Source of the DNA: Squalus acanthias
Taxonomy: Eukaryota
Assembly: GCA_030390025.1 (NCBI GenBank)
Contig: CM059431.1
Location: 151,964,001 to 152,028,000 of the forward strand
Direction: 5' to 3'
Length of the DNA stretch: 64,000 nt
The position numbers and the translations under genes are program-made. The notes beneath the pieces were generated by a model. That model was not told where the DNA came from and made no database searches. It saw nothing but the letters and a program-made list of their open reading frames with translations. Shown here one piece after another: positions 1 to 64,000 of this stretch. The stretch's first letter is position 1. The number at the start of each line of letters is the position of its first letter.

Positions 1-645
1 CATGCTAGAGAATTGATAACATACGCTTGATAATTGATAGAATATATTTGATAATTGATAATACACGTTTGATAATTGATAGGACATGCTTGATAATTGA
101 TAATACACGCTTGATTATTGATAATCCAGGCTTGATAATTGATAATTCACGCTTGATAATTGATTATACAAGCTTGATAAATGATAATAAACGCTTGATA
201 ATGGACAGGACGTGCTTGATAATTGATAATACACGCTTGATAATTGATTGGACATGCTTGATATTTGATAGGATATGCTTGATGATTGATATAACCGCCT
301 TGATGATTGATAGCTCATGCAGGATAACTTATAAAACAAGCTTGATAATTGATAATACATGCTTGATAATTGATAATACACGCTCGATATTTGATAATAC
401 ACGCTTGATACTTCACAGGCCACTCCAGACAATTAATAATGGACGCTTGATAATTGATAATACAAGCTTGATAATTGATAATCCACCCTTGATTATCGAT
501 TGGACATTTTAATAATTGATTATTCACGCGTGATAATTAATAATACATGTCTGATAATTGATAGGACACGCTGGATATTTGATAATACACGCTTGATAAT
601 TGATAGAACAATATTGATAATTGATATCACCAACTTGATTATTGA
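1..645. repeat. 21-bp minisatellite (consensus ~TTGATAATTGATAATACACGC), left part
   Basis: Direct tandem repeats of GCTTGATAATTGATA(ATACAC/GGACAT); these produce the spurious 'LIID' ORFs. Confidence 0.95.
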
Positions 646-935
646 TATGATGTGGAGTTGCCGGTGTTGGACTGGGGAGGACAAAGGTGAGAAGTCGCAC
701 AACAACAGGTTATATTCCAACAGCTTTATTTGAAAACACAATCTTTCGGAGCGCTGCTCGTTCGTCAGGTGAAGTGAAGAGATGCATATAGGCACAGCAT
801 ATATAGTCAGAGAACACTGCCAGATGATTACAGTTAATCTTTCCAACTGCCCTTTATCACACCTCGGCAGAGAGATAATCAGGCCAATCAAAGGTGTGGA
901 TGGTGTCCAAACAGGTCAGTCAGGAAAACATTACA
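646..935 (-). mobile_element. Penelope-like element terminal (pLTR) fragment
   Basis: Shares ~85 bp with the insertion at 40275-40361; minus strand reads TCAC-CTGACGA-ACGAGCAGCGCTCC-GAAA. Right boundary uncertain. Confidence 0.65.
736..772 (-). ncRNA. Degenerate minimal type I hammerhead ribozyme motif (Penelope)
   Basis: CUGACGA...GAAA core at 768-744; stem II has one mismatch; stem III palindrome mutated (GAAAGAUU). Confidence 0.55.
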
Positions 936-937
936 TC

Positions 938-1085
938 AAAGACAATGTGGCAGATGCTGGGGTCTGTATGGAAAACAAAAAACATTTTTTTGCTGAAATC
1001 ACAGCAGGACTCGAGTCGTCGTTGGCTTCTTCTCTCTACACAGATGCTGCGGGACCTGCTGTGATTTCCTGCAAAAAAATGTTTT
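938..1085. mobile_element. Miniature Penelope-like remnant with ~30-bp inverted repeat
   Basis: 979-1008 AAAACATTTTTTTGCTGAAATCACAGCAGG is nearly the reverse complement of 1055-1085; includes the CACAGATGCTGC..ACCTGCTG pLTR motif also at 5166-5188. Confidence 0.6.
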
Positions 1086-1089
1086 GGGT

Positions 1090-2655
1090 TGGGTCTAGGA
1101 CACTGCCCTGAGGAAATCCTGCAGCGACGTCCTGGGGCTGTGATAATTGAACTTCAACCACCACAACCATGTTCCTTGTGCTAGGTATGACTCCAGTCAG
1201 GGAAGCGTTTTCCCCCTGATTCCCATTGACTTCAGGTTTACTAGGGCTCCATGATGCCAGACTCGGTCAAATGCTGCCTTGATGCCAAGGGCAGTCACTC
1301 TCACCTCACCTCTGGAATTCAGCTCCTTTGTCCATGTTTGGACCAAGGCTGTAATGAGGTCGGGAGCCGAGTGGTCTTGGCGGAACCCAAACTGGGCATC
1401 AGTGAGCAGATTATTGGTGAGTAAGTGCCGCTTGATAGCACTGTCGATGACACCTTCCATCACTTTGCTGATGATTGAGAGTAGACTGATGGGGCGGTAA
1501 TTGGCCGGGTGGATTTGTACTGCTTTTTGTGGACAGGACATACCTGGGCAGTTTTCCACATTTTCGGATAGATGCCACTGTTGTAGCTGTACTGGAACAG
1601 CTTGGATAGTGGAGTGGCTAGTTCTCGAACACAAGGCTTCAGCACGATAGCCGGGATGTTGTCGGGGCCCATAGCCTTTGCTGTATCCAGTGCGCTCAGC
1701 CGTTTCTTGATACCACGTGGAGTGAATCGAATTTGCTGAAAACTGGCTTCTGTGATGGTGGGGACCTCGGGAGTAGGCCGATATGGATCATCCACTCTGC
1801 ACTTCTGGCTGAAGTTGTTGGTAAACACTTCAGCCTTGTCTTTTGCACTCACGTGCTGGGCTCCGCCATCATTGAGGATGCGGATATTCTTGGAGCCTCC
1901 TCCTCCCGCTAGTTGTCTAAAGGTCCATCACCATTCACGACTGGATGTGGCAGATACTGCAGAGCTTTGAACTGATCCGTTGATTGTGGATCGCTTAGCC
2001 CTGTCTATAGCATGCTGCTTCCGCTTTTTAGAATGCATTTAGTCCTGTTTTGCAGCTTCCCCAGGTTGGCACCTCATTTTTAGGTAAGCCTGGTGCTGCT
2101 CCTGTCACGCTCTTCTACACTCGTTGTTGAACCAAGGTTGGTCCTTTGGCTTGGTGGTAATGGTAGAATGATGGATATGCCCGGCCATGAGTTTACAGAT
2201 TGTGGTGGAATACAATTCTGCTGCTGCTGATGGCCCACAGAGCCTCATGGGCGCCCAGTTTAGAGCTGCTAGATCTGTTCTGAATCTATCCCATTTATCA
2301 CGGTGCCACACAACACGCTGGAGGGTGTTCTCATTGTGAAGACGGGGCTTGGTCTCCACAATGACTGTGCGGTGGTCACTGCTGCCAATGCTGTCATGGA
2401 CAGATGCATCTGCGACAGGTAGACAAGAAGAAGGTGAGGACGATGTCAAGCAGGTTTTTCCCTCGTGTTGGTTCACTCACTACCTGTCGCAGTCCCAGAC
2501 TGGCAGTAATGTCCTTCAGGACTCGGCCAGCTCGGTGCTACCGAGCCACTCTTGCTGATGGACATTGAAGTCCCCCACCCAGAGTACATTATGTGCCCTT
2601 GCTACTCTCAGTGCTTCTTCCAAGTGGTGTTCAACATTGAGGAGTATTGACTCGT
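1090..2655 (-). mobile_element. CR1-group LINE (family B) fragment: APE endonuclease end and RT N-terminal part, frameshifted
   Basis: Peptides WVGDFNVH, SDHRTV, NYRPISLLSIISKVME, QFGFR, KAAFDRVWH. Confidence 0.9.
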
Positions 2656-2683
2656 CCAGTTTCATTCTTAATATTTTGTTTCG

Positions 2684-2990
2684 GAGCAGTTAGTTACAAC
2701 TGAGTGACTTGCTAGGCCATTTCAGAGAGCAGTTAAGAGTCAACCACATTGCTGTGGGTCTGGAGTCACATCTATGCCAGACCAGGTATAGGACATTAGT
2801 GAGCAAGATGGGTTTGTACGACAATGCGATAGTTTCATGGGCACCATTACTGATGCTATCTCTTTATTCCAGATTTATTTTATTAACTGAATTTAAATTC
2901 CCCAGCTGCCGTGGTGGGATTTGAACTCACGGTTTCTGGATCATTAGTCCTACTGGATTACTAGCCCAGTGACATTACCACTACGCTACC
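2684..2990 (-). mobile_element. tRNA-derived SINE-like head and body (possibly the 5' end of the adjacent LINE)
   Basis: Minus strand starts GGTAGCGTAGTGG (A-box-like) and contains GAGTTCAAATCC (B-box, 2929-2918). Confidence 0.75.
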
Positions 2991-2997
2991 TTTCCAT

Positions 2998-3352
2998 TAT
3001 GCTTGATAATTGATAGGACACGCTTGAAAATTGATTGGACATGCATGATAATTGGAAATACAGGCTTGATAATTGATAATACACGATTAATATTTGATAA
3101 TAAACGCTTGTGAATTGAAAGGACACGCTTGATAATTGATAAGTCATGGAGGATAATTGATAATACAAGCTTGCTTTTTGATAGGATACACATGATAATT
3201 GATACTGCATTCTTGTTGATTGATAGGATAATTGCTAGTACACGCTTGATAATTGGTAAGACATGGAGGATAATTGAAAATACACGAGTATTAAGTGATT
3301 GGACTTGCATGATAATTGACAATAGAATCTTGATAATTGATAGGACATGCAT
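2998..3352. repeat. 21-bp minisatellite, right part (same unit as 1-645)
   Basis: Same GCTTGATAATTGATA unit and orientation. Confidence 0.93.
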
Positions 3353-4284
3353 GAGGGATGAATATAGTGAGGAATGTCCAGTGTTTGATGAATTCACACC
3401 CTCGGGCCACAGAGAGAGCATTTGTTTATTCGTTTATGTTATGTGGGCGTCGCTGGTAAGGCCAGCACTTATTGCACATTCCGATTTGCCCTTGAGAAGG
3501 TGTTGGTGAGCCGCCTTCTTGAACCGCTGCAGTCCGTGTGGTGACGGTACCCCAACATTATTGTTAGGGAGGGAGTTCCAGCATTTTTGAACCAGCGACG
3601 ATGAAGGATCGACGATATACTTCTAAGTCAGGATGGTGTGTGACTTAAAGGGGTTGTGGAGGTGGTGGTGTTCCCCTATGCCTGCAGCCCTTGTTCTTCT
3701 AGGGGGAATGAGATCGCGGGTTTCGGAGGTGATGCCGAAGAAGCCTTGGCGAGATGCTGCAGTGCATCTTGTAGCTGGTACACACTGCAGCCATGGTATG
3801 CCGGTGTTGGAGGGGCTGAATATAAAATAATCTGGATGGGGTGCCAATCAAGCGGGCTGCTTTGTCCTGGATGGTGTCGAGCTTCTTGAGTGTTGCTGGA
3901 GCTGCACTCATCCTGGCAAGTGGAGCATATTTCATCACACTCTTTACTTGTCCCTTGTTGATGGTGGAAAGACTTTGGCGAGTCAGGAGGTGAGACACTC
4001 GCCGCAGAATACTAAGCCTCTAACCTGCTCTTGTTGCCATAGTATTTATGTGGCTGGTCCAACTAAGTTTCTGGTCAATGGTTACCCCCAGGATGTTGAT
4101 GGTGGGGGATTTGGCGATGGTAATACCGTTCAAAGTCAAGGGGAGTTGGTTAGACTTTCGATTGTTGAAGATAGCCATTGCCTGGCACTTCTGTTGCATG
4201 AAAGTTACCTGCCACTTATCATCCCCAGCCTGATGCACGTCCAGGTCTTGTTGCATGCGGGCATGGACTGTTTCATTTTTTGAA

Positions 4285-5215
4285 GAAAACCAAAGCAAAA
4301 TATGCAGATGCGGGAAATCTAAAATAAAAACAGAAAATGCAAGAAATACTCAGCAGGTCAGGCAGCATCTGTGGAGTTCAGTCCTCTAACACCCCCAACA
4401 CCCCTTCCCCTTCGCCCGACAATTCCACGTGCAAGCGCAGGAGATGCAACACATGCCCTTTTACCTCCTGCCTTCCCACTGTCAAGGGCCCCAATCACTC
4501 CTTCCAAGTATAACAGCGATTTACTTGTACTTCTTGCAATTTCGTATACTGTATTCACTGCTCACGATGCGGTCTCCTCTGCATTGGGGAGACCAGACGG
4601 AGATTGGGTGACCGCTTTGAGGAACACCTCCGTTCAATCCGTAAGGGTAAGCCCGAGTTTCTGGTCACCTGTCACTTTAATTCTCCGCTCCACTCCCACT
4701 CTGACCTCTCCGTCCTCGGCCTCTTTCACTTTTCCAATGAAGCTCAACGTAAGCTTGAGGAACAACACCACATCTTTCGATTAGGCACTTTACAGCCTTC
4801 TGGACTCAACCCCGAGTTCAACAATTACAGGTAATTTCCTCGGCCCCTATCTTTTTTTCAGTTCTTTTCTCTCTCTCAGATGGCAGCTGTCGATCATTCA
4901 GCCATTGCCATTTACACTTCATCTAGTGCCATCTGTTGTTTCTTAACTTGACACTTTACCATTTCCTTTTGCCTTGCACCATCATCCCTTTTTTTCTCTT
5001 AATCTCTCCTGCCTTCCACCCTATCACAGATCTTCCCTTTTGGTCTTTCCTCCGTTCCCCCCGTTCCCTGGCTCTACAGGTGCTTAAAAATCTGTCCAAT
5101 CTCCAGATTTTTCCAGAACTGATGAAGGCTCATCGACCTGAAACGTTAACTCTGTTCCTCTCTCCACAGATGCTGCCTTACCTGCTGAGTATTCCCAGCA
5201 TTTTCTGTTTTTACT
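4285..5215 (+). mobile_element. 5'-truncated Penelope-like retroelement with GIY-YIG remnant and inverted pLTR
   Basis: ~4537-4660 translates NFVYCIHCSRCGLLCIGETRRRLGDRFEEHLRS (GIY-YIG); ~4325-4376 is the reverse complement of ~5163-5213. Confidence 0.88.
5113..5152 (+). ncRNA. Minimal hammerhead ribozyme motif in Penelope 3' pLTR (degenerate)
   Basis: CTGATGA(5119-5125)-AGGCTCATCGACCT-GAAA-CGTTAAC; palindromic AACGTT stem III; stems I and II imperfect. Confidence 0.6.
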
Positions 5216-6464
5216 TTACATTATTTGAGGAGTTGTGAATGGTGCTGAACACTGTGCAGTCATCAGCAAACATCTCCATATCTGACCTTATGTTGGAGGG
5301 ACGGTCATTGATGAAGCAGCTGAAGATGGTTGGGCCTGGGTCACAGCCCTGAAGAACTCCTGCAGCGATGTCCTGGGGCTGTAATGATTGACCTTCAGCC
5401 ACCACAACCATCTTCCCTTGTGCTAGGTATGACTACTGTCGGTGGAGCATTTTCCCCCCGATTCCCATTGACTTCAGATTTACGAGGGATCCTTGATGCC
5501 ACACTCGGTCAAATGCTGCCTTGATGTCAAGGGCTGTCACTCTCACCTCGCCTCTGGAATTCAGCTCCTTTGTCCATGTTTGGACCAAGGCTGTAAGGAG
5601 GTCGGGAGCCGATTGGTCTTGGCCGAACACAAACTGGCCATCAGTTAACAGGTTATTGGTGAATAAGTGCTTTTTGATAGCATTTTCGATGACACCTTCC
5701 ATCACTTTGCTGATGATTGAGATTAGAATAATGGGGTGTTAATCGGCCAGGTTTGATTAGTCCTGCTTTTTGTGGACAGGACATAATTGGCCACTTGTTT
5801 ACATTGTCGGCTAAATTCCAGTGTTGTAGCTGTACTGTAACTGCTTGGCTAGAGGCGCGGCTAGTTCTGGAGCACAAGTCTTCAGTTCGACAGCCGGGAT
5901 GTTGTCGGGGCCCACAGCCTTTGTTTTATCCAGTCCGCTCAGCTATTTCTTCATATCACGTGGAGGGAATCGAATTGGCTGAAGACTGGCTTCTGTGATG
6001 GTAGGGACATCAGGAAGAGGCCGATAAGTATCATCCACTCGGCACTTCTAGCTGAAGATGGTTGCAAACGCTTCAGCCTTGTCTTTTGCACTCACGTGCA
6101 GGGCTGCACCATCATTGAGGATGCGGATAATCATGGAGCCTCCTCCTTCAGTTAATTGTTTAATGGTCCACCAACATTCACGACTGGATGTGGCAGGACG
6201 AAAGATCTTTGATCTGATCCGTTGATTGTGGGATCTCTTAGCCCTGTCAGGAAGCCACGAAAAACAAAGCACTTTAAAGATCGTGTAGTTGGTGCAGCGT
6301 TGGGGTAGCGTCTTTGTGAAGTGATGCCTGGCGGAGGCATTGAGTGTGATTGTGTGAGAGAAATGCGCTGCGCAGACGGGATTATGCAGAAGGAAAGGCC
6401 GAATGTGAACGATGTAATGTTCCATGTTAGCCACGGTATGTCGCTGTTGCTATCAAACATGTGA

Positions 6465-6518
6465 GCCCGGATATCTCAGTCGCACTGAGGGGGCAGGGTT
6501 CAAGTTCCTGCTCGGGCG
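6465..6518 (+). pseudogene. tRNA-Lys(UUU) pseudogene, ~19-nt internal deletion removing the anticodon
   Basis: GCCCGGATATCTCAGTCG...CTGAGGGGGCAGGGTTCAAGTTCCTGCTCGGGCG matches both ends of vertebrate tRNA-Lys-TTT. Confidence 0.85.
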
Positions 6519-7129
6519 TTGGGTTTAAATCAGAATTCGCAATATCCTCTCGTGCAACCCAATGTCGGTGCTTTAAGGCCCATTGAGGGGCATTGTCGAA
6601 ATGATCAATTCTTACTTTCGTGCAGTCCCGTGAAGCACGACTATATCAAGCTGATCTTTCCTGCTGTCTCAACAAAACGTATTAATATGTGTTAAACGTC
6701 TCCACAACATCTGATTTTTCAGATACACTTTTTAAAAAATATTTTCTGAATGTATTTCCAAAGTTTGCAAACAAAATTGACTTTTTTGATAGGTTATTTT
6801 CTAATGGCAGTGCTTTCAAGTGATAATTGTTGCTCTATTATTAGATTTATTGGACATTAAACTGTTTTACAGCATTCTGATCATTCATCTGCACCATGCA
6901 ATCATTCCTTTACTAGTTTTAGCTGCAGAAATTAAATTCATCATGAAAGATATCAACAACATTGTTATTAATCTGTGATACTGTATAATCTTTCACCTTT
7001 TATTAGATTCAGAATTTAAAGTTGATTATGTCGCACATGACATATGTTAATCTATTAAAATTCAAAAACTTTTCAAGACATGCGATCCTTATATTCTTCC
7101 ACGAATAAAAATCCACAAATACACTTCAT

Positions 7130-8255
7130 AGGATCATAGTATCAAAGAAACTTACAGCACAGAAGGAGGCCAATCAGCCCATCGTGCTTTTGTTGGCTCT
7201 CAGAAAGAGCAGTGGTGCTTAGTCCCATAAGAACATAAGAACATAAGGAATAGGAGCAGGAGTAGGCCATGCGGCCCCTCGAGCCTGCTCTACCATTCAA
7301 CAAGATCATGGCTGTTATTCTACCTCATCTCCACTTTCCTGCACTATCCCCATATCCCTTGATTGCCTGAATATTTAAAAATCTATCGATCTCTATCTTG
7401 AATATACGCAACGACTGAGCCTCCAAAACCCTCGGGGGTAGATAATTCCAAAGATTTACCACCCTCTGAGTGACTACATTTCTCCTCATCTTTGTCCTAA
7501 ATGGCCGACCCCTTATTCTGAGAATCTGAATGCTGGTTCTAAACTCCCAGCCAGGGGAAACTTCCTCCCTGAATGTACCCTGTCATGCCACGTAAAAATG
7601 TTGTATGTTTCAATGAGATGACCTCTCATTCTTCTAAACTCTAGAGAATATAGGCCTAGTCTTTCAATCTCTCCTTGTAGGACAATCCCCCATATAAGAA
7701 ATAAGTCTGTTGAACCTTTGCTGCTCTCCCTCTATGACAAGTATATCCTTCCTTCGGTAAGGAGACCAAAACTTTTCCATTTCCCATGTTCTTGCCCACT
7801 CACTTAGCCGGTCTATATCCCCTTGAAGCCTCCTTGCATCCTCCTCACAACTTACATTCCCACCCAGCTTTGTATCATAAGCAAACTTGGATATATTACA
7901 TTTGCTCCTCTCATCCAAGTCATTGATATAGATTGTGAATATCTGAGATCCAATCAGAGATCCTTGCGGTACCTCACTAGTTACAGCCTGCCAACCGGAA
8001 AATGACCCGGTTATCCCTACTGTCTGTTTTCTTTCCGTTAACCAATCCTCAATCCATGCTAGTATATTACCCCGAATCCCATGAGGCTTAATTTTGTTTA
8101 ATAACCTCTTCTGTGGCACCTAATCGAACGCCTTCTGAAAATCCAAATATGCCACATTCACTGGTACTCCTTTATCTATTCTGCGAGTTACAATATAAAA
8201 ACATACTAACAGACTCGTCAAACACGATTTCCCTTTCATAAACAGGTGTTCCCTA
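7130..8255 (-). mobile_element. CR1 LINE 3' fragments (RT end and 3' tails)
   Basis: VPQGSL..IYINDL..SKFAYDTKLGG; TTCTTATG-type tail repeats at ~7226-7246. Confidence 0.9.
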
Positions 8256-8308
8256 GTACTGATATCGCATATTAACCTATTGAACTTCAAGAACTGGTCA
8301 GAAATGCC

Positions 8309-8363
8309 ATCCTGATAAACTCAGTCGGTAGATCATCAGACCTTTAATCTGAGGGTCTTGGGA
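8309..8363 (+). pseudogene. tRNA-Lys pseudogene, 3' truncated
   Basis: CTCAGTCGGTAGATCATCAGACCTTTAATCTGAGGGTC. Confidence 0.8.
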
Positions 8364-8485
8364 TCTTTCCTGCTGTCTTAAAAAAACTAATTATTATGTG
8401 TTAAACGTTTGCCATAACACCTGATTTTCTGAAATATAATGGGGCTACATGGAAGATGGAATTCAACATTTTGATTTAAAAGCAG

Positions 8486-8520
8486 TGCCTGTATTGGGTC
8501 TTGAACCCTGGACCATCTGA
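8486..8520 (-). pseudogene. tRNA-Lys 3'-half fragment
   Basis: Minus strand TCAGATGGTCCAGGGTTCAAGACCCAATACAGGCA; its flank 8440-8485 matches the flank of the copy at 49379-49450. Confidence 0.7.
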
Positions 8521-8669
8521 CACTGAACATGACTTCGGTCGCATCCTGCATTTCCTACTTTTTCATTCGTTCAGGGCCCATTATAAAATGTCTTGCCCAC
8601 AATTAGGACTGAAACGGCCCCTGTAAACCGGTCACGCTGTAATTGCGCTCTGTCGCCAGTGGTGACGCT

Positions 8670-8842
8670 GTAGAGTCTCCGTTACGCAATCTTCCTTCGG
8701 AGTCAGAAGCGGTAAACTCCAATGCAGGACTTCATCAGAAATATGGGCTGACACTTCTGTGCAGGACTGAAAGAGTGCAGCATTGTTCGAGATACTCTCC
8801 GTTCAATGAAACTGTAAAAGCCGGACCTATCTGCCCGCTGAC
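8670..8842 (+). mobile_element. Degenerate Deu-domain (SacSINE1-like) SINE fragment
   Basis: GAGTCAGAAG...GGCTGACACT...GTGCAGGACTGA...CTATCTGCCC follows the recalled DeuSINE order. Confidence 0.55.
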
Positions 8843-8902
8843 AGTGTCTGTGTGGGTGAAATGTGAGCCATGGAAAGCTGTAGCACAGAATTCACTGCAT
8901 GA

Positions 8903-8976
8903 ACACACATAGTTCAGTCGGTAAACTATGAGACTTTTAATCTGATGGATCCAGGGTTCAAGTCCTTGTAAAAGTT
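8903..8976 (+). pseudogene. tRNA-Lys(UUU) pseudogene
   Basis: ATAGTTCAGTCGGTAAACTATGAGACTTTTAATCTGATGGATCCAGGGTTCAAGTCC; acceptor stem broken. Confidence 0.82.
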
Positions 8977-9099
8977 CTGCTTTTTTAAAAGGGCCCCGTT
9001 CTATTGGGTCAGGAGACAATGGTGGACGGAATTGATGGGGAGAGCAGTGCTTGCAACATTCACAACAAGATTACAGAAGAATTACAGATAACCACCATT

Positions 9100-9685
9100 A
9101 TAAAGCCCTTCAATTTTCTACACTAAAGTTCTGATGTAGCTTTACAAAACACTGTGTCGGCCTCAACTGGAATATTGTGTCCAATTCTAGGCACGGCACT
9201 TTAGGAAGGATGTCAAAGCTTTGAGAGGGTTCAGGAAAGATTGACAAGAATGCTTCCAGGGATGAGCTATTTCAGTTACGTGGATAGACTGGAGAAGCTG
9301 AGGTTGTTCTCCTTACAGCAGAGAAGGTTGAGAGGAGATTTGATAGACGTGTTCAACATCATGAGGGGTCTAGACAGAGATGATAGAGATAAACTGTTCG
9401 CATCGGCTGAAGGGTCCAGAACCAGAGGGCACAGATTTAAGATGATTGGCAGGAGAACCAAGGACGACATGAGGAAAAACCTTTTTTTACAGAGCGAGTG
9501 GTTAGGATCTGGAATGCTCTGACTGAGAGAGTGGTGGATGCAGATTGATCGTGGCTTTCAAAACTGAACTGATTAAGCACTTGAACAAAAACATTGTAGG
9601 GCTATGGGGAAAGGGCTCGGGAATGGGACTTGCTGAAGTGCTGTTGCAGGGAGCCGGAACGGGCCTCCTTCTGTGCTGTAATGAG
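9100..9685 (+). mobile_element. CR1 LINE 3' end
   Basis: RPQLEYCVQF, RRLRGDLI, RTRGH; GGCCTCCTTCTGTGCTGTAA tail. Confidence 0.88.
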
Positions 9686-9687
9686 CC

Positions 9688-10395
9688 TCCGAACACATAT
9701 CCGCATCATAACAAAGACCGTCTATTTCCACCTCCTTCACATCGCCCGTCGCTGCCCTTGCCTCAGCTCATCTGCTGCTAAACACTCATTCATGCCTTTG
9801 TTACATCTAGACTTGATAATTCCAACGCACTCCTGGCTGGCCCCGCACATTCTACCCTACATAAACTTGAGGTCATCCAAAACTCTGATGCCCGTGTCCT
9901 AACTCGCACCAAGTCCCGTTCCCCCATCACTCCTGTGCTCACTGACCTACACTGGCTCCCGGTTAAGCAATGCCTCATTTTCAAAATTCTCATTCTTGTT
10001 TTCAAATCTCTCCATGGCGTCGCCCCTTCCAATCTCTGTAATCTCGTTCAACCCCACACACAACCGTCCCCCCCAGATATCTGGCCTCCTCTAATTCTGC
10101 CCTCTTGAGATTCCCTGATTATAATCGCTCAACAATTGGTGGCCGTGCCTTCTGTTGCCTTGGCCGTAAACTCTGAAATTCTCTGCTTAAACCTCTCTGC
10201 CTCGCTACCTCACTTTCCTCCTTTAAGACGCTGCTTAATACATACCTCTTCGAACAAACTTTTGCTCACCTGCCCTAATTGCAGCTGATGTGGCTGGATG
10301 TCAATATTTTTTTTATCTTATAATACTCCTGAGCAGCGCCTTGTGACGACTTATTATGTTAAAGGCGCTATATAAATACAAGTGGTTGTTGCTCT
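9688..10395 (+). mobile_element. L2 LINE 3' end
   Basis: HIRIITKTVYFHLLHIAR..IHAFVTSRLD..LHWLPV; tail GGCGCTATATAAATACAAG. Confidence 0.85.
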
Positions 10396-10504
10396 TGTTG
10401 TAACCATGCTATGATTCTATGATAAAGGAAACTTTATCGGTAATTTAAGCTGGGGTGTCTCATTCCAGTACCTGCAGTGTAAGGCAGTTAACGCTGACGC
10501 CCAC

Positions 10505-12885
10505 ATGTTCAACTTTGACCAGTATATTCTTGGCCCATCTAGGACGGAGGCATTGCTGGATCTGATGCTGGGGGATGAGGTGGGTCAGATCGACCAAGTG
10601 CCTGTTGGAGAACACTTCGACAGGAATGATCATCGTATCATAAGATTTAGATTAGCAATGGAGAAGAGCAAGGGACAATCTAGTTTGGAACTCCTAAACT
10701 GGAGTACGGCTAATTTCAATGGGATGCAAAAGGATCTACCCAGGGTTAAATGGAACGGAAAACTTACAGGAAAAAAAACTGTAACTGAACAATAGGTTAT
10801 CTTTAAGGAGGAGATGTTCCACTTAGAGGCTAGGTACATTCCAACAAGAGGAAAGGGTAAGGGAACCAAAGCAAGGGCTGCTTCGATGACGAGGGAGATG
10901 GAGAAGATAGTGAAACAAAAAAAAACGGGTGTATGTTGCTTGTCAGGTGAATTCTTCAAGGGAAATTCAGACCAAATACAATAAGTTGAGATGGGAAGTG
11001 AAGATGAAAATAAAATTGGCAAAGAGAGAATATGAGGGTAGAATGGCTGTTAACATAAAAGGGAACCCAAAAATTCTTCTCCCGGCATGTAAACAGTAAG
11101 CGAGTAGTAAGTAGCAGTGTGCGGCTTATTAGGGACAATGAAGGTCATATATAAATAGAGGCGCAGGACAAGGGTAGAATACTCAATGAATACTTGTTAT
11201 CGGTGTTTACTAAGGAGTTGGATACTGACAAAATATTGGCAGAAGTGGAAAAGTTAGATGCAATGGAAGGGGTGAAAATTGATAAACAGGAATACTTGAA
11301 ATGCTGGGTGTGCTGAGAGCGGATAACTTTCCTGGACCAGAAGCCTTGCATCCCAGCTTGCTGGGGGAATGGGGGAGGAGATATCGGAAGGGTTTGCAAT
11401 AATTTTCTAATCTTCCCCAGATGCGGGGGAGGTGCCTGAGGATTGGAAAGTGACAAGTATAACACCAAAGTGTGTAAGGACAATCCTAGTAACAACAGGC
11501 TGGTCAGTTTAACATCAGTGCTGGGTAAAGTTTTGAAAACAATAATCAAGGAAAAATTTAATGTCTCTTGGAGAGGTTTAAGCTAATTAAGGAGAGCCAA
11601 CACGGATTTATAAAAGGCAGATCGTGTTTCACTCATCTAATTGAATTTTTTGATGAAATAACAGGGAGGATTGATAAAGGGAATGCAATGAATGTTGTTT
11701 ACATGAATATTCGGAATGCGTTTTACAAAGTACCACATATGAGGCTGGTTAACAAAATTGATTCTCATGGAATAGGTGGGTCAGTGGCAGCTTGGATAAG
11801 GAATTGTCTTAAGGTTAGAAAACAGCGAGTTGTTGCATTTTCAGACTGCAGCACGGTAGACAGTGGAGTTCACCAAGGGTCAGTGCAGGGGCCATTGCTT
11901 TTTTTGATATATATAATTGACTTGTATATTGAAAAAAAGAGTAGAATTTCTAAATGTGCCGATGACACCAAACTTGGGGGTGTGACACACAGTGAGGATG
12001 ACACCAATCGACTGCAGCAGTACATAGTTTTGCTTGCAGAATGGGCAGACAAGTGGCAGATGGAATTTAATACAGAGAAGTGTGAGGTGATGCATTTTGG
12101 CAGCAGGAACATGGAGAAGCAATATATAATTAATGACACAGTTTTAAAGAGTGTGCATGGACAGAGGGACCTTGGAGTTAATGTGCAAATGTCCCTGAAG
12201 GTGGCAGGATATAATGAGAGAGTGGTTAGCAAAGCATATGGGATCTTGGTTTTCAATATTTGAGGTATTGAGTAACAAAGTAGAGAAGTTATGCTGAACC
12301 TTTATAAAGCGCTGGTTATGCCACAACTGAAGTATTGCGTCCAGTTCTGGTCACCACAATTTAAGAATGATGTGAAGACACGTGTGAGGGTGCATTGGAG
12401 TTTTACAGGAATGGTTGATGGAAATGGGGGATCTTAGCAATAAGGACTGGCTGGAGAAGCTGGATTTGTTCTCATTAGAGCAAACGAGGTTGAGGAGTGA
12501 TTTGATAGAGGTGTACAATATTATGACAGGTTTGGATAGGTTAGACGTGGACAGGCTTTTCCCACTAGTTAGTGGTACAAGGACTAGGGGACACAGATGT
12601 AAGGTTTTGTGCAAGAGATACAGGGGGGAAATTTGAGGAAAAACGTTTTTACACAAGCGAGTGGTGATGACCTGGAACTCGCTGACGACGGAAGTGGTGG
12701 AAGCGGAGACACTCAATGTTTTCAAGGGGAGGCTGGATAGGCACTTGAGGGAAATAATCTTGCAGGGCTACGGGGATGGATCTGGGGAATGGGACAGACT
12801 GGATTGCTATACAGAGAGCCGGCACATACTCGATGGGCTGAATGGCCTCCTTCTGTGCCGTTATGACTCTATGACTATGACTCCA
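10505..12885 (+). mobile_element. CR1 LINE ORF2 (decayed) with 3' tail, abutting the GPCR 3' end
   Basis: SQHGFIKGRSC, QGSVQGPLLF, ADDTKLGG; CTATGACT tail. Confidence 0.92.
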
Positions 12886-13141
12886 CTGCTGAAGCTCAAC
12901 ATGACTGTTCTCTCTGAATCTCTTGCGATACGTTCCTTGCTTTAACGGGAATCGAGTATGTTCACCCGGAGAAAGCAGCAAACATCAAACACACGGCTCA
13001 AAATGGAAGAAATGATTCCTGATACCTGTTCATTTTCACAACAATAATCTCGTTTTCGTCCCAAGTGAAAGAAGTCCATTCTAAAACGGAACTCGATCTG
13101 CAATTAAACTGTAGTTAGGATAGGAAGCTCTGGTTTGATCT

Positions 13142-14043
13142 TCAGATTTTGCTAACCAAGTTCCGAATCAATGTCCAAGGAGATTTCACTAATCTCACCA
13201 GCTCTTCCCTGAATTTGGTTTGGGTCGCTGCATAAATGCACGTGTTTGTGCAGGAGCTCAAATACATGAGCATAAATCCGGTTGCAGAGGCGATGTATGC
13301 AGGAGATGTATAATCGGGTCGAATATAAATGGCCAGGGAGCTAAATAAATAACTAACGATAGATGTCAGCCATAACAATATAATACTGCCCGATACACTG
13401 AAGAGTAAAATTATGGATTTCCTCCGGCTCTCCATCTCTGGATCGCTCTGTTTCTCACTGCAGTGACCCCGGAGTCGCCTGCGGGCCCTACTGGCAGCTA
13501 GAATACACCTGACTGTCAAACCATTAAACAGTAATATCAAAGCGAAGGGAAGCGTTGGACATACAACAGATTCGAACCAGATGTACGCTATACCTGTTGG
13601 CGAGGTAAAAAAGTCGATTTTTAAGCGGCAACCCCAGTGGGTGTTGTTAATGATTCGTTCAGTTTCAGATGCAAACGAATATGGGATCTTTTCCAAACAG
13701 AGCAGAACAGAGACCGTTGTTATGACGGCTGCCGCAGTTCTCACTGTGCAATATTTCGCTTTAAACGTCTCACAACATATCGCGACATAGCGGTCCAGTG
13801 TGAAGGTGACGGTAAACCACATGGATATACTGATGACAGCACTATTCAAGTATATAAGCAACCTACAGATGGCAGTGTAACTGAGGAATGAATGTGGAAA
13901 GTGATATGTAAAAACGCGGTACAGCAGCACATTGAAGAAGATGACCAGTAGATCTGCTGTTGCCATGGCCACCATGTAGACCGAGATACCTTTGGAAAGA
14001 CCGCATTTTCCTCCGGAGAGAATCACTATTGTCAGTAGGTTCG
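13142..14043 (-). CDS. GPR139-like class A GPCR, coding exon 2 (end of TM1 through TM7 and helix 8)
   Basis: Acceptor CTTACAG|CG at 14044/14043; open frame ANLLTIVIL..MATADLL..TLDRYVAIC..LPFALI..SCTNTCIY..FREEL; resembles recalled GPR139 (ANILTVIIL, TIDRYIAVC). Confidence 0.9.
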
Positions 14044-14881
14044 CTGTAAGATAGAGGGACAAGCGGTCAGTAACGGGCACAGTCGGATAAATCTCACACC
14101 AATTGTGGGGAAATGTGCAGATGGTTTACTATGCAGGTGGATTTTTAATTATATAGGCGAGCGTTAACGAAGATTTCTTAAAAAAAAACATGGAACCCTC
14201 AATATAAAGCGACTGCAAATCCGCCTCCCTTCCCTGCAGACTTCAGACAGACATCGCCAGATATTAAATATAATTTCACAACAATTACTGCAAAGATATG
14301 AATTCAAACGAAACATTCAGTTGCGAGAATATCATTCAATTTAGATTGAAACTCTGCGCTTTTTCCATGCACAATCGCCCTCGGAGGGTGGCGGGGGTGG
14401 AGCTGCTCGGCAACAGAGCGGGAGCTGGTGGAGACGCGAAGGTTCTTTGCAGCCGAGGGGAGTGGAGCAGCTCCCTGAGCCGCAACTGTTGCTCAAAGTA
14501 TCTTTCAAAATCCCCTGTTGGGTGGAGGTGGCTGCAGTTCGAGCAATTATCAACGTGAAATAAATAGGGTAGAAGTGTACAACTGATGTGATTACTATCC
14601 ACAGGAAGAAACACATCCTGTAGTGATCTCTATACTGTTGGGGGAGACGGGGAATGTCAGCTTCCCCCTCCCTCAGTACAGGGAGGAAAGGCGAGCGCCC
14701 GGCACCCACGATCTACCGACCAGGCTCACCAGCCGCGTGGACTAGTTGGATTCCCACTGACATTCACCAACTTATCCCGATGGATAAGTGACTCTGCAAT
14801 GAGAACCTTCTCGGAATCATTACATAATCATTAACACTGAGATAGTCAACAACCATTAGGCAACAGGATTCACTGACTTAC

Positions 14882-14951
14882 CGGGAATGCCAAAGGCTGC
14901 GAGAGCAGGATAGCAAATGATGCTGACCATTTGAATTGTTGGAAGTGCCAT
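14882..14951 (-). CDS. GPR139-like GPCR, coding exon 1 (MALPTIQMVSIICYPALAAFGIP)
   Basis: ATG at 14951; 70 nt ending CCCG|GTAAGT; the phase-1 splice joins in frame (G|CG = Ala), giving 323 aa with a complete TM1. Confidence 0.85.
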
Positions 14952-15029
14952 TTCTTTTAGAAGGATATGTGACTTCTGTGCGGCAGTATGGTTATCATCA
15001 GAGTGTACATGTGATCCATAAACACTCTC

Positions 15030-15037
15030 CTTTTATA
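15030..15037 (-). promoter_or_regulatory. Candidate TATA box of the GPCR gene
   Basis: TATAAAAG on the minus strand ~80 bp upstream of the ATG. Confidence 0.5.
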
Positions 15038-15361
15038 GAAAACTCGCTGTCCCTTGAGAAATTTAGTCACAGGACAATTGGAGTTAGTTACAGTCACTTA
15101 ATCAAAAAGGCAAGATTTTCCGCTTCAGTGTCCGTGTGAAACCAAAGGGGAAATTTTACAACTCAGTTCATGTAACTCCATCAATTCAAATTAATGAACG
15201 GGAACTGATACCAGATGGAATGTACTGGGCTCAAGCAACGTGATCCCCGAAGGGAACATTCCACACGGGCATTGCATTAGGTTACTGGTACCTTGTAATC
15301 ATTCGTGAATTCTTAACTCATCCATTAGATAATTAAATTTAGCTTTGTACTATGATGATAA

Positions 15362-16735
15362 ATGGAGGTGATCCTACTCTAACCTTACTGGTGGTGATCC
15401 GACTCTAATATTACTGGTGGTGAAACTGCACTGTCATGACTGGTCGTGAATCTGCACTAACATTACTGGTGGTAACTGTACTCTGACAATACTGGTGATG
15501 ATCATGCTCTAAAATTACTGATGAGGACCCTACTCTAAAATTACTGGTGTTGACCCTGCTGTAACATTACTGTTGAGGTCACTAATTAACATAACTGGTG
15601 GTGACTCTACTCTAACATTACTGGTGGTGCCTATGATCTAACATTACGGTGGTGACTATACACTAACATTAATGGAGGTGGCCCTACTCTAACATTACTG
15701 ATGATGACCCTACTCTAAATTTATTGGTGATGACAATACTCTGATATTACTTGTGGTGATCATACTCTAAAATTACTGATGGTGATCATAAGCTAACATA
15801 CTGGAGGTGACCATGCTGTAACATTACTAATGAAGACCCTATTATAAAATTACACTAATTAACATTACTGGTTGTGACTCTACTCCAACAATACTGGAGG
15901 TGACTCTACTTTAACATTACTGTTCAGGACCCTATTCTAACATTAATGGTGGAGAGTATACTTTAAAATCACTGGCTGTGACTCTGCTCTAACATTACTG
16001 GTGATGAGTCTAGTCTAACTTAACTGGTGGAGGCAATACGCTAACCTTACTGGCAATGGTCCTACTCTAACACTACTGGTGGTGAACCTACACTAACATT
16101 ACTGGTAGTGATCCTACTCTAGCATTACTGGTGGCGAGTCTACTCTAACTTTATTGGTGCTGATTCTATGCTTACGTTAATGCTGGTGACCCTACTTTAA
16201 CATTACTGTTGCTGTCCCCACTCTGACATTTGTGATGGTGACGAGTCTACTCTAATAATACTGGTGGTGCTTCTAGTCTAACATTACTCGAGGTGACCCC
16301 GCTGTAACTTTACGAGTGGTGACTATACCCGAACAATACTGGTGGTGAACCTAATTTAACAATACCAGTGGTGATCATAATCTAACATTACTGGTGGTGA
16401 CTCTACTCTAACATTACTGGCGGTGACTCGACTCGAACATTACTGGTGGTGACTCTACTCGAACATTACTGGTGGTGACTCTACTCTAACATTACTGGTG
16501 GTGACTCTACTCTAAAATTACTGGTGGTGACTCTACTCGAACATTACTGGTGGTGACTCTACTCGAACATGACTGGTGGTGACTCTAATCTAACATTACT
16601 GGTGGTGAGTCTACTCTAACACTACCGGTGGTGACACTACTCTAACTTAACTGATGGTGACTTTATTCTAACATCACTTGTGATGAGCCTAATCTAACAT
16701 TACTGGAGTTGAATTTGTGCTAACATTTCTTTAAT
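15362..16735. repeat. 26-bp minisatellite (CTGGTGGTGACTCTACTCTAACATTA), block 1
   Basis: Tandem units; near-perfect run at ~16385-16620. Confidence 0.95.
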
Positions 16736-16739
16736 AGTC

Positions 16740-19198
16740 CTCCATGGGATGTGGGCGTCACTGGCGAACCAGCATTTATTGCCCATCCCTAATTCCCCTT
16801 GAGATGGTGTTGAGACGCCTTCTTGAACGCTGCAGCCCATGTGGTGAAGTTACACCCACAGTGCTGTTATGAAGGGAGTTCCAGGATTTTGACCCAGCGA
16901 TGGTGACGGAACGGCGATTTATCCCCAAGTCAGAATGGTGTGTGACTTGGAGGGGACCATGGAGGTGATGGTGTTCCCATGCGCCTGCTGCGGTTTTCCT
17001 TCTAGGTGGTAGAGGTCGTGGGTTTGGGAGGTGCTGCCGATGAAGCAGTGGCAAGTTGCTGCACTGCATCTTTTAGTTGATACACACTCGAGCCACGGTA
17101 CGCCGCTGGTGGAGGGAATGAAGGGAGGTGTTGGATGGAGTGCCGATCAAGCGTGCTAATTTGTCTTTGATGGTGTCGAGCGTCTTAAGTGTTGTTGGAG
17201 CTGCAGTCATCTAGGCAAGTGGAGTGTATTTCATCACACTCCTGACTTGTGCCTTATAAATGGTGGAAAATCTTTGGTTAGTCAGGAGGTGATTCACTCG
17301 CCGTAGAATACCCAGCCTCTGACATGCTCTTGTTGAGACAGTATTTATTTGGCGGATCCAGTTAAGTTTCTGGTCAATGGTGACCATCAAGATATTGATG
17401 GTGTGGTATTCGGCGATGGTAATGCCGCTGAATGCCAAAGACTGGCTGTTAGATGCTCGCTTGTTCGATATGGTCATTGCCTGGCACTTGTGTGGCGCGA
17501 ATGTTACCTGACACTTATCAACCCAAACCAGAATGCCGTCCAGGTCTTGATGCATGAGGCCATCGACCTGCTTCATTTTTTGACGAGTTGTGAATGGCAC
17601 TGAACTCTGTGTAGTCGTCAGCGAACATCCACACTTCTAACCTTATGATGGCCGGTAGTTCATTGATGAAGCAGCCGAAGAGGATTGGGGCTAGGACACT
17701 TCCCTGAGATACTCCTGAAGTGATGTCCTGAAGACGTGATGATGGATCCCCAAACACCACAGCCATCTCCCTTTGTGCTTGGTATGACTCCAGACAGTGG
17801 AGAGTTTCGCCTCACCTCCCGATTCCCATTGACTTCATTACTAGGGCTAATTGATGACACATTTGGTGAAATGGTGCCTTGATGTTAATGGCAGTCACTC
17901 TCGCCTCTCCACTGGAATTCAACTCATTTGTCCATGTATGGACGAACGCTGTAATGAGGTCTGGAGCCGAGTGGTCCTGGCGGAACCCAAACTGGGCATT
18001 AGTGAACAGGTTATTGTTGAGTAAGTGCCGCTTGATAGCACTATCGATGACCAATTCCATCACCTTTCTGATGATTGAGAGTTTACTGATGAGTCGGTAA
18101 TTGGCTGGTTTGAATTTTTCTTGCTTTTTGTGGACACGACGTACCTGGGCAGTTTTCCACATTGTCGGATAGATGCCACTGTTGTAGCTGTACTTGAACA
18201 GCTTAGCTAGTGGAGCGGCTACTTCTGGAGCACAACTCTTCAGCACGACAGCCGGGATGTTGTCGGGCCCACCGACTTTGCTGTCTGCAGTGCGCTCAGC
18301 TGTTTCCTGACATTACGTGGAATGAATCGAATTGGCAGAAGAGAGTCTTCTTTGATGGTGCGGACCTCAGGAGGAGGCTGATATCTATCATCCACTCGAC
18401 ACCTCTGGCTGAAGATGGTTGCACACACATCAGCCTTGTCTTTTGCACTCACGTGCTGGGCTCCACCATCATTGAGAATGGGGATAATAATGGCGCCTAC
18501 TCCTTCAGTTAGTTGCTTAATGGTCCACCACCATTCACGACTGGATGTGGCAGACAGCAGATCTTTGATCTGATCCGTTGATTGTGGGATCTCTTATCAC
18601 TGTCTGCAGCATGCTTCCGCTTTTTAGCGTTTGGACCAAGGCTGTAATGTGGTCTGGAGCTGGGTGGTCCTGCCGGAACCCAAACAGATTCAGTGAGCAG
18701 GTTATTGGCGAGTAAGTGCTGCTTGATAGCATTATAGATGACAAAATTCATCACTTTGCTGATGATTGAGAGTTTACTGATGAGGTGCTAATTGGCTGGA
18801 TTGTATGTGTCCTGCTTTTTGTGGACAGGACATAACTGGGCAGTTTCCCACATTGTCGGATAGATGCCAGTGTTATAGCTATACTGGAATAGCTTGGCTA
18901 GAGGAGCGTCTAGTTCTGATGCACAAGTCTTCAGCACGACAGCGGGAAGTTTTCGGTTTCCACAGCCTTGGATGTATCCAGTGCGCTCAGCCGTTTCTTG
19001 TTATCACGTGGAATGAATCGGATTGGCTGAAGACTGGCTTCTGTGATGGTGGGGACCTCAGGAGGAGGCCGATATGGATCATCCACTCGGCACTTCTGGC
19101 TGAAGATGGATGCACACGCTTCAGCTTTGTCTATTGCAGTCACGTGCTTGGCTCCACCAGCATTAAGGATAGGGATATTCATGGCGCCTCCTCCTCCC
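16740..19198 (-). mobile_element. CR1-group LINE (family B) 3' half with an internal re-duplication, inside the 26-bp array
   Basis: 3' tail at ~16745-16830; RT motifs; ~18630-19198 repeats most of ~17935-18510. Confidence 0.88.
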
Positions 19199-21514
19199 AT
19201 TACATTGCTGGTTCTGACTATATGCTAACATTACTGGTGGTGACCCTACTCTAACATTTCTGGTGGTGAACCAACTCTGCCATTACTCGTAGTGTTCTTA
19301 CTCTAACATTACTGGTGGAGATCATAACCTAACATCCTAAAATTTATCGTGATGAATTTAACCTAACATTACTGGTGGTGACACTGCTCTAACATTAGTG
19401 GTGAAGACCCTACTCCAACATTAATGGCGGTGACTCTACTCTAACATTATTGGTGGTGAAACTAATCTAACATTACTGGTGGTGACTCTACTCTGTGGCC
19501 CTACTCTAACATTACTGTTGGTGGCCCTACTCTAGCATTACTAGTGGTGACTCTACTCTAACATTACTGGTGGTGACTCTACTCTAACATTACTGGTGGT
19601 GAGTCTACTGTAACATTACTGGTGGTGACCCCACTCTAGCGTTACTAGTGGTGAATCTACTGTAACATTACAGGTGGTGACTATGCACTAACATTACTGG
19701 TGGTGGCCCTACATTAGCATTACTGGTGGAGACTCTACTCTAACATTACTGGTGGTGACTCTACTCTAACATTACTGGTGGTGACTCTACTCTGTGTCTC
19801 TACTCTAACATTACTGATGATGACCTTACTCTAACATTATTGCTGATGACATTACTCTGATATTTATGATGGTGATCATATTCTAACATTACTTGTGGTG
19901 TCCTCTAACATTACCGCTGGTGACCCTACTGTAACATTACTGGTATTGATCATAAACTAACATTACTGGTGTTGACCCTACTCTAACAATACTGGTGATG
20001 CTTCTACTCTAACATTACTGAATGTGACCCTGCTCTAACAATACTGGTGAGGACACTGCTTAACATTATTGGTGGTGATTGTGCACTAACAGTACTGGTG
20101 GTGATTCTTATGTAACTTCACTGGTGAGGACACTACTTTAACATAACTGGTGGTGACTCTTCTCTATCATTTCCGGTTGTGAACCGACTCCAACATAACT
20201 GGGGATTAACCTTCTCTAACTTTAATGATGGAGACGAGAACCTAACATTACTGGTTGTGGCTCCGCTCTAACATTACTGATGATGAGTCTGGTCTAACTT
20301 AACTGGTGGAGATAATACGCTAAACTTGCTCGCGATGACCCTACTCTAACAGTACTGATGGTGACCCTACACTAACATTACTGCTGGTGAACTTCCTTTA
20401 ACTTGACTGGTGGAGACCATATTCTAACATTACAGGTAGTGAATCTGCTCTAACATTCCTCGTGATGAGTCTAGTCTAACTTAACTTTTGAAGACAATAC
20501 GCTAACCTTGCTGGTGGTGATCCTGCTCTAGCACTACTGGTGGTGACTCTACATTAACATTACTGGTGCCGAGTCTACCCTAACATTACTGGTGGTCACT
20601 CAACTCTCACATTACTGGTGGTGACCCTACATTAACATTACTGGTGCCGAGTCTGCTCTAACATTACAGGTGGTGACTCTACTGCAACATTACTGTTGAT
20701 CCTTTTATTCCTACATTACTGGTGCCGAGTCTACTCTCACATTAACGGTGCTGAGTCTACTCTAACATTACAGTTGGTGACTCCACTGTAACATTACAGG
20801 TGGTGACTCTACTGTAACATTACTGTTGATGCTTCTACTCCTACATTACTGGTACCGAGTCTACTCTAACATTACTGTTGCCGAGTCTACTCTAACATTA
20901 CAGGTAGTGACTCTACTCTAACATTACTGTTACTGTCCCGAGTCTAAAATTACTGATGATGTCCCGACTCTAACATAATCGTGAGGACACTACTCTGACA
21001 TTAGTTGTGGTGTCGCTACTCTAAAAATACCGGTGGTGCTTCTACTATAACATTAGTAGAGGTGACCCTGCTCTAACTTTACTCTGACAATACTCGAATA
21101 TTACTGGTGGTGAATCTACCTTAACAATAATAGTAGTGATCATAATCTAACATTACTGGTGCTGACTCTAATCCAACATTACTGGTGTTGAATCTACTCT
21201 CACAATACCGGTGGTACTTCTCCTCTCACATTACTGGTGAGGACCCTACTTAATATCACTGCTGGAATCTCCGCTCTAACATAACTGTTGGAGAATCTAC
21301 TCTAGCATAACCGGTGGTGACACGACTCAAACATTTCTGGTGATGACCATACTCTAACGGTACTGCTTGTGAACCTACACGAACATTACTGCTGGTGATC
21401 CTGCTCTAGCATTACTGGGGGTGACCCTACTTTAACTTTACTGGTGGAGACCATATTCTAACCATACTGGTTGTGAATCTGCTCCAACATTACTGGTGAT
21501 GAGTCTAGTCTAAA
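19199..21514. repeat. 26-bp minisatellite, block 2
   Basis: Same unit. Confidence 0.95.
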
Positions 21515-21722
21515 CATAGAAGCATAGAAGATAGGAGCAGGAGTAGGGCATTCAGCCCCTCGAGCCTGCTCCGCCATTCAATGCGATTATGGCTGATCAC
21601 CCAAATTCAGTACCGTGTCCCTGTTTTCACCCCATATCACTTGATCCCCTTAGCCTTAAGAAATATATCTAACTCCTTCTTGAATATATTTAATGAATTG
21701 GACTCAACTGTCTTCTGTGGTG
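21515..21722 (-). mobile_element. CR1 3'-terminal fragment
   Basis: CATAGAA tail; ATAGGAGCAGGAGTAGG..CATTCAGCCCCTCGAGCCTG. Confidence 0.85.
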
Positions 21723-21789
21723 GTCAACTCGAACATTACTGTTGGTGACTCTACTCAAAAAATACTGGAGTTGATTCTACTCTAACATT

Positions 21790-22432
21790 GGGCCAGAAAT
21801 TCGGTTTTCCGGCTTCCTGCGGGTGTAAGCATCGCAAGCGTACTTACCGACCGCGCCTGCAGTTGTGTTTTGGGACCACGACAACTTCGGGTTCTGGGCA
21901 TCCTCCAGCTGCCAGCGCGCAGTGCTTGCATGTGCTGTCAAATCTATGAATTGAAATCGGCCCCAAAACAACACCTAAACTGTAAACAAATGAATAAAAA
22001 TCACATTTTTAAAATAACTATATGTTAAATAAATTAAATACTTTAAACAAAAATTTAAATTTTTGAAAAAATTAAAATACATTTTCATGTTGCTAAAAAT
22101 AAACTTACCTTTCTTTAAAATATCTTTAAAAAATAAACCTGTTGAAAAAGTTTTTAAATTGCAATGAATTAACCACTTACATTGTAAAAACGGGTCTTGC
22201 GCCTCCTTTTTAAAAGCGCAGCTTCTTGCATACTTACCTTCCCGGAGAAAGCTAAAAAAACCTGAAGTTCGCTGCATGTGCGCAGCCTCTCCCACGCACC
22301 TGGTTCACCTCTGAACCCCTCCCTTCCCGAGACAGGAAGTTGCGCAGTGCATGCAGGAAAACGGCACTTCGAGTGGCGTTACCGGTGAGTACACAGTGCG
22401 TACTCACCCGACAAGTGCCGAATTTCTGTGCC
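21790..22432. mobile_element. Non-autonomous DNA transposon (PIF/Harbinger-like MITE)
   Basis: TIRs GGGCCAGAAATTCGG / CCGAATTTCTGTGCC (13 of 15 match); 3-bp TSD ATT; subterminal inverted similarity; AT-rich core. Confidence 0.75.
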
Positions 22433-23405
22433 ATTATTGGTGAGGACTGTACATAACATTACTGGTGTTGCTTCTACTCTACTGTACAGGTGGTGATCAA
22501 CCTTCTCCAACATTACTAGTCGCGACTCTACTCTAACCTTACTGGTAGTGCCACCGCTCTAAAATTATTGGTGGTGATTCTACTCTAACATTACTGTTGG
22601 TGACCCTACTGTATCATTACTGGTGATGTCACTGATCTAACATTATTGGTGCTGTCACTAATCTAACATTACTGGCGGTGACTCTGCTCTAACATTACTG
22701 GTGGTGATGCTAATCTTACATTACTGGTGGTGACTCTACTCTAACATTAGTAGTGTTGACCCTACTGTAACATTACTGGTGGTGTCTCTACTCTAACACT
22801 ACTGGTTGTGACCCTAATCTAATATTAGTGGTGATGATTCTACTCTATCATTACTGGTGCTGACTCTACTGTAAGATTACTGGTGGTGACTCTAATCTAA
22901 TATTAATGGTGGCGACTCTACTTTAACATTACTGATGATGACCCTACAGTGACATTATTGGTGATTATATTAATCTGATATTAATAGTGGTGATCATACT
23001 CTAACATTACTGGTGGTATACTCTAACATTACCGAAGGTGGTCCTACTCTAACATTACTGATGTTGATCAGAAACTATCATTACTGGAGGTGACACGACT
23101 CTAACAATACTGGGGTTGCTTCTAATCTAACATTATTGGAGGTGACCCTTCTCTAACATTACTGGTTAAGACCCTACTCGTAAATTACTGGTGGTGACAC
23201 TACTCTAATTTTATTGGTGGAGACAATTATCTAACATTACAGGCTGTGACTCCACTCAAACATTACTGTTGATGAGTCTAGTCTAACTTAACTGGTGGAG
23301 ACAATACACTAACCTTACTCGCGATGACCCTACCCCACACTAATGGTGGTGACCCTACACTAACATTGCAGTGGTGATCCTACTCTAGCATTACTAGTGG
23401 TGACT
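22433..23405. repeat. 26-bp minisatellite, block 3
   Basis: Same unit. Confidence 0.95.
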
Positions 23406-23425
23406 CATAGTTTCATAGAGTCATA

Positions 23426-23690
23426 GGGTTGGATTTTGAGACTGGGGCGGGTTGGGGTCGTGTCATCCGCATTTCGTGTTTTTCCCGCCCGCAATTGGAT
23501 GTGGGAGATTGATGCAATTTTCACTTAATTTGGCAATTGAGTTCTAGCATGTGGGAACCCATGAACCAATTAGTGGTTTCAGTCTGAAAGTCGCCTCTGA
23601 TGATCTCATCATTACAGGTCAGAGACTGCCTGGTCTCAGAGATTGCCTGGCCTTTGCTGTGAGAGGACCTGGCTGCAAAATGAGCAGCAT

Positions 23691-23725
<35 letters not shown>

Positions 23726-24197
23726 TTTTTTGCAACCAAGTCCTCCCAGGCAGTCTCTGAAGACATTCAATGCAGCAGCATCAGAGGCGACTTTCAGACC
23801 TAATACTAATACTACCTTCATCAATATGCTACTACTACCTTCATCACATCTCCGTTGTAATAGTGGACCTGCAGCTGATAGTCAGCTATCCGCTTGTGCT
23901 CCCACCAGTTTTCACTGGCGTTTTTCAAATCAGGCGTACTTCATGTTGGAAAAGGGTTAAACTAGCTAACACGTTTCAAAATAGCATTACAGAGCCAATT
24001 TAGGGCTTGTTCAGGGCTTTAATGGCCTTTCCCGCCTCTTAGAGGCAGGACGGATTCGGGAACCACGCGACCGATTTTGTCAAAATAGTGTGGCGGCGGA
24101 TTGGATTCGGGATGGTGTCAGGACCCCCAAATCTGCAACTTTAAACCCCCCCACACGCCTCCAAACCCGACTCCACGGGTCATTGAAAATCCAGCCC
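23426..24197. mobile_element. Harbinger-like MITE inserted in a short minus-strand CR1 tail (~23406-24293)
   Basis: TIRs GGGTTGGATTTT / AAAATCCAGCCC; TSD ATA/AAA; the CR1 tail CATAGAGTCATA|GAGTTATACAGC resumes after it. Confidence 0.75.
23694..23722. repeat. (GA)n microsatellite
   Basis: About 14 GA units. Confidence 0.95.
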
Positions 24198-24294
24198 AAA
24201 GAGTTATACAGCACAGAAAGAGGCCCTTCGATCCATCTGTCCGCGCCGGCCAACAAGCCCTGTCTATTCTAATCCCATTTTCCAGCACTTGGTC

Positions 24295-27200
24295 TGGTGA
24301 TTGTATTCCAACATTACTGCTGGTGACCCGTCTCTATCAATACTGATGGTGCTCATACGATTCCATTACTGGTGATGACTCTAGTTTAACATTTCTGTTG
24401 ATTACTCTGGTCTAACATTAATTGATACTACTTCAACATTACTGGTGATGAACCTGCTCTAACATTAATGGTGGTGACCCTACTATAACATTAAATATGG
24501 TGATCCTACTCAAACATTGCTGGTAGTGACACTGCTTTATCATTACTGGTGGTGACATTAAACTAAATGTAGTGTTAGTGACTCTACTCTAACAATACTG
24601 GCGATGACTCTACCCGAATTTTACTAATTGTGACTCCAATCTAACGTTAGTTTTGGTGTCTCTACTCTAACATTACAGTTGAATACGCCAATCTAACATT
24701 ACCTGTGGTGAATCTACTCTAACATTACTGGTAGTGACCTTCCTGTAACATTTCTGGTGATGACCCTACTCTAACATTACTGGTGTTGACAGTACTCTAA
24801 CATTACTGTTGATGACACTGCTCTAATATTACTGGCCATGGCTCCACTCTAACATTTCTGGTGATGACCCTACTTTAACATTACTGATGATGACCCTACT
24901 TTATCATTACCGTTGTTGATCATAATCTGACATTTTACTTGATGACCCTACTCTAACTTTATTTTTGGTCATTACAGTTTAACATTACTTGTGGTGTCCA
25001 AACTATATCATTACTGTTGGTGAGCATACTCTATCATTACCAGTGGTGAACGTACACTAACATTATTGGTGGTTACCCTATTCTAACCTTACTCATAGTC
25101 TCTCTATTGTAGCATTCCTTGTCATGACGCTACCAAGACACTACTGGTGTTTACCCTACTCTAACACTAATGGTGATGACCCTACTCCAGCATTACTGGT
25201 AATTACCGAGCTGTGACATTACTAGTGGTGCTTCTACTCTAACGTTACTGGTGTCGAGTTTACTCGAACATTACTGGTGGTGAATCTACTAGAATATTAA
25301 TGATGGTGAGTCTACTCGAACATTACTCGTGATGACTCTACTCTAACATCATTGGTGGTGACACTACTCTAACATTACTGTTGGTGTCCCAACTCTAAAA
25401 TTACTGTTGATGTCCCTAGTCTATCATTATTGGTGATGACACTACTCTGACATTAGTTGTGGTGACCGTACTCTAACAATACTGGTGGTGCTTCTACTCC
25501 AACATTATTGGTGGTGACCCTGCTCTAAATTTAATAGTGGTTAATGTACTCGAACATTACTGGTGGTGAACCTACTTTAACAATACTGGTGGTGATCATA
25601 ATCTAATTTTGGTGGTGGTGCTTCTACTCTGACCTTACCGGTGAGGACCCTACTCTAACATTACTGGTGATGACCCAATTTTAACATTACAGTTGGTGGC
25701 AGTACTCTTACATTACTGGGTATGACCGTACTCTTAAATTAATGGTGGTGAATCTAATTTAACAATACTGGTGGTGATCATAATCTATTGTTGCTGGTGG
25801 TGCTTCTCCTCTCACATTACTGGTGAGGACCCTACTCTAACATTACTGGTGGTGACCCTATTTTATCATTACTGTTGGTGGCTGTACTCTAACATTACTG
25901 GTTATGACACTACTTTTAAATTAATGGTGGTGAACCTACTCTAGAATTACTGGTGGAGATCGTACTATAACATTACTGATGATGACCCTATTCTAACATT
26001 ACTGGTGATGACACTACTCTACAATTACTGGTGGTGCTTCTACTCTAACATTACTGGAGTTGACCCTGCTCTAACTTTACTAGTGGTGACTATACACGAA
26101 CATTACTGGTGGTGAACCTACTTTAAGAATACTGGTGGGGATCATAATCTAACATTTCTGTTGGTGACTCTATTCTAACTTTACTGGAATTGAATCTACT
26201 CTCACAATACTGGTGGTGCTTCTCTTCTCACATTACTGGTGACGACCCTACTTAACATCACTGCTGTTGACTCTGCTCCAGCATTACTGGTGAGGCTCCT
26301 ACTGCAACATTACTGGTGGTAACCCTGGTCTATCATTACTGGTGGTGACTGTACTCTAACATTACTGGTCATGACCGTACTCTTAAATTACTGGAGATGA
26401 CTCTACTCTAAAATTACTGTTGGTGACCGTCCTATAATATTACGGGTTGTGAGCCTACTCTAACATTAATGTTGGTGATCCTACTCTAACATTACTGCCG
26501 ATGACTCTACCCTAACTTTTCTGACAGTGATTCTACTCTAACATTACTGATGATGACTTTACTTTGACATTATGGTGCTGACTCTACTCTACCATTACTT
26601 GTGGTGACCTTACTCTAACATTGCTGGTGTTGACCCGACTCTAACTTTATTGGTGGCGACCGTACTCTATTATTACTGATGTAGAGCCTACTCTAACATT
26701 ACTGGTGATATCTCATCAGTAACATTACTGGAAGTGACTGTTCTCTAAAATTAATGTGGGAGACCATACCCTAAAATTCATGGTGTTGATCTTACTCGAA
26801 CATTACTATTGGTGACCCTGCGCTAATATTACTGGTGGTGAACCTACTCTAACATTACTGGTGATGACGTTACTCTAACCTTACTGGTGAGCAGCCTGCT
26901 CTAACATTATTGCTGGTGACTGTATTCTACGATTACTGTTGGTGACCAGTCTCTATCAATAATAGTGTTCAACACGCGATACCATTACTGGTGATAACTT
27001 TACTCAAACATTACATGTGATCACCCTTCTCCAACATTACCAGTTGTGATTCTACTCTACGGTGCTGACACCGTTCGATAATTACTGGTGGTGACCCCAC
27101 TCTATCATTATTGGTTATGATCAAACTGTAATATTACAGTGGTGACCCTACTCTATCATGACTGATGGTGATCATACACTAACGTTATTGAAGTGGCTCT

Positions 27201-27920
27201 AAACTAATATATCTGGTGGTGAACGTACTCTATCTTTACTTTTGGTGGCCCGAGTCTAACATTACTGATGATGACACTACTCTAACATTACTGATGCTGG
27301 CATTAATCTAACGTTACTGGTGGTGACCCTACTCTAGCATTATTAGTGGTGGCCTTACTCTAACATTACTTGTGGTGACCCTACTCTAACATTAATTGTG
27401 TTGACCCTACACTAACATTACTGGTGGTGACGCTACTCTAACATTCCTTGTGGTGACCCTACTCTAACTTTACTGGTGGTGACCCTACTCTAACAATACC
27501 GCTGGTGACCGTCCTCTAACATTAGTGGTGGCGACTCTACTCTAATATTACTGGTGGTGACTCTACACTAACATTTCAGGTGGTGACTCTACACTAACTT
27601 CATTGGTGGCGACTCTACTCTATCATTACTGCTGGTGATCCTCCTCTAACATTACTGGTGACGACTCTACTCTAACGTTAATGCGGATGACACTTCAACA
27701 TCATTTCTGATACTTGCCGTACTGCAACCTTACTGGTGGAGAGCTTTCTCTGGTTTTATTTCAAAATACTCCACTGTAATGTTTTTCTGGAGATGATCCT
27801 TCTTTAACATTACTAGGTGTGCCAGTATACTAGGAATATGTGTGGAGACTGCACGCTGCATCTTCGTCTGGTGAACCCACTCTACCATTATTGATAATGA
27901 GGTTGCTATAACATTACTTT
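24295..27920. repeat. 26-bp minisatellite, block 4 (decays toward the right end)
   Basis: Same unit, more diverged after ~27700. Confidence 0.93.
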
Positions 27921-28984
27921 TGCCGAGGCTCGAGCTTTGGCTGGGCTTACTTGTATTCCCATTTCTATGTTTCTCATCTATCGCAACATCCCTGAGCTCA
28001 GAGTTTACCCATCTCTAAATATACTAGCTCTTTTCTGACATCTTTGAACAGCCTTACGTTACCTGTATAAACGCTTTATATCTTTAGCAACTTGAGTAAT
28101 GCCATATATTCAGAATCAATTCCGTTTCTGCAGTTATCGTTAAAAAATGTTCCATATCGTCCTCTGATACGGCTTGATTTTCACTTCCACCATCATTTCT
28201 ATTATAAACCCAAGGAAAATATTATATGTATAAACCGTGTCTTCATGTCCTCAATCATATCGCCACCGTCACTGCCCAGCAATCCTATCCATTCTCTCAT
28301 GGAATGTGGAGCGTAACTTCCACATTCGATGTGGTTGTAAAAGTGGCGGTAGAGGATCGACTTACATTACACACCACGCCCGATTTTACATTGTGATCGT
28401 CCAAAGCCATTTTCTGATCTTTTCACAGTTGAAAAGTATAAAATCCACTTACTGGTCAAAATTCTAGCTTTCGGCGATTATGTGAAATGTCCGAAATAGA
28501 AATGAACGCCTATATTACGCCCCGCCGAATTTTCCCACTCCATTCAAGTCAAAGGGAAGATACATCGACCCGAGTGTATAACGAGCGGCCAATTCGATAT
28601 CGTTGATGTTGACCACCGCTTAAAGTTAAAATCACCCCATTATTTATATCAACCTTTATAAGAACAGCAGTGATGCCAATGACTATTACAGCTGAATCAA
28701 TTCTCCATGTATTTTGTCTTATTACCCCATTAACTTCTATACATTTACCAAGTGCTTCTTCGCTCCCAAATGACACAATAGCCTGCATGGATTGGGCGTT
28801 TTTCGGATTTTTCAGCGACTGATTTTTAGATCGATATGTATTGGAAAGAAAATATTCACTGGTACTTGTATAATCAAAATTTCAGTTTTGAAATGCAACA
28901 TGATTAATTATATTAAAATAAAACTCCAGCATTTTTAGATGGCGTGCACTGTCTGCTTGGCAGTATAAGAAAAATCATTCATTA

Positions 28985-29908
28985 GAAAATTTCCCTAATT
29001 GAGAAATTAATGGGACTGAAAGCCGATAACTCCCCAGGGCCTGATAATCTGAATCCCAGAGTACTAACAGAGGTAGCCATGTAAATAATGGATGCATTGG
29101 TTGTCATCTTCCAAAATTCTATAGATTATGCAATAGTTAATGCAGATTTGAAATTGTCAAATATAATCCCACTATTTAAAAAAGGAGGGAGGGAGAAAAC
29201 AGGGAACTACAGACTGGTTAATCTAACATCATTAGCAGGGAATATGCTAGAGTCTATTGTAAAGGATGTGATAACAGGACACATAGAAAATATCAAAGGG
29301 ATTAGTCAAAGTCAACATGGATTTAAGAAAGTGAAATCGTGCTTGACAAACCTACTGGCGTTTTGGACGATGTAACTGGTAGAATAGACAAGGGAGAACC
29401 AGTGGATGTGGTGTATTTGGATTTTTATCATGCCTTCGATAAAGTCCAACATAAGAGGTTAGTGTTATAAATTAAAGCACATGGGATTGGGGGTAATATA
29501 CTGGCATGGAGTGAAAATCGGTTAACAGACAGAAAACAGAGAGTAGGAATAAATGGGTCTTTTTCGGGATGGCTGGTGGTGACTAGTGGTGTACCACAGG
29601 GATCAGTTTTTGGGCCCCAGCTTTTCACAATATATATCAATGATTTGGATTAGGGAACCAAATGTAATATATACAAGTTTGCTGACAACACGGAACGTCG
29701 TGGGATTGTGAGTTGTGGGGAGGATGCAAAGAGGCTTCAAGTCCATTTAGACAAGTTGAATGAGTGGGAATATACATGGCAGATGCAGCATAACGTGGAT
29801 AAATGTGAATTTATCCATTTCGGTAGGAAAACCAGAAAGGCAGAGTATTATTTAAATGGTGATAGATTAGGAAATGCTGATGTACAAAGGGAATTGTGTG
29901 TCCGTGTA
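28985..29908 (+). mobile_element. CR1 ORF2 RT fragment
   Basis: PLFKKGGREKTGNYR, SQHGF, GVPQGS; contains stops. Confidence 0.9.
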
Positions 29909-30564
29909 TGGGTTATGGGTTATATTGCATTGCAGATTCTAGAGGGTGCAAGGGCAGGATCTGACCCACTCCACCATCAGAGACAGATAGAGGGTTGTAT
30001 TGCACTACAGATACACGGAGGTGAAAGGTCAGGATCTGACCCACTCCTTCATCAGAGACAGAGAGAGGAGCTTTCATTCCACTGGCTGCACTGGATATGA
30101 CCCCAAGTGTCATGACAAACAAACAATACTTTTGATATTGCCACGGTTTGATGTTAATACAGGTTCCAATAAATATTCTTTTATCTATTTTCTCTATTCG
30201 AGAAAGCACTGAGTTCTTTGCAAAGCTCACCACAGTCAACAGATATCCGGTAACATTTATTTGTGCATTTGGCTGAGGAACTACGAGATCTTACTTGTGA
30301 TACCGGCTTCACATGCTCACCACAACCGACAAGAAAAGCTGCGACTATTTGCCTGTGAACCGTCCGATTCATATCTGACGAAGCACACGGGGAAAATTAG
30401 CATCCCTACGATAAACAGATCTCTGTAAAATTTTGACACCAGCACCAACAACAGACACGGACAACAATAGAGCAAAGACCTTTGGAGCTGGTATGTGTTT
30501 GAAAAAAAACCCACACATAAACTTGCAAGTAAGAAATCCAATGCGCTGCTTCAAGTGACGCAGC

Positions 30565-31070
30565 GAAGTGTGAAGTGATGCATTTTAGTATAAAGAATTA
30601 GCAGAGGCAATATAAATTACATGGTTCAATTTGAAAGGTGCTGCAGGAAAAGAGAGAGTTGAAGTTGCTGATACACAAGTCTTTGAATGCGACAGGACAA
30701 TTGATGAGGCGTACTGGATCCTTGACTTTATTAATAGAGGCACAGTAGTACAAAAACAAGCCAGTTATGCTGAACCTTTATAAAACACTGGTTGGGCCCC
30801 AGCAGTGTCTAAATCTGGGCTCCACATTTCAGGAAGGATGTTGAGGCCTCAGAGAGGGTGCAGAGGAGATTTAGGGATGAAAGACTTCAGTTAGGTTTAG
30901 AAAATAGAGAAACGGGGGTTGTTGTCCTTAGAGCAAAGAAGGTTAAGGGGAGATTTGAGACAGGCGTTCAAAATCTTGAAGCATTTCGGTAGAGTAATTG
31001 AGGAGAAACTGTTTCCAGGTGCAGAAGGGTCGGTAACCAAAGGACACAGAATTAAGGCAATTGGCAAATT
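30565..31070 (+). mobile_element. Old CR1 3' fragment
   Basis: KCEVMHF, LYKTLV, RRLRGDL. Confidence 0.8.
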
Positions 31071-31072
31071 AA

Positions 31073-34000
31073 TCATAGAGTCGTAGAGGCACAGAAGGAG
31101 GCCATTCGGCCCATCGAGTCCTTGCCGATTCTCTGTAGAGCAATCCAGTCAGTCCTATTTCCCCGCTCTATCCCCGTAGCCCTTCAACTTTATTTCCCTC
31201 AAGTGCCTATCCAGTCTCCCGTTGGAAACAATGAGTGCGTCCGCTTCCACCACTTCCGTCGGCAGCGAGTTCCAGGTTCTCACCACTCGCTGCGTAAAAA
31301 AGTTTATCCTCACCTTCCCCTGTATCTCTTGCCCAAAACCTTAAATCTGTGTCCCCTAGTCCTTGTACCATCAACTAGTGGAAACAGGATTTCCCCGTCT
31401 AGCCTATCCAAACACGTCATAATCTTGTACAAATCTATCAAATCACCCCGCAACACTCCTTTGCTCCAAAGAAAACAAATCCAACTTCTCCAACCTGTCC
31501 TTGTAGCTGAGATCCCCCATCCCTGGAATCATTCTGGTAAATCTCCTCTGCACACTCTCAAGTGCCTTCACATTCTTCCTAAGGTGTGGTGACGAGAACT
31601 GAACCCAATACTGCAGTTGTGGTCTAACCAGCGCTTTATAAAGGTTCAGCATAACTTCTCTACTTTTGTACTCAGTACCTCTATTTATGAAGCCCAAGAT
31701 CCCATATGCTTTGCTAACTAGTCTCTCATATGTCCCGCCACCTTCAGGGACTGATGCACATTAACTTGTTGGTACCAACGACGTAGCTAAAAAAAGGGAA
31801 GAGGTCCTACAAGTAGAATTTAGGGAGTTAGGAGCCAAGCTAAAAAGTAAGACCTCGAAGGTAGTAATCTCTGGATTACTACCAGTGCCACGTGCTAGTA
31901 AGACTACAGAGAACAGGATAGTTAGGCTAAATACGTGGCTGGAGCAGTGGTGTAAGAGGGAGGTTTTTAAATTTTTGAGGCATTGGAACCAGTTTTGTGG
32001 TAGGTGTGACCTATACAAAAGGGACGGTCTACACCTGTGCAAAGATGGAAGTGATGTTCTCGGGGTAATTTTTGATAAAGCAGTTCGGGAGCATTTAAAC
32101 TAGTATGGCAGGGGGTAGAAACCTATGTAGTGAAATAGAGGAAAGTGAAAGGCAGACAGAAATAAATGGTAAAAGAGTGAGGAACAAAAAAACAAAGGGC
32201 CAAACTAATTCATAAAAAATGTGAGCATAAAAAAAGCCTGAGGGTTTTATACCTTAATGCGAGAAGCATCAGGAACAAGGTAGATGAATTAGCTGTGGAA
32301 ATAGAGGTTAATAATTATGATCTAATTGGGATTACGGAAACATGGTTGCAGGGTGAGCAGGGCTGGGAGCTTAACATACAGGGGTATTCAGTATTTAGGA
32401 AGGATCGACAAAAAAGAAAGGGAGGAGGGGTAGCATTGCTGGTAAAAGAGGGGATAAATGCAATTGAAAGGAAGGATATTAACTCAGTTAATACAGAATC
32501 TATATGGGTGGAGCTAAGAAATAGCGAGGGGCGAAAAACATTAATAGGAATGGTATATAGGCCTCCAAATAGTAAAACAGAGGTTGGGGAGGGCATCACG
32601 AGGGAAATTAGAGAAGCGTGCAATAAGAGCACAGCTGTCATCATAGGTGACTTTAACTTACATATAGATTGGACTAGCCAAATCAGTAAAAATAATGATG
32701 TGGAGAGTAAAAATAATGAGGAGGAGGAATTCCTTGAGTGTTTAAGGGATGGTTATCTGGATCAATATGTCGAGGAACCAACTCGGGAACAGGCTATATT
32801 GGACTGGGTACTGTGCAATGAGAAGGGACTAATTAGTAATCTTGTTGTACGGGGACCCTTGGGTCAGAGCGATCATAACATGATCGATTTCTCACTCGAA
32901 ATGGAGAGCGAAGAAATTGACTCAGAGACTAAGGTCCTGAATTTAAACAAGGGGAATTATGATGCCATTAGACGGGAACTGAGTAGGTCTGATTGGACAA
33001 CGTTCCTGGGAGGACTGGAGGTAGATAAACAATGGCAAGCATTTAAAGAAAGAATGACAAAATTGCAAAAATTGTTTATACCAATCTGGCATAAAAGGAA
33101 ATCTAAAAAGGTGACTCAACCGTGGATAACAGGGGAAATTAGAGACAGCATAAAATCCAAAGATAGGGCGTATAAAATAGCCAAAAAAAGCGCCAGAGCG
33201 GAAGATTGGGAACAGTTTAAGATAGAGCAAAGGAGGACAAAGGGCTTAATCAGGAGGGGCAAAATAGCTTACGAAAGCAAGCTGGCGGAAAATAAAAAAA
33301 CTAACTCCAAAAGCTTTTATAATTATATCAAGAGGAAAAGACTGGTGAAAACCAAAGTTGGTCCATTGCAGTCAGATACGGGGGAATATACAACGGGAAA
33401 TAAGGAAATGGCAGTCCAAATAAATGCATACTTTGGGTCAGTCTTTACGAAGGAAGACACAAAAAACATCCCTGGGATATCGGGAAAAATAGGGACATTG
33501 GCAAATGAGGAGCTGACGCAAATCAATATCTCTAAGGATATGGTGTTAAGGAAGCTAAAGGGATTGAAGGCGGACAAATCCCCAGGGCCTGATAACATGC
33601 ATCCTAGGGTACTGAAGGAGGTGGCCCTAGAGATAGCGGATGCACTAAGTATGATTTTTCTGAATTCATTAGACTCGGGAACAGTGCCCATGGATTGGAG
33701 GGTAGCTAACGTTACCCCACATTTCAAAAAGGGGGTAGGGAAAAAGCAGGTAATTACAGACCTGTAAGCCTTACATCAGTTGTGGGCAAAATGCTGGAGT
33801 CCATCATTAAGGATGAAATAGCGGAGCACTTAGCAAATGGGGACAGGATAGGACAGAGTCAACATGGATTTACAAAGGGTAAATCGTGCTTGACTAATCT
33901 ATTGGAATTTTTTGAGGGAGTAACTGGTAAAATAGATGGGGGAGAGCCAGTAGATGTGGTGTACCTGGACTTCCAAAAGGCCTTCGATAAGGTCCCACAT

Positions 34001-35868
34001 AAAAGATTAGCATGGAAAATTGAAGCTCATGGGATAAAGGGGAAAGTATTGACGTGGATAGAGAACTGGCTGTCAGATAGAAAACAGAGAGTTGGAATAA
34101 ACGGCTCATTTTCTGAATGGCAGGCAGTAACAAGTGGGGTACCACAGGGATCTGTCCTGGGTCCCCAGCTGTTCACAATTTACATTAATGACCTGGATCA
34201 GGGAGTCGGATGCAACATTTCCAAATTTGCAGACGACACTAAACTAGGAGGCGGGGTGGGCTCAGAGGAGGAGACCAGGAAGCTCCAGAGCGATTTGGAC
34301 AGACTGGGTGATTGGGCGGATAAATGGCAGATGCACTATAATGTGGACAAGTGCGAAGTTATCCACCTTGGGTGCAGGAACGGGAGGGCAAATTATTATT
34401 AAAATGGCAATAAATTGGGAGAGGGGGAAGTACAGAGAGACCTGGGTGTTCTTGTACACCAGTCACTGAAGGCGAGCATGCAGGTGCAACAGGCGGTCAA
34501 GAAGGCAACGGTATGCTGGCCTTCATAGCAAAAGGGTTGGAATACAGGAACAGGGATACCTTGCTGCAGCTGTACAGGGCACTGGTGAGACCACACCTCG
34601 AGTACTGTGTACAGTTTTGGTCGCCTCATCTGAGGAAAGATGTTCTTGCCATGGAGGGGGTGCAGCGGCGATTCACCAGGCTGATACCAGGAATGGCGGG
34701 ATTGACCTATGAGGAGAGACTATGTAGTTTAGGGATATACACACTGGAGTTTAGAAGATTGAGAGCGGACCTCATAGAAGCGTATAAAATTCTGACAGGT
34801 CTAGACAGACGAGATGCAGAAGGAATGTTTCCCTTGGCGGGTGAGAACAGAACTAGAGGACATAATTTAAGGATAAGGGCTAAACCATTTAGGACAGAAA
34901 TGAGGGGGAATTTCTTCACTCAGAGGGTGGTGAATCTGTGGAACTCATTGCCACAGAGGGCAGTGTACGCCAGCTCATTAAATATATTTAAGAGGGAATT
35001 AGATATATTTCTACAGGCAAAAGGGGTTAAGGGTTACGGAGAGAAGGCGGGGACGGGATACTGAATTGGAGGATCAGCCATGATCTCATTAAATGGCGGA
35101 GCAGGCTCGAAGGGCCGGATGGCCTACTCCAGCTCCTATCTTCTATGTATCAATGTATATGTAACTCCCAGGTCCTTCTTTCCCTGCACTTTCTTTGAAA
35201 CTGTGCCATTAAGTGTATATTGCCTCTCACTGTTCCTTCTGCCAAAATTCATAACCTCACACTTCTCTGTATTAAATTCCATTTACCAATTGTTTGCCCA
35301 TTCTGCTAGCCTTTCTATGTCCTGTTGCAGTCGATTGCTATCGTCATCACTGTTTGCCACACCCCCAAATTTGGTGTCATCGGTAAATTTAGAAATTCTA
35401 CTTCGCATTCCAATATCCAGTTCAATTATATATATCAAAAAAAGCAGTGGCCCCAGCACTGACCCTTGGGGAACAGCACTGTCGACCATGCTCCAGTCTG
35501 AAAAACAGCCATTTACCACAACTCGCTGTTTACTGTCCTGAAGCAAATTCCGTATCCAAGCTGCCACTGACCCACCTATTCCATGAGCATCAATTTTCTT
35601 AACCAGCCTTCTATGTGGTACTTTGTCAAACGCCTTCCGAAAATCGATGTAGCCAGCATCCATTGCATTCCCTTCATCAATCCTCCCTGTTACTTCATGA
35701 AAAAATTCATTTAGATCAGTCAAACACGATCTGACTTTTACAAATCAGTGTTGGCTTCCTTAATTAGCTTAAACCTCTCCAACTACACGTTAATTTTTTC
35801 CTTGATTATTGTTTCTAAAACTTTACCCACCACTGATGTTAAACTGACCGGCCTGTAGTTACTAGGAT
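31073..35868 (-). mobile_element. Older CR1 (31073-31766 and 35162-35868), split by a younger CR1
   Basis: Host sequence is continuous across the insertion: GCACATTAACT|CCCAGGTCC. Confidence 0.85.
31767..35161 (+). mobile_element. Young 5'-truncated CR1 LINE: ORF1 C-terminus (SGNH esterase) and nearly complete ORF2 (APE + RT)
   Basis: VGTND..VVISGLLP..RDGLHL (ORF1, stop 32103); YLNARSI, ITETW, GDFN, SDHN, FADDTK; frameshifts near 33745, 34400 and 34510; TSD TAACT at 31762-31766 and 35162-35166. Confidence 0.95.
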
Positions 35869-35869
35869 T

Positions 35870-36115
35870 CAGAGGCGACTTGAGGAAAAATAACTTTGTG
35901 CTGCGAGTTGTTGTGACCTGGCATGCACTGCCTGAAATGATGGTAGAAGCAGACTCAATCGTAACTTTAAAGAGGGAATTGGATAAAAAACCTGTAAAGG
36001 AAGATCTTGCAGTTGCTATGAGGATGTGGGACTAATTGAATAGCGCTTTCAAAATGCCGGCACAGGCACGATGGGGGAATAGCTTCCTTCTATGCTGTAT
36101 CATTCTATGATTCTA
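35870..36115 (+). mobile_element. CR1 3' tail fragment
   Basis: CTTCCTTCTATGCTGTATCATTCTATGATTCTAT. Confidence 0.75.
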
Positions 36116-36300
36116 TCTCAAGCCCTGGGCATGTGTCTTTAACCTGTTTATATTGCTTCAGGATCGCTGAACCGCTTTGTACACCGGGACTCCTGTGCTG
36201 AAATGACCGATTAATCCCACAGTGAAAAACAACAGACTGGAACCCGAAGTACCCAATCGTTCTGAGTGATCTCGCCTGGAGATAACAGAATAAGGAAAAA

Positions 36301-36346
36301 ATGCAGCTTGTGGTTTACATCGTGCTTGTCTCTTTGTGTTTGGACA
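36301..36346 (+). other. Possible signal-peptide (leader) exon MQLVVYIVLVSLCLD
   Basis: AAAATG start, hydrophobic codons, perfect GTAAGT donor, 46 nt phase 1, in non-repeat DNA. Confidence 0.4.
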
Positions 36347-36487
36347 GTAAGTATTTTCATTCTGCATTTGCGATTAAAAGGAAAGCTGCCTCGTAATGTA
36401 CCCAATTTTCCAAATATAATTCACGTCTCCAGCTGCAGAAGGAAATAGAATGGAGAGATTTACTTGGCACGTTAGTGTGTAGCGTGA

Positions 36488-37482
36488 ACATTGGAACAGG
36501 AGGAGGCCATTCAGCCTATTCAGCCTGTTACATTAGGGACAGGAAGAGGCCATTCAGACCCTAGAGCCTGTTACTTTAAGGAAAGGAGGCGGCCATTCAG
36601 CTCCTTCGATCATGCCACATAGGAAGAGGTGTAGGCCATTCAGCCCATGGAGCCTGTTACATTAGGAACAGAAGGAGGCCATTCGACTCCTCGAGCCTGT
36701 TACATAAGGGACAGCTGGAGGCCATTCAACCCCTAGAGCCTGTTCCATTTCTAACAGGAGTTGGCCGTTTAGCCCCCTTGAGCATGTCACCTCTGAACAG
36801 GATGAGGCCATTCAGCCGCTGGAGCCTGTGACATTAACAGGAGGAACGCATTCAGACTTCAAGCCTGTTACATGAGGAACAGTAGGCTGAACATTTCCCT
36901 CGAGTTTTTTTACACAGGAACAGAAGGAGACCATTCAGTCCCGCAAGCCGGTTTCATTAGGAACAGGAAGAGGTCAATCGCCCCCACCCACAATCCAGCC
37001 TGTTACATTAGGAACATGATGAGTCCATTCAGTTCATAGAGCCTGTTATATTAAGAACAGAAGGAGGTCATTCAGTTTATCGAGACATTTACATTAGGAA
37101 TATGAGTAGACCATTCAACACCTACGAGCATATCACATCGTAACATTAATATCCCATTCAGCTCATCGATCTTGTTCCATACAGAACAGGAGGAGGCAAT
37201 TCAGCCCCTTCGATCCTGTTACATTAGGGTCAGGAGGCCATTCAGTTCCCTCGAGTATGTTATACAGGTACATGAGTAGGCCATGCAGCTCATCGAGCCT
37301 GTCACTTTAAGAACAAGAGGAGGTCATTCAGCTCATCGAGCCACTCAGATAAAGAATTGGTGGAGGCCTTTCAGCCCCTCGAGTCTGTCACATAAGGAAC
37401 AGGAGGAGGACAAACATTCCCTGCAGCCTGTTACATAATAACAGGGTGAGGCAATTAAACCCCTGGAACCTATTACATAAAG
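36488..37482. repeat. ~43-bp minisatellite derived from the CR1 3' tail (ACATTAGGAACAGGAGGAGGCCATTCAGCCCCTCGAGCCTGTT)
   Basis: About 23 diverged tandem units; the core matches CR1 tails at 21531-21570 and 7250-7290. Confidence 0.9.
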
Positions 37483-37484
37483 AA

Positions 37485-38095
37485 GACGATGAAGGAACGG
37501 CGATGTAATTCCAAGTCAGGATTGTGTATGACTTGCTTGGAGGGGTACCTGGAGATGATGGTGTTCCCATACGAATTTTTGCCCTTGTCCTTCTAGGTGG
37601 ACGAGGTCGCGGGTTTGGGAGGTGCCGCTGGAGAAGCCTTGGCGAGTTGTTGCAGTGCATCTTGTAGATGGTACACACTGCAACCACGGTACGCCGGTGT
37701 TGGAGGCAGTGAAGGTTTAAGGTGGTCGAGGGAGTGCCAATCAAGTGGGTGAGCTTCTTGATTGTTGTTGGAGTTGCACTCAACCAAGCAAGTGGAAAGA
37801 ATTCCATCACAATCCTTACTTGTGCCTTGTAGATGGTGGAAATTCTTTGGGGAGTCAGGAGGTGAGAGACTCGCCGCAGAACACCTAGACTCTGATCTGC
37901 TCTTGTTGCCACAGTATTTGTGTGGCTGGCCCAGTTAATGTTCTTGTCAATGGTAATCCCCAGGAAGTTGATGGTGGGGGATTTGACGATGGTAATGCCG
38001 TTTAATGTCAAGGGGCGGTCGTTGGCTCTCGCTTGTTGGAGATAGTCACTGTTGGCACTTGTGTGGCGCGAATGCTACCTGCCACTTATCAGCTC
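37485..38095 (-). mobile_element. Family B LINE 3' fragment
   Basis: LGITIDK..YKAQVR..IYKMHC. Confidence 0.85.
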
Positions 38096-38206
38096 TGTAA
38101 GTAGCAGACCCATTAAAAAATCCTTTGAAATGCATGCACTGTGAACTGGGTGAGCAAAATTAAACACGGACGGAAGACAATGCAAACAAAGCTTCAAAAC
38201 AGACCT

Positions 38207-39588
38207 GTGCTAAGCGATCCCACAATCAACGGATCATATCAAAGCTCTGCAGTTCTGCTACATCCAGTCGTCAATGGTGGTGGATCATTAATTTACTAGC
38301 GGGAGGAGGATGCTCATGAACATCCCCATCCTCAATGATGGCAGAGGCCAGCACGCTGTGTAAAAGTCAAGGCTGAAGAGTTTGCAACTATCTTCAGCCA
38401 GAAGTGCAAAGTGACATGCTCCAACTCCGGCTCCTCCTGAAGTCCGCACCATCAAAGAAGCCAGTCTTCAGCCAATTCGATTCACTCCACGTGATATCAA
38501 GAAAGGGCTGAGCGCAGTGGATACAGCAACGTGTATGGGCGCCGACATCATCCCGGCTATCCTGCTGAAGACTTGTGCCCCAGAACCAGCCGCACCTCGA
38601 GCCAAACTGTTGCTATATAGCTACAACACTGGCATCTACTTGACAATGTGGAAAGCTGCCCAGGTATGTCCTGTCCACAAAAAGCAGGACAAATCCAATC
38701 CAGCCAAATCCAATCCAGCCAAATCCAATCCAGCCAAATCCAATCCAACCAAATCCAATCAGTCAATGTTGAATCATCGGAAAAGTGATGAAAGGTGTCG
38801 CCGTCGGTGCTATCAAGAAGCACTGACTCGCCAATAACCTGCTCACCGATGCTTAGTTTGGGTTGAGCCAAGTCCACTCGGTTCCAGACATCATTACAAC
38901 CTTGGACCAATCATGGACGAAAGAGCTGAATTCCAAAGGTGAGATGAGAGTGTCTGCCCTTGACATCAAGGCAGCATTTGTCAGTGTGTGGCATCAAGGA
39001 GAGTTAATAAAATTGAAGTCAACGGGAATCAGGGGGAAAACTGTCCACGAGCTGGAGTCATACCTAGCACAAAGGAAGATGGCTGTGCTGACTGGAGGCC
39101 ATTCATCTCAGCCCCAGGATATCGCAGCACGAGTTCCTCAGGGCAGTGTCCTAGGCCCAACCATCTTCAGCTGCGTCATCAAAGAAATTCCCTCCAACAT
39201 AAGGTCAGAAGCGAGGATGTTCGCTGATGGTTACACAGTATTCAGTTCCATTCACAACTCCTCAGATAATGAAGCAGTCTATGTCCGCATGCAGCAAGTC
39301 TTGGACGACATTCAGGCTGGGGTTGATATGTGACAAGTAACATTCGCGCCACACAAGTGCCAGGCAATGAATATCTCCAACAAGAGAGCGTCTAGCTACC
39401 ACCTCTTGATATTCAATAGTGTTACCATTGCCGAATCCCTCCAGATCAACATTTTGGGGATCAACATTGACCAGAAACTTAACTGGATCAGCCACATAAA
39501 TACTGTGGCTACAAGAGCAGGTGAGAGGTTGGGTATTCTGAATGCGAGTGTCTCACCTCATGACTCCCCAAAGCATTTCCACCATCTG
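38207..39588 (+). mobile_element. Family B LINE RT fragment
   Basis: DIKAAF, VPQGSVLGP, MFADG, LGINIDQKL. Confidence 0.88.
38691..38760 (+). repeat. 15-bp tandem repeat (AAATCCAATCCAGCC) x ~4.7 within the LINE
   Basis: Expansion of the KSNPA codons. Confidence 0.95.
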
Positions 39589-40274
39589 CTAATAAAGGCA
39601 AGCACTTCCTATGCATTCTTAACCGCCTTATCCACCTGGCCTGCTACCTTCAGGGATCTGTGGACATGCACTCCAATGTCCCTTCGTTCCTCTACACTAC
39701 TCAGTGTCCCACCATTTAATGTGTATTCCCTTTCCTTGTTAGCCCTCCCCAAATGCATTACCTCACACTTCTCTGGATTGAATGCCATTTGCCACTGTTA
39801 TGCCCACCTGACCAATTTATTTATATCTCCCTGCAGTATACAGCTTCCTTCTAGAGTATCAACCACACAGCCGATTTTAGTATCATCTGCAAACTTCTTA
39901 AACATACCCCATATATTCAAGTGTAGATCATTGATATATACCACAAAAAGCAAGGGACCTAGCACTGAGCATTGCGGAACCCCACTGGAAACAGCCTTGC
40001 AGTCACAAAAACAACCATCAACCATTACTCTCTGCTTCCTGTCTCCGAGCCAATTTTGAATCCAACTTGACACTTTGCCCTGGATCCCATGGGCTTTTAA
40101 CTTCGTGACCAGTCTGCCATGTGGAAACTTAACAAAAGCCTTGCTAAAGTCCATATAAAGGACATCAAACGCATTACCCTCATCTACACTCCTTGTTACC
40201 TCCTCAAAATATTCAATCAAGACTGTCAGACACGACCTTCCCTTAACAAATCCGTGCTGACTATCCTTGATTAA

Positions 40275-40361
40275 AGTGAGAAGTCGCACAACACCAGGTT
40301 ATAGTCCAACAGCTTTATTTGAAATCACAAGCTTTCGGAGCGCTGCTCCTTCGTCAGGTCA
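40275..40361 (-). mobile_element. 87-bp Penelope pLTR micro-insertion with 12-bp TSD
   Basis: Flanked by ATCCTTGATTAA at 40263-40274 and 40362-40373; single-copy empty site at ~60686. Confidence 0.85.
40325..40360 (-). ncRNA. Minimal type I hammerhead ribozyme motif
   Basis: CUGACGA-A-GGAGC-AGC-GCUCC-GAAA-GCUU-GUGA; perfect stem II and palindromic stem III; 5' arm of stem I clipped at the junction. Confidence 0.72.
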
Positions 40362-40860
40362 ATCCTTGATTAATCCATGTCTTTCTAAATAATGATTTAT
40401 CCTGTCCTTCAGAATTCTTTCCAATAATTTTCCCAACACCGTGGTTAGGCTGATTGACCTGTAATTACTCGGTCTACCCTTTCACCCTTTTTAAACAGGG
40501 GCACCTGAAGCCAGAGAGGATTGAAAAATGATGTTCAGGGCCTCTGCTATTTCCTCTTTTGCTTTGCTTAACAGACTGGGATACATTTCATCCGGGTCTG
40601 GGGATTTAACAACTTTTAAAGCTGTTAAACCCCTTAATACTTCCTCTCTCACTATGTTTATTTCATCTAATATTTCACACGCCTCCCCCCTGACAGTAAT
40701 GTCTGCTTAGACCCTCTCCTTTGTGAAAACAAATGCAAATTATTCATTAAGAACCCCACCGACGTCTGCCGTCTCGACCACAGATTAGCCTCATGATCTC
40801 TAATAGGCCCTACCCTTTCTTTAGTTATCCTCTTACACTTAATATATTTATAATGCATCT

Positions 40861-41880
40861 GTCATCGGATTACAGTATGCAGACGGCGATTGCGTCTGCG
40901 CTCACTCGGAGGTCGAACTCCAAACAATCGTCAACACCTTCACCGAAGCGTACGGGAGCATGGGCCTTACACTAAACATCCGTAAGACAAATGTCCTCTA
41001 CCAACCTGCCACCGCCACAGAGGACTGCCCCCCGATTATCATAATCCACGACAAGGCCTTGGACAACGTGGACCACTTTCCTTACCTCGGGAGCCTACTG
41101 TCAACAAGGGCAGACATCGATGACGAAGTCAAACACTGCCTTCAGTGTGCCAGTGCAGCTTTCGGTCGCCTGAGAAAGAGAGTGTTTGACGACCAGGACC
41201 TCAAACCCGGCACTAAGCTCATGGTCTACAGAGCAGCAGTGATACTCGCCCTGCTGTATGCCTCAGAGAGGTGGGCCATGTACAGTAAGAAACTCAAAGC
41301 ACAGGTGAGGTATCACCAACGCTCCCTCCACAAGATCCTATAAATCCATTGGCAGGATAGGCGCACCAACGTCAGTGTTCTCGCTCAGACCAACCTCCCC
41401 AGCATCGAAGCTTTGACCACGCTCGATCAGCTCCGATGGACGGGTCACATTGTCCGCATGCCCGATATGAGACTCCCAAAACAAGCGCTCTACTCGGAGC
41501 TCCGGCAGGGCAAGAGAGCACCAGGTGGGCAAATAAACGCTTCAAGGACACCCTTAAAGCCCCCTTGAAAAAGTGCAACATCCCCACTGACACCTGGTAA
41601 TCCCTGTCCCAAGACCGCAGAAAGCGGAGGAGAAGCATCCAGGAAGGCGCCGAACACCTGAAGTCTCTTCTCTGGGAGCAAGCAGAAGCCAAGCGCAAGC
41701 AACGCAAGGAGCGCACGTCAACCAACACCACTCACCCGACCCTTCAACCACCGTCTGCCCCACCTGTGACAGAGAGTGCAGGTCCCTCATTGGACTCATG
41801 AATCACCTGAGAACTAATTTTTAATGTGGAAGCAAGTCATCCTCGGTTCCGAGGGAGTGCCTAAGACTGCCTAAGGAAGA
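40861..41880 (+). mobile_element. RTE-clade LINE 3' fragment with ~23-bp TSD
   Basis: LQYADG, GLTLNIRKT, FPYLGS, LRWTGHIVRM, RLPKQALYSEL; TSD CTTAATATATTTATAA..CATCT at 40838-40860 and 41881-41903. Confidence 0.92.
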
Positions 41881-44762
41881 CTTAATATATTTATAAAACA
41901 TCTTTGTGTTTTCCTTGATTTTACTGGCCAAGAATTTTTCATGCTCTCTCTTTGCTTTCCTAATATCCTTTTTAATTGCACCGCTGCACTTACTGAACTC
42001 CTGTAAAGATTCTGGAGTATTTAGCCCTCGGTATCTGTCATACGCCTCATTTTTTTTCTTTATCCTTCCATGTATGTCCTTAGATATCCAGGGGGCTCTA
42101 GATTTGTTATTCCCACCTTTTTTCTTTAAGTGCACATATTTGGTCTGAACCCTCCGGATCTCCTCTTCGAATGCCTCCCACTGCTCAGACACTGATTTAC
42201 CTTCAAGTAGCTGTTTCCACAATGGCTAAATCACCTCTGAGCTTAGCAAAATTTGCGTTTCTTCAATTTCGAATCTTTATTCCTGTACTATACTTGTCCT
42301 TTTCCATAATTACCTTAAATCTAACATAATTATGGTCGCTAGCAACAAAATGCTCCCCAACTGATAGACCTTACACCTGCCCAGCTTCATCAAAAAAATT
42401 AAGACCTGAACCGCCCCCACCCTTGTTGAGCTTGCTACATACTGGATAAAAAATTCTCCTGGGTGCATTTTAGGAATTCCGCACCCTCTCTACCCTTCAC
42501 ACTAATTTTATCCCAGTTAATATTTGGTAGTTGAAATCCTCTACTGTTACTGCCCTATAGTTTTTTTGCCCTTCTCCGAAATTTGTATAACAATTTCTTC
42601 TCTCTCCCACTCACTGTTTGGGGGTCTGTAGTACACACGCAGCTGTGTGATCGGCCCTTTTTTGATTTTCAATTTGACCCATATGGCCTCCTTTTGGTGA
42701 TCCCTCCAACATATCATCCCTCCTCACAGCTGCAATAGTTTATTTAATCAATACCGCGACACTTCCAGCCTTTTTAACTCCCGCTCTAACCTGTCTGAAA
42801 ATCCTGTAACCAGGAAAGTTGAGCTGGCATACCTGCCCCACTTTTACCCACGTCTCTGTAAAAGCTATAATATCATAGTCCCAAGTATCTACCTGTGCCC
42901 TCAACTCATCTTTCATTTTCGATATATTCCTTGCATTGAAGCATACAGCATTTAGTAGAGGCAAACCTCCTTGTTGACGACTATCTAGCCCTTGATTCCT
43001 CTGTCCTTCCAATTTACTTTCAACGTTTTTGTTTGCCAATTCCAGTTTTTCTTCCCTCCCTATTGACTCTATACTTAGGTTCCCATCCCCCTGCCAAGCT
43101 AGTTCAAAACCTCCCCAACAGCACTGGTAAACCCTCCCGCGAGGATATTGCTCCCGTTCCCGTTGAGGTGCAACCCGTTTGGCTTGTAGAGGTCCCACCT
43201 CCCCCAGAAACGGTTCATATTCCTCAGAAACCAAAAGCCCTACCTCCTAAATCATCTCTCCAGCCACGCATTCATCTGCTCTATCTTCCTATTTCTGTAC
43301 TCACTCGCACGTGGCTAGTCCGGAGATTACTACCTTTGAGGCCCTGCTTTTAAACCACTTTCCTTCCTCCCTAAACTCTGCCTGCAGGACCTCATCCCGC
43401 ATCCTACCTATGTCGTTGGTACCGATATGGACCTCTACCTCTACCTCTGGCTGTTCTCCATCCCCCTTCAGAATACCCTGCAGCCGTTCAGTGACATCCT
43501 TGACCCTGGAACCAGGGAGGCACAATACCATCCTGTAGTCACGTCTGCGGCCAAAGAAACGCCTGCCCAGCTTCATTCCCTAAAACTAAGTCCTGAATCG
43601 CCCCCGCCCTTGTTGGGCTTGCTACATACTGGCTAAAAAATTCTCCTGGATGTATTTTAGCAATTCCGCACCCTCTATACCCTTCACACTAATTTTATCC
43701 CAGATAATATTTGGGGATCTGAAATCCTCTACTATTACTGCCCTATAATTTTTGCACTTCTCAAAAATTTGACGACACATTTTTTCTTCTATCTCACTCT
43801 CACTGTTTGGGGGTCTGTAGTACACTCCCAGCAGTCTGATCTCCCCTTTGTTGTTATTCAATTCGACGGATATGGCCCCTTTTGATCATTCCTCCAACAT
43901 CTCATCCCTCCTCACAGCTGTAATAGTTTCTTTAATCAATACCGCGAACCCCCACCCATTTTAGCTCCCTCTCTATCCTGTCTGAAAATCCTGTAACCAG
44001 GAATGTTGAGCTGCCATACCTGCCCCTCTTTTAGCCACGTCTCTATAATAGCTATAATATCATAGTCCCAAATATCTACCTGTGTCCTCAGCTCATCTGC
44101 CTTGTTCGCGATACTCCTTGCATTGAAGTATATAGCATTTAGTAGAGGCAAACCTCCTTGTTGACGACCATCTAGCCCTTGATTCCTCTGTCCTTCTAAT
44201 TTACTTTCAACGTTTTTGTTTTCCAATTCCAGTTTTGCTTCCCTCCCTATTGACTCTATACTTAGTTTCCCATCCCCCTTTCAAACTAATTTAAACCCTC
44301 AACAACAGCACTGGTAAACCCTCCCGCGAGGATATTGGTTCCGTTCCCGTTGAGGTGCAAGGCGTCTGGCTTGTAGAGGTCCCACCTCCCCCAGAAACGG
44401 TCCCAATTCCTCAGGAGTCTAAAGCCCTCCCTCCGACACCACCTCTCCAGCCACGCATACGTCTGCTCTACCTTCCTATTTCTGTACTCACCCGTACGAG
44501 GCTAGTCGGGAGATGACTGCCTTTGAGGTCCTGCTTTTTAACCTCTTTCAAAGCTCCCTAAACTCTGCCTGCAGGACCTCATCACTCTTCCTACTTATGT
44601 CGTTTGCAACGACATGGACCAGGACCTGTGGCTGTTGAACGTCCTCCTCAGAATGCCCTGCAGCCGTTCAGTGACAGCCTTGATCCTGAACCAGGGAGGC
44701 AACATACCATCCTGGAGTCACGTCTGCGGCCGCTGAAATACCTGTCTGCACCCATAACTATT

Positions 44763-47327
44763 GATGTAACTAGCAAGGTAAATGAAGGGGAATCAGTGGA
44801 TGTTGTACATTTGGATTTCCAAAAGGCATTCGATAAGGTGTCACGTAAAATTTATTGCACCAGATAAGTTTGAACATACGAACATAAGAGCAGGAATAGG
44901 CCAATCGGCCCCTCGAGCCTGCTAAGCCATTCAATAAGATCATGGCTGATCTGATCCTAACCTCAAATCTAAAGAACACAAGAAATAGGAGCAGGACCTG
45001 GCCACTCAGCCCCTGGGCCCGCTCCGCCACCCACAGGGCCTTGACCGATCCGAACTAAGCCTCATGTCCAATTTCCTGGCCGCTCCCCGTAACCCCTAAT
45101 TCCCTTTACTTCGAGGAAACTGTCTATTATTGTTTTAAATGTATTTAATGATGTAGCTTCCACAGCTTCCTGGGGCAGCAAATTCCACAGACCTACTGCC
45201 CTCTGAGTGAAGAAGTTTCTCCTTATGTCAGTTTTGAAAGAGCAGCCCCTTATTCTAAGCGTATGCCCCCTAGTTCTAGTTTCACCCATCCTTGGGAACA
45301 TCCTTACCGCATCCACCCGATCAAGCCCCTTCACAATCTTATATGTTTCAATAAGATCGCCTCTCTTTCTTCTGAACTCCAATGAGTAGAGTCCCAATCT
45401 ACTCAAACTCTCCTCATATGTCCACCCCCTCATCCCCGGGATTAACCGAGTGAATATTCTTTGTAATGCCTCGAGAGCAAGTATGTCTTTTCTTAAGTCT
45501 GGACACCAAAACTGTATGCAGTATTCCAGGTGCGGTCTCACAAATACCTTATATAACTGCAGCAATACCTCCCTGTTTTTATAACCTATCCCCCTAGCAA
45601 TAAAAGCCAACATTCCGTTGGCCTTCTTTATCACCTGCTGCACCTGAATACTATCTTTTTGATTTTCTTGCACTAGGACCCCCAGACCCCTTTGTACTGC
45701 AGTACTTTCCAGTTTCTCGCCATTAAGATAATAACTTGCTCTCTGATTTTTCCTGCCAAAGTGCATAACCTCACATTTTCCAATATTGTATTGCATCTGC
45801 CAAATCCCCGCCCTCTCACCCAGCCTGTCTATATCCCCTTTTATGTTTTTTATGTCCTCCTCACTTTCTACTTTCCCTCCCATCTTTGTATCATCTGCAA
45901 ACTTTGATATGTTACACTCGGTCCCCTCCTCCAAATCGTTAATATAGATTGTAAAGAGTTGGGGAGCCAGCGCCGACCCCTGCGGAACACCACTGGCTAC
46001 TGGTTGCCAGTCCGAGAATGAACCATTTATCCCAACTCTCTGCTTCCTGTTAGAGAACCAATCCTCCACCCAGAATATTAGCCCCAATCCAGTGATTTTT
46101 TATCTTGAGCAATAATCTTTTATGTGGCACCTTGTCGAATACATTCTGGAAGTCTAAATACACTACGTCCACTGGTTCCCCTTTATCCACCCTGCACGTT
46201 ATGTCCTCATGGTTTTTGTGTAATATCGTTGCATGGATAGAGGATTGGTTAACGGACAGAAAACAGAGAGTAGGAAAATAAATCTTTTTCAGGTCGGCAG
46301 GCTGTACCAACTGGGATACGGCAAGGTTCAGTGCTAGAGCAACAGATACTTGAAGTCTATGTTGTTGACGTAGATGAAGGGACTGAGTTGAATGCATCCA
46401 AGTTAACTGACGATACAAAACTAGGTGGGATAGTAAACTGTGAGGGGAACACAACGAATCTGCAAAGGGATATAGATAGACTGAGTGAGTGGGCAGTAAG
46501 TTGGCAGATGAAGGATAATGTAGGGAAATGTGATGTTATTCACTTATGTAGGAGGAATAGAAAACCATAATATTTTGTAAATGGTGAGAATCTTTGAAAT
46601 GTTGGTGTTCAGAGAGATTTGGGTGTTCTCGCGCAAGAAACACAGAAAGCTAGCATGCAGGTAAAGCAAGCAATAAGGAAGGCAAATGGCATTTTCGTCT
46701 CTATAGCAAGGGGTTTGGAGTAAAGAGTAAGGAAGTCTTGCTACAATTGTACAGTGCCTTGGGAGTACTGTGCACAGTTTTGGTCTCCTTAACTAAGGAA
46801 AGATATACTTGCCTTGGAGGCGGTGAAACAAGAGGTTCACTAGATTGATTCCTGGGATGAGAGGGCTGTCCTATGATGCGAGATTGTGTAGAATGGGCCT
46901 ATACTCTCTGGAGTTTAGAAGAATGAGAGTTGATCTCATTGAAACACACAAGATTCAGAAGGGGATTGACCGGGTAGATGCTGAGAGGTTGTTTCCCCTG
47001 ATTGGAGTGTCAAGAACTAGGGGGCGTAGTCTCAGGATAAGGGGTAGGCCATTTAGGACTAAGACGTGGAGGAATTTCTTCACTCAGACGGTTGTGAATC
47101 TTTGGAATTCTCTGCCCCAGAGGGCTGTGATTGCCGCGTCTTTGAATATATTAATGGCTGAAATAGATAGATTTTTGGTCTCTAGGGGAATCAAGGATAT
47201 GGAGATAGGTCGGGAAACCGGAGTTGAGGTCGATGATCAGCCATGATCTTGTTGAATGGCGGAGCAGGCTCGAGGGGCCATAGGGCCTACTCCTGTTCTC
47301 ATTTATTGTGTTTCTATGTTCTTATGG
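44763..47327 (+). mobile_element. CR1 RT/3' fragment split by a minus-strand CR1
   Basis: VDVVHLDFQKAFDKV resumes at ~46206; TTCTATGTTCTTATG tail. Confidence 0.85.
44872..46205 (-). mobile_element. Relatively young CR1 3' half
   Basis: 341-aa ORF GVPQGS..FADDTK..RPHLEYC; absent at the paralogous site ~63000. Confidence 0.9.
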
Positions 47328-47945
47328 TATTCCCGGTGTATTGCAATGACACAATAGTTACCTTTCCCTCGGGATGCAGATTATGTGGGGCAAAGCTTTC
47401 CTACAAATATTTTCATGTTGCGGTTCCATTGTATCCCATCCCAATCAAATCCACATGCAGGTGCTGCGTGTTCAACCTCGTCATAAGGGCAGATGAATGT
47501 ATCCCGAGCTTGAGCACACCCGGTAAGATCTGGAGCCCCCCATGTGGTCCCATCCACATGGGTCACATACAGCGGGGTTTCGTCATACCTTATTAAGCAT
47601 ACTTCTACATTCTCAACGCGGAACAGAGGATTTGGGTTTGCCTTTTCTTGCAGAATGGGATAATACAATACCGTCCCTAATAAGGTGATGTCCTTCTGTT
47701 CCTGCAAATGGCGGTAATGTTTCATGGTACACCTGTACCAACCCCCTGACTTTGCACATATTCATGGTAAATTGTGGTGTACTTTGCCATCAGCTTTCGA
47801 TCAGTCACCCACAAGAGGAGTTCTCCTGAGCAGGTTTTCACGGGCTTGTTCCACTAACCAAATTCCATACATTACACAAACATTATTTCGTGCGGCCTCA
47901 CTAGAGGCATTCAGATTCTCCTTTAAAATTGTGTTTATCTTTTAA
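47328..47945 (-). mobile_element. Frameshifted env/fusion-glycoprotein-like fragment of an LTR retroelement or endogenous retrovirus
   Basis: Pieces: INTILKENLNASSEAARNNVCVMYGIWLVEQARENL / LWVTD / LGTVLYYPIL..LFRVENV..RYDETPLYVT..PDLTGC..TFICP..CGF / GKGNYCV. Confidence 0.5.
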
Positions 47946-47954
47946 GCTTTTACA

Positions 47955-48482
47955 AGGCCTTTCGGCTCATTGTGCCTGTGCCAGCTCTTTAAAAGAGCTA
48001 TCCGATTAGTCCCACTCCCCTGTCCTTTCCCCGTAGCACTGTAAAATGTTCCCCTTCAAGTATTTATCCAATCCCATTTTGAAAGTTACTATTGAGTCTG
48101 TTTCCACCACTCTTTCAGGCAGTGCATTCCAGATCATAACAACTCACTGCACACAAAAAGTTCTCCTCATCTCGCTGCTGGTTGTTTAGCCAATCACCTT
48201 CTGGTTACCGACCCACCTGCTACTGGAAAGAGTTTCTCCTTCTTTAGTCTATCAAAACTCTTCATCATTTCAAACACCTGCACTAAATCTTTTAACCTTC
48301 TCTGCTCGAAGGAGAGCAAACCCAATTTCTCTGCTCTCCCCCCGTAACTGAAGTCCCTCATCCCTGGGACCATTCCAGTAAATCTCCTCTGTATCCGACA
48401 TCGTTCCTAAAGTGTGGTGCCCAGATTGGGACACAATAATCCAGTTGTGGCCTAAGCAGTATTTTATAAAGGTCTAGCATTA
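47955..48482 (-). mobile_element. Old CR1 3' fragment (paralogous to ~57925-58295)
   Basis: Shares text with the 58-kb copy and precedes the same tRNA-cassette flank. Confidence 0.75.
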
Positions 48483-48905
48483 CTACAAGAGGCCTCTGCT
48501 AAGAAAGACAACGATCTAATCGGCTCTTTTCCCATTTTCGCACATAGTTGCTTTTGAAGCTTTGCTTGCATTCCCCCCTGTCCGTGTTCAGTCTTGCTCA
48601 CCAGTTCCCAGTGCGTGCATTTGCAAAGATTTCCCAATTGGTCTGCTACTGACATGTTGTGTCCATCTTTGCCCTCACCTTAAAGTAGCAGTTAGCTCAC
48701 GATTATCCATTTTTACTTTCACCCACACAGCCCCAGAAAACATAAAACATTAAAGAGCGTGTAGATAGTGGTGGTGGGGCAGGGTATTGGTGAAGTGTGG
48801 GTGTGAGAGAAATGCGCTGTACAGACGGGATCTGTGCAGAAGGATGTGAACGATGTAATGTTGAATGTCAGTCAGTGAAGATCGCTGAATAGCTTACAGG
48901 CATGA

Positions 48906-48978
48906 TACCGGGTGATTCAGTCGGTCGGGCATCCGACTTTTAATCTGAGGGTTAAACGTTCAAGTCCCTGGTCGGGCG
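48906..48978 (+). pseudogene. tRNA-Lys(UUU) pseudogene (73 nt)
   Basis: TCAGTCGG..CATCCGACTTTTAATCTGAGGG..GTTCAAGTCCCTGGTCGGGCG; stem mismatches. Confidence 0.85.
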
Positions 48979-49378
48979 CTGATTTTTACAGTGAAGACAA
49001 CTCCTAAATTTATACTTGAAAGCAGTGAAATTAGAAAATACCCCATCAAAAGAATCATACGTTTACTTGCAACGGTTCAACATAGAGTAAGTAAATACTT
49101 GAAAATGTAATATATTTCAAAATTCAGGGGTTGTGACAAATATGCAACACATATTAAGAAGTTTTATTGAGACAACAGGGAAGAGCAGCTTGAAACGCTC
49201 GTGTTTCATGGAGCTGCATGAACATAGGAATTGATCATCTCGAAACTACCGCTCAATGTATATTAAAGCACCGCCACTGAGACAAATCTTTCAAATACGT
49301 TAATGAGATCAGCATGAACGGTTTGTGCTTCAGGGGGTTGCCTGAAAGATGGAATTGAGAATTTTGATTTAAAAGCAG

Positions 49379-49450
49379 CATTCGTACAGGAACTTGAACC
49401 CTGAACCTCAGATTAAAAGCCTGATGTTTCACCGACTGAGCTATCTGGGT
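49379..49450 (-). pseudogene. tRNA-Lys(UUU) pseudogene, convergent partner of 48906-48978
   Basis: ACCCAGATAGCTCAGTCGGTGAAACATCAGGCTTTTAATCTGAGG..GGGTTCAAGTTCC; acceptor stem broken. Confidence 0.87.
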
Positions 49451-49499
49451 TCGCGCATTTTCTTATATCACAGCGACTTTCAATGGGTTTCAACTAGCT

Positions 49500-51284
49500 T
49501 GGCAGAGAGATGGGCACAAATATGATGTTGTGGCAATACTGGAAACGTGGCTTAACAACGGCGAGGACAGGCCACTTAACATTTAAGGGCAAACGGTGTT
49601 CAGAAAAGATAGGGAAGGAAAAAAGGGAGGTGGAGTGGCAGTGCTGATTAAGGAAGACATTGTAGTGGTGGAAAGGGAGGATTTTCTTGAGGCGACTAGG
49701 AAATAATCCATTTGATTACATTTGAGTATAACGCTATTCGGAGTATTCTACAGGCCTCCAAATAGTCAGAGGAAGGTAGAGGAGCAAATCTGCAGGTAAA
49801 TCGCAGAGATATGCAAGAGCTATAGAGTGGTGATATTGAGCGACTTTAATTACACAAATATAGATTGGGATAATGATAGGGTAAAGGGAAAGGTGGGGGA
49901 GGAATTTCTGAAATGTGTTCAGGAGATTTTACTTGACCAGTATGTTTTTGGCTCAACTAGGGAGGAGTCATTGCTGGATCTGGTGCTGGGGAATGAGATG
50001 GGCCAGGTCGAACAAGTGTCTGTAGGAGAAGACTTGGGTCCGAGGAATTATCATATCATAAGATTTAGATTAAAAATGGAAAGGAGCAAAGAGCAATCTA
50101 GAGCGGAACTTCTAAACTGGAATAGGGCTAACTTCAATGAGATGCGAAAAGTTCTAGCCAGGGTAAGACTGACAGGAAAAAATATAAGGGAGCAATGGGT
50201 TATCTTTAAGGAGGAGATGTTCTAAGTACAGACTAGGTACATTCCAACAAGAGGGAAGGGTAAGGGAAACAAAGCAAGGGCTCCTTGGATGACGAGGTAG
50301 ATAGAGAATACGATGAAATAAAAAGAAGAGGATTTATGATGCATGTCAGGTGAATTCTTCAAGTGAGAACGAGACCAAATACAATAAGTTGAGAGGGGAA
50401 GTGAAGATGAAAATAAGATTGGCAAAGAGAGAATATGAGAGTAGAATGGCGGTTAACATAAAAGGGAACCCATAAATCTTCTACTGGCATGTAAAGATTA
50501 AGCGGGTAGTAAGAGGCGGGGTAGGGACTATTAGAGACAAAGAAGGCGATATAAGCTTAGAGGCGCAGGGCAAGGCTAGAATATTGAATGAATACTTTTA
50601 TCGGTGTTAACATAGGAGGTGGCTGCTGACACAATATGGGTAGAAGTGGAAACGTTATAAGCAATGGAAGGAATGCGAATTAATAGACAGGATGTATTAG
50701 AAAGGCTGGGTATACTTGGAGTGGACACGTCGCCTGTTCCAGATGGCTTGCATCCCAGGTTGCTAACGGAATTGGGGGAGGAGATAGCAGAAGGGCTTGC
50801 CATAAATTTCCAGTCTTCCCTAGATGGGTAGAGGTGCCCGAGGATTGGAAAGTGGCAAATGTTATACCATTGTTCAAGAAATGGTGTAAGGACAATCCTA
50901 GTTACAACAGGCCAGTCAGCTGAACATCAGAGGTGGGTAAAGTTCTAGAAACAAAAATGAAGGAAAACATTAACAGGCACTTTAAGAGAGGTTTAAGCTA
51001 ATTAAGGTGAGCCAACGTGGATTTGTAAAAGGCTGAAGCTGTTTTACTAATCGAATTGAATTTTTAAATGAATTAACAAAGAGGATTGATGATTGAATGC
51101 AATGGATGTTGTCTACATAGATTTTAGGAAGGCGTTTGACAAAGTACCAGAATGGTTCCGGGACTGGGTGATCTTATCTACAAGGACAGGTTGGAGAAGC
51201 AGGATTTGTTTTCATTAGTGCACAGGAGGTTGAGGCCTGATTTGATAGAGTTGGACGAGATTATGACGGGTTTGGATAGGCTAG
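49500..51284 (+). mobile_element. CR1 ORF2 fragment, paralog of 10505-12885
   Basis: Collinear with the 10.5-kb copy and likewise abuts a GPCR 3' flank. Confidence 0.88.
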
Positions 51285-51449
51285 CAACGATTATGTACAC
51301 CCGGGAAAAGCAGCAGACATCAAACACGAGGCACACAATGGAAGAAATGTTTCCTGATACCTGTTCAGTTTCGGAACAATAATTTGGTTTTCGTCCCAAC
51401 TGAAAGAAGGCCATTCTAAAACGGAACTCGATCTGCAATTAAGCTCTAG

Positions 51450-52277
51450 TTAGGATAGGAAGCTCGGGTTTGATCTTCCTATTTTGTTAACCAAGTTCCG
51501 AATCAATGCCCACGGAGATTTCACTAATCTCACCAACTCTTCCCTGAATCTGGTTTGGGTTGCTGCATAAATGCACGTGTTAGTACAGGAGCTCAAATAC
51601 ATGAGCATAAATCCGGTTGCAGAGGCGATGTATGCAGGAGATGTATAATCGATTCGATCAAAAATGATCAGGGAGTTAATTGAATAACTAACGATACATG
51701 TCAGCCACAAAACCAAAAAACTGCCTGTTACACTGAACAGTAAAATGATGGATTTCCTCCGGTTCGCCATCTCTGTATCGCTCTGATTCTCACTGCTGTG
51801 ACCCCGGAGTCTCCTGCGGGCTCTACTGGACACTAAAAAACTTCTGATTGTCAAACAATTAAACAGTAATATCAAAGCGAAAGGAAGCCCTACAATCAAA
51901 AAACTTTCTAACCAGATGAATGCTGTACCAACAGACGTGGTAAAAAAGCCAATTTTCAAGCGGCAACCCCAGTGAATATTGTTAATTATTCGTTCAGTTT
52001 CATATGCAAACGAATAGGGGATATTGTCTAAACAGAGCAGAACAGAAACCGTTGTTATGACGGCGGCCGCAGTTCTCACTGTGCAATATTTCGTTTTAAA
52101 CTTCTCAAAACTTATCGCGACATAGCGGTCAAATGTGAAGGTGACGGTAAACCACACGGACATATCGAGGGCAGCAGCATTCAAGTATATACGCAACCTA
52201 CAGACGCAGTGTAGCTGAATAATGAATGTGGAAAGTGATATGTAAATACACGGTACAGCAGCACATTGACGATCATG
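51450..52277 (-). pseudogene. GPR139-like GPCR pseudogene (paralog of 13142-14951)
   Basis: Homology stops in TM2 at ~52277 where CR1 begins; 1-nt deletion at ~52205; DRY, TM5-7 and the 3' flank are retained. Confidence 0.88.
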
Positions 52278-52830
52278 ACGATCCTTAACTTCTTTTGATC
52301 GCCACAGATGGATCACATTTCCCGTGGAGTTCTCCATACTCAATTGAATGTATTTTTGTTGAGAATTATGAAATATTTATTTAAATGCTAACCACTGCTT
52401 ATCTCTACCTTTTAATCTATTTTTACAATCTACCTTTGCCAACTCGCCCCTCATACTTATCTAATTGGCTTTATATCATTTTAAGATCTAGTTTCGAACT
52501 TAGGCAAATAAATCTCAAAATTAAAGTGAGTTTCTATCATATTTTGATCACTCTGCCCTAGAGGATCCTTTACTATGAGATTGCTAATTAACCCTGTCTC
52601 ATTACACAATACAAGATCTAAAATAGCCTGTTCCCTAGTTGGCTTCATGATGTACTGTTCTAGGAAACTTTCCCGAATGCATTCCATGAACTCGTCCTCC
52701 AGACTATCATAGCCAATTTGTTTTGTCCAGTCCATATGATGATTAATGTCCGACACGATTATTGCATTACCTTTGTTGCAAGCTCCTACTATTTCGTGAT
52801 TAATATTCTTTCCAACGGTATAGCTACTGT
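52278..52830 (-). mobile_element. CR1 endonuclease fragment replacing the GPCR 5' end
   Basis: EQYIMKPTREQAILDLVL..SDQNMI. Confidence 0.82.
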
Positions 52831-53139
52831 TTGGGGGCCAAAATATTACTCCTACGAGTGTTTTCTGCCCCTTGTTATTCCTTAATTTAGAATGACATCT
52901 CTTGAACAGTTTTTGAAGTTCAACAGATTAAGATATGTGATGGGCGACATATTTAACTTTAATTTCTGAAGCTAATAAACGGTAAAGGAAAGACTGTGCA
53001 GTAAAACTGAATAATAACAATGTCCTCAATGTATCTCATGATGACTTTAATTTCTATAGCTAAAATCTAGCAAATGAGTCATTGTATGGTTCAAAGGAAT
53101 GCACAGAATGTTGTAAAGTTGTTTAATGTTGAATAAATT

Positions 53140-53531
53140 CTCATTGAAACATATACAATTCTGACAAGTCTAGACAGACTGGATGCAGGGATGATGTTTC
53201 CACTGGCTGGGGGGTCTAGAACGAGGGGTCACAGTCTCAGGATACGGGGTAGGACATTTAGGACTGAGATGAGGAGAAATATCTTAACTCAGAGGGTGGT
53301 GAATCTGTTGAAATCTCTACCACAGAAGGCTGTGGAGGCCAAGTCACTGAATATATTTAAGAAGGAGGTAGATAGATTTCTAGACCCAAAAGGCATCATG
53401 TGGTATGGGGAGAGAGTGGGAATATGGGAATGAGATAGAGGATCAGCCATGATCATATTGAATGTCGGAGCAGGCTCGAATGGCCGAAGGGTCTACTCTT
53501 GCTCTTATTTTTCTATGTTTCTATGTTTCTA
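53140..53531 (+). mobile_element. CR1 3' end
   Basis: RTRGHSLRIRG; TTCTATGT tail. Confidence 0.88.
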
Positions 53532-53546
53532 AATTCAATAATTCTT

Positions 53547-53596
53547 TATCAGTCCTTTAATCTGATGAGTCCAGTGTTCAAGTTCCTGTTGGGGCG
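53547..53596 (+). pseudogene. tRNA-Lys 3' two-thirds fragment
   Basis: ATCAGTCCTTTAATCTGATGAGTCCAGTGTTCAAGTTCCTGTTGGGGCG plus the shared downstream flank. Confidence 0.75.
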
Positions 53597-54307
53597 TTGC
53601 TTTTTTCAATGAAGACCACACCCACATCACACTTGAAAGCAGTGCCATTACAAAATGCCCTGACAAAGGAATCAGGGTTGCTTGCAAAAGTTGAAGATAT
53701 ATTAAGAAAATATTAGGAAATAAATTGTAATTGAAAAATCAGGTGTTGTGGTAAACATTTAACACGTAATAATGAGTCTAATTGCCACAGCAGGAAATGG
53801 ACTGTTTCTGGGCCGTATATCCTATGTAAGATCAGCCACGATCTTATTGAATGGCGGAGCAGGCTCGAGGGGCCGTCTTGCCTACTCCTGCTCCTATTTC
53901 TGGGGTTCAATTTGAAGCTTTGCTTGCATTGTTTCCCCGTCCGTGTTTAGTCTTGCTCACCCAGTTCCCAGTGCACGCATTTGGACGGATTGCCTAATGG
54001 GTCTGCTACTGACAGGTTAAGCACATTTTCGCACTTACCTTAAAGTTGCAGTTAGCTCAAGATTACCAACTATTCTGTTCACTCGCTCAGCCCCGTTAAA
54101 TGCAAAACATTAAAGTTCGTGCAGATGGTGGCGTGCGTGTGCGGAGGAGAGTCTTTGTGAAGTGATGCCTGTGGGAGGCTGAGAGAGTGGGTGTCTGATT
54201 GAAATGCGCTGCACTGATCGGGTGACTGCAGAAGGAAATGCAGAATGTGAACAGTGTAATTTTCAACATCAATCAGGGTAGGTCGCTGGTCAACGTCAAG
54301 CGTTTGC

Positions 54308-54370
54308 TCGTAGATAGCTGAATCGGTGGAACATGAGACATTTAATCTGATGGTCCCGGGCTCAGGTCCA
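54308..54370 (+). pseudogene. tRNA-Lys pseudogene, heavily degenerate
   Basis: GATAGCTGAATCGGTGGAACATGAGACATTTAATCTGATGGTCC; both cassette flanks present. Confidence 0.7.
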
Positions 54371-54889
54371 TTTTATCCAATGAATCCGCAACCTAATTTA
54401 CACTTGAAACCGTGCCATTGGAAAATACCCTGTCAAAAAATCAAGTACGCCTGCAAAAAATTTAAATGTCGTAATAAAATATGAGAATATATATTATATT
54501 TTTAAAAAACTGCTTTGTTGTGGCAAATCAAGGGATATCAGAATCGGGCGTGAAAATGGAGTAGAGGTCGAAGATCAGCCATGATCTTATAGAATGGTGG
54601 AGTAGGCTCGAGGGGCCGTATGGCCTACACCTGCTCCTAATCTTAGGTTTTTATGCTCTTTTCCCATTTTCGCACAGGGTTGCTTTTGTAGCTTTGCTTG
54701 CATTTGCCCCCCGTCCCTATTTAGTCTTGGTCACCCAGTTCCTGGTGCACGCATTTGGAAGGGTCTCTGAATGGGTCTCATACTTACATACATTGCATAT
54801 CTTTGCACTGGCTCTAAAGTTTCACTTAACTCAAGATTATCAATTTTTACTTTCACCCACGTAACCCCATAAAACCCAAAACATTAAAG

Positions 54890-57360
54890 CGCTAATTAGT
54901 AATCATACTGTGAAGGAGGAATTCTTAGAGTCTATACGGGATGGTTTCCTGGAGCAATATGTCGAGGAACCAACGAGAGATCAGGCCATCTTAGACTGGG
55001 TATTATGTAATGAGAAAGGATTAATTAGCAATCTTTTTGTGCGAGGCCCCTTGGGGAGGAGCATCATAATAGGATAGAATTCTTCATTAAGATGGAGAGT
55101 GAAGTAGTTGACTCAGAGACTAGGGTCCTCAATTTAAATAAAGGAAACTACGATGGTATGAGGCGCGAGTTGGCTAGGATGGATTGGGGAACGTTACTTA
55201 AAGGGTTGACGTTGGATAGGCAATGGCAAACATTTAAAGATCACATGGATGAACTACAGAATTTGTTCATCCCTGTTTGGCATAAAAATAAAACAAAAAA
55301 GGTGAATCATTCGTGGCTAACAAGGGAAATTAGGGATAGCAAAAGATCCAAGGAGAGGACATATAAATTGGCCAGAAAAAGCAGCAAACCTGAGGATTGG
55401 GAACAGTTTAGGATTCAGCAAAGGAGGACAAAGGGATTAATTAAGAGGGGGAAAGTAGAATATGAGAGTAAGCTTGCAGGGAACATAAAAACTGACTGTA
55501 AAATCTTCTAAAGATATGTGAAGAGAAAAAGATTGGTGAAGTCAAGCGTAGGTCCCTTGCAGTCAGAATCAGAGGATTTTATAATGGGGAACAAAGAAAT
55601 GGCGAACCAATTAAATACATTCTTTGGTTCTGTCTTCACAAAGGAGGACATAGATAAACTCCAAGAGATGTCGGGGATCATAGGGTCTAATGAGAGGAAG
55701 GAATTGAATGAAAGCAGTATTTGTAGGGAAATGGTTTTGGGGAAATTGACGGGATTGAAGATCGATAAATCCCCAGGGCCTGATAAACTGCATCCTAGGG
55801 TACTTAAGGAAGTGGCCCTAGATAGAGCAGAGGCATTGCTGGTCATCGTTCAAAATTCGATAGACTGTGGAACAGTTCCCATGGATTGGAGGGTAGTTAA
55901 TGTAACCCTACTATTTTCACAAAAATTCGAAGAGAAAATACGGGGAATAATAGACCGGTAAGCCTGACATCGGCAGTGTGCAAAATGCTCGTTTCCATTA
56001 TAAAAGATGTAATAGCAGAGCACTTGGAAAACAGTGACAGGATCGGACAAAGTCAACATGGATTTACAAAAGCTAAATCATGCTTGACTAATCTACTGTC
56101 AAATTTTTTGAGGATTTAACTGGTAGAATAGATCAGGGAGAACCAGTGGATGTGGTGTATTTGGACTTTCGGATGGCTTTCGATAAGGTCCCGCATAAGA
56201 GATTAGCGTGCAAAGTTAAAGCAAATGGGATTGGGGGTAAGGGACAGATTTGGATAGAGAACTGGTTGGCAGACAGGAAGCAAAGAGTTGGAAGAAACGG
56301 GTCTTTTTCCGAGTGGCAGGCAGTGACTATTTGGGTACTGCAGGGATCGGTGCTAGTACCCCAGCTATTCGCAATATATATTAATGATCTAGACGAGGGA
56401 ACTAGATGTAATATCTCTAAGTTTGCAGACGACACAAAGCTGGGTAGGCGTGTGTGCTGTGAGGAGGATGCAGAGAAACTCCAGTATGATTTGGACTGGT
56501 TGGGTGATTGTGCAGATGCATGGCAGATGCAGTATAATGGGGATAAATGCGAGGTTATCCACTTTGGTGTCAAAAACAAGAAGACTGATTATTATCTGAA
56601 CGGCAATAGATTGGGAAAAGGGGAAGTGCAACGAGATCTGGGAGTCCTTGTGCACCACTCGCTGAAGGTAAGCATGCAGGTGCAGCAGGCGGTTAAGAAG
56701 ACAAATGGTATGTTGGCCTTCATAGCGAGAGGATTCGAGTACAGGAGTAAAGATGTCTTGCTGCAGTTGTACAAGGCCTTGGTGAGACCACGCCTTGAGT
56801 ATTGTGTGCAGTTTTGGTCGCCCTTTCTGAGGAAGGATGCTCTTGCCATGGAGGGAGTGCAGCGAAGATTTATCAGATTGATACATGGGATGGCAGGAAT
56901 GAAGGAATGAAAGCGATTGGGTCGATTAGGCTTATATTCGCTAGAGTTTAGAAGAATGAGAGGGGATCTCATTGAAACATATACAATTCTAACAGGACTA
57001 GACAGACTAGATGCAGGAAGGATGTTCCCGATGGCGGGGGAGTCCTGAACCAGAGGTCACATTTTAAGTATAAGGGGTAAGCCATTTAGGACTGAGATGA
57101 GAAGGAATATCTTCACCCAGAGAGTGGTGCACCTGTGGAATTCTCTACCACAGAAGGCAGTTGAGGCCAATTCATTACATATATTCAAGAAGGAGATAGA
57201 TATATTTCTTAAGGCTAAAGTGATCACGGGAAATGGGGAGAAAGCAGAGACAGGGTACTAAATTTGGATGATCAGCCATGACCTCATTAAATGTTGGAGC
57301 AGGATCGAGGGGCCGAATGGCTTACTCCTGCTGCTATCTATGCTTCTTTGCTTCTATGCG
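54890..57360 (+). mobile_element. CR1 ORF2 with 3' tail
   Basis: ORFs at 55092-56910 closely resemble the 32-35 kb element. Confidence 0.92.
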
Positions 57361-57545
57361 TGTAGATTCTGGGGAAGGGTGGGTGAGAGTATTTATGAAG
57401 TAAAGCCTCTGGGAGACAGTGAGATTGGGTGTATGAGAGAAAATCCCTGGACACAAGGGATTACTGCAGCAGGAAATGCAGGATGTGAACTATGTAATGC
57501 CAAATGTCAGCCAGTGAAGGTCGCTGTGTTATACTAAGGGTGAGA

Positions 57546-57618
57546 TACCAAATCGCTCAGGCGGTATAACATCAGACCATTAATGTGAGAATCCAGGGTT
57601 CAAGTTCCTGTTTGGGCG
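57546..57618 (+). pseudogene. tRNA-Lys pseudogene (73 nt, anticodon loop mutated)
   Basis: GCTCAGGCGGTATAACATCAGACCATTAATGTGAG..CCAGGGTTCAAGTTCCTGTTTGGGCG. Confidence 0.78.
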
Positions 57619-58752
57619 ATGCTTTTACATCAAAATTCTTAATTTCATCTTTCATGCAACCCCTTAAAAACAAGCAATTCACGTGGATCCGATTATCACA
57701 CCTTGATTATTTAAATAGAGCTTATTTTCAAATAGCGGTGCTTTAAGGTACATTGATCGGCATTTTCGAGATGATCAATTCTTATTTTCATGCAGCCTCA
57801 CGAAACACCAGTATCATAGAATCTGATTGTCAGTTTTTTTTACACAATGAGTTATTGTGGTCTGGAATGCACTGCTTGAAAGTGTGGTGGGAGCAGATTC
57901 AATGATAACATTCAAAAGAGAATGAAGTGCATTCCAGATCATAACAACTCACCGTGTACAACAAGTTCTCCTCATCTCGCTGCTGGGTCTTCTGCCAATC
58001 ACCTTACGTCTGTGTCCCGTGGTTACCGACCTATCGACCACTGGAAACAGTTTCTCCTTATTTTCTCTATCAAGACGCCTCATAATTTTGAACATTGTGA
58101 TTAATCTTTTAACCTTCTCTGCTCGAAGGCGAGCAACCCCAATTTCTCTCGTCTCCCCACATAGCTGAAGTCCCTCATCCCTGGTACCATCCCCGTAAAT
58201 CTCCTCTGTACCCTAAATCCTTCCTAAAGTGTGGTGCACACAATTGGACACAATACTCCAGCTGGGGGCTAAGCAGTGTTTTATAAAAGTTTGGCATTTC
58301 TACAAGATGCCTCTGCCAATAAAGACAAAGATCCCATCTGCTCGTTTCTCATTATTGCACAGGTCTGCGTTTCAAGCTTTGCTTGCATCACCCCCACCCC
58401 CGCGCCCCGCCCTGTCCGTGTTCAGTCTTGCTCTCCCAGTTCCCAGTGCATGCTTTTGGAAAGATTTTCTAATGGGTCGGTTACTGACATGTTGTGCACA
58501 TCTGTGCAGTTACCTTAAGAGTAGCAGTTAGCTCAAGATTACCAATTTTTCCTTTCAGTCACGCAGACCCACAAAACAACACATTATAGAGCATGTAGGT
58601 GGTGGCGGTGGTGCAGGGGCAGTCAGGGTATTTGTGAAGTGTGGGTGTGCGAGAGAAATGCGCTGTACAGACGTGTTCAATAGAGAAGGATGTCAACGAT
58701 GTAATGTTCACTGTCGGCTAGTGAATGGCGCTGTGTTAGCTTCTGTGCGTGA

Positions 58753-58825
58753 GACCGGATAGCTCAGTCTGTGTAGCATCAGTCTTTTAATCTGAGGGAC
58801 CAGTGCTCAAATCCCTGTTAAAGCG
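58753..58825 (+). pseudogene. tRNA-Lys(UUU) pseudogene (73 nt)
   Basis: GACCGGATAGCTCAGTCTGTGTAGCATCAGTCTTTTAATCTGAGGGACCAG. Confidence 0.83.
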
Positions 58826-58992
58826 TTCCCTTTTGCCAATGAATACAACACATAATTTACACTTGAAAGCTGTGACTTTAGAAAATACCCTATCAGAAGA
58901 ATCAGGCTTGCTTTCACATTTTTCGAATATATTAGAATTGTATTTGAAAAATTTGGTGTTTTGACAAACATTCAACAAATATTATGTTATGT

Positions 58993-59127
58993 TGGTTGCG
59001 GGATAAATATTGGTCAGGACACCGGGGATAACTCCACTGCTCTTCTTCGAAATAGTACCATGGGATCATTGACGTCCACCTGAGAGAGCAGACAGGGCCT
59101 CGTTTAACGTCTCATCTGAAAGACGGA
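58993..59127 (-). mobile_element. Deu-domain SINE fragment (SacSINE1-like)
   Basis: Minus strand CGTCTTTCAGATGAGACGTTAAACGAGGCCCTGTCTGC...ATTTCGAAGAAGAGCAG. Confidence 0.8.
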
Positions 59128-59405
59128 TGATTGGCTTTCATCTTCCAAAATTCCGTAGATTCTAGAACTGACTCAGTGATTTGGAAGGTAGCAAATGTAA
59201 CACCGCTGTTCAAGAAAGGAGGGTCAGAGAAACCAGGGAACTACAGGGCAGTTAGCCTGACATCGGTCGTTGGGAAAATGCTGGAATCCATTGTTAAGGA
59301 AGTGGTATCAGGGCAGTTAGAATATCATAACATAATTAGGTAGATTCAACATGGTTTTATGAAAGGGAACTCGTGTTTGACAAATTTATTAGAGTTTTTG
59401 AGGAA
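59128..59405 (+). mobile_element. CR1 RT fragment
   Basis: WKVANVTPLFKKG..NYRAVSLTS. Confidence 0.85.
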
Positions 59406-59409
59406 CATA

Positions 59410-62400
59410 TAATCATAGAATCATCGAAAGTTACAGCACGGAAGGAGGCCATTTCGGCCCATCGTGTCCACGCCGGCCGACAAAGAGCTATCCAGTCTAA
59501 TCCCACTTATCAGCTCTTGTTCCGTAGCCCTGCATGTTAGAGCATCCCAAGGACACATCCAAGTACTTTATTAATGTGGTTAGGGTTCCTGCCTCGACCA
59601 CCCATTCAGACAGTGAGTTCCAGACCCCCACAGTCCTCTGGCTGAAGAAATTTCCCCTCAAATCCCCTCTAAACCTTCCACCAATTACTATAAATCTCTG
59701 CCCCCTGGTTTTTGACCGCTCTGCTAAGGGAAATAAGTCCTTTCTATTCACTTTATCTATGCCCCTTATAGTTTTGGACACCTCAATAAGGTCTCACCTC
59801 AGCCTCCTCTGTTCCAAGAAAACAGACACAGCCTATCCAATCTTTCGTCATAGCTAAGATTCTTTACTCCCGGCAACATCCTTGTAAATTTCCTCTGTAC
59901 CCTCTCTAGTGCAATCACATCTTTCCTGCAATATGGTTACCAGAACTGCACGCAGTACTGTAGCTGAGGCCTAACTAACGTTTTATAAAGTTGAAGCATA
60001 ACCCCCCTGCTGTTGTATTCTATGCCACGGCTAATAAAGGCAAGCATTCCATATGCCTTCTTAACCATATTATCTACCTGGCCTGCTAACGTCAGGGATC
60101 TGTGGACCTGCACTCCAAGGTCCATTTGTTCCTCTGCACTACTTAGTGTCCTACCAGTTAATGTGTATTCCCTTTCCTTGTTAGACCTCCCCAAATGGAT
60201 AAACTCACACTTCTGCGGACTGAATTCCATTTGCCATTGTTCTGTCCACATGACCAAATTATTGATATCCACCTGCAGTCTACAGCTTCCTTCTTCAGTA
60301 TCAACAACACAGTATCATCTGCAAACTTCTTAATCATACCCCCTATATTCAAGGCTAGATCATTGATATATACCACAAAAAGCAAGGGACCAAGTAATGA
60401 GCCCTGCAGAACCCCACTGGAAACAGTCTTCCAGTCACAAATACACCCATCAACCATTAGTCTCTGCTTCCTGTCTCCGAGCCAGTTTTGAATCCAACTT
60501 GACATTTTGGCCTCGATCCGATGGGCTTTTAACTTCGTTTTTCAGTCTGCCATGTGCAAACTTATTAAAAGTCCTGCTAAAGTCCATATAAATCCACTAA
60601 CCTTATCGACCCTCCTTGTTTTCTCCTCATAAAATTGAATCAAGTTTTTCAGACAGGACCTTCCCTTAACAGATCCGTGCGGACAATCCTTGATTAATCC
60701 GTGTCTTTCTAAATGAAGATTTATACTGTTATTCAGAATTCATTCCAATGATTTACCTACCACGGAGGTTAGGCTGACTGGCCTGTAATTAATTGGTGTA
60801 TCCTTTTCCCCTTTTTTAAACAAGGGTACCACATTAGCAGTCCTCCAGTCCTCCGGCACCACACCTGAAGCCAGAGAGTATTGAAAAATGGTGGTCAGGG
60901 CATCTGTTATTTCCTCTTTTGCTTCGCTTAACAGCCTGAGATACATTCTTCCGGGCTTGGGGATTTATCGACATTTAAAGCTGCTAAACCCCTTAATACC
61001 TCCTCTCTCACTATGTTTATTTCTTCTAATATTTCACACTCCTCCCCCCTGATACCAATGTCTTCTTCGCCCCTCTCCTTTGGGAAAACAGACGCAAAGT
61101 AATCAGTAAGAACCCGACCGACGTCTCCCGCCTCCGCACGCAGATTACCCTCATGATCTTCAATAGCCTCAACCCTTTCATTAGTTATCCTCTTGTTCTT
61201 AATATATTTATACAACATCTTTGGGTTTTCCTTGATTTTACCTAGACTATAATTTTTCATGCTCTGTCTTTGCTTTCCCAGTATCCATTTTAATTGAACC
61301 CCTGCACTTTCTGTACTCCTCTAAAGATTCTGTAGTATTTAGCCCTCGGTATCCGCCATACACCTCCCTTTTTTTCTTTATCCTACCCTGTATGTCCCTA
61401 GACATCCAGGAGGTTCTAGCTTTGATCGTACCACCTTTTTTTCTTGAAGGGCACATATTTGGCCTGACACCTCCGGATCTCCTCCTTGAATGCCTCCCAC
61501 TGCACTGACACTGATTTTCCTTCAAGTAGCTGTTTCCAGTCCACAATGGCTAAATCTCATGTGAGTTTAGCATAACTTGCTTTTCTTCAAATTAGATTTA
61601 CCATTCCTGGTGTATCCTTGTCCTTTTCCAGAACTACATTCAATCTAACAGAATTATGGTCACTAGCAACAAAATGCTCCCCCCACAGAAACGCCTTCTT
61701 TGTTCCGTAGAACTAATTCCAGAACCACCCCCTCCCTTATTGGGCTTGCTACATACTGACTAAAAAGTTCTCCAGAATGCATTTTAGGAATTCCTCTATA
61801 CCCTTCACACTAATTTTATCCATTAATATTCGGGTCATTGAAATCCCCTACTATTACTTCCTATATATTTTGCAATTCTACGAAATTTGTTCACATGTTT
61901 GTTCTTCTATCTCCCTCTCACTGTTTTGGGGATGTAGTACACTCGCAGCAGTGTGATCGCTCATGTTTTGTTTTTCAATTTGACACATATGGTCTCCTTT
62001 GATGTTCCCTCCAACATAATTTCCCTCCTCACAGCTGTATTAGTTTATTTAATCAATACAGGGACCACCCCTCTCCCTTTTCACCTCCCTCACTATCCAG
62101 TCTGAAAATCCTGTAACCAAGAATGTTGAGCTGCCATACCTGCACCTCTTTTAGCCACGTCTCAGTAATAGCTATAATATCATAGTCCCAAGTATCTACC
62201 TGTACCCTCAGCTCATCTGCCTTTTTCGCTATACTCCTTGCATTTAAATATAAACCATTTAGTACAGGCAAACCTCCTTGTTGACTACTTTCTATCCCTT
62301 GATTCCTCTGTCCCTCCAATTTACTTTCTATGTTTTTGTTTTCCATTTCCAGTTTTTCTTCCCTCCTTATTGACTCTGTACTTAGATTCCCATCCCCCGG

Positions 62401-62892
62401 CCAAGCTAGTTTAAACCCTCCCCAACAGCACTAGCATACCCTCCCGTGAGGATATTGGTCCCGTTCCCGTTGAGGTGCAACCCGTCTGGCTTGTAGGGGT
62501 CTCACCTTCCCCAGAAAATTTCCAATTCCTCAGGAATCTAAAGCCCTCCGTCCTACAACATCTCTCCAGCCACGCATTCATCTGCGCTATCTTCCTATTT
62601 GTGTTCTCACTAGCACGTGGCACTGGTAGGAATCCGGAGATTACTGCCTCTGAGGTCCTGCTTTTTAACCTCTTTCCTAGCTCCCTAAACTCTGCCTGCA
62701 GGACCTCATCCCTCTTTCTACCTATGTCGTTGGTACTGATATGGACCACGACCTCTGGCTATTCACCCTCCCCCTCAGAATGTCCTGCAGCCGTTCAGTG
62801 ATATCGTTGACACTGGAACCAGGGAGGCAACATACCATCCTGGAGTCACGTCTGCAGCCGCAGAAACGCCTGTCTGCTACCCTAACTATTGA
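59410..62892 (-). mobile_element. CR1 (ORF1 esterase end + full-span decayed ORF2 + 3' tail)
   Basis: CCLPG..HISTND; YLNARSI; FADDT; CATAGAAT tail. Confidence 0.92.
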
Positions 62893-63825
62893 TGTAACTA
62901 GCAGGGTAGATAAAGGGGAACCAGTGGATGTAGTATATTTGGATTTGCAAAAGGCATTCGATGAGCTCCCACATAAAAGGTTATTGCACAAGATACGTTC
63001 TCATGGGTTTGTGGTAATATAGTAGCATGGATAGAGGATTGGTTTACTGACAGAAAACAGAGAGTCGGAAAAACGGTTCTTTTTCAGGTCGGCAGGCTAT
63101 AACTAGTGGGTTTACCGCAAGGTTCAGTGCTGGAGCCTCAGCTATTTGCAATCTATGTTATTGACCTAGATGAAGGGACCGAGTGTAATGTATCCACGTT
63201 TACCGACGGTACAAAGCTAGGCAGGACAGTTAGCTGTGAGAAGAACACAACGAGTCTGCAAAGGGATATAGAAAGACTAAGTGAGTGGGCAGTAAGTTGG
63301 TAGAAGGAGGATAATGTAGGGAAATGTGATGTTATTCACTTATGTAGGAAGAATAGAAAAGCATAATATTTTTTAAATGGTGAGAATCTTTTAAATGTTG
63401 GTGTTCAGAGAGATTTGGTTGTTCTCGTGCTGGAAACACAGAAAGCTAGCATGCAGGTACAGCAAGCAATAAGGAAGGCTAATGGCGTGTTGGTCTTTAT
63501 TGCAAGGGGTTTGGAGTAAAGAGTTAGGAAGTCTTGCTACAATTGTAAAGGCCTTGGTGAGACCACACCTGGAGTACAGGGCTCAGTTTCATTCTCCTTA
63601 TCTAAGGAAGGATATACTTGCCTTGGAGGCGGTGAAACAAAAGGTTCACTAGATTGATTCCTGGAATGAGAGGGCTGTCCTATGATGATAGATTGTGCAG
63701 AATGGGCCTATACTCTCTGCAGTTTAGAAGAATGAGAGGTGATCTCATTGAAACACACAAGATTGAGAAGGGGATTGACAGGCGGGTAGATGTTCCCCTG
63801 AGTGGAGAGTCTGAAACTAGAGGAG
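62893..63825 (+). mobile_element. CR1 RT fragment, paralog of 44763-47020 without the nested insertion
   Basis: Same inversion junction TAACTATTGATGTAACTAGCA as at ~44755. Confidence 0.85.
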
Positions 63826-63829
63826 CTTG

Positions 63830-63901
63830 TCCCGGATGGCACAGTCGGTAAAGAGACCGATTTTAATCTGAGGGTCCAGGGTTCAAGTCCCTGTTCAGGC
63901 G
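63830..63901 (+). pseudogene. tRNA-Lys(UUU) pseudogene
   Basis: 3' half TTTTAATCTGAGGGTCCAGGGTTCAAGTCCCTGTTCAGGCG is nearly canonical; D and anticodon stems damaged. Confidence 0.85.
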
Positions 63902-64000
63902 CTGCGTTTAACAGTGAAGAAAATGCCTAAGTTTACACTTGAAAGCAATGACCTCAGAAAATACCCCATCAAAACAATCATGCGTTTATTTGCAACGGAT

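Follow-up and report, generated by a model that had tools for sequence, protein, structure and literature searches.

An intact and a broken copy from a large chondrichthyan class A receptor family, a possible chemical-sensor repertoire, in Squalus acanthias

Two receptor copies and their surroundings

The analysed stretch of Squalus acanthias DNA (the window, 64,000 nucleotides) contains two related receptor sequences on the minus strand, of which one, copy A, is intact: a class A GPCR gene of two exons with a 323-aa product. Its exon 2 (13142..14043) runs from the end of TM1 to helix 8 in an open frame of 299 aa (P0001), closes with a TGA stop codon (13144-13142) and matches Pfam 7tm_1 with E=2e-21. 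It is preceded by a phase-1 intron of 838 bp (14044..14881), which starts with GTAAGT and ends with a pyrimidine tract and TTACAG, and by a 70-nt exon 1 (MALPTIQMVSIICYPALAAFGIP; 14882..14951) matching the N-terminal sequences of other family members, P0007 and P0016 among them. The joining of both exons into the 323-aa frame is predicted from the sequence. A candidate TATAAA box (15032..15037, minus strand), putatively functional, lies about 80 nt upstream of the start codon. Further upstream, a 26-bp satellite forms four blocks between 15363 and 27680 (15363-16706, 19202-21513, 22454-23404 and 24310-27680), all in a single orientation; it was not found elsewhere within the 64-kb window.

Copy A is a class A (rhodopsin-like) GPCR, carrying N1.50, D2.50, C3.25 with the ECL2 cysteine, DRY, P5.50, W6.48, N7.49 and Y7.53. 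The 7tm_1 profile gives 77.1 and 50.2 bits against a curated cut-off of 30.5, and structure prediction yields a seven-helix model (pLDDT 81.6) that Foldseek aligns to class A receptors with a TM of about 0.7. The signalling core (C3.25 and the ECL2 cysteine, D3.49-R3.50, W6.48, N7.49, Y7.53) is conserved, with R3.50 and Y7.53 kept in 120/120 relatives (the best 120 of 2074 clusters, see below), and P6.50 and P7.50 are replaced by Thr in most family members. Seven well-conserved residues are changed in copy A, among them V3.40 and F6.44, a joint change seen in 0/120 of these relatives. Therefore, copy A may itself be impaired.

Copy B (51450..52279, minus strand) is a frameshifted pseudogene that has lost its 5' end. 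It starts inside TM2, thus missing TM1 and half of TM2, carries a 1-bp deletion just ahead of TM3 (around 52206-52207) and ends with a TAA stop codon (51452-51450). A CR1-type LINE fragment adjoins it (52281..52930, minus strand; stops within LINE ORF2), and a copy B exon 1, intron, TM1 or satellite was not found as far as position 64000. Downstream, both copies are followed by a colinear LINE fragment (10515..11735 for copy A, 49933..51149 for copy B), indicating that they originated by segmental duplication. These fragments show 207 mismatches over 1199 aligned bases, a neutral divergence of 17%.

Divergence between the two copies

All peptides quoted for the two copies in the earlier note were located on the minus strand: NSAVISI (13846), DFFTSPT (13615), YLFSSLA (13351) and DYTSPAY (13315) in copy A, and NAAALDM (52181), GFFTTSV (51950), YSINSLI (51686) and DYTSPAY (51650) in copy B. 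Residues differ at 59 of the 265 alignable codons, leaving out two codons at the copy B frameshift. Compared to 20,000 permutations, the differences are clustered, both as adjacent differences (p=0.001) and in window variance (p=0.0006), and the longest identical run, 33 residues, is unusual (p=0.007); the peak count per 10-residue window stays within chance (p=0.63). The substitutions are thus non-uniform, as had been proposed.

The dense differences described for TM3, ECL2/TM5 and TM6/ECL3 were recovered in the outer halves of TM3 (7/17), TM5 (10/16) and TM6 (7/18), but not in ECL2 proper (4/24); inner TM5, inner TM6 and ICL2 differ at 6/27, 7/22 and 3/8 residues. On copy A, the divergent segments are the outer TM3 patch (3.32-3.41; 13817..13846), late ECL2 with outer TM5 (13553..13615) and outer TM6 with ECL3 (13316..13351), all on the minus strand. 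Within the TM3 patch, copy A carries the derived state at 6/8 consecutive residues and 0 synonymous changes (scan p 0.0004-0.004), and this burst counts 9 nonsynonymous and 0 synonymous A/B differences. The reported near-identity through TM7/H8 and TM4 is equally present (TM7 0/26, TM4 2/26, H8/C-tail 3/27), with the 33 residues of copy A TM7 (13217..13315, minus strand) being the same in copy B and 66 consecutive nucleotides within it identical. However, TM7, treated in the earlier note as a conserved contrast, lines the pocket itself, e.g. through N271 7x38 and L275 7x42 in GPR139 (PMC8807744). The claim of a pocket-concentrated A/B divergence was not supported at the residue level: predicted pocket-facing residues differ at 8/26 positions versus 51/239 for the others (p=0.32), and predicted GPR139 ligand-contact positions at 4/13 versus 55/252 (p=0.49). 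The extracellular half shows a modest excess over the inner half (36/130 vs 23/135, p=0.04).

The A/B dN/dS is 0.64 overall, about 1.0 (0.180/0.175) in the extracellular half and about 0.36 in the inner half. In segments picked after seeing the data it amounts to 0.505/0.141. In the segments highlighted by the earlier note, nonsynonymous to synonymous differences stand at 36:4 versus 35:30 in the remainder, all from the DNA of two copies. With a sawshark as outgroup, 20 of the differences arose on copy A and 23 on copy B, 16 being ambiguous, and 15/20 copy-A-derived changes fall within the extracellular half.

The chondrichthyan family and its relatives

A search of public gene sets (E<=0.001) returned 2074 clusters at 90% identity, which is a count of clusters across the public proteins of different species and not a copy number for the Squalus acanthias genome. 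Every one of the best 120 clusters is a shark or ray protein, with at least 31 from Pristiophorus japonicus, 29 from Heptranchias perlo and 27 from Heterodontus francisci among these 120 matches listed. Deeper representatives that were looked up are chondrichthyan as well (16/16, one from Callorhinchus milii). RefSeq lists such models from sharks, rays and Callorhinchus as 'probable G-protein coupled receptor 139', an automatic name only, and a description of the family was not found in the literature searched. Proteins of P. japonicus (P0003, 72%) and H. perlo (P0004, 69%) belong to the same family as the window copies. In an IQ-TREE analysis (47 rows; the trees include no canonical GPR139 or GPR142 sequence), the two copies of the window fall together with P0003 (100/98), with which they have in common an ECL3 shorter by 2 residues and the loss of E7.36, within a chondrichthyan clade (96/92) that is sister to an amphibian and sturgeon gene (100/99). 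Species-specific clades are present. Judged from these sequences, this is a multigene birth-and-death family with many copies, lineage-specific clades and pseudogenes; the earlier proposal of such a family is borne out by the 2074 clusters, the species-specific clades and the one dead copy in the window.

The amphibian/sturgeon 'probable GPR139' gene (e.g. Xenopus tropicalis XP_031757816.1, Pleurodeles waltl XP_069092602.1, Acipenser RXM35349.1) has 32-33% identity with shark members. Unlike the multi-copy shark family, it changes slowly and is apparently single-copy, at about one cluster per species (20 amphibian clusters, each from a different species). Its pocket is conserved, with Y3.32, F3.33, Q5.42, K6.51 and N7.39 in 23/23 sequences; among chondrichthyan proteins, 7/175 have a basic 6.51 residue. 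Low-copy coelacanth, teleost and bichir lineages (P0224, P0226, P0253, P0313), placed outside the shark and amphibian clade by IQ-TREE, may correspond to GPR210A/GPR210B, non-mammalian orphan subtypes of coelacanth, gar and fishes filed with GPR139/142 (PMC6504862). The GPR210 list in that paper names no amphibian member, and its main text gives no match for 'shark' or 'cartilag'.

By sequence, the family lies in the broad GPR139/GPR142 superfamily, with GPR139 as the nearest characterised receptor. GPR139 (PDB 7vug) is the best sequence match among solved structures (single sequence E=1e-7), and in a profile comparison human GPR139 reaches 70.8 bits, followed by CCR1 with 51.9. Foldseek ranks GPR139 only fifth, the structure comparison thus not singling it out. 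Shared features are the class A fold, the two-exon gene (PMC7318219), the TM3 motif SxWxTVxxTxDRY and the NPxxY position without its proline. The shark family differs in being multi-copy with fast turnover, compared to 70 proteins over 35 taxa for the GPR142-labelled orthogroup of a whale shark study (PMC8455134). As candidate GPR139 orthologs the copies were rejected: identity is about 25% (some 69 identical residues over query 1-282, counted by hand) versus 70% between human and zebrafish GPR139 (PMC7318219), and of six key binding residues (E3.32, F3.33, H5.43, W6.48, R6.51 and N7.38; PMC7318219, PMC8807744) only W6.48 is kept in either copy, copy A having N, S, E, W, S and F. Since five of the six are changed, L-Trp/L-Phe should not be assumed as ligand. 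The earlier label 'GPR139-like' is accordingly apt for the nearest relative but not for orthology. Membership of the OR, TAAR, V1R or V2R families is unsupported, with PF00001 as the sole Pfam match at E<=0.1 and no odorant or trace-amine receptor among 38 solved-structure sequence matches.

Pocket divergence was compared across the family, with pocket positions and residue numbers assigned from generic sets that we take to apply here. In 29 within-species paralog pairs, hand-picked from the best 120 of 2074 clusters, supplemented by a few more, and possibly including some alleles or pseudogenes, predicted pocket sites differ at 152/753 positions versus 499/4298 other membrane sites, an about twofold excess, with the pocket rate being higher in 22 pairs and lower in 6 (sign p=0.004). 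In 9 between-species shark/ray pairs the counts are 34/234 and 226/1327, and in 11 amphibian single-copy ortholog pairs 12/286 and 208/1626 (0/11 higher). Paralog and between-species pairs differ in this respect (p=0.0005). Against other extracellular membrane sites the paralog excess is weak (p=0.03-0.17 depending on the set), and when the pocket set is displaced along the helices, the rate drops from 0.20 to 0.14-0.19 only. Positions at which A and B disagree are also more variable in the remaining paralog pairs (0.18 vs 0.13, p=0.002). The predicted pocket thus varies among shark paralogs and is conserved among orthologs, the pattern of a chemoreceptor repertoire; by this same rule odorant receptor binding sites have been identified (PMC3308321). 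Pocket-biased divergence, expected earlier from the A/B pair, is found at the family level. For the proposed diversifying selection, the pocket-biased paralog divergence is the part that stands, whereas a dN/dS above 1 appears only in segments chosen afterwards.

Possible role of the family

A birth-and-death receptor family with a diversified pocket, leaving its tissue aside, is very probable. We somewhat favour the whole explanation that the window holds an intact and a broken copy from a large chondrichthyan GPCR family, likely a chemical-sensor repertoire; recent copies differ most at predicted pocket positions, which points to overlooked chemical sensors. That the family senses external chemicals via sensory cells of smell, taste, skin or gut has a little less than an even chance. 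The starting point would be an ancestral receptor bearing a basic 6.51 residue, which in GPR139 is the agonist-binding R244 (PMC7318219, PMC8807744); in cartilaginous fishes, tandem or segmental duplications within DNA rich in LINEs and satellites would have multiplied it many times. Duplicates would have lost this residue, their TM3/TM5/TM6/TM7 pocket being re-tuned to various small molecules or short peptides, and some copies would be lost through deletion or frameshift, as happened to copy B. As the G-protein-facing surface would be kept in common, many ligands would feed one pathway.

The A/B pattern could also be a local artefact of copy B decay and patchy gene conversion homogenising TM7. 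The 66 identical nucleotides in TM7 against 13% overall divergence fit this, as do the 14 well-conserved residues changed in copy B versus 7 in copy A (p=0.19). However, the synonymous-free run is unremarkable (p=0.12), and a sawshark relative differs at just 1/40 residues over the TM7 stretch, so that ordinary conservation explains the identity. The differences are derived on both copies, divergent patches are almost free of synonymous change and, because the TM3 burst sits on intact copy A, copy B decay does not account for the pattern, making this explanation, foreseen in the earlier note, quite improbable. Largely non-adaptive growth, by unequal crossing-over in satellite/LINE-rich DNA and relaxed pocket constraint after duplication, is improbable too. 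It agrees with the dead copy B, the duplicated block with its LINEs and 26-bp satellite, the neutral dN/dS of the extracellular half and the A/B pair's lack of pocket enrichment at the residue level, but not with the purifying selection persisting in the inner half, the intact R3.50 and Y7.53 in the relatives or the TM3 burst of copy A. Between-species sister pairs moreover keep their pockets, suggesting that each lineage has a function.

Immune or barrier sensors, by which leukocytes, mast-like cells or epithelia would detect microbial or parasite peptides and metabolites, are a less probable alternative, although pocket diversification fits them equally well. Mammalian formyl-peptide receptors and MRGPRs detect such peptides and metabolites. 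Short look-alike pieces (80-95%) of other family members in three presumed-RNA runs could also be in line with immune sensing, whereas the nearest human relative is GPR139 and no chemoattractant receptor, as reflected in the bit scores of GPR139 and CCR1. Very improbable are GPR139/GPR142-like neuromodulator or hormone receptors for L-Trp, L-Phe or endogenous peptides, multiplied for tissue-specific expression: GPR139 tops the solved-structure matches and is also two-exon, but the changed binding residues, the rarity of a basic 6.51 and the low identity argue against them.

Returning to chemical sensing, the family resembles OR, TAAR, V1R/ORA and V2R/OlfC in birth-and-death evolution, clustered copies and pseudogenes (PMC3308321, PMC6368271), and vertebrate chemoreceptors in having binding sites fixed in orthologs and varied in paralogs (PMC3308321). 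Unlike OR, TAAR, V1R and V2R it is a separate class A branch, and unlike ORs it has a coding intron. In catshark, the olfactory families known so far are small (PMC6368271, PMC10116579), with 34 V2Rs and 4-9 genes in every other family (PMC10116579); the PMC6368271 survey covered known olfactory and taste families. We tentatively suggest a fifth, lineage-specific chondrichthyan chemosensory family, bigger than all known olfactory families combined. If true, it would explain the keen smell of sharks despite few OR, TAAR and V1R genes, and would have been built from a GPR139-branch orphan kept single and conserved in amphibians and sturgeon.

In catshark, a brain and olfactory epithelium library has no GPCR among its 50 most abundant/specific genes (PMC11979771), and all olfactory neurons are Go/TRPC2-positive, consistent with V2Rs (PMC10116579); both were counted against a sensory-organ role of the family.

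Cartilaginous fishes are reported as GPCR-poor (PMC8455134). A family of at least 27-31 clusters per species (among the best 120 of 2074) with a ligand-repertoire signature is absent from the picture drawn by published surveys, and makes testable which receptors sharks use for chemical sensing or for innate chemical surveillance. The A/B pair is an ordinary example, the interest lying in the family, and the ancestral ligand could be approached in the laboratory through the Xenopus/axolotl sister gene, which is single-copy.

Structure and setting of the two receptor copies

The DNA of the window is of vertebrate type and rich in LINEs, and its only non-repeat coding sequences have shark-derived proteins as nearest relatives. 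Two receptor copies were located by tBLASTn, both on the minus strand and with 38 kb between them. Copy A is preceded by a TATAAA motif in the sequence (15037-15032, minus strand) and consists of a 70-nt exon 1 (14951-14882, minus), whose peptide agrees with the N-terminal sequence of relatives, an 838-bp intron with GT-AG borders in phase 1, and the open frame of exon 2 (14043-13142, minus). The inferred product would be 323 aa long. Copy A passed Pfam 7tm_1, and its predicted fold is a seven-helix bundle (pLDDT 81.6). A Foldseek search did not tell class A receptors apart.

Copy B starts abruptly within TM2 at 52279 (minus), where it adjoins a CR1-type LINE cut inside ORF2, and carries a 1-bp deletion immediately before TM3. 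Deletion is the simplest reading of the 5' loss, since no exon 1, intron or TM1 was found elsewhere up to the end of the window at E<=0.01; these parts could also sit beyond 64000. A 308-codon ORF at 52376-51453 was rejected as a receptor, as it fuses a LINE-derived start to TM3-H8 without TM1-2. The tail of copy B, nine residues longer, was rejected as a lesion, since the tails of Heptranchias relatives are similar in length.

The copy A promoter is directly preceded by a 26-bp satellite, arranged in one orientation in four blocks over a region of ~12 kb (15363-27680); none was found in the rest of the 64-kb window. Other repeats include degenerate 21-bp tandem arrays (GCTTGATAATTGATAATACAC-like) at 4-647 and 3001-3354, which yield open low-complexity frames, and a 43-bp tandem array of ~23 copies at 36488-37478 that is similar to LINE 3'-end units. 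The longest CR1-type LINE ORF2 remnant, one of many decayed LINE pieces, spans 32181-35061 on the plus strand (528 + 230 + 216 codons across frameshifts).

Duplication and divergence of the pair

The copies have in common ~190 bp of 3' flank and a colinear downstream LINE fragment that is 17% mismatched. Because this mismatch is at the same level as the coding synonymous difference (pS 0.176), the pair is, as judged from sequence comparison, the product of a segmental duplication that is old, and nothing points to wholesale homogenisation in recent times. The proteins differ at 59 of 265 residues (dN 0.128, dS 0.201), numbered here by our own scheme anchored on conserved motifs. As described in the earlier note, differences are dense in TM3, TM5 and TM6 (outer TM5 10/16, outer TM3 7/17, outer TM6 7/18), while TM7 (0/26) and TM4 (2/26) are nearly identical. 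The differences are clustered by three of four statistics (p 0.0006-0.007) but not by the fourth (p 0.63), and they are commoner in the extracellular half (36/130 vs 23/135, p=0.04), the dN/dS being ~1.0 for the outer half as against 0.36 for the inner one. The three segments singled out in that note hold 36 nonsynonymous and 4 synonymous changes vs 35:30 elsewhere, a ratio to be read knowing that they were picked for their divergence.

That the divergence falls on the ligand pocket itself was not borne out within this pair. Pocket-facing residues differ at 8/26 and 12/42 positions in two sets which we take to be generic class A positions. The 13-residue set, from the accessible part of the GPR139 structure paper (PMC8807744), gives 4/13, and all three p values exceed 0.3.

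When polarised with the sawshark relative P0003 (Pristiophorus japonicus), 20 differences are A-derived, 23 B-derived and 16 ambiguous, and 15 of the 20 A-derived ones are extracellular. In TM3, six A-derived changes fall among eight consecutive residues (scan p 0.0004-0.004). Decay of the pseudogene, named beforehand as a possible cause, does not explain this patch, because its changes arose on copy A; departures from conserved residues number 14 in copy B vs 7 in copy A (p=0.19). Gene conversion, also named beforehand, is not needed for TM7: its run of sites free of synonymous change gives p=0.12, and P0003 differs at only 1/40 residues over the same stretch. Overall, the observation in the earlier note is confirmed, with the qualifications given, and its interpretation is partly supported.

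The family and its pocket

A word-indexed search gave 2074 family clusters at 90% identity. Sharks and rays account for all of the best 120, almost every one of which bears the automatic name 'probable GPR139', with at least 31 from Pristiophorus japonicus, at least 29 from Heptranchias perlo and at least 27 from Heterodontus francisci. At 50% identity, 187 representatives were retrieved at E<=1e-10, and the 16 shark-clade representatives looked up are all chondrichthyan, one being from Callorhinchus milii. The FastTree phylogeny (217 rows: 215 of 301 proteins, those passing a 75% coverage filter, plus P0002 and P0247) contains many species-specific clades. Together with the number of clusters and the dead copy B in the window, these clades uphold the proposal of a birth-and-death family. 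In IQ-TREE (47 hand-picked rows), a chondrichthyan clade (support 96/92) is sister (100/99) to an amphibian/sturgeon lineage with one cluster per species across 20 amphibians, plus sturgeon. Outside these fall other lineages from coelacanth, bichir and teleosts, as well as amphioxus. Both trees were built without canonical GPR139 and GPR142, neither of which the protein searches retrieved.

The members of the sister lineage (P0220, P0278-P0297) represent an unnamed orphan GPCR, which frogs, salamanders, a caecilian and sturgeon carry in about one copy per species. N2.50 replaces D2.50 in 20/20 amphibian proteins counted, and the search that gave the amphibian clusters returned no amniote or teleost matches. 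In the P0139 cluster (Chiloscyllium punctatum), a family member is grouped with a model of 601 aa and another called 'RING-type domain-containing protein', which may reflect the fusion of a gene model with an adjacent RING/TRIM gene.

Pairs were chosen by hand from the FastTree phylogeny, each protein being used once and the window copies excluded, and 26 predicted pocket sites were compared with other membrane sites. In 29 within-species paralog pairs, about one third of them drawn from unresolved species-specific clades and not strict cherries, the pocket differs more (152/753 vs 499/4298; higher in 22 pairs and lower in 6, p=0.004). In nine between-species shark/ray pairs, the corresponding counts are 34/234 vs 226/1327 (2 higher, 7 lower), and in 11 amphibian pairs 12/286 vs 208/1626 (0/11 higher). 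The pocket difference is larger in paralog than in between-species pairs (p=0.0005). As described in the accessible part of PMC3308321, conservation among orthologs combined with variation among paralogs is a rule for predicting odorant receptor binding sites. Among the sites that vary most are 6.51, 3.31, 3.33, 2.62, 2.65, 5.39, 5.46 and 7.39. The excess over other extracellular membrane sites is marginal (p=0.03, 0.06 and 0.17 for three sets), and when the pocket set is slid along the helices, the rate falls no further than from 0.20 to 0.14-0.19. In the inner halves of TM3, TM6 and TM7, variation is 0.40-0.64 times the average, and among the best 120 of 2074 clusters R3.50 and Y7.53 never change (120/120).

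Relation to GPR139 and candidate roles

Among receptors of solved structure, human GPR139 is the closest relative, with an identity of ~25% by hand count. According to the available part of PMC7318219, true GPR139 has two exons, is 70% identical between human and zebrafish and binds agonists via E3.32, F3.33, H5.43, W6.48, R6.51 and N7.38; copy A has only W6.48. At 6.51, 23/23 amphibian/sturgeon proteins carry a basic residue, vs 7/175 chondrichthyan ones. Because of the low identity and the loss of these residues, the chondrichthyan family is placed on the GPR139 branch without being GPR139 itself, and Trp/Phe sensing should not be transferred to it. GPR210A/B are low-copy fish and coelacanth subtypes near GPR139/142, with sharks unmentioned in the accessible part of PMC6504862.

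We propose that a single ancestral receptor was amplified in cartilaginous fishes and that the copies would have retained the G-protein-facing core while the pocket was re-tuned, giving many ligand specificities with one common output. Detection of external chemicals by sensory cells is our leading, still tentative, candidate role. Smell in particular is mildly disfavoured, because the catshark olfactory top-50 gene list in PMC11979771 contains no GPCR and the olfactory neurons of catshark are positive for Go/TRPC2 (PMC10116579). Immune or barrier sensing, with which the pocket data agree just as well, is somewhat less likely, relaxed constraint without new functions is improbable, and a retained neuromodulator function is very improbable. 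In three runs from the same species, tentatively taken to be RNA, the matches were short pieces of 80-95% likeness, none reaching 95%, with no splice joint and no copy A, a result that is neutral on copy A expression.

The family genes are already in RefSeq under a borrowed name. No paper describing the family was found in the literature covered, which omits most subscription journals and takes in PMC6368271 and PMC13113109 in part. 'GPR139' does not occur in the text of PMC11979771, its preprint, PMC8455134, PMC10620051, PMC10751288 or PMC10116579, nor 'shark' or 'cartilag' in the accessible text of PMC12208981, and the family was not identifiable in whale shark orthogroup tables. New here are the contrast between ortholog and paralog pockets, a sister gene kept in single copy, and the missing anchor at 6.51.

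Two further features concern the window copies. The connector triad of copy A is P-M-I vs P-V-F in 104/120 relatives (best 120 of 2074), and none of the 120 has both 3.40 and 6.44 (copy A residues 74 and 220) changed; the triad may reflect either a compensated switch or decay. In the subfamily formed by copies A and B, P0003 and P0318-P0320, ECL3 is two residues shorter, E7.36, which 111/120 nearest relatives keep, is missing together with the basic residue usual at 6.59, and E5.42 (8/120) is present. Here TM5 may have taken over from TM7 as the site of the pocket's acidic anchor.
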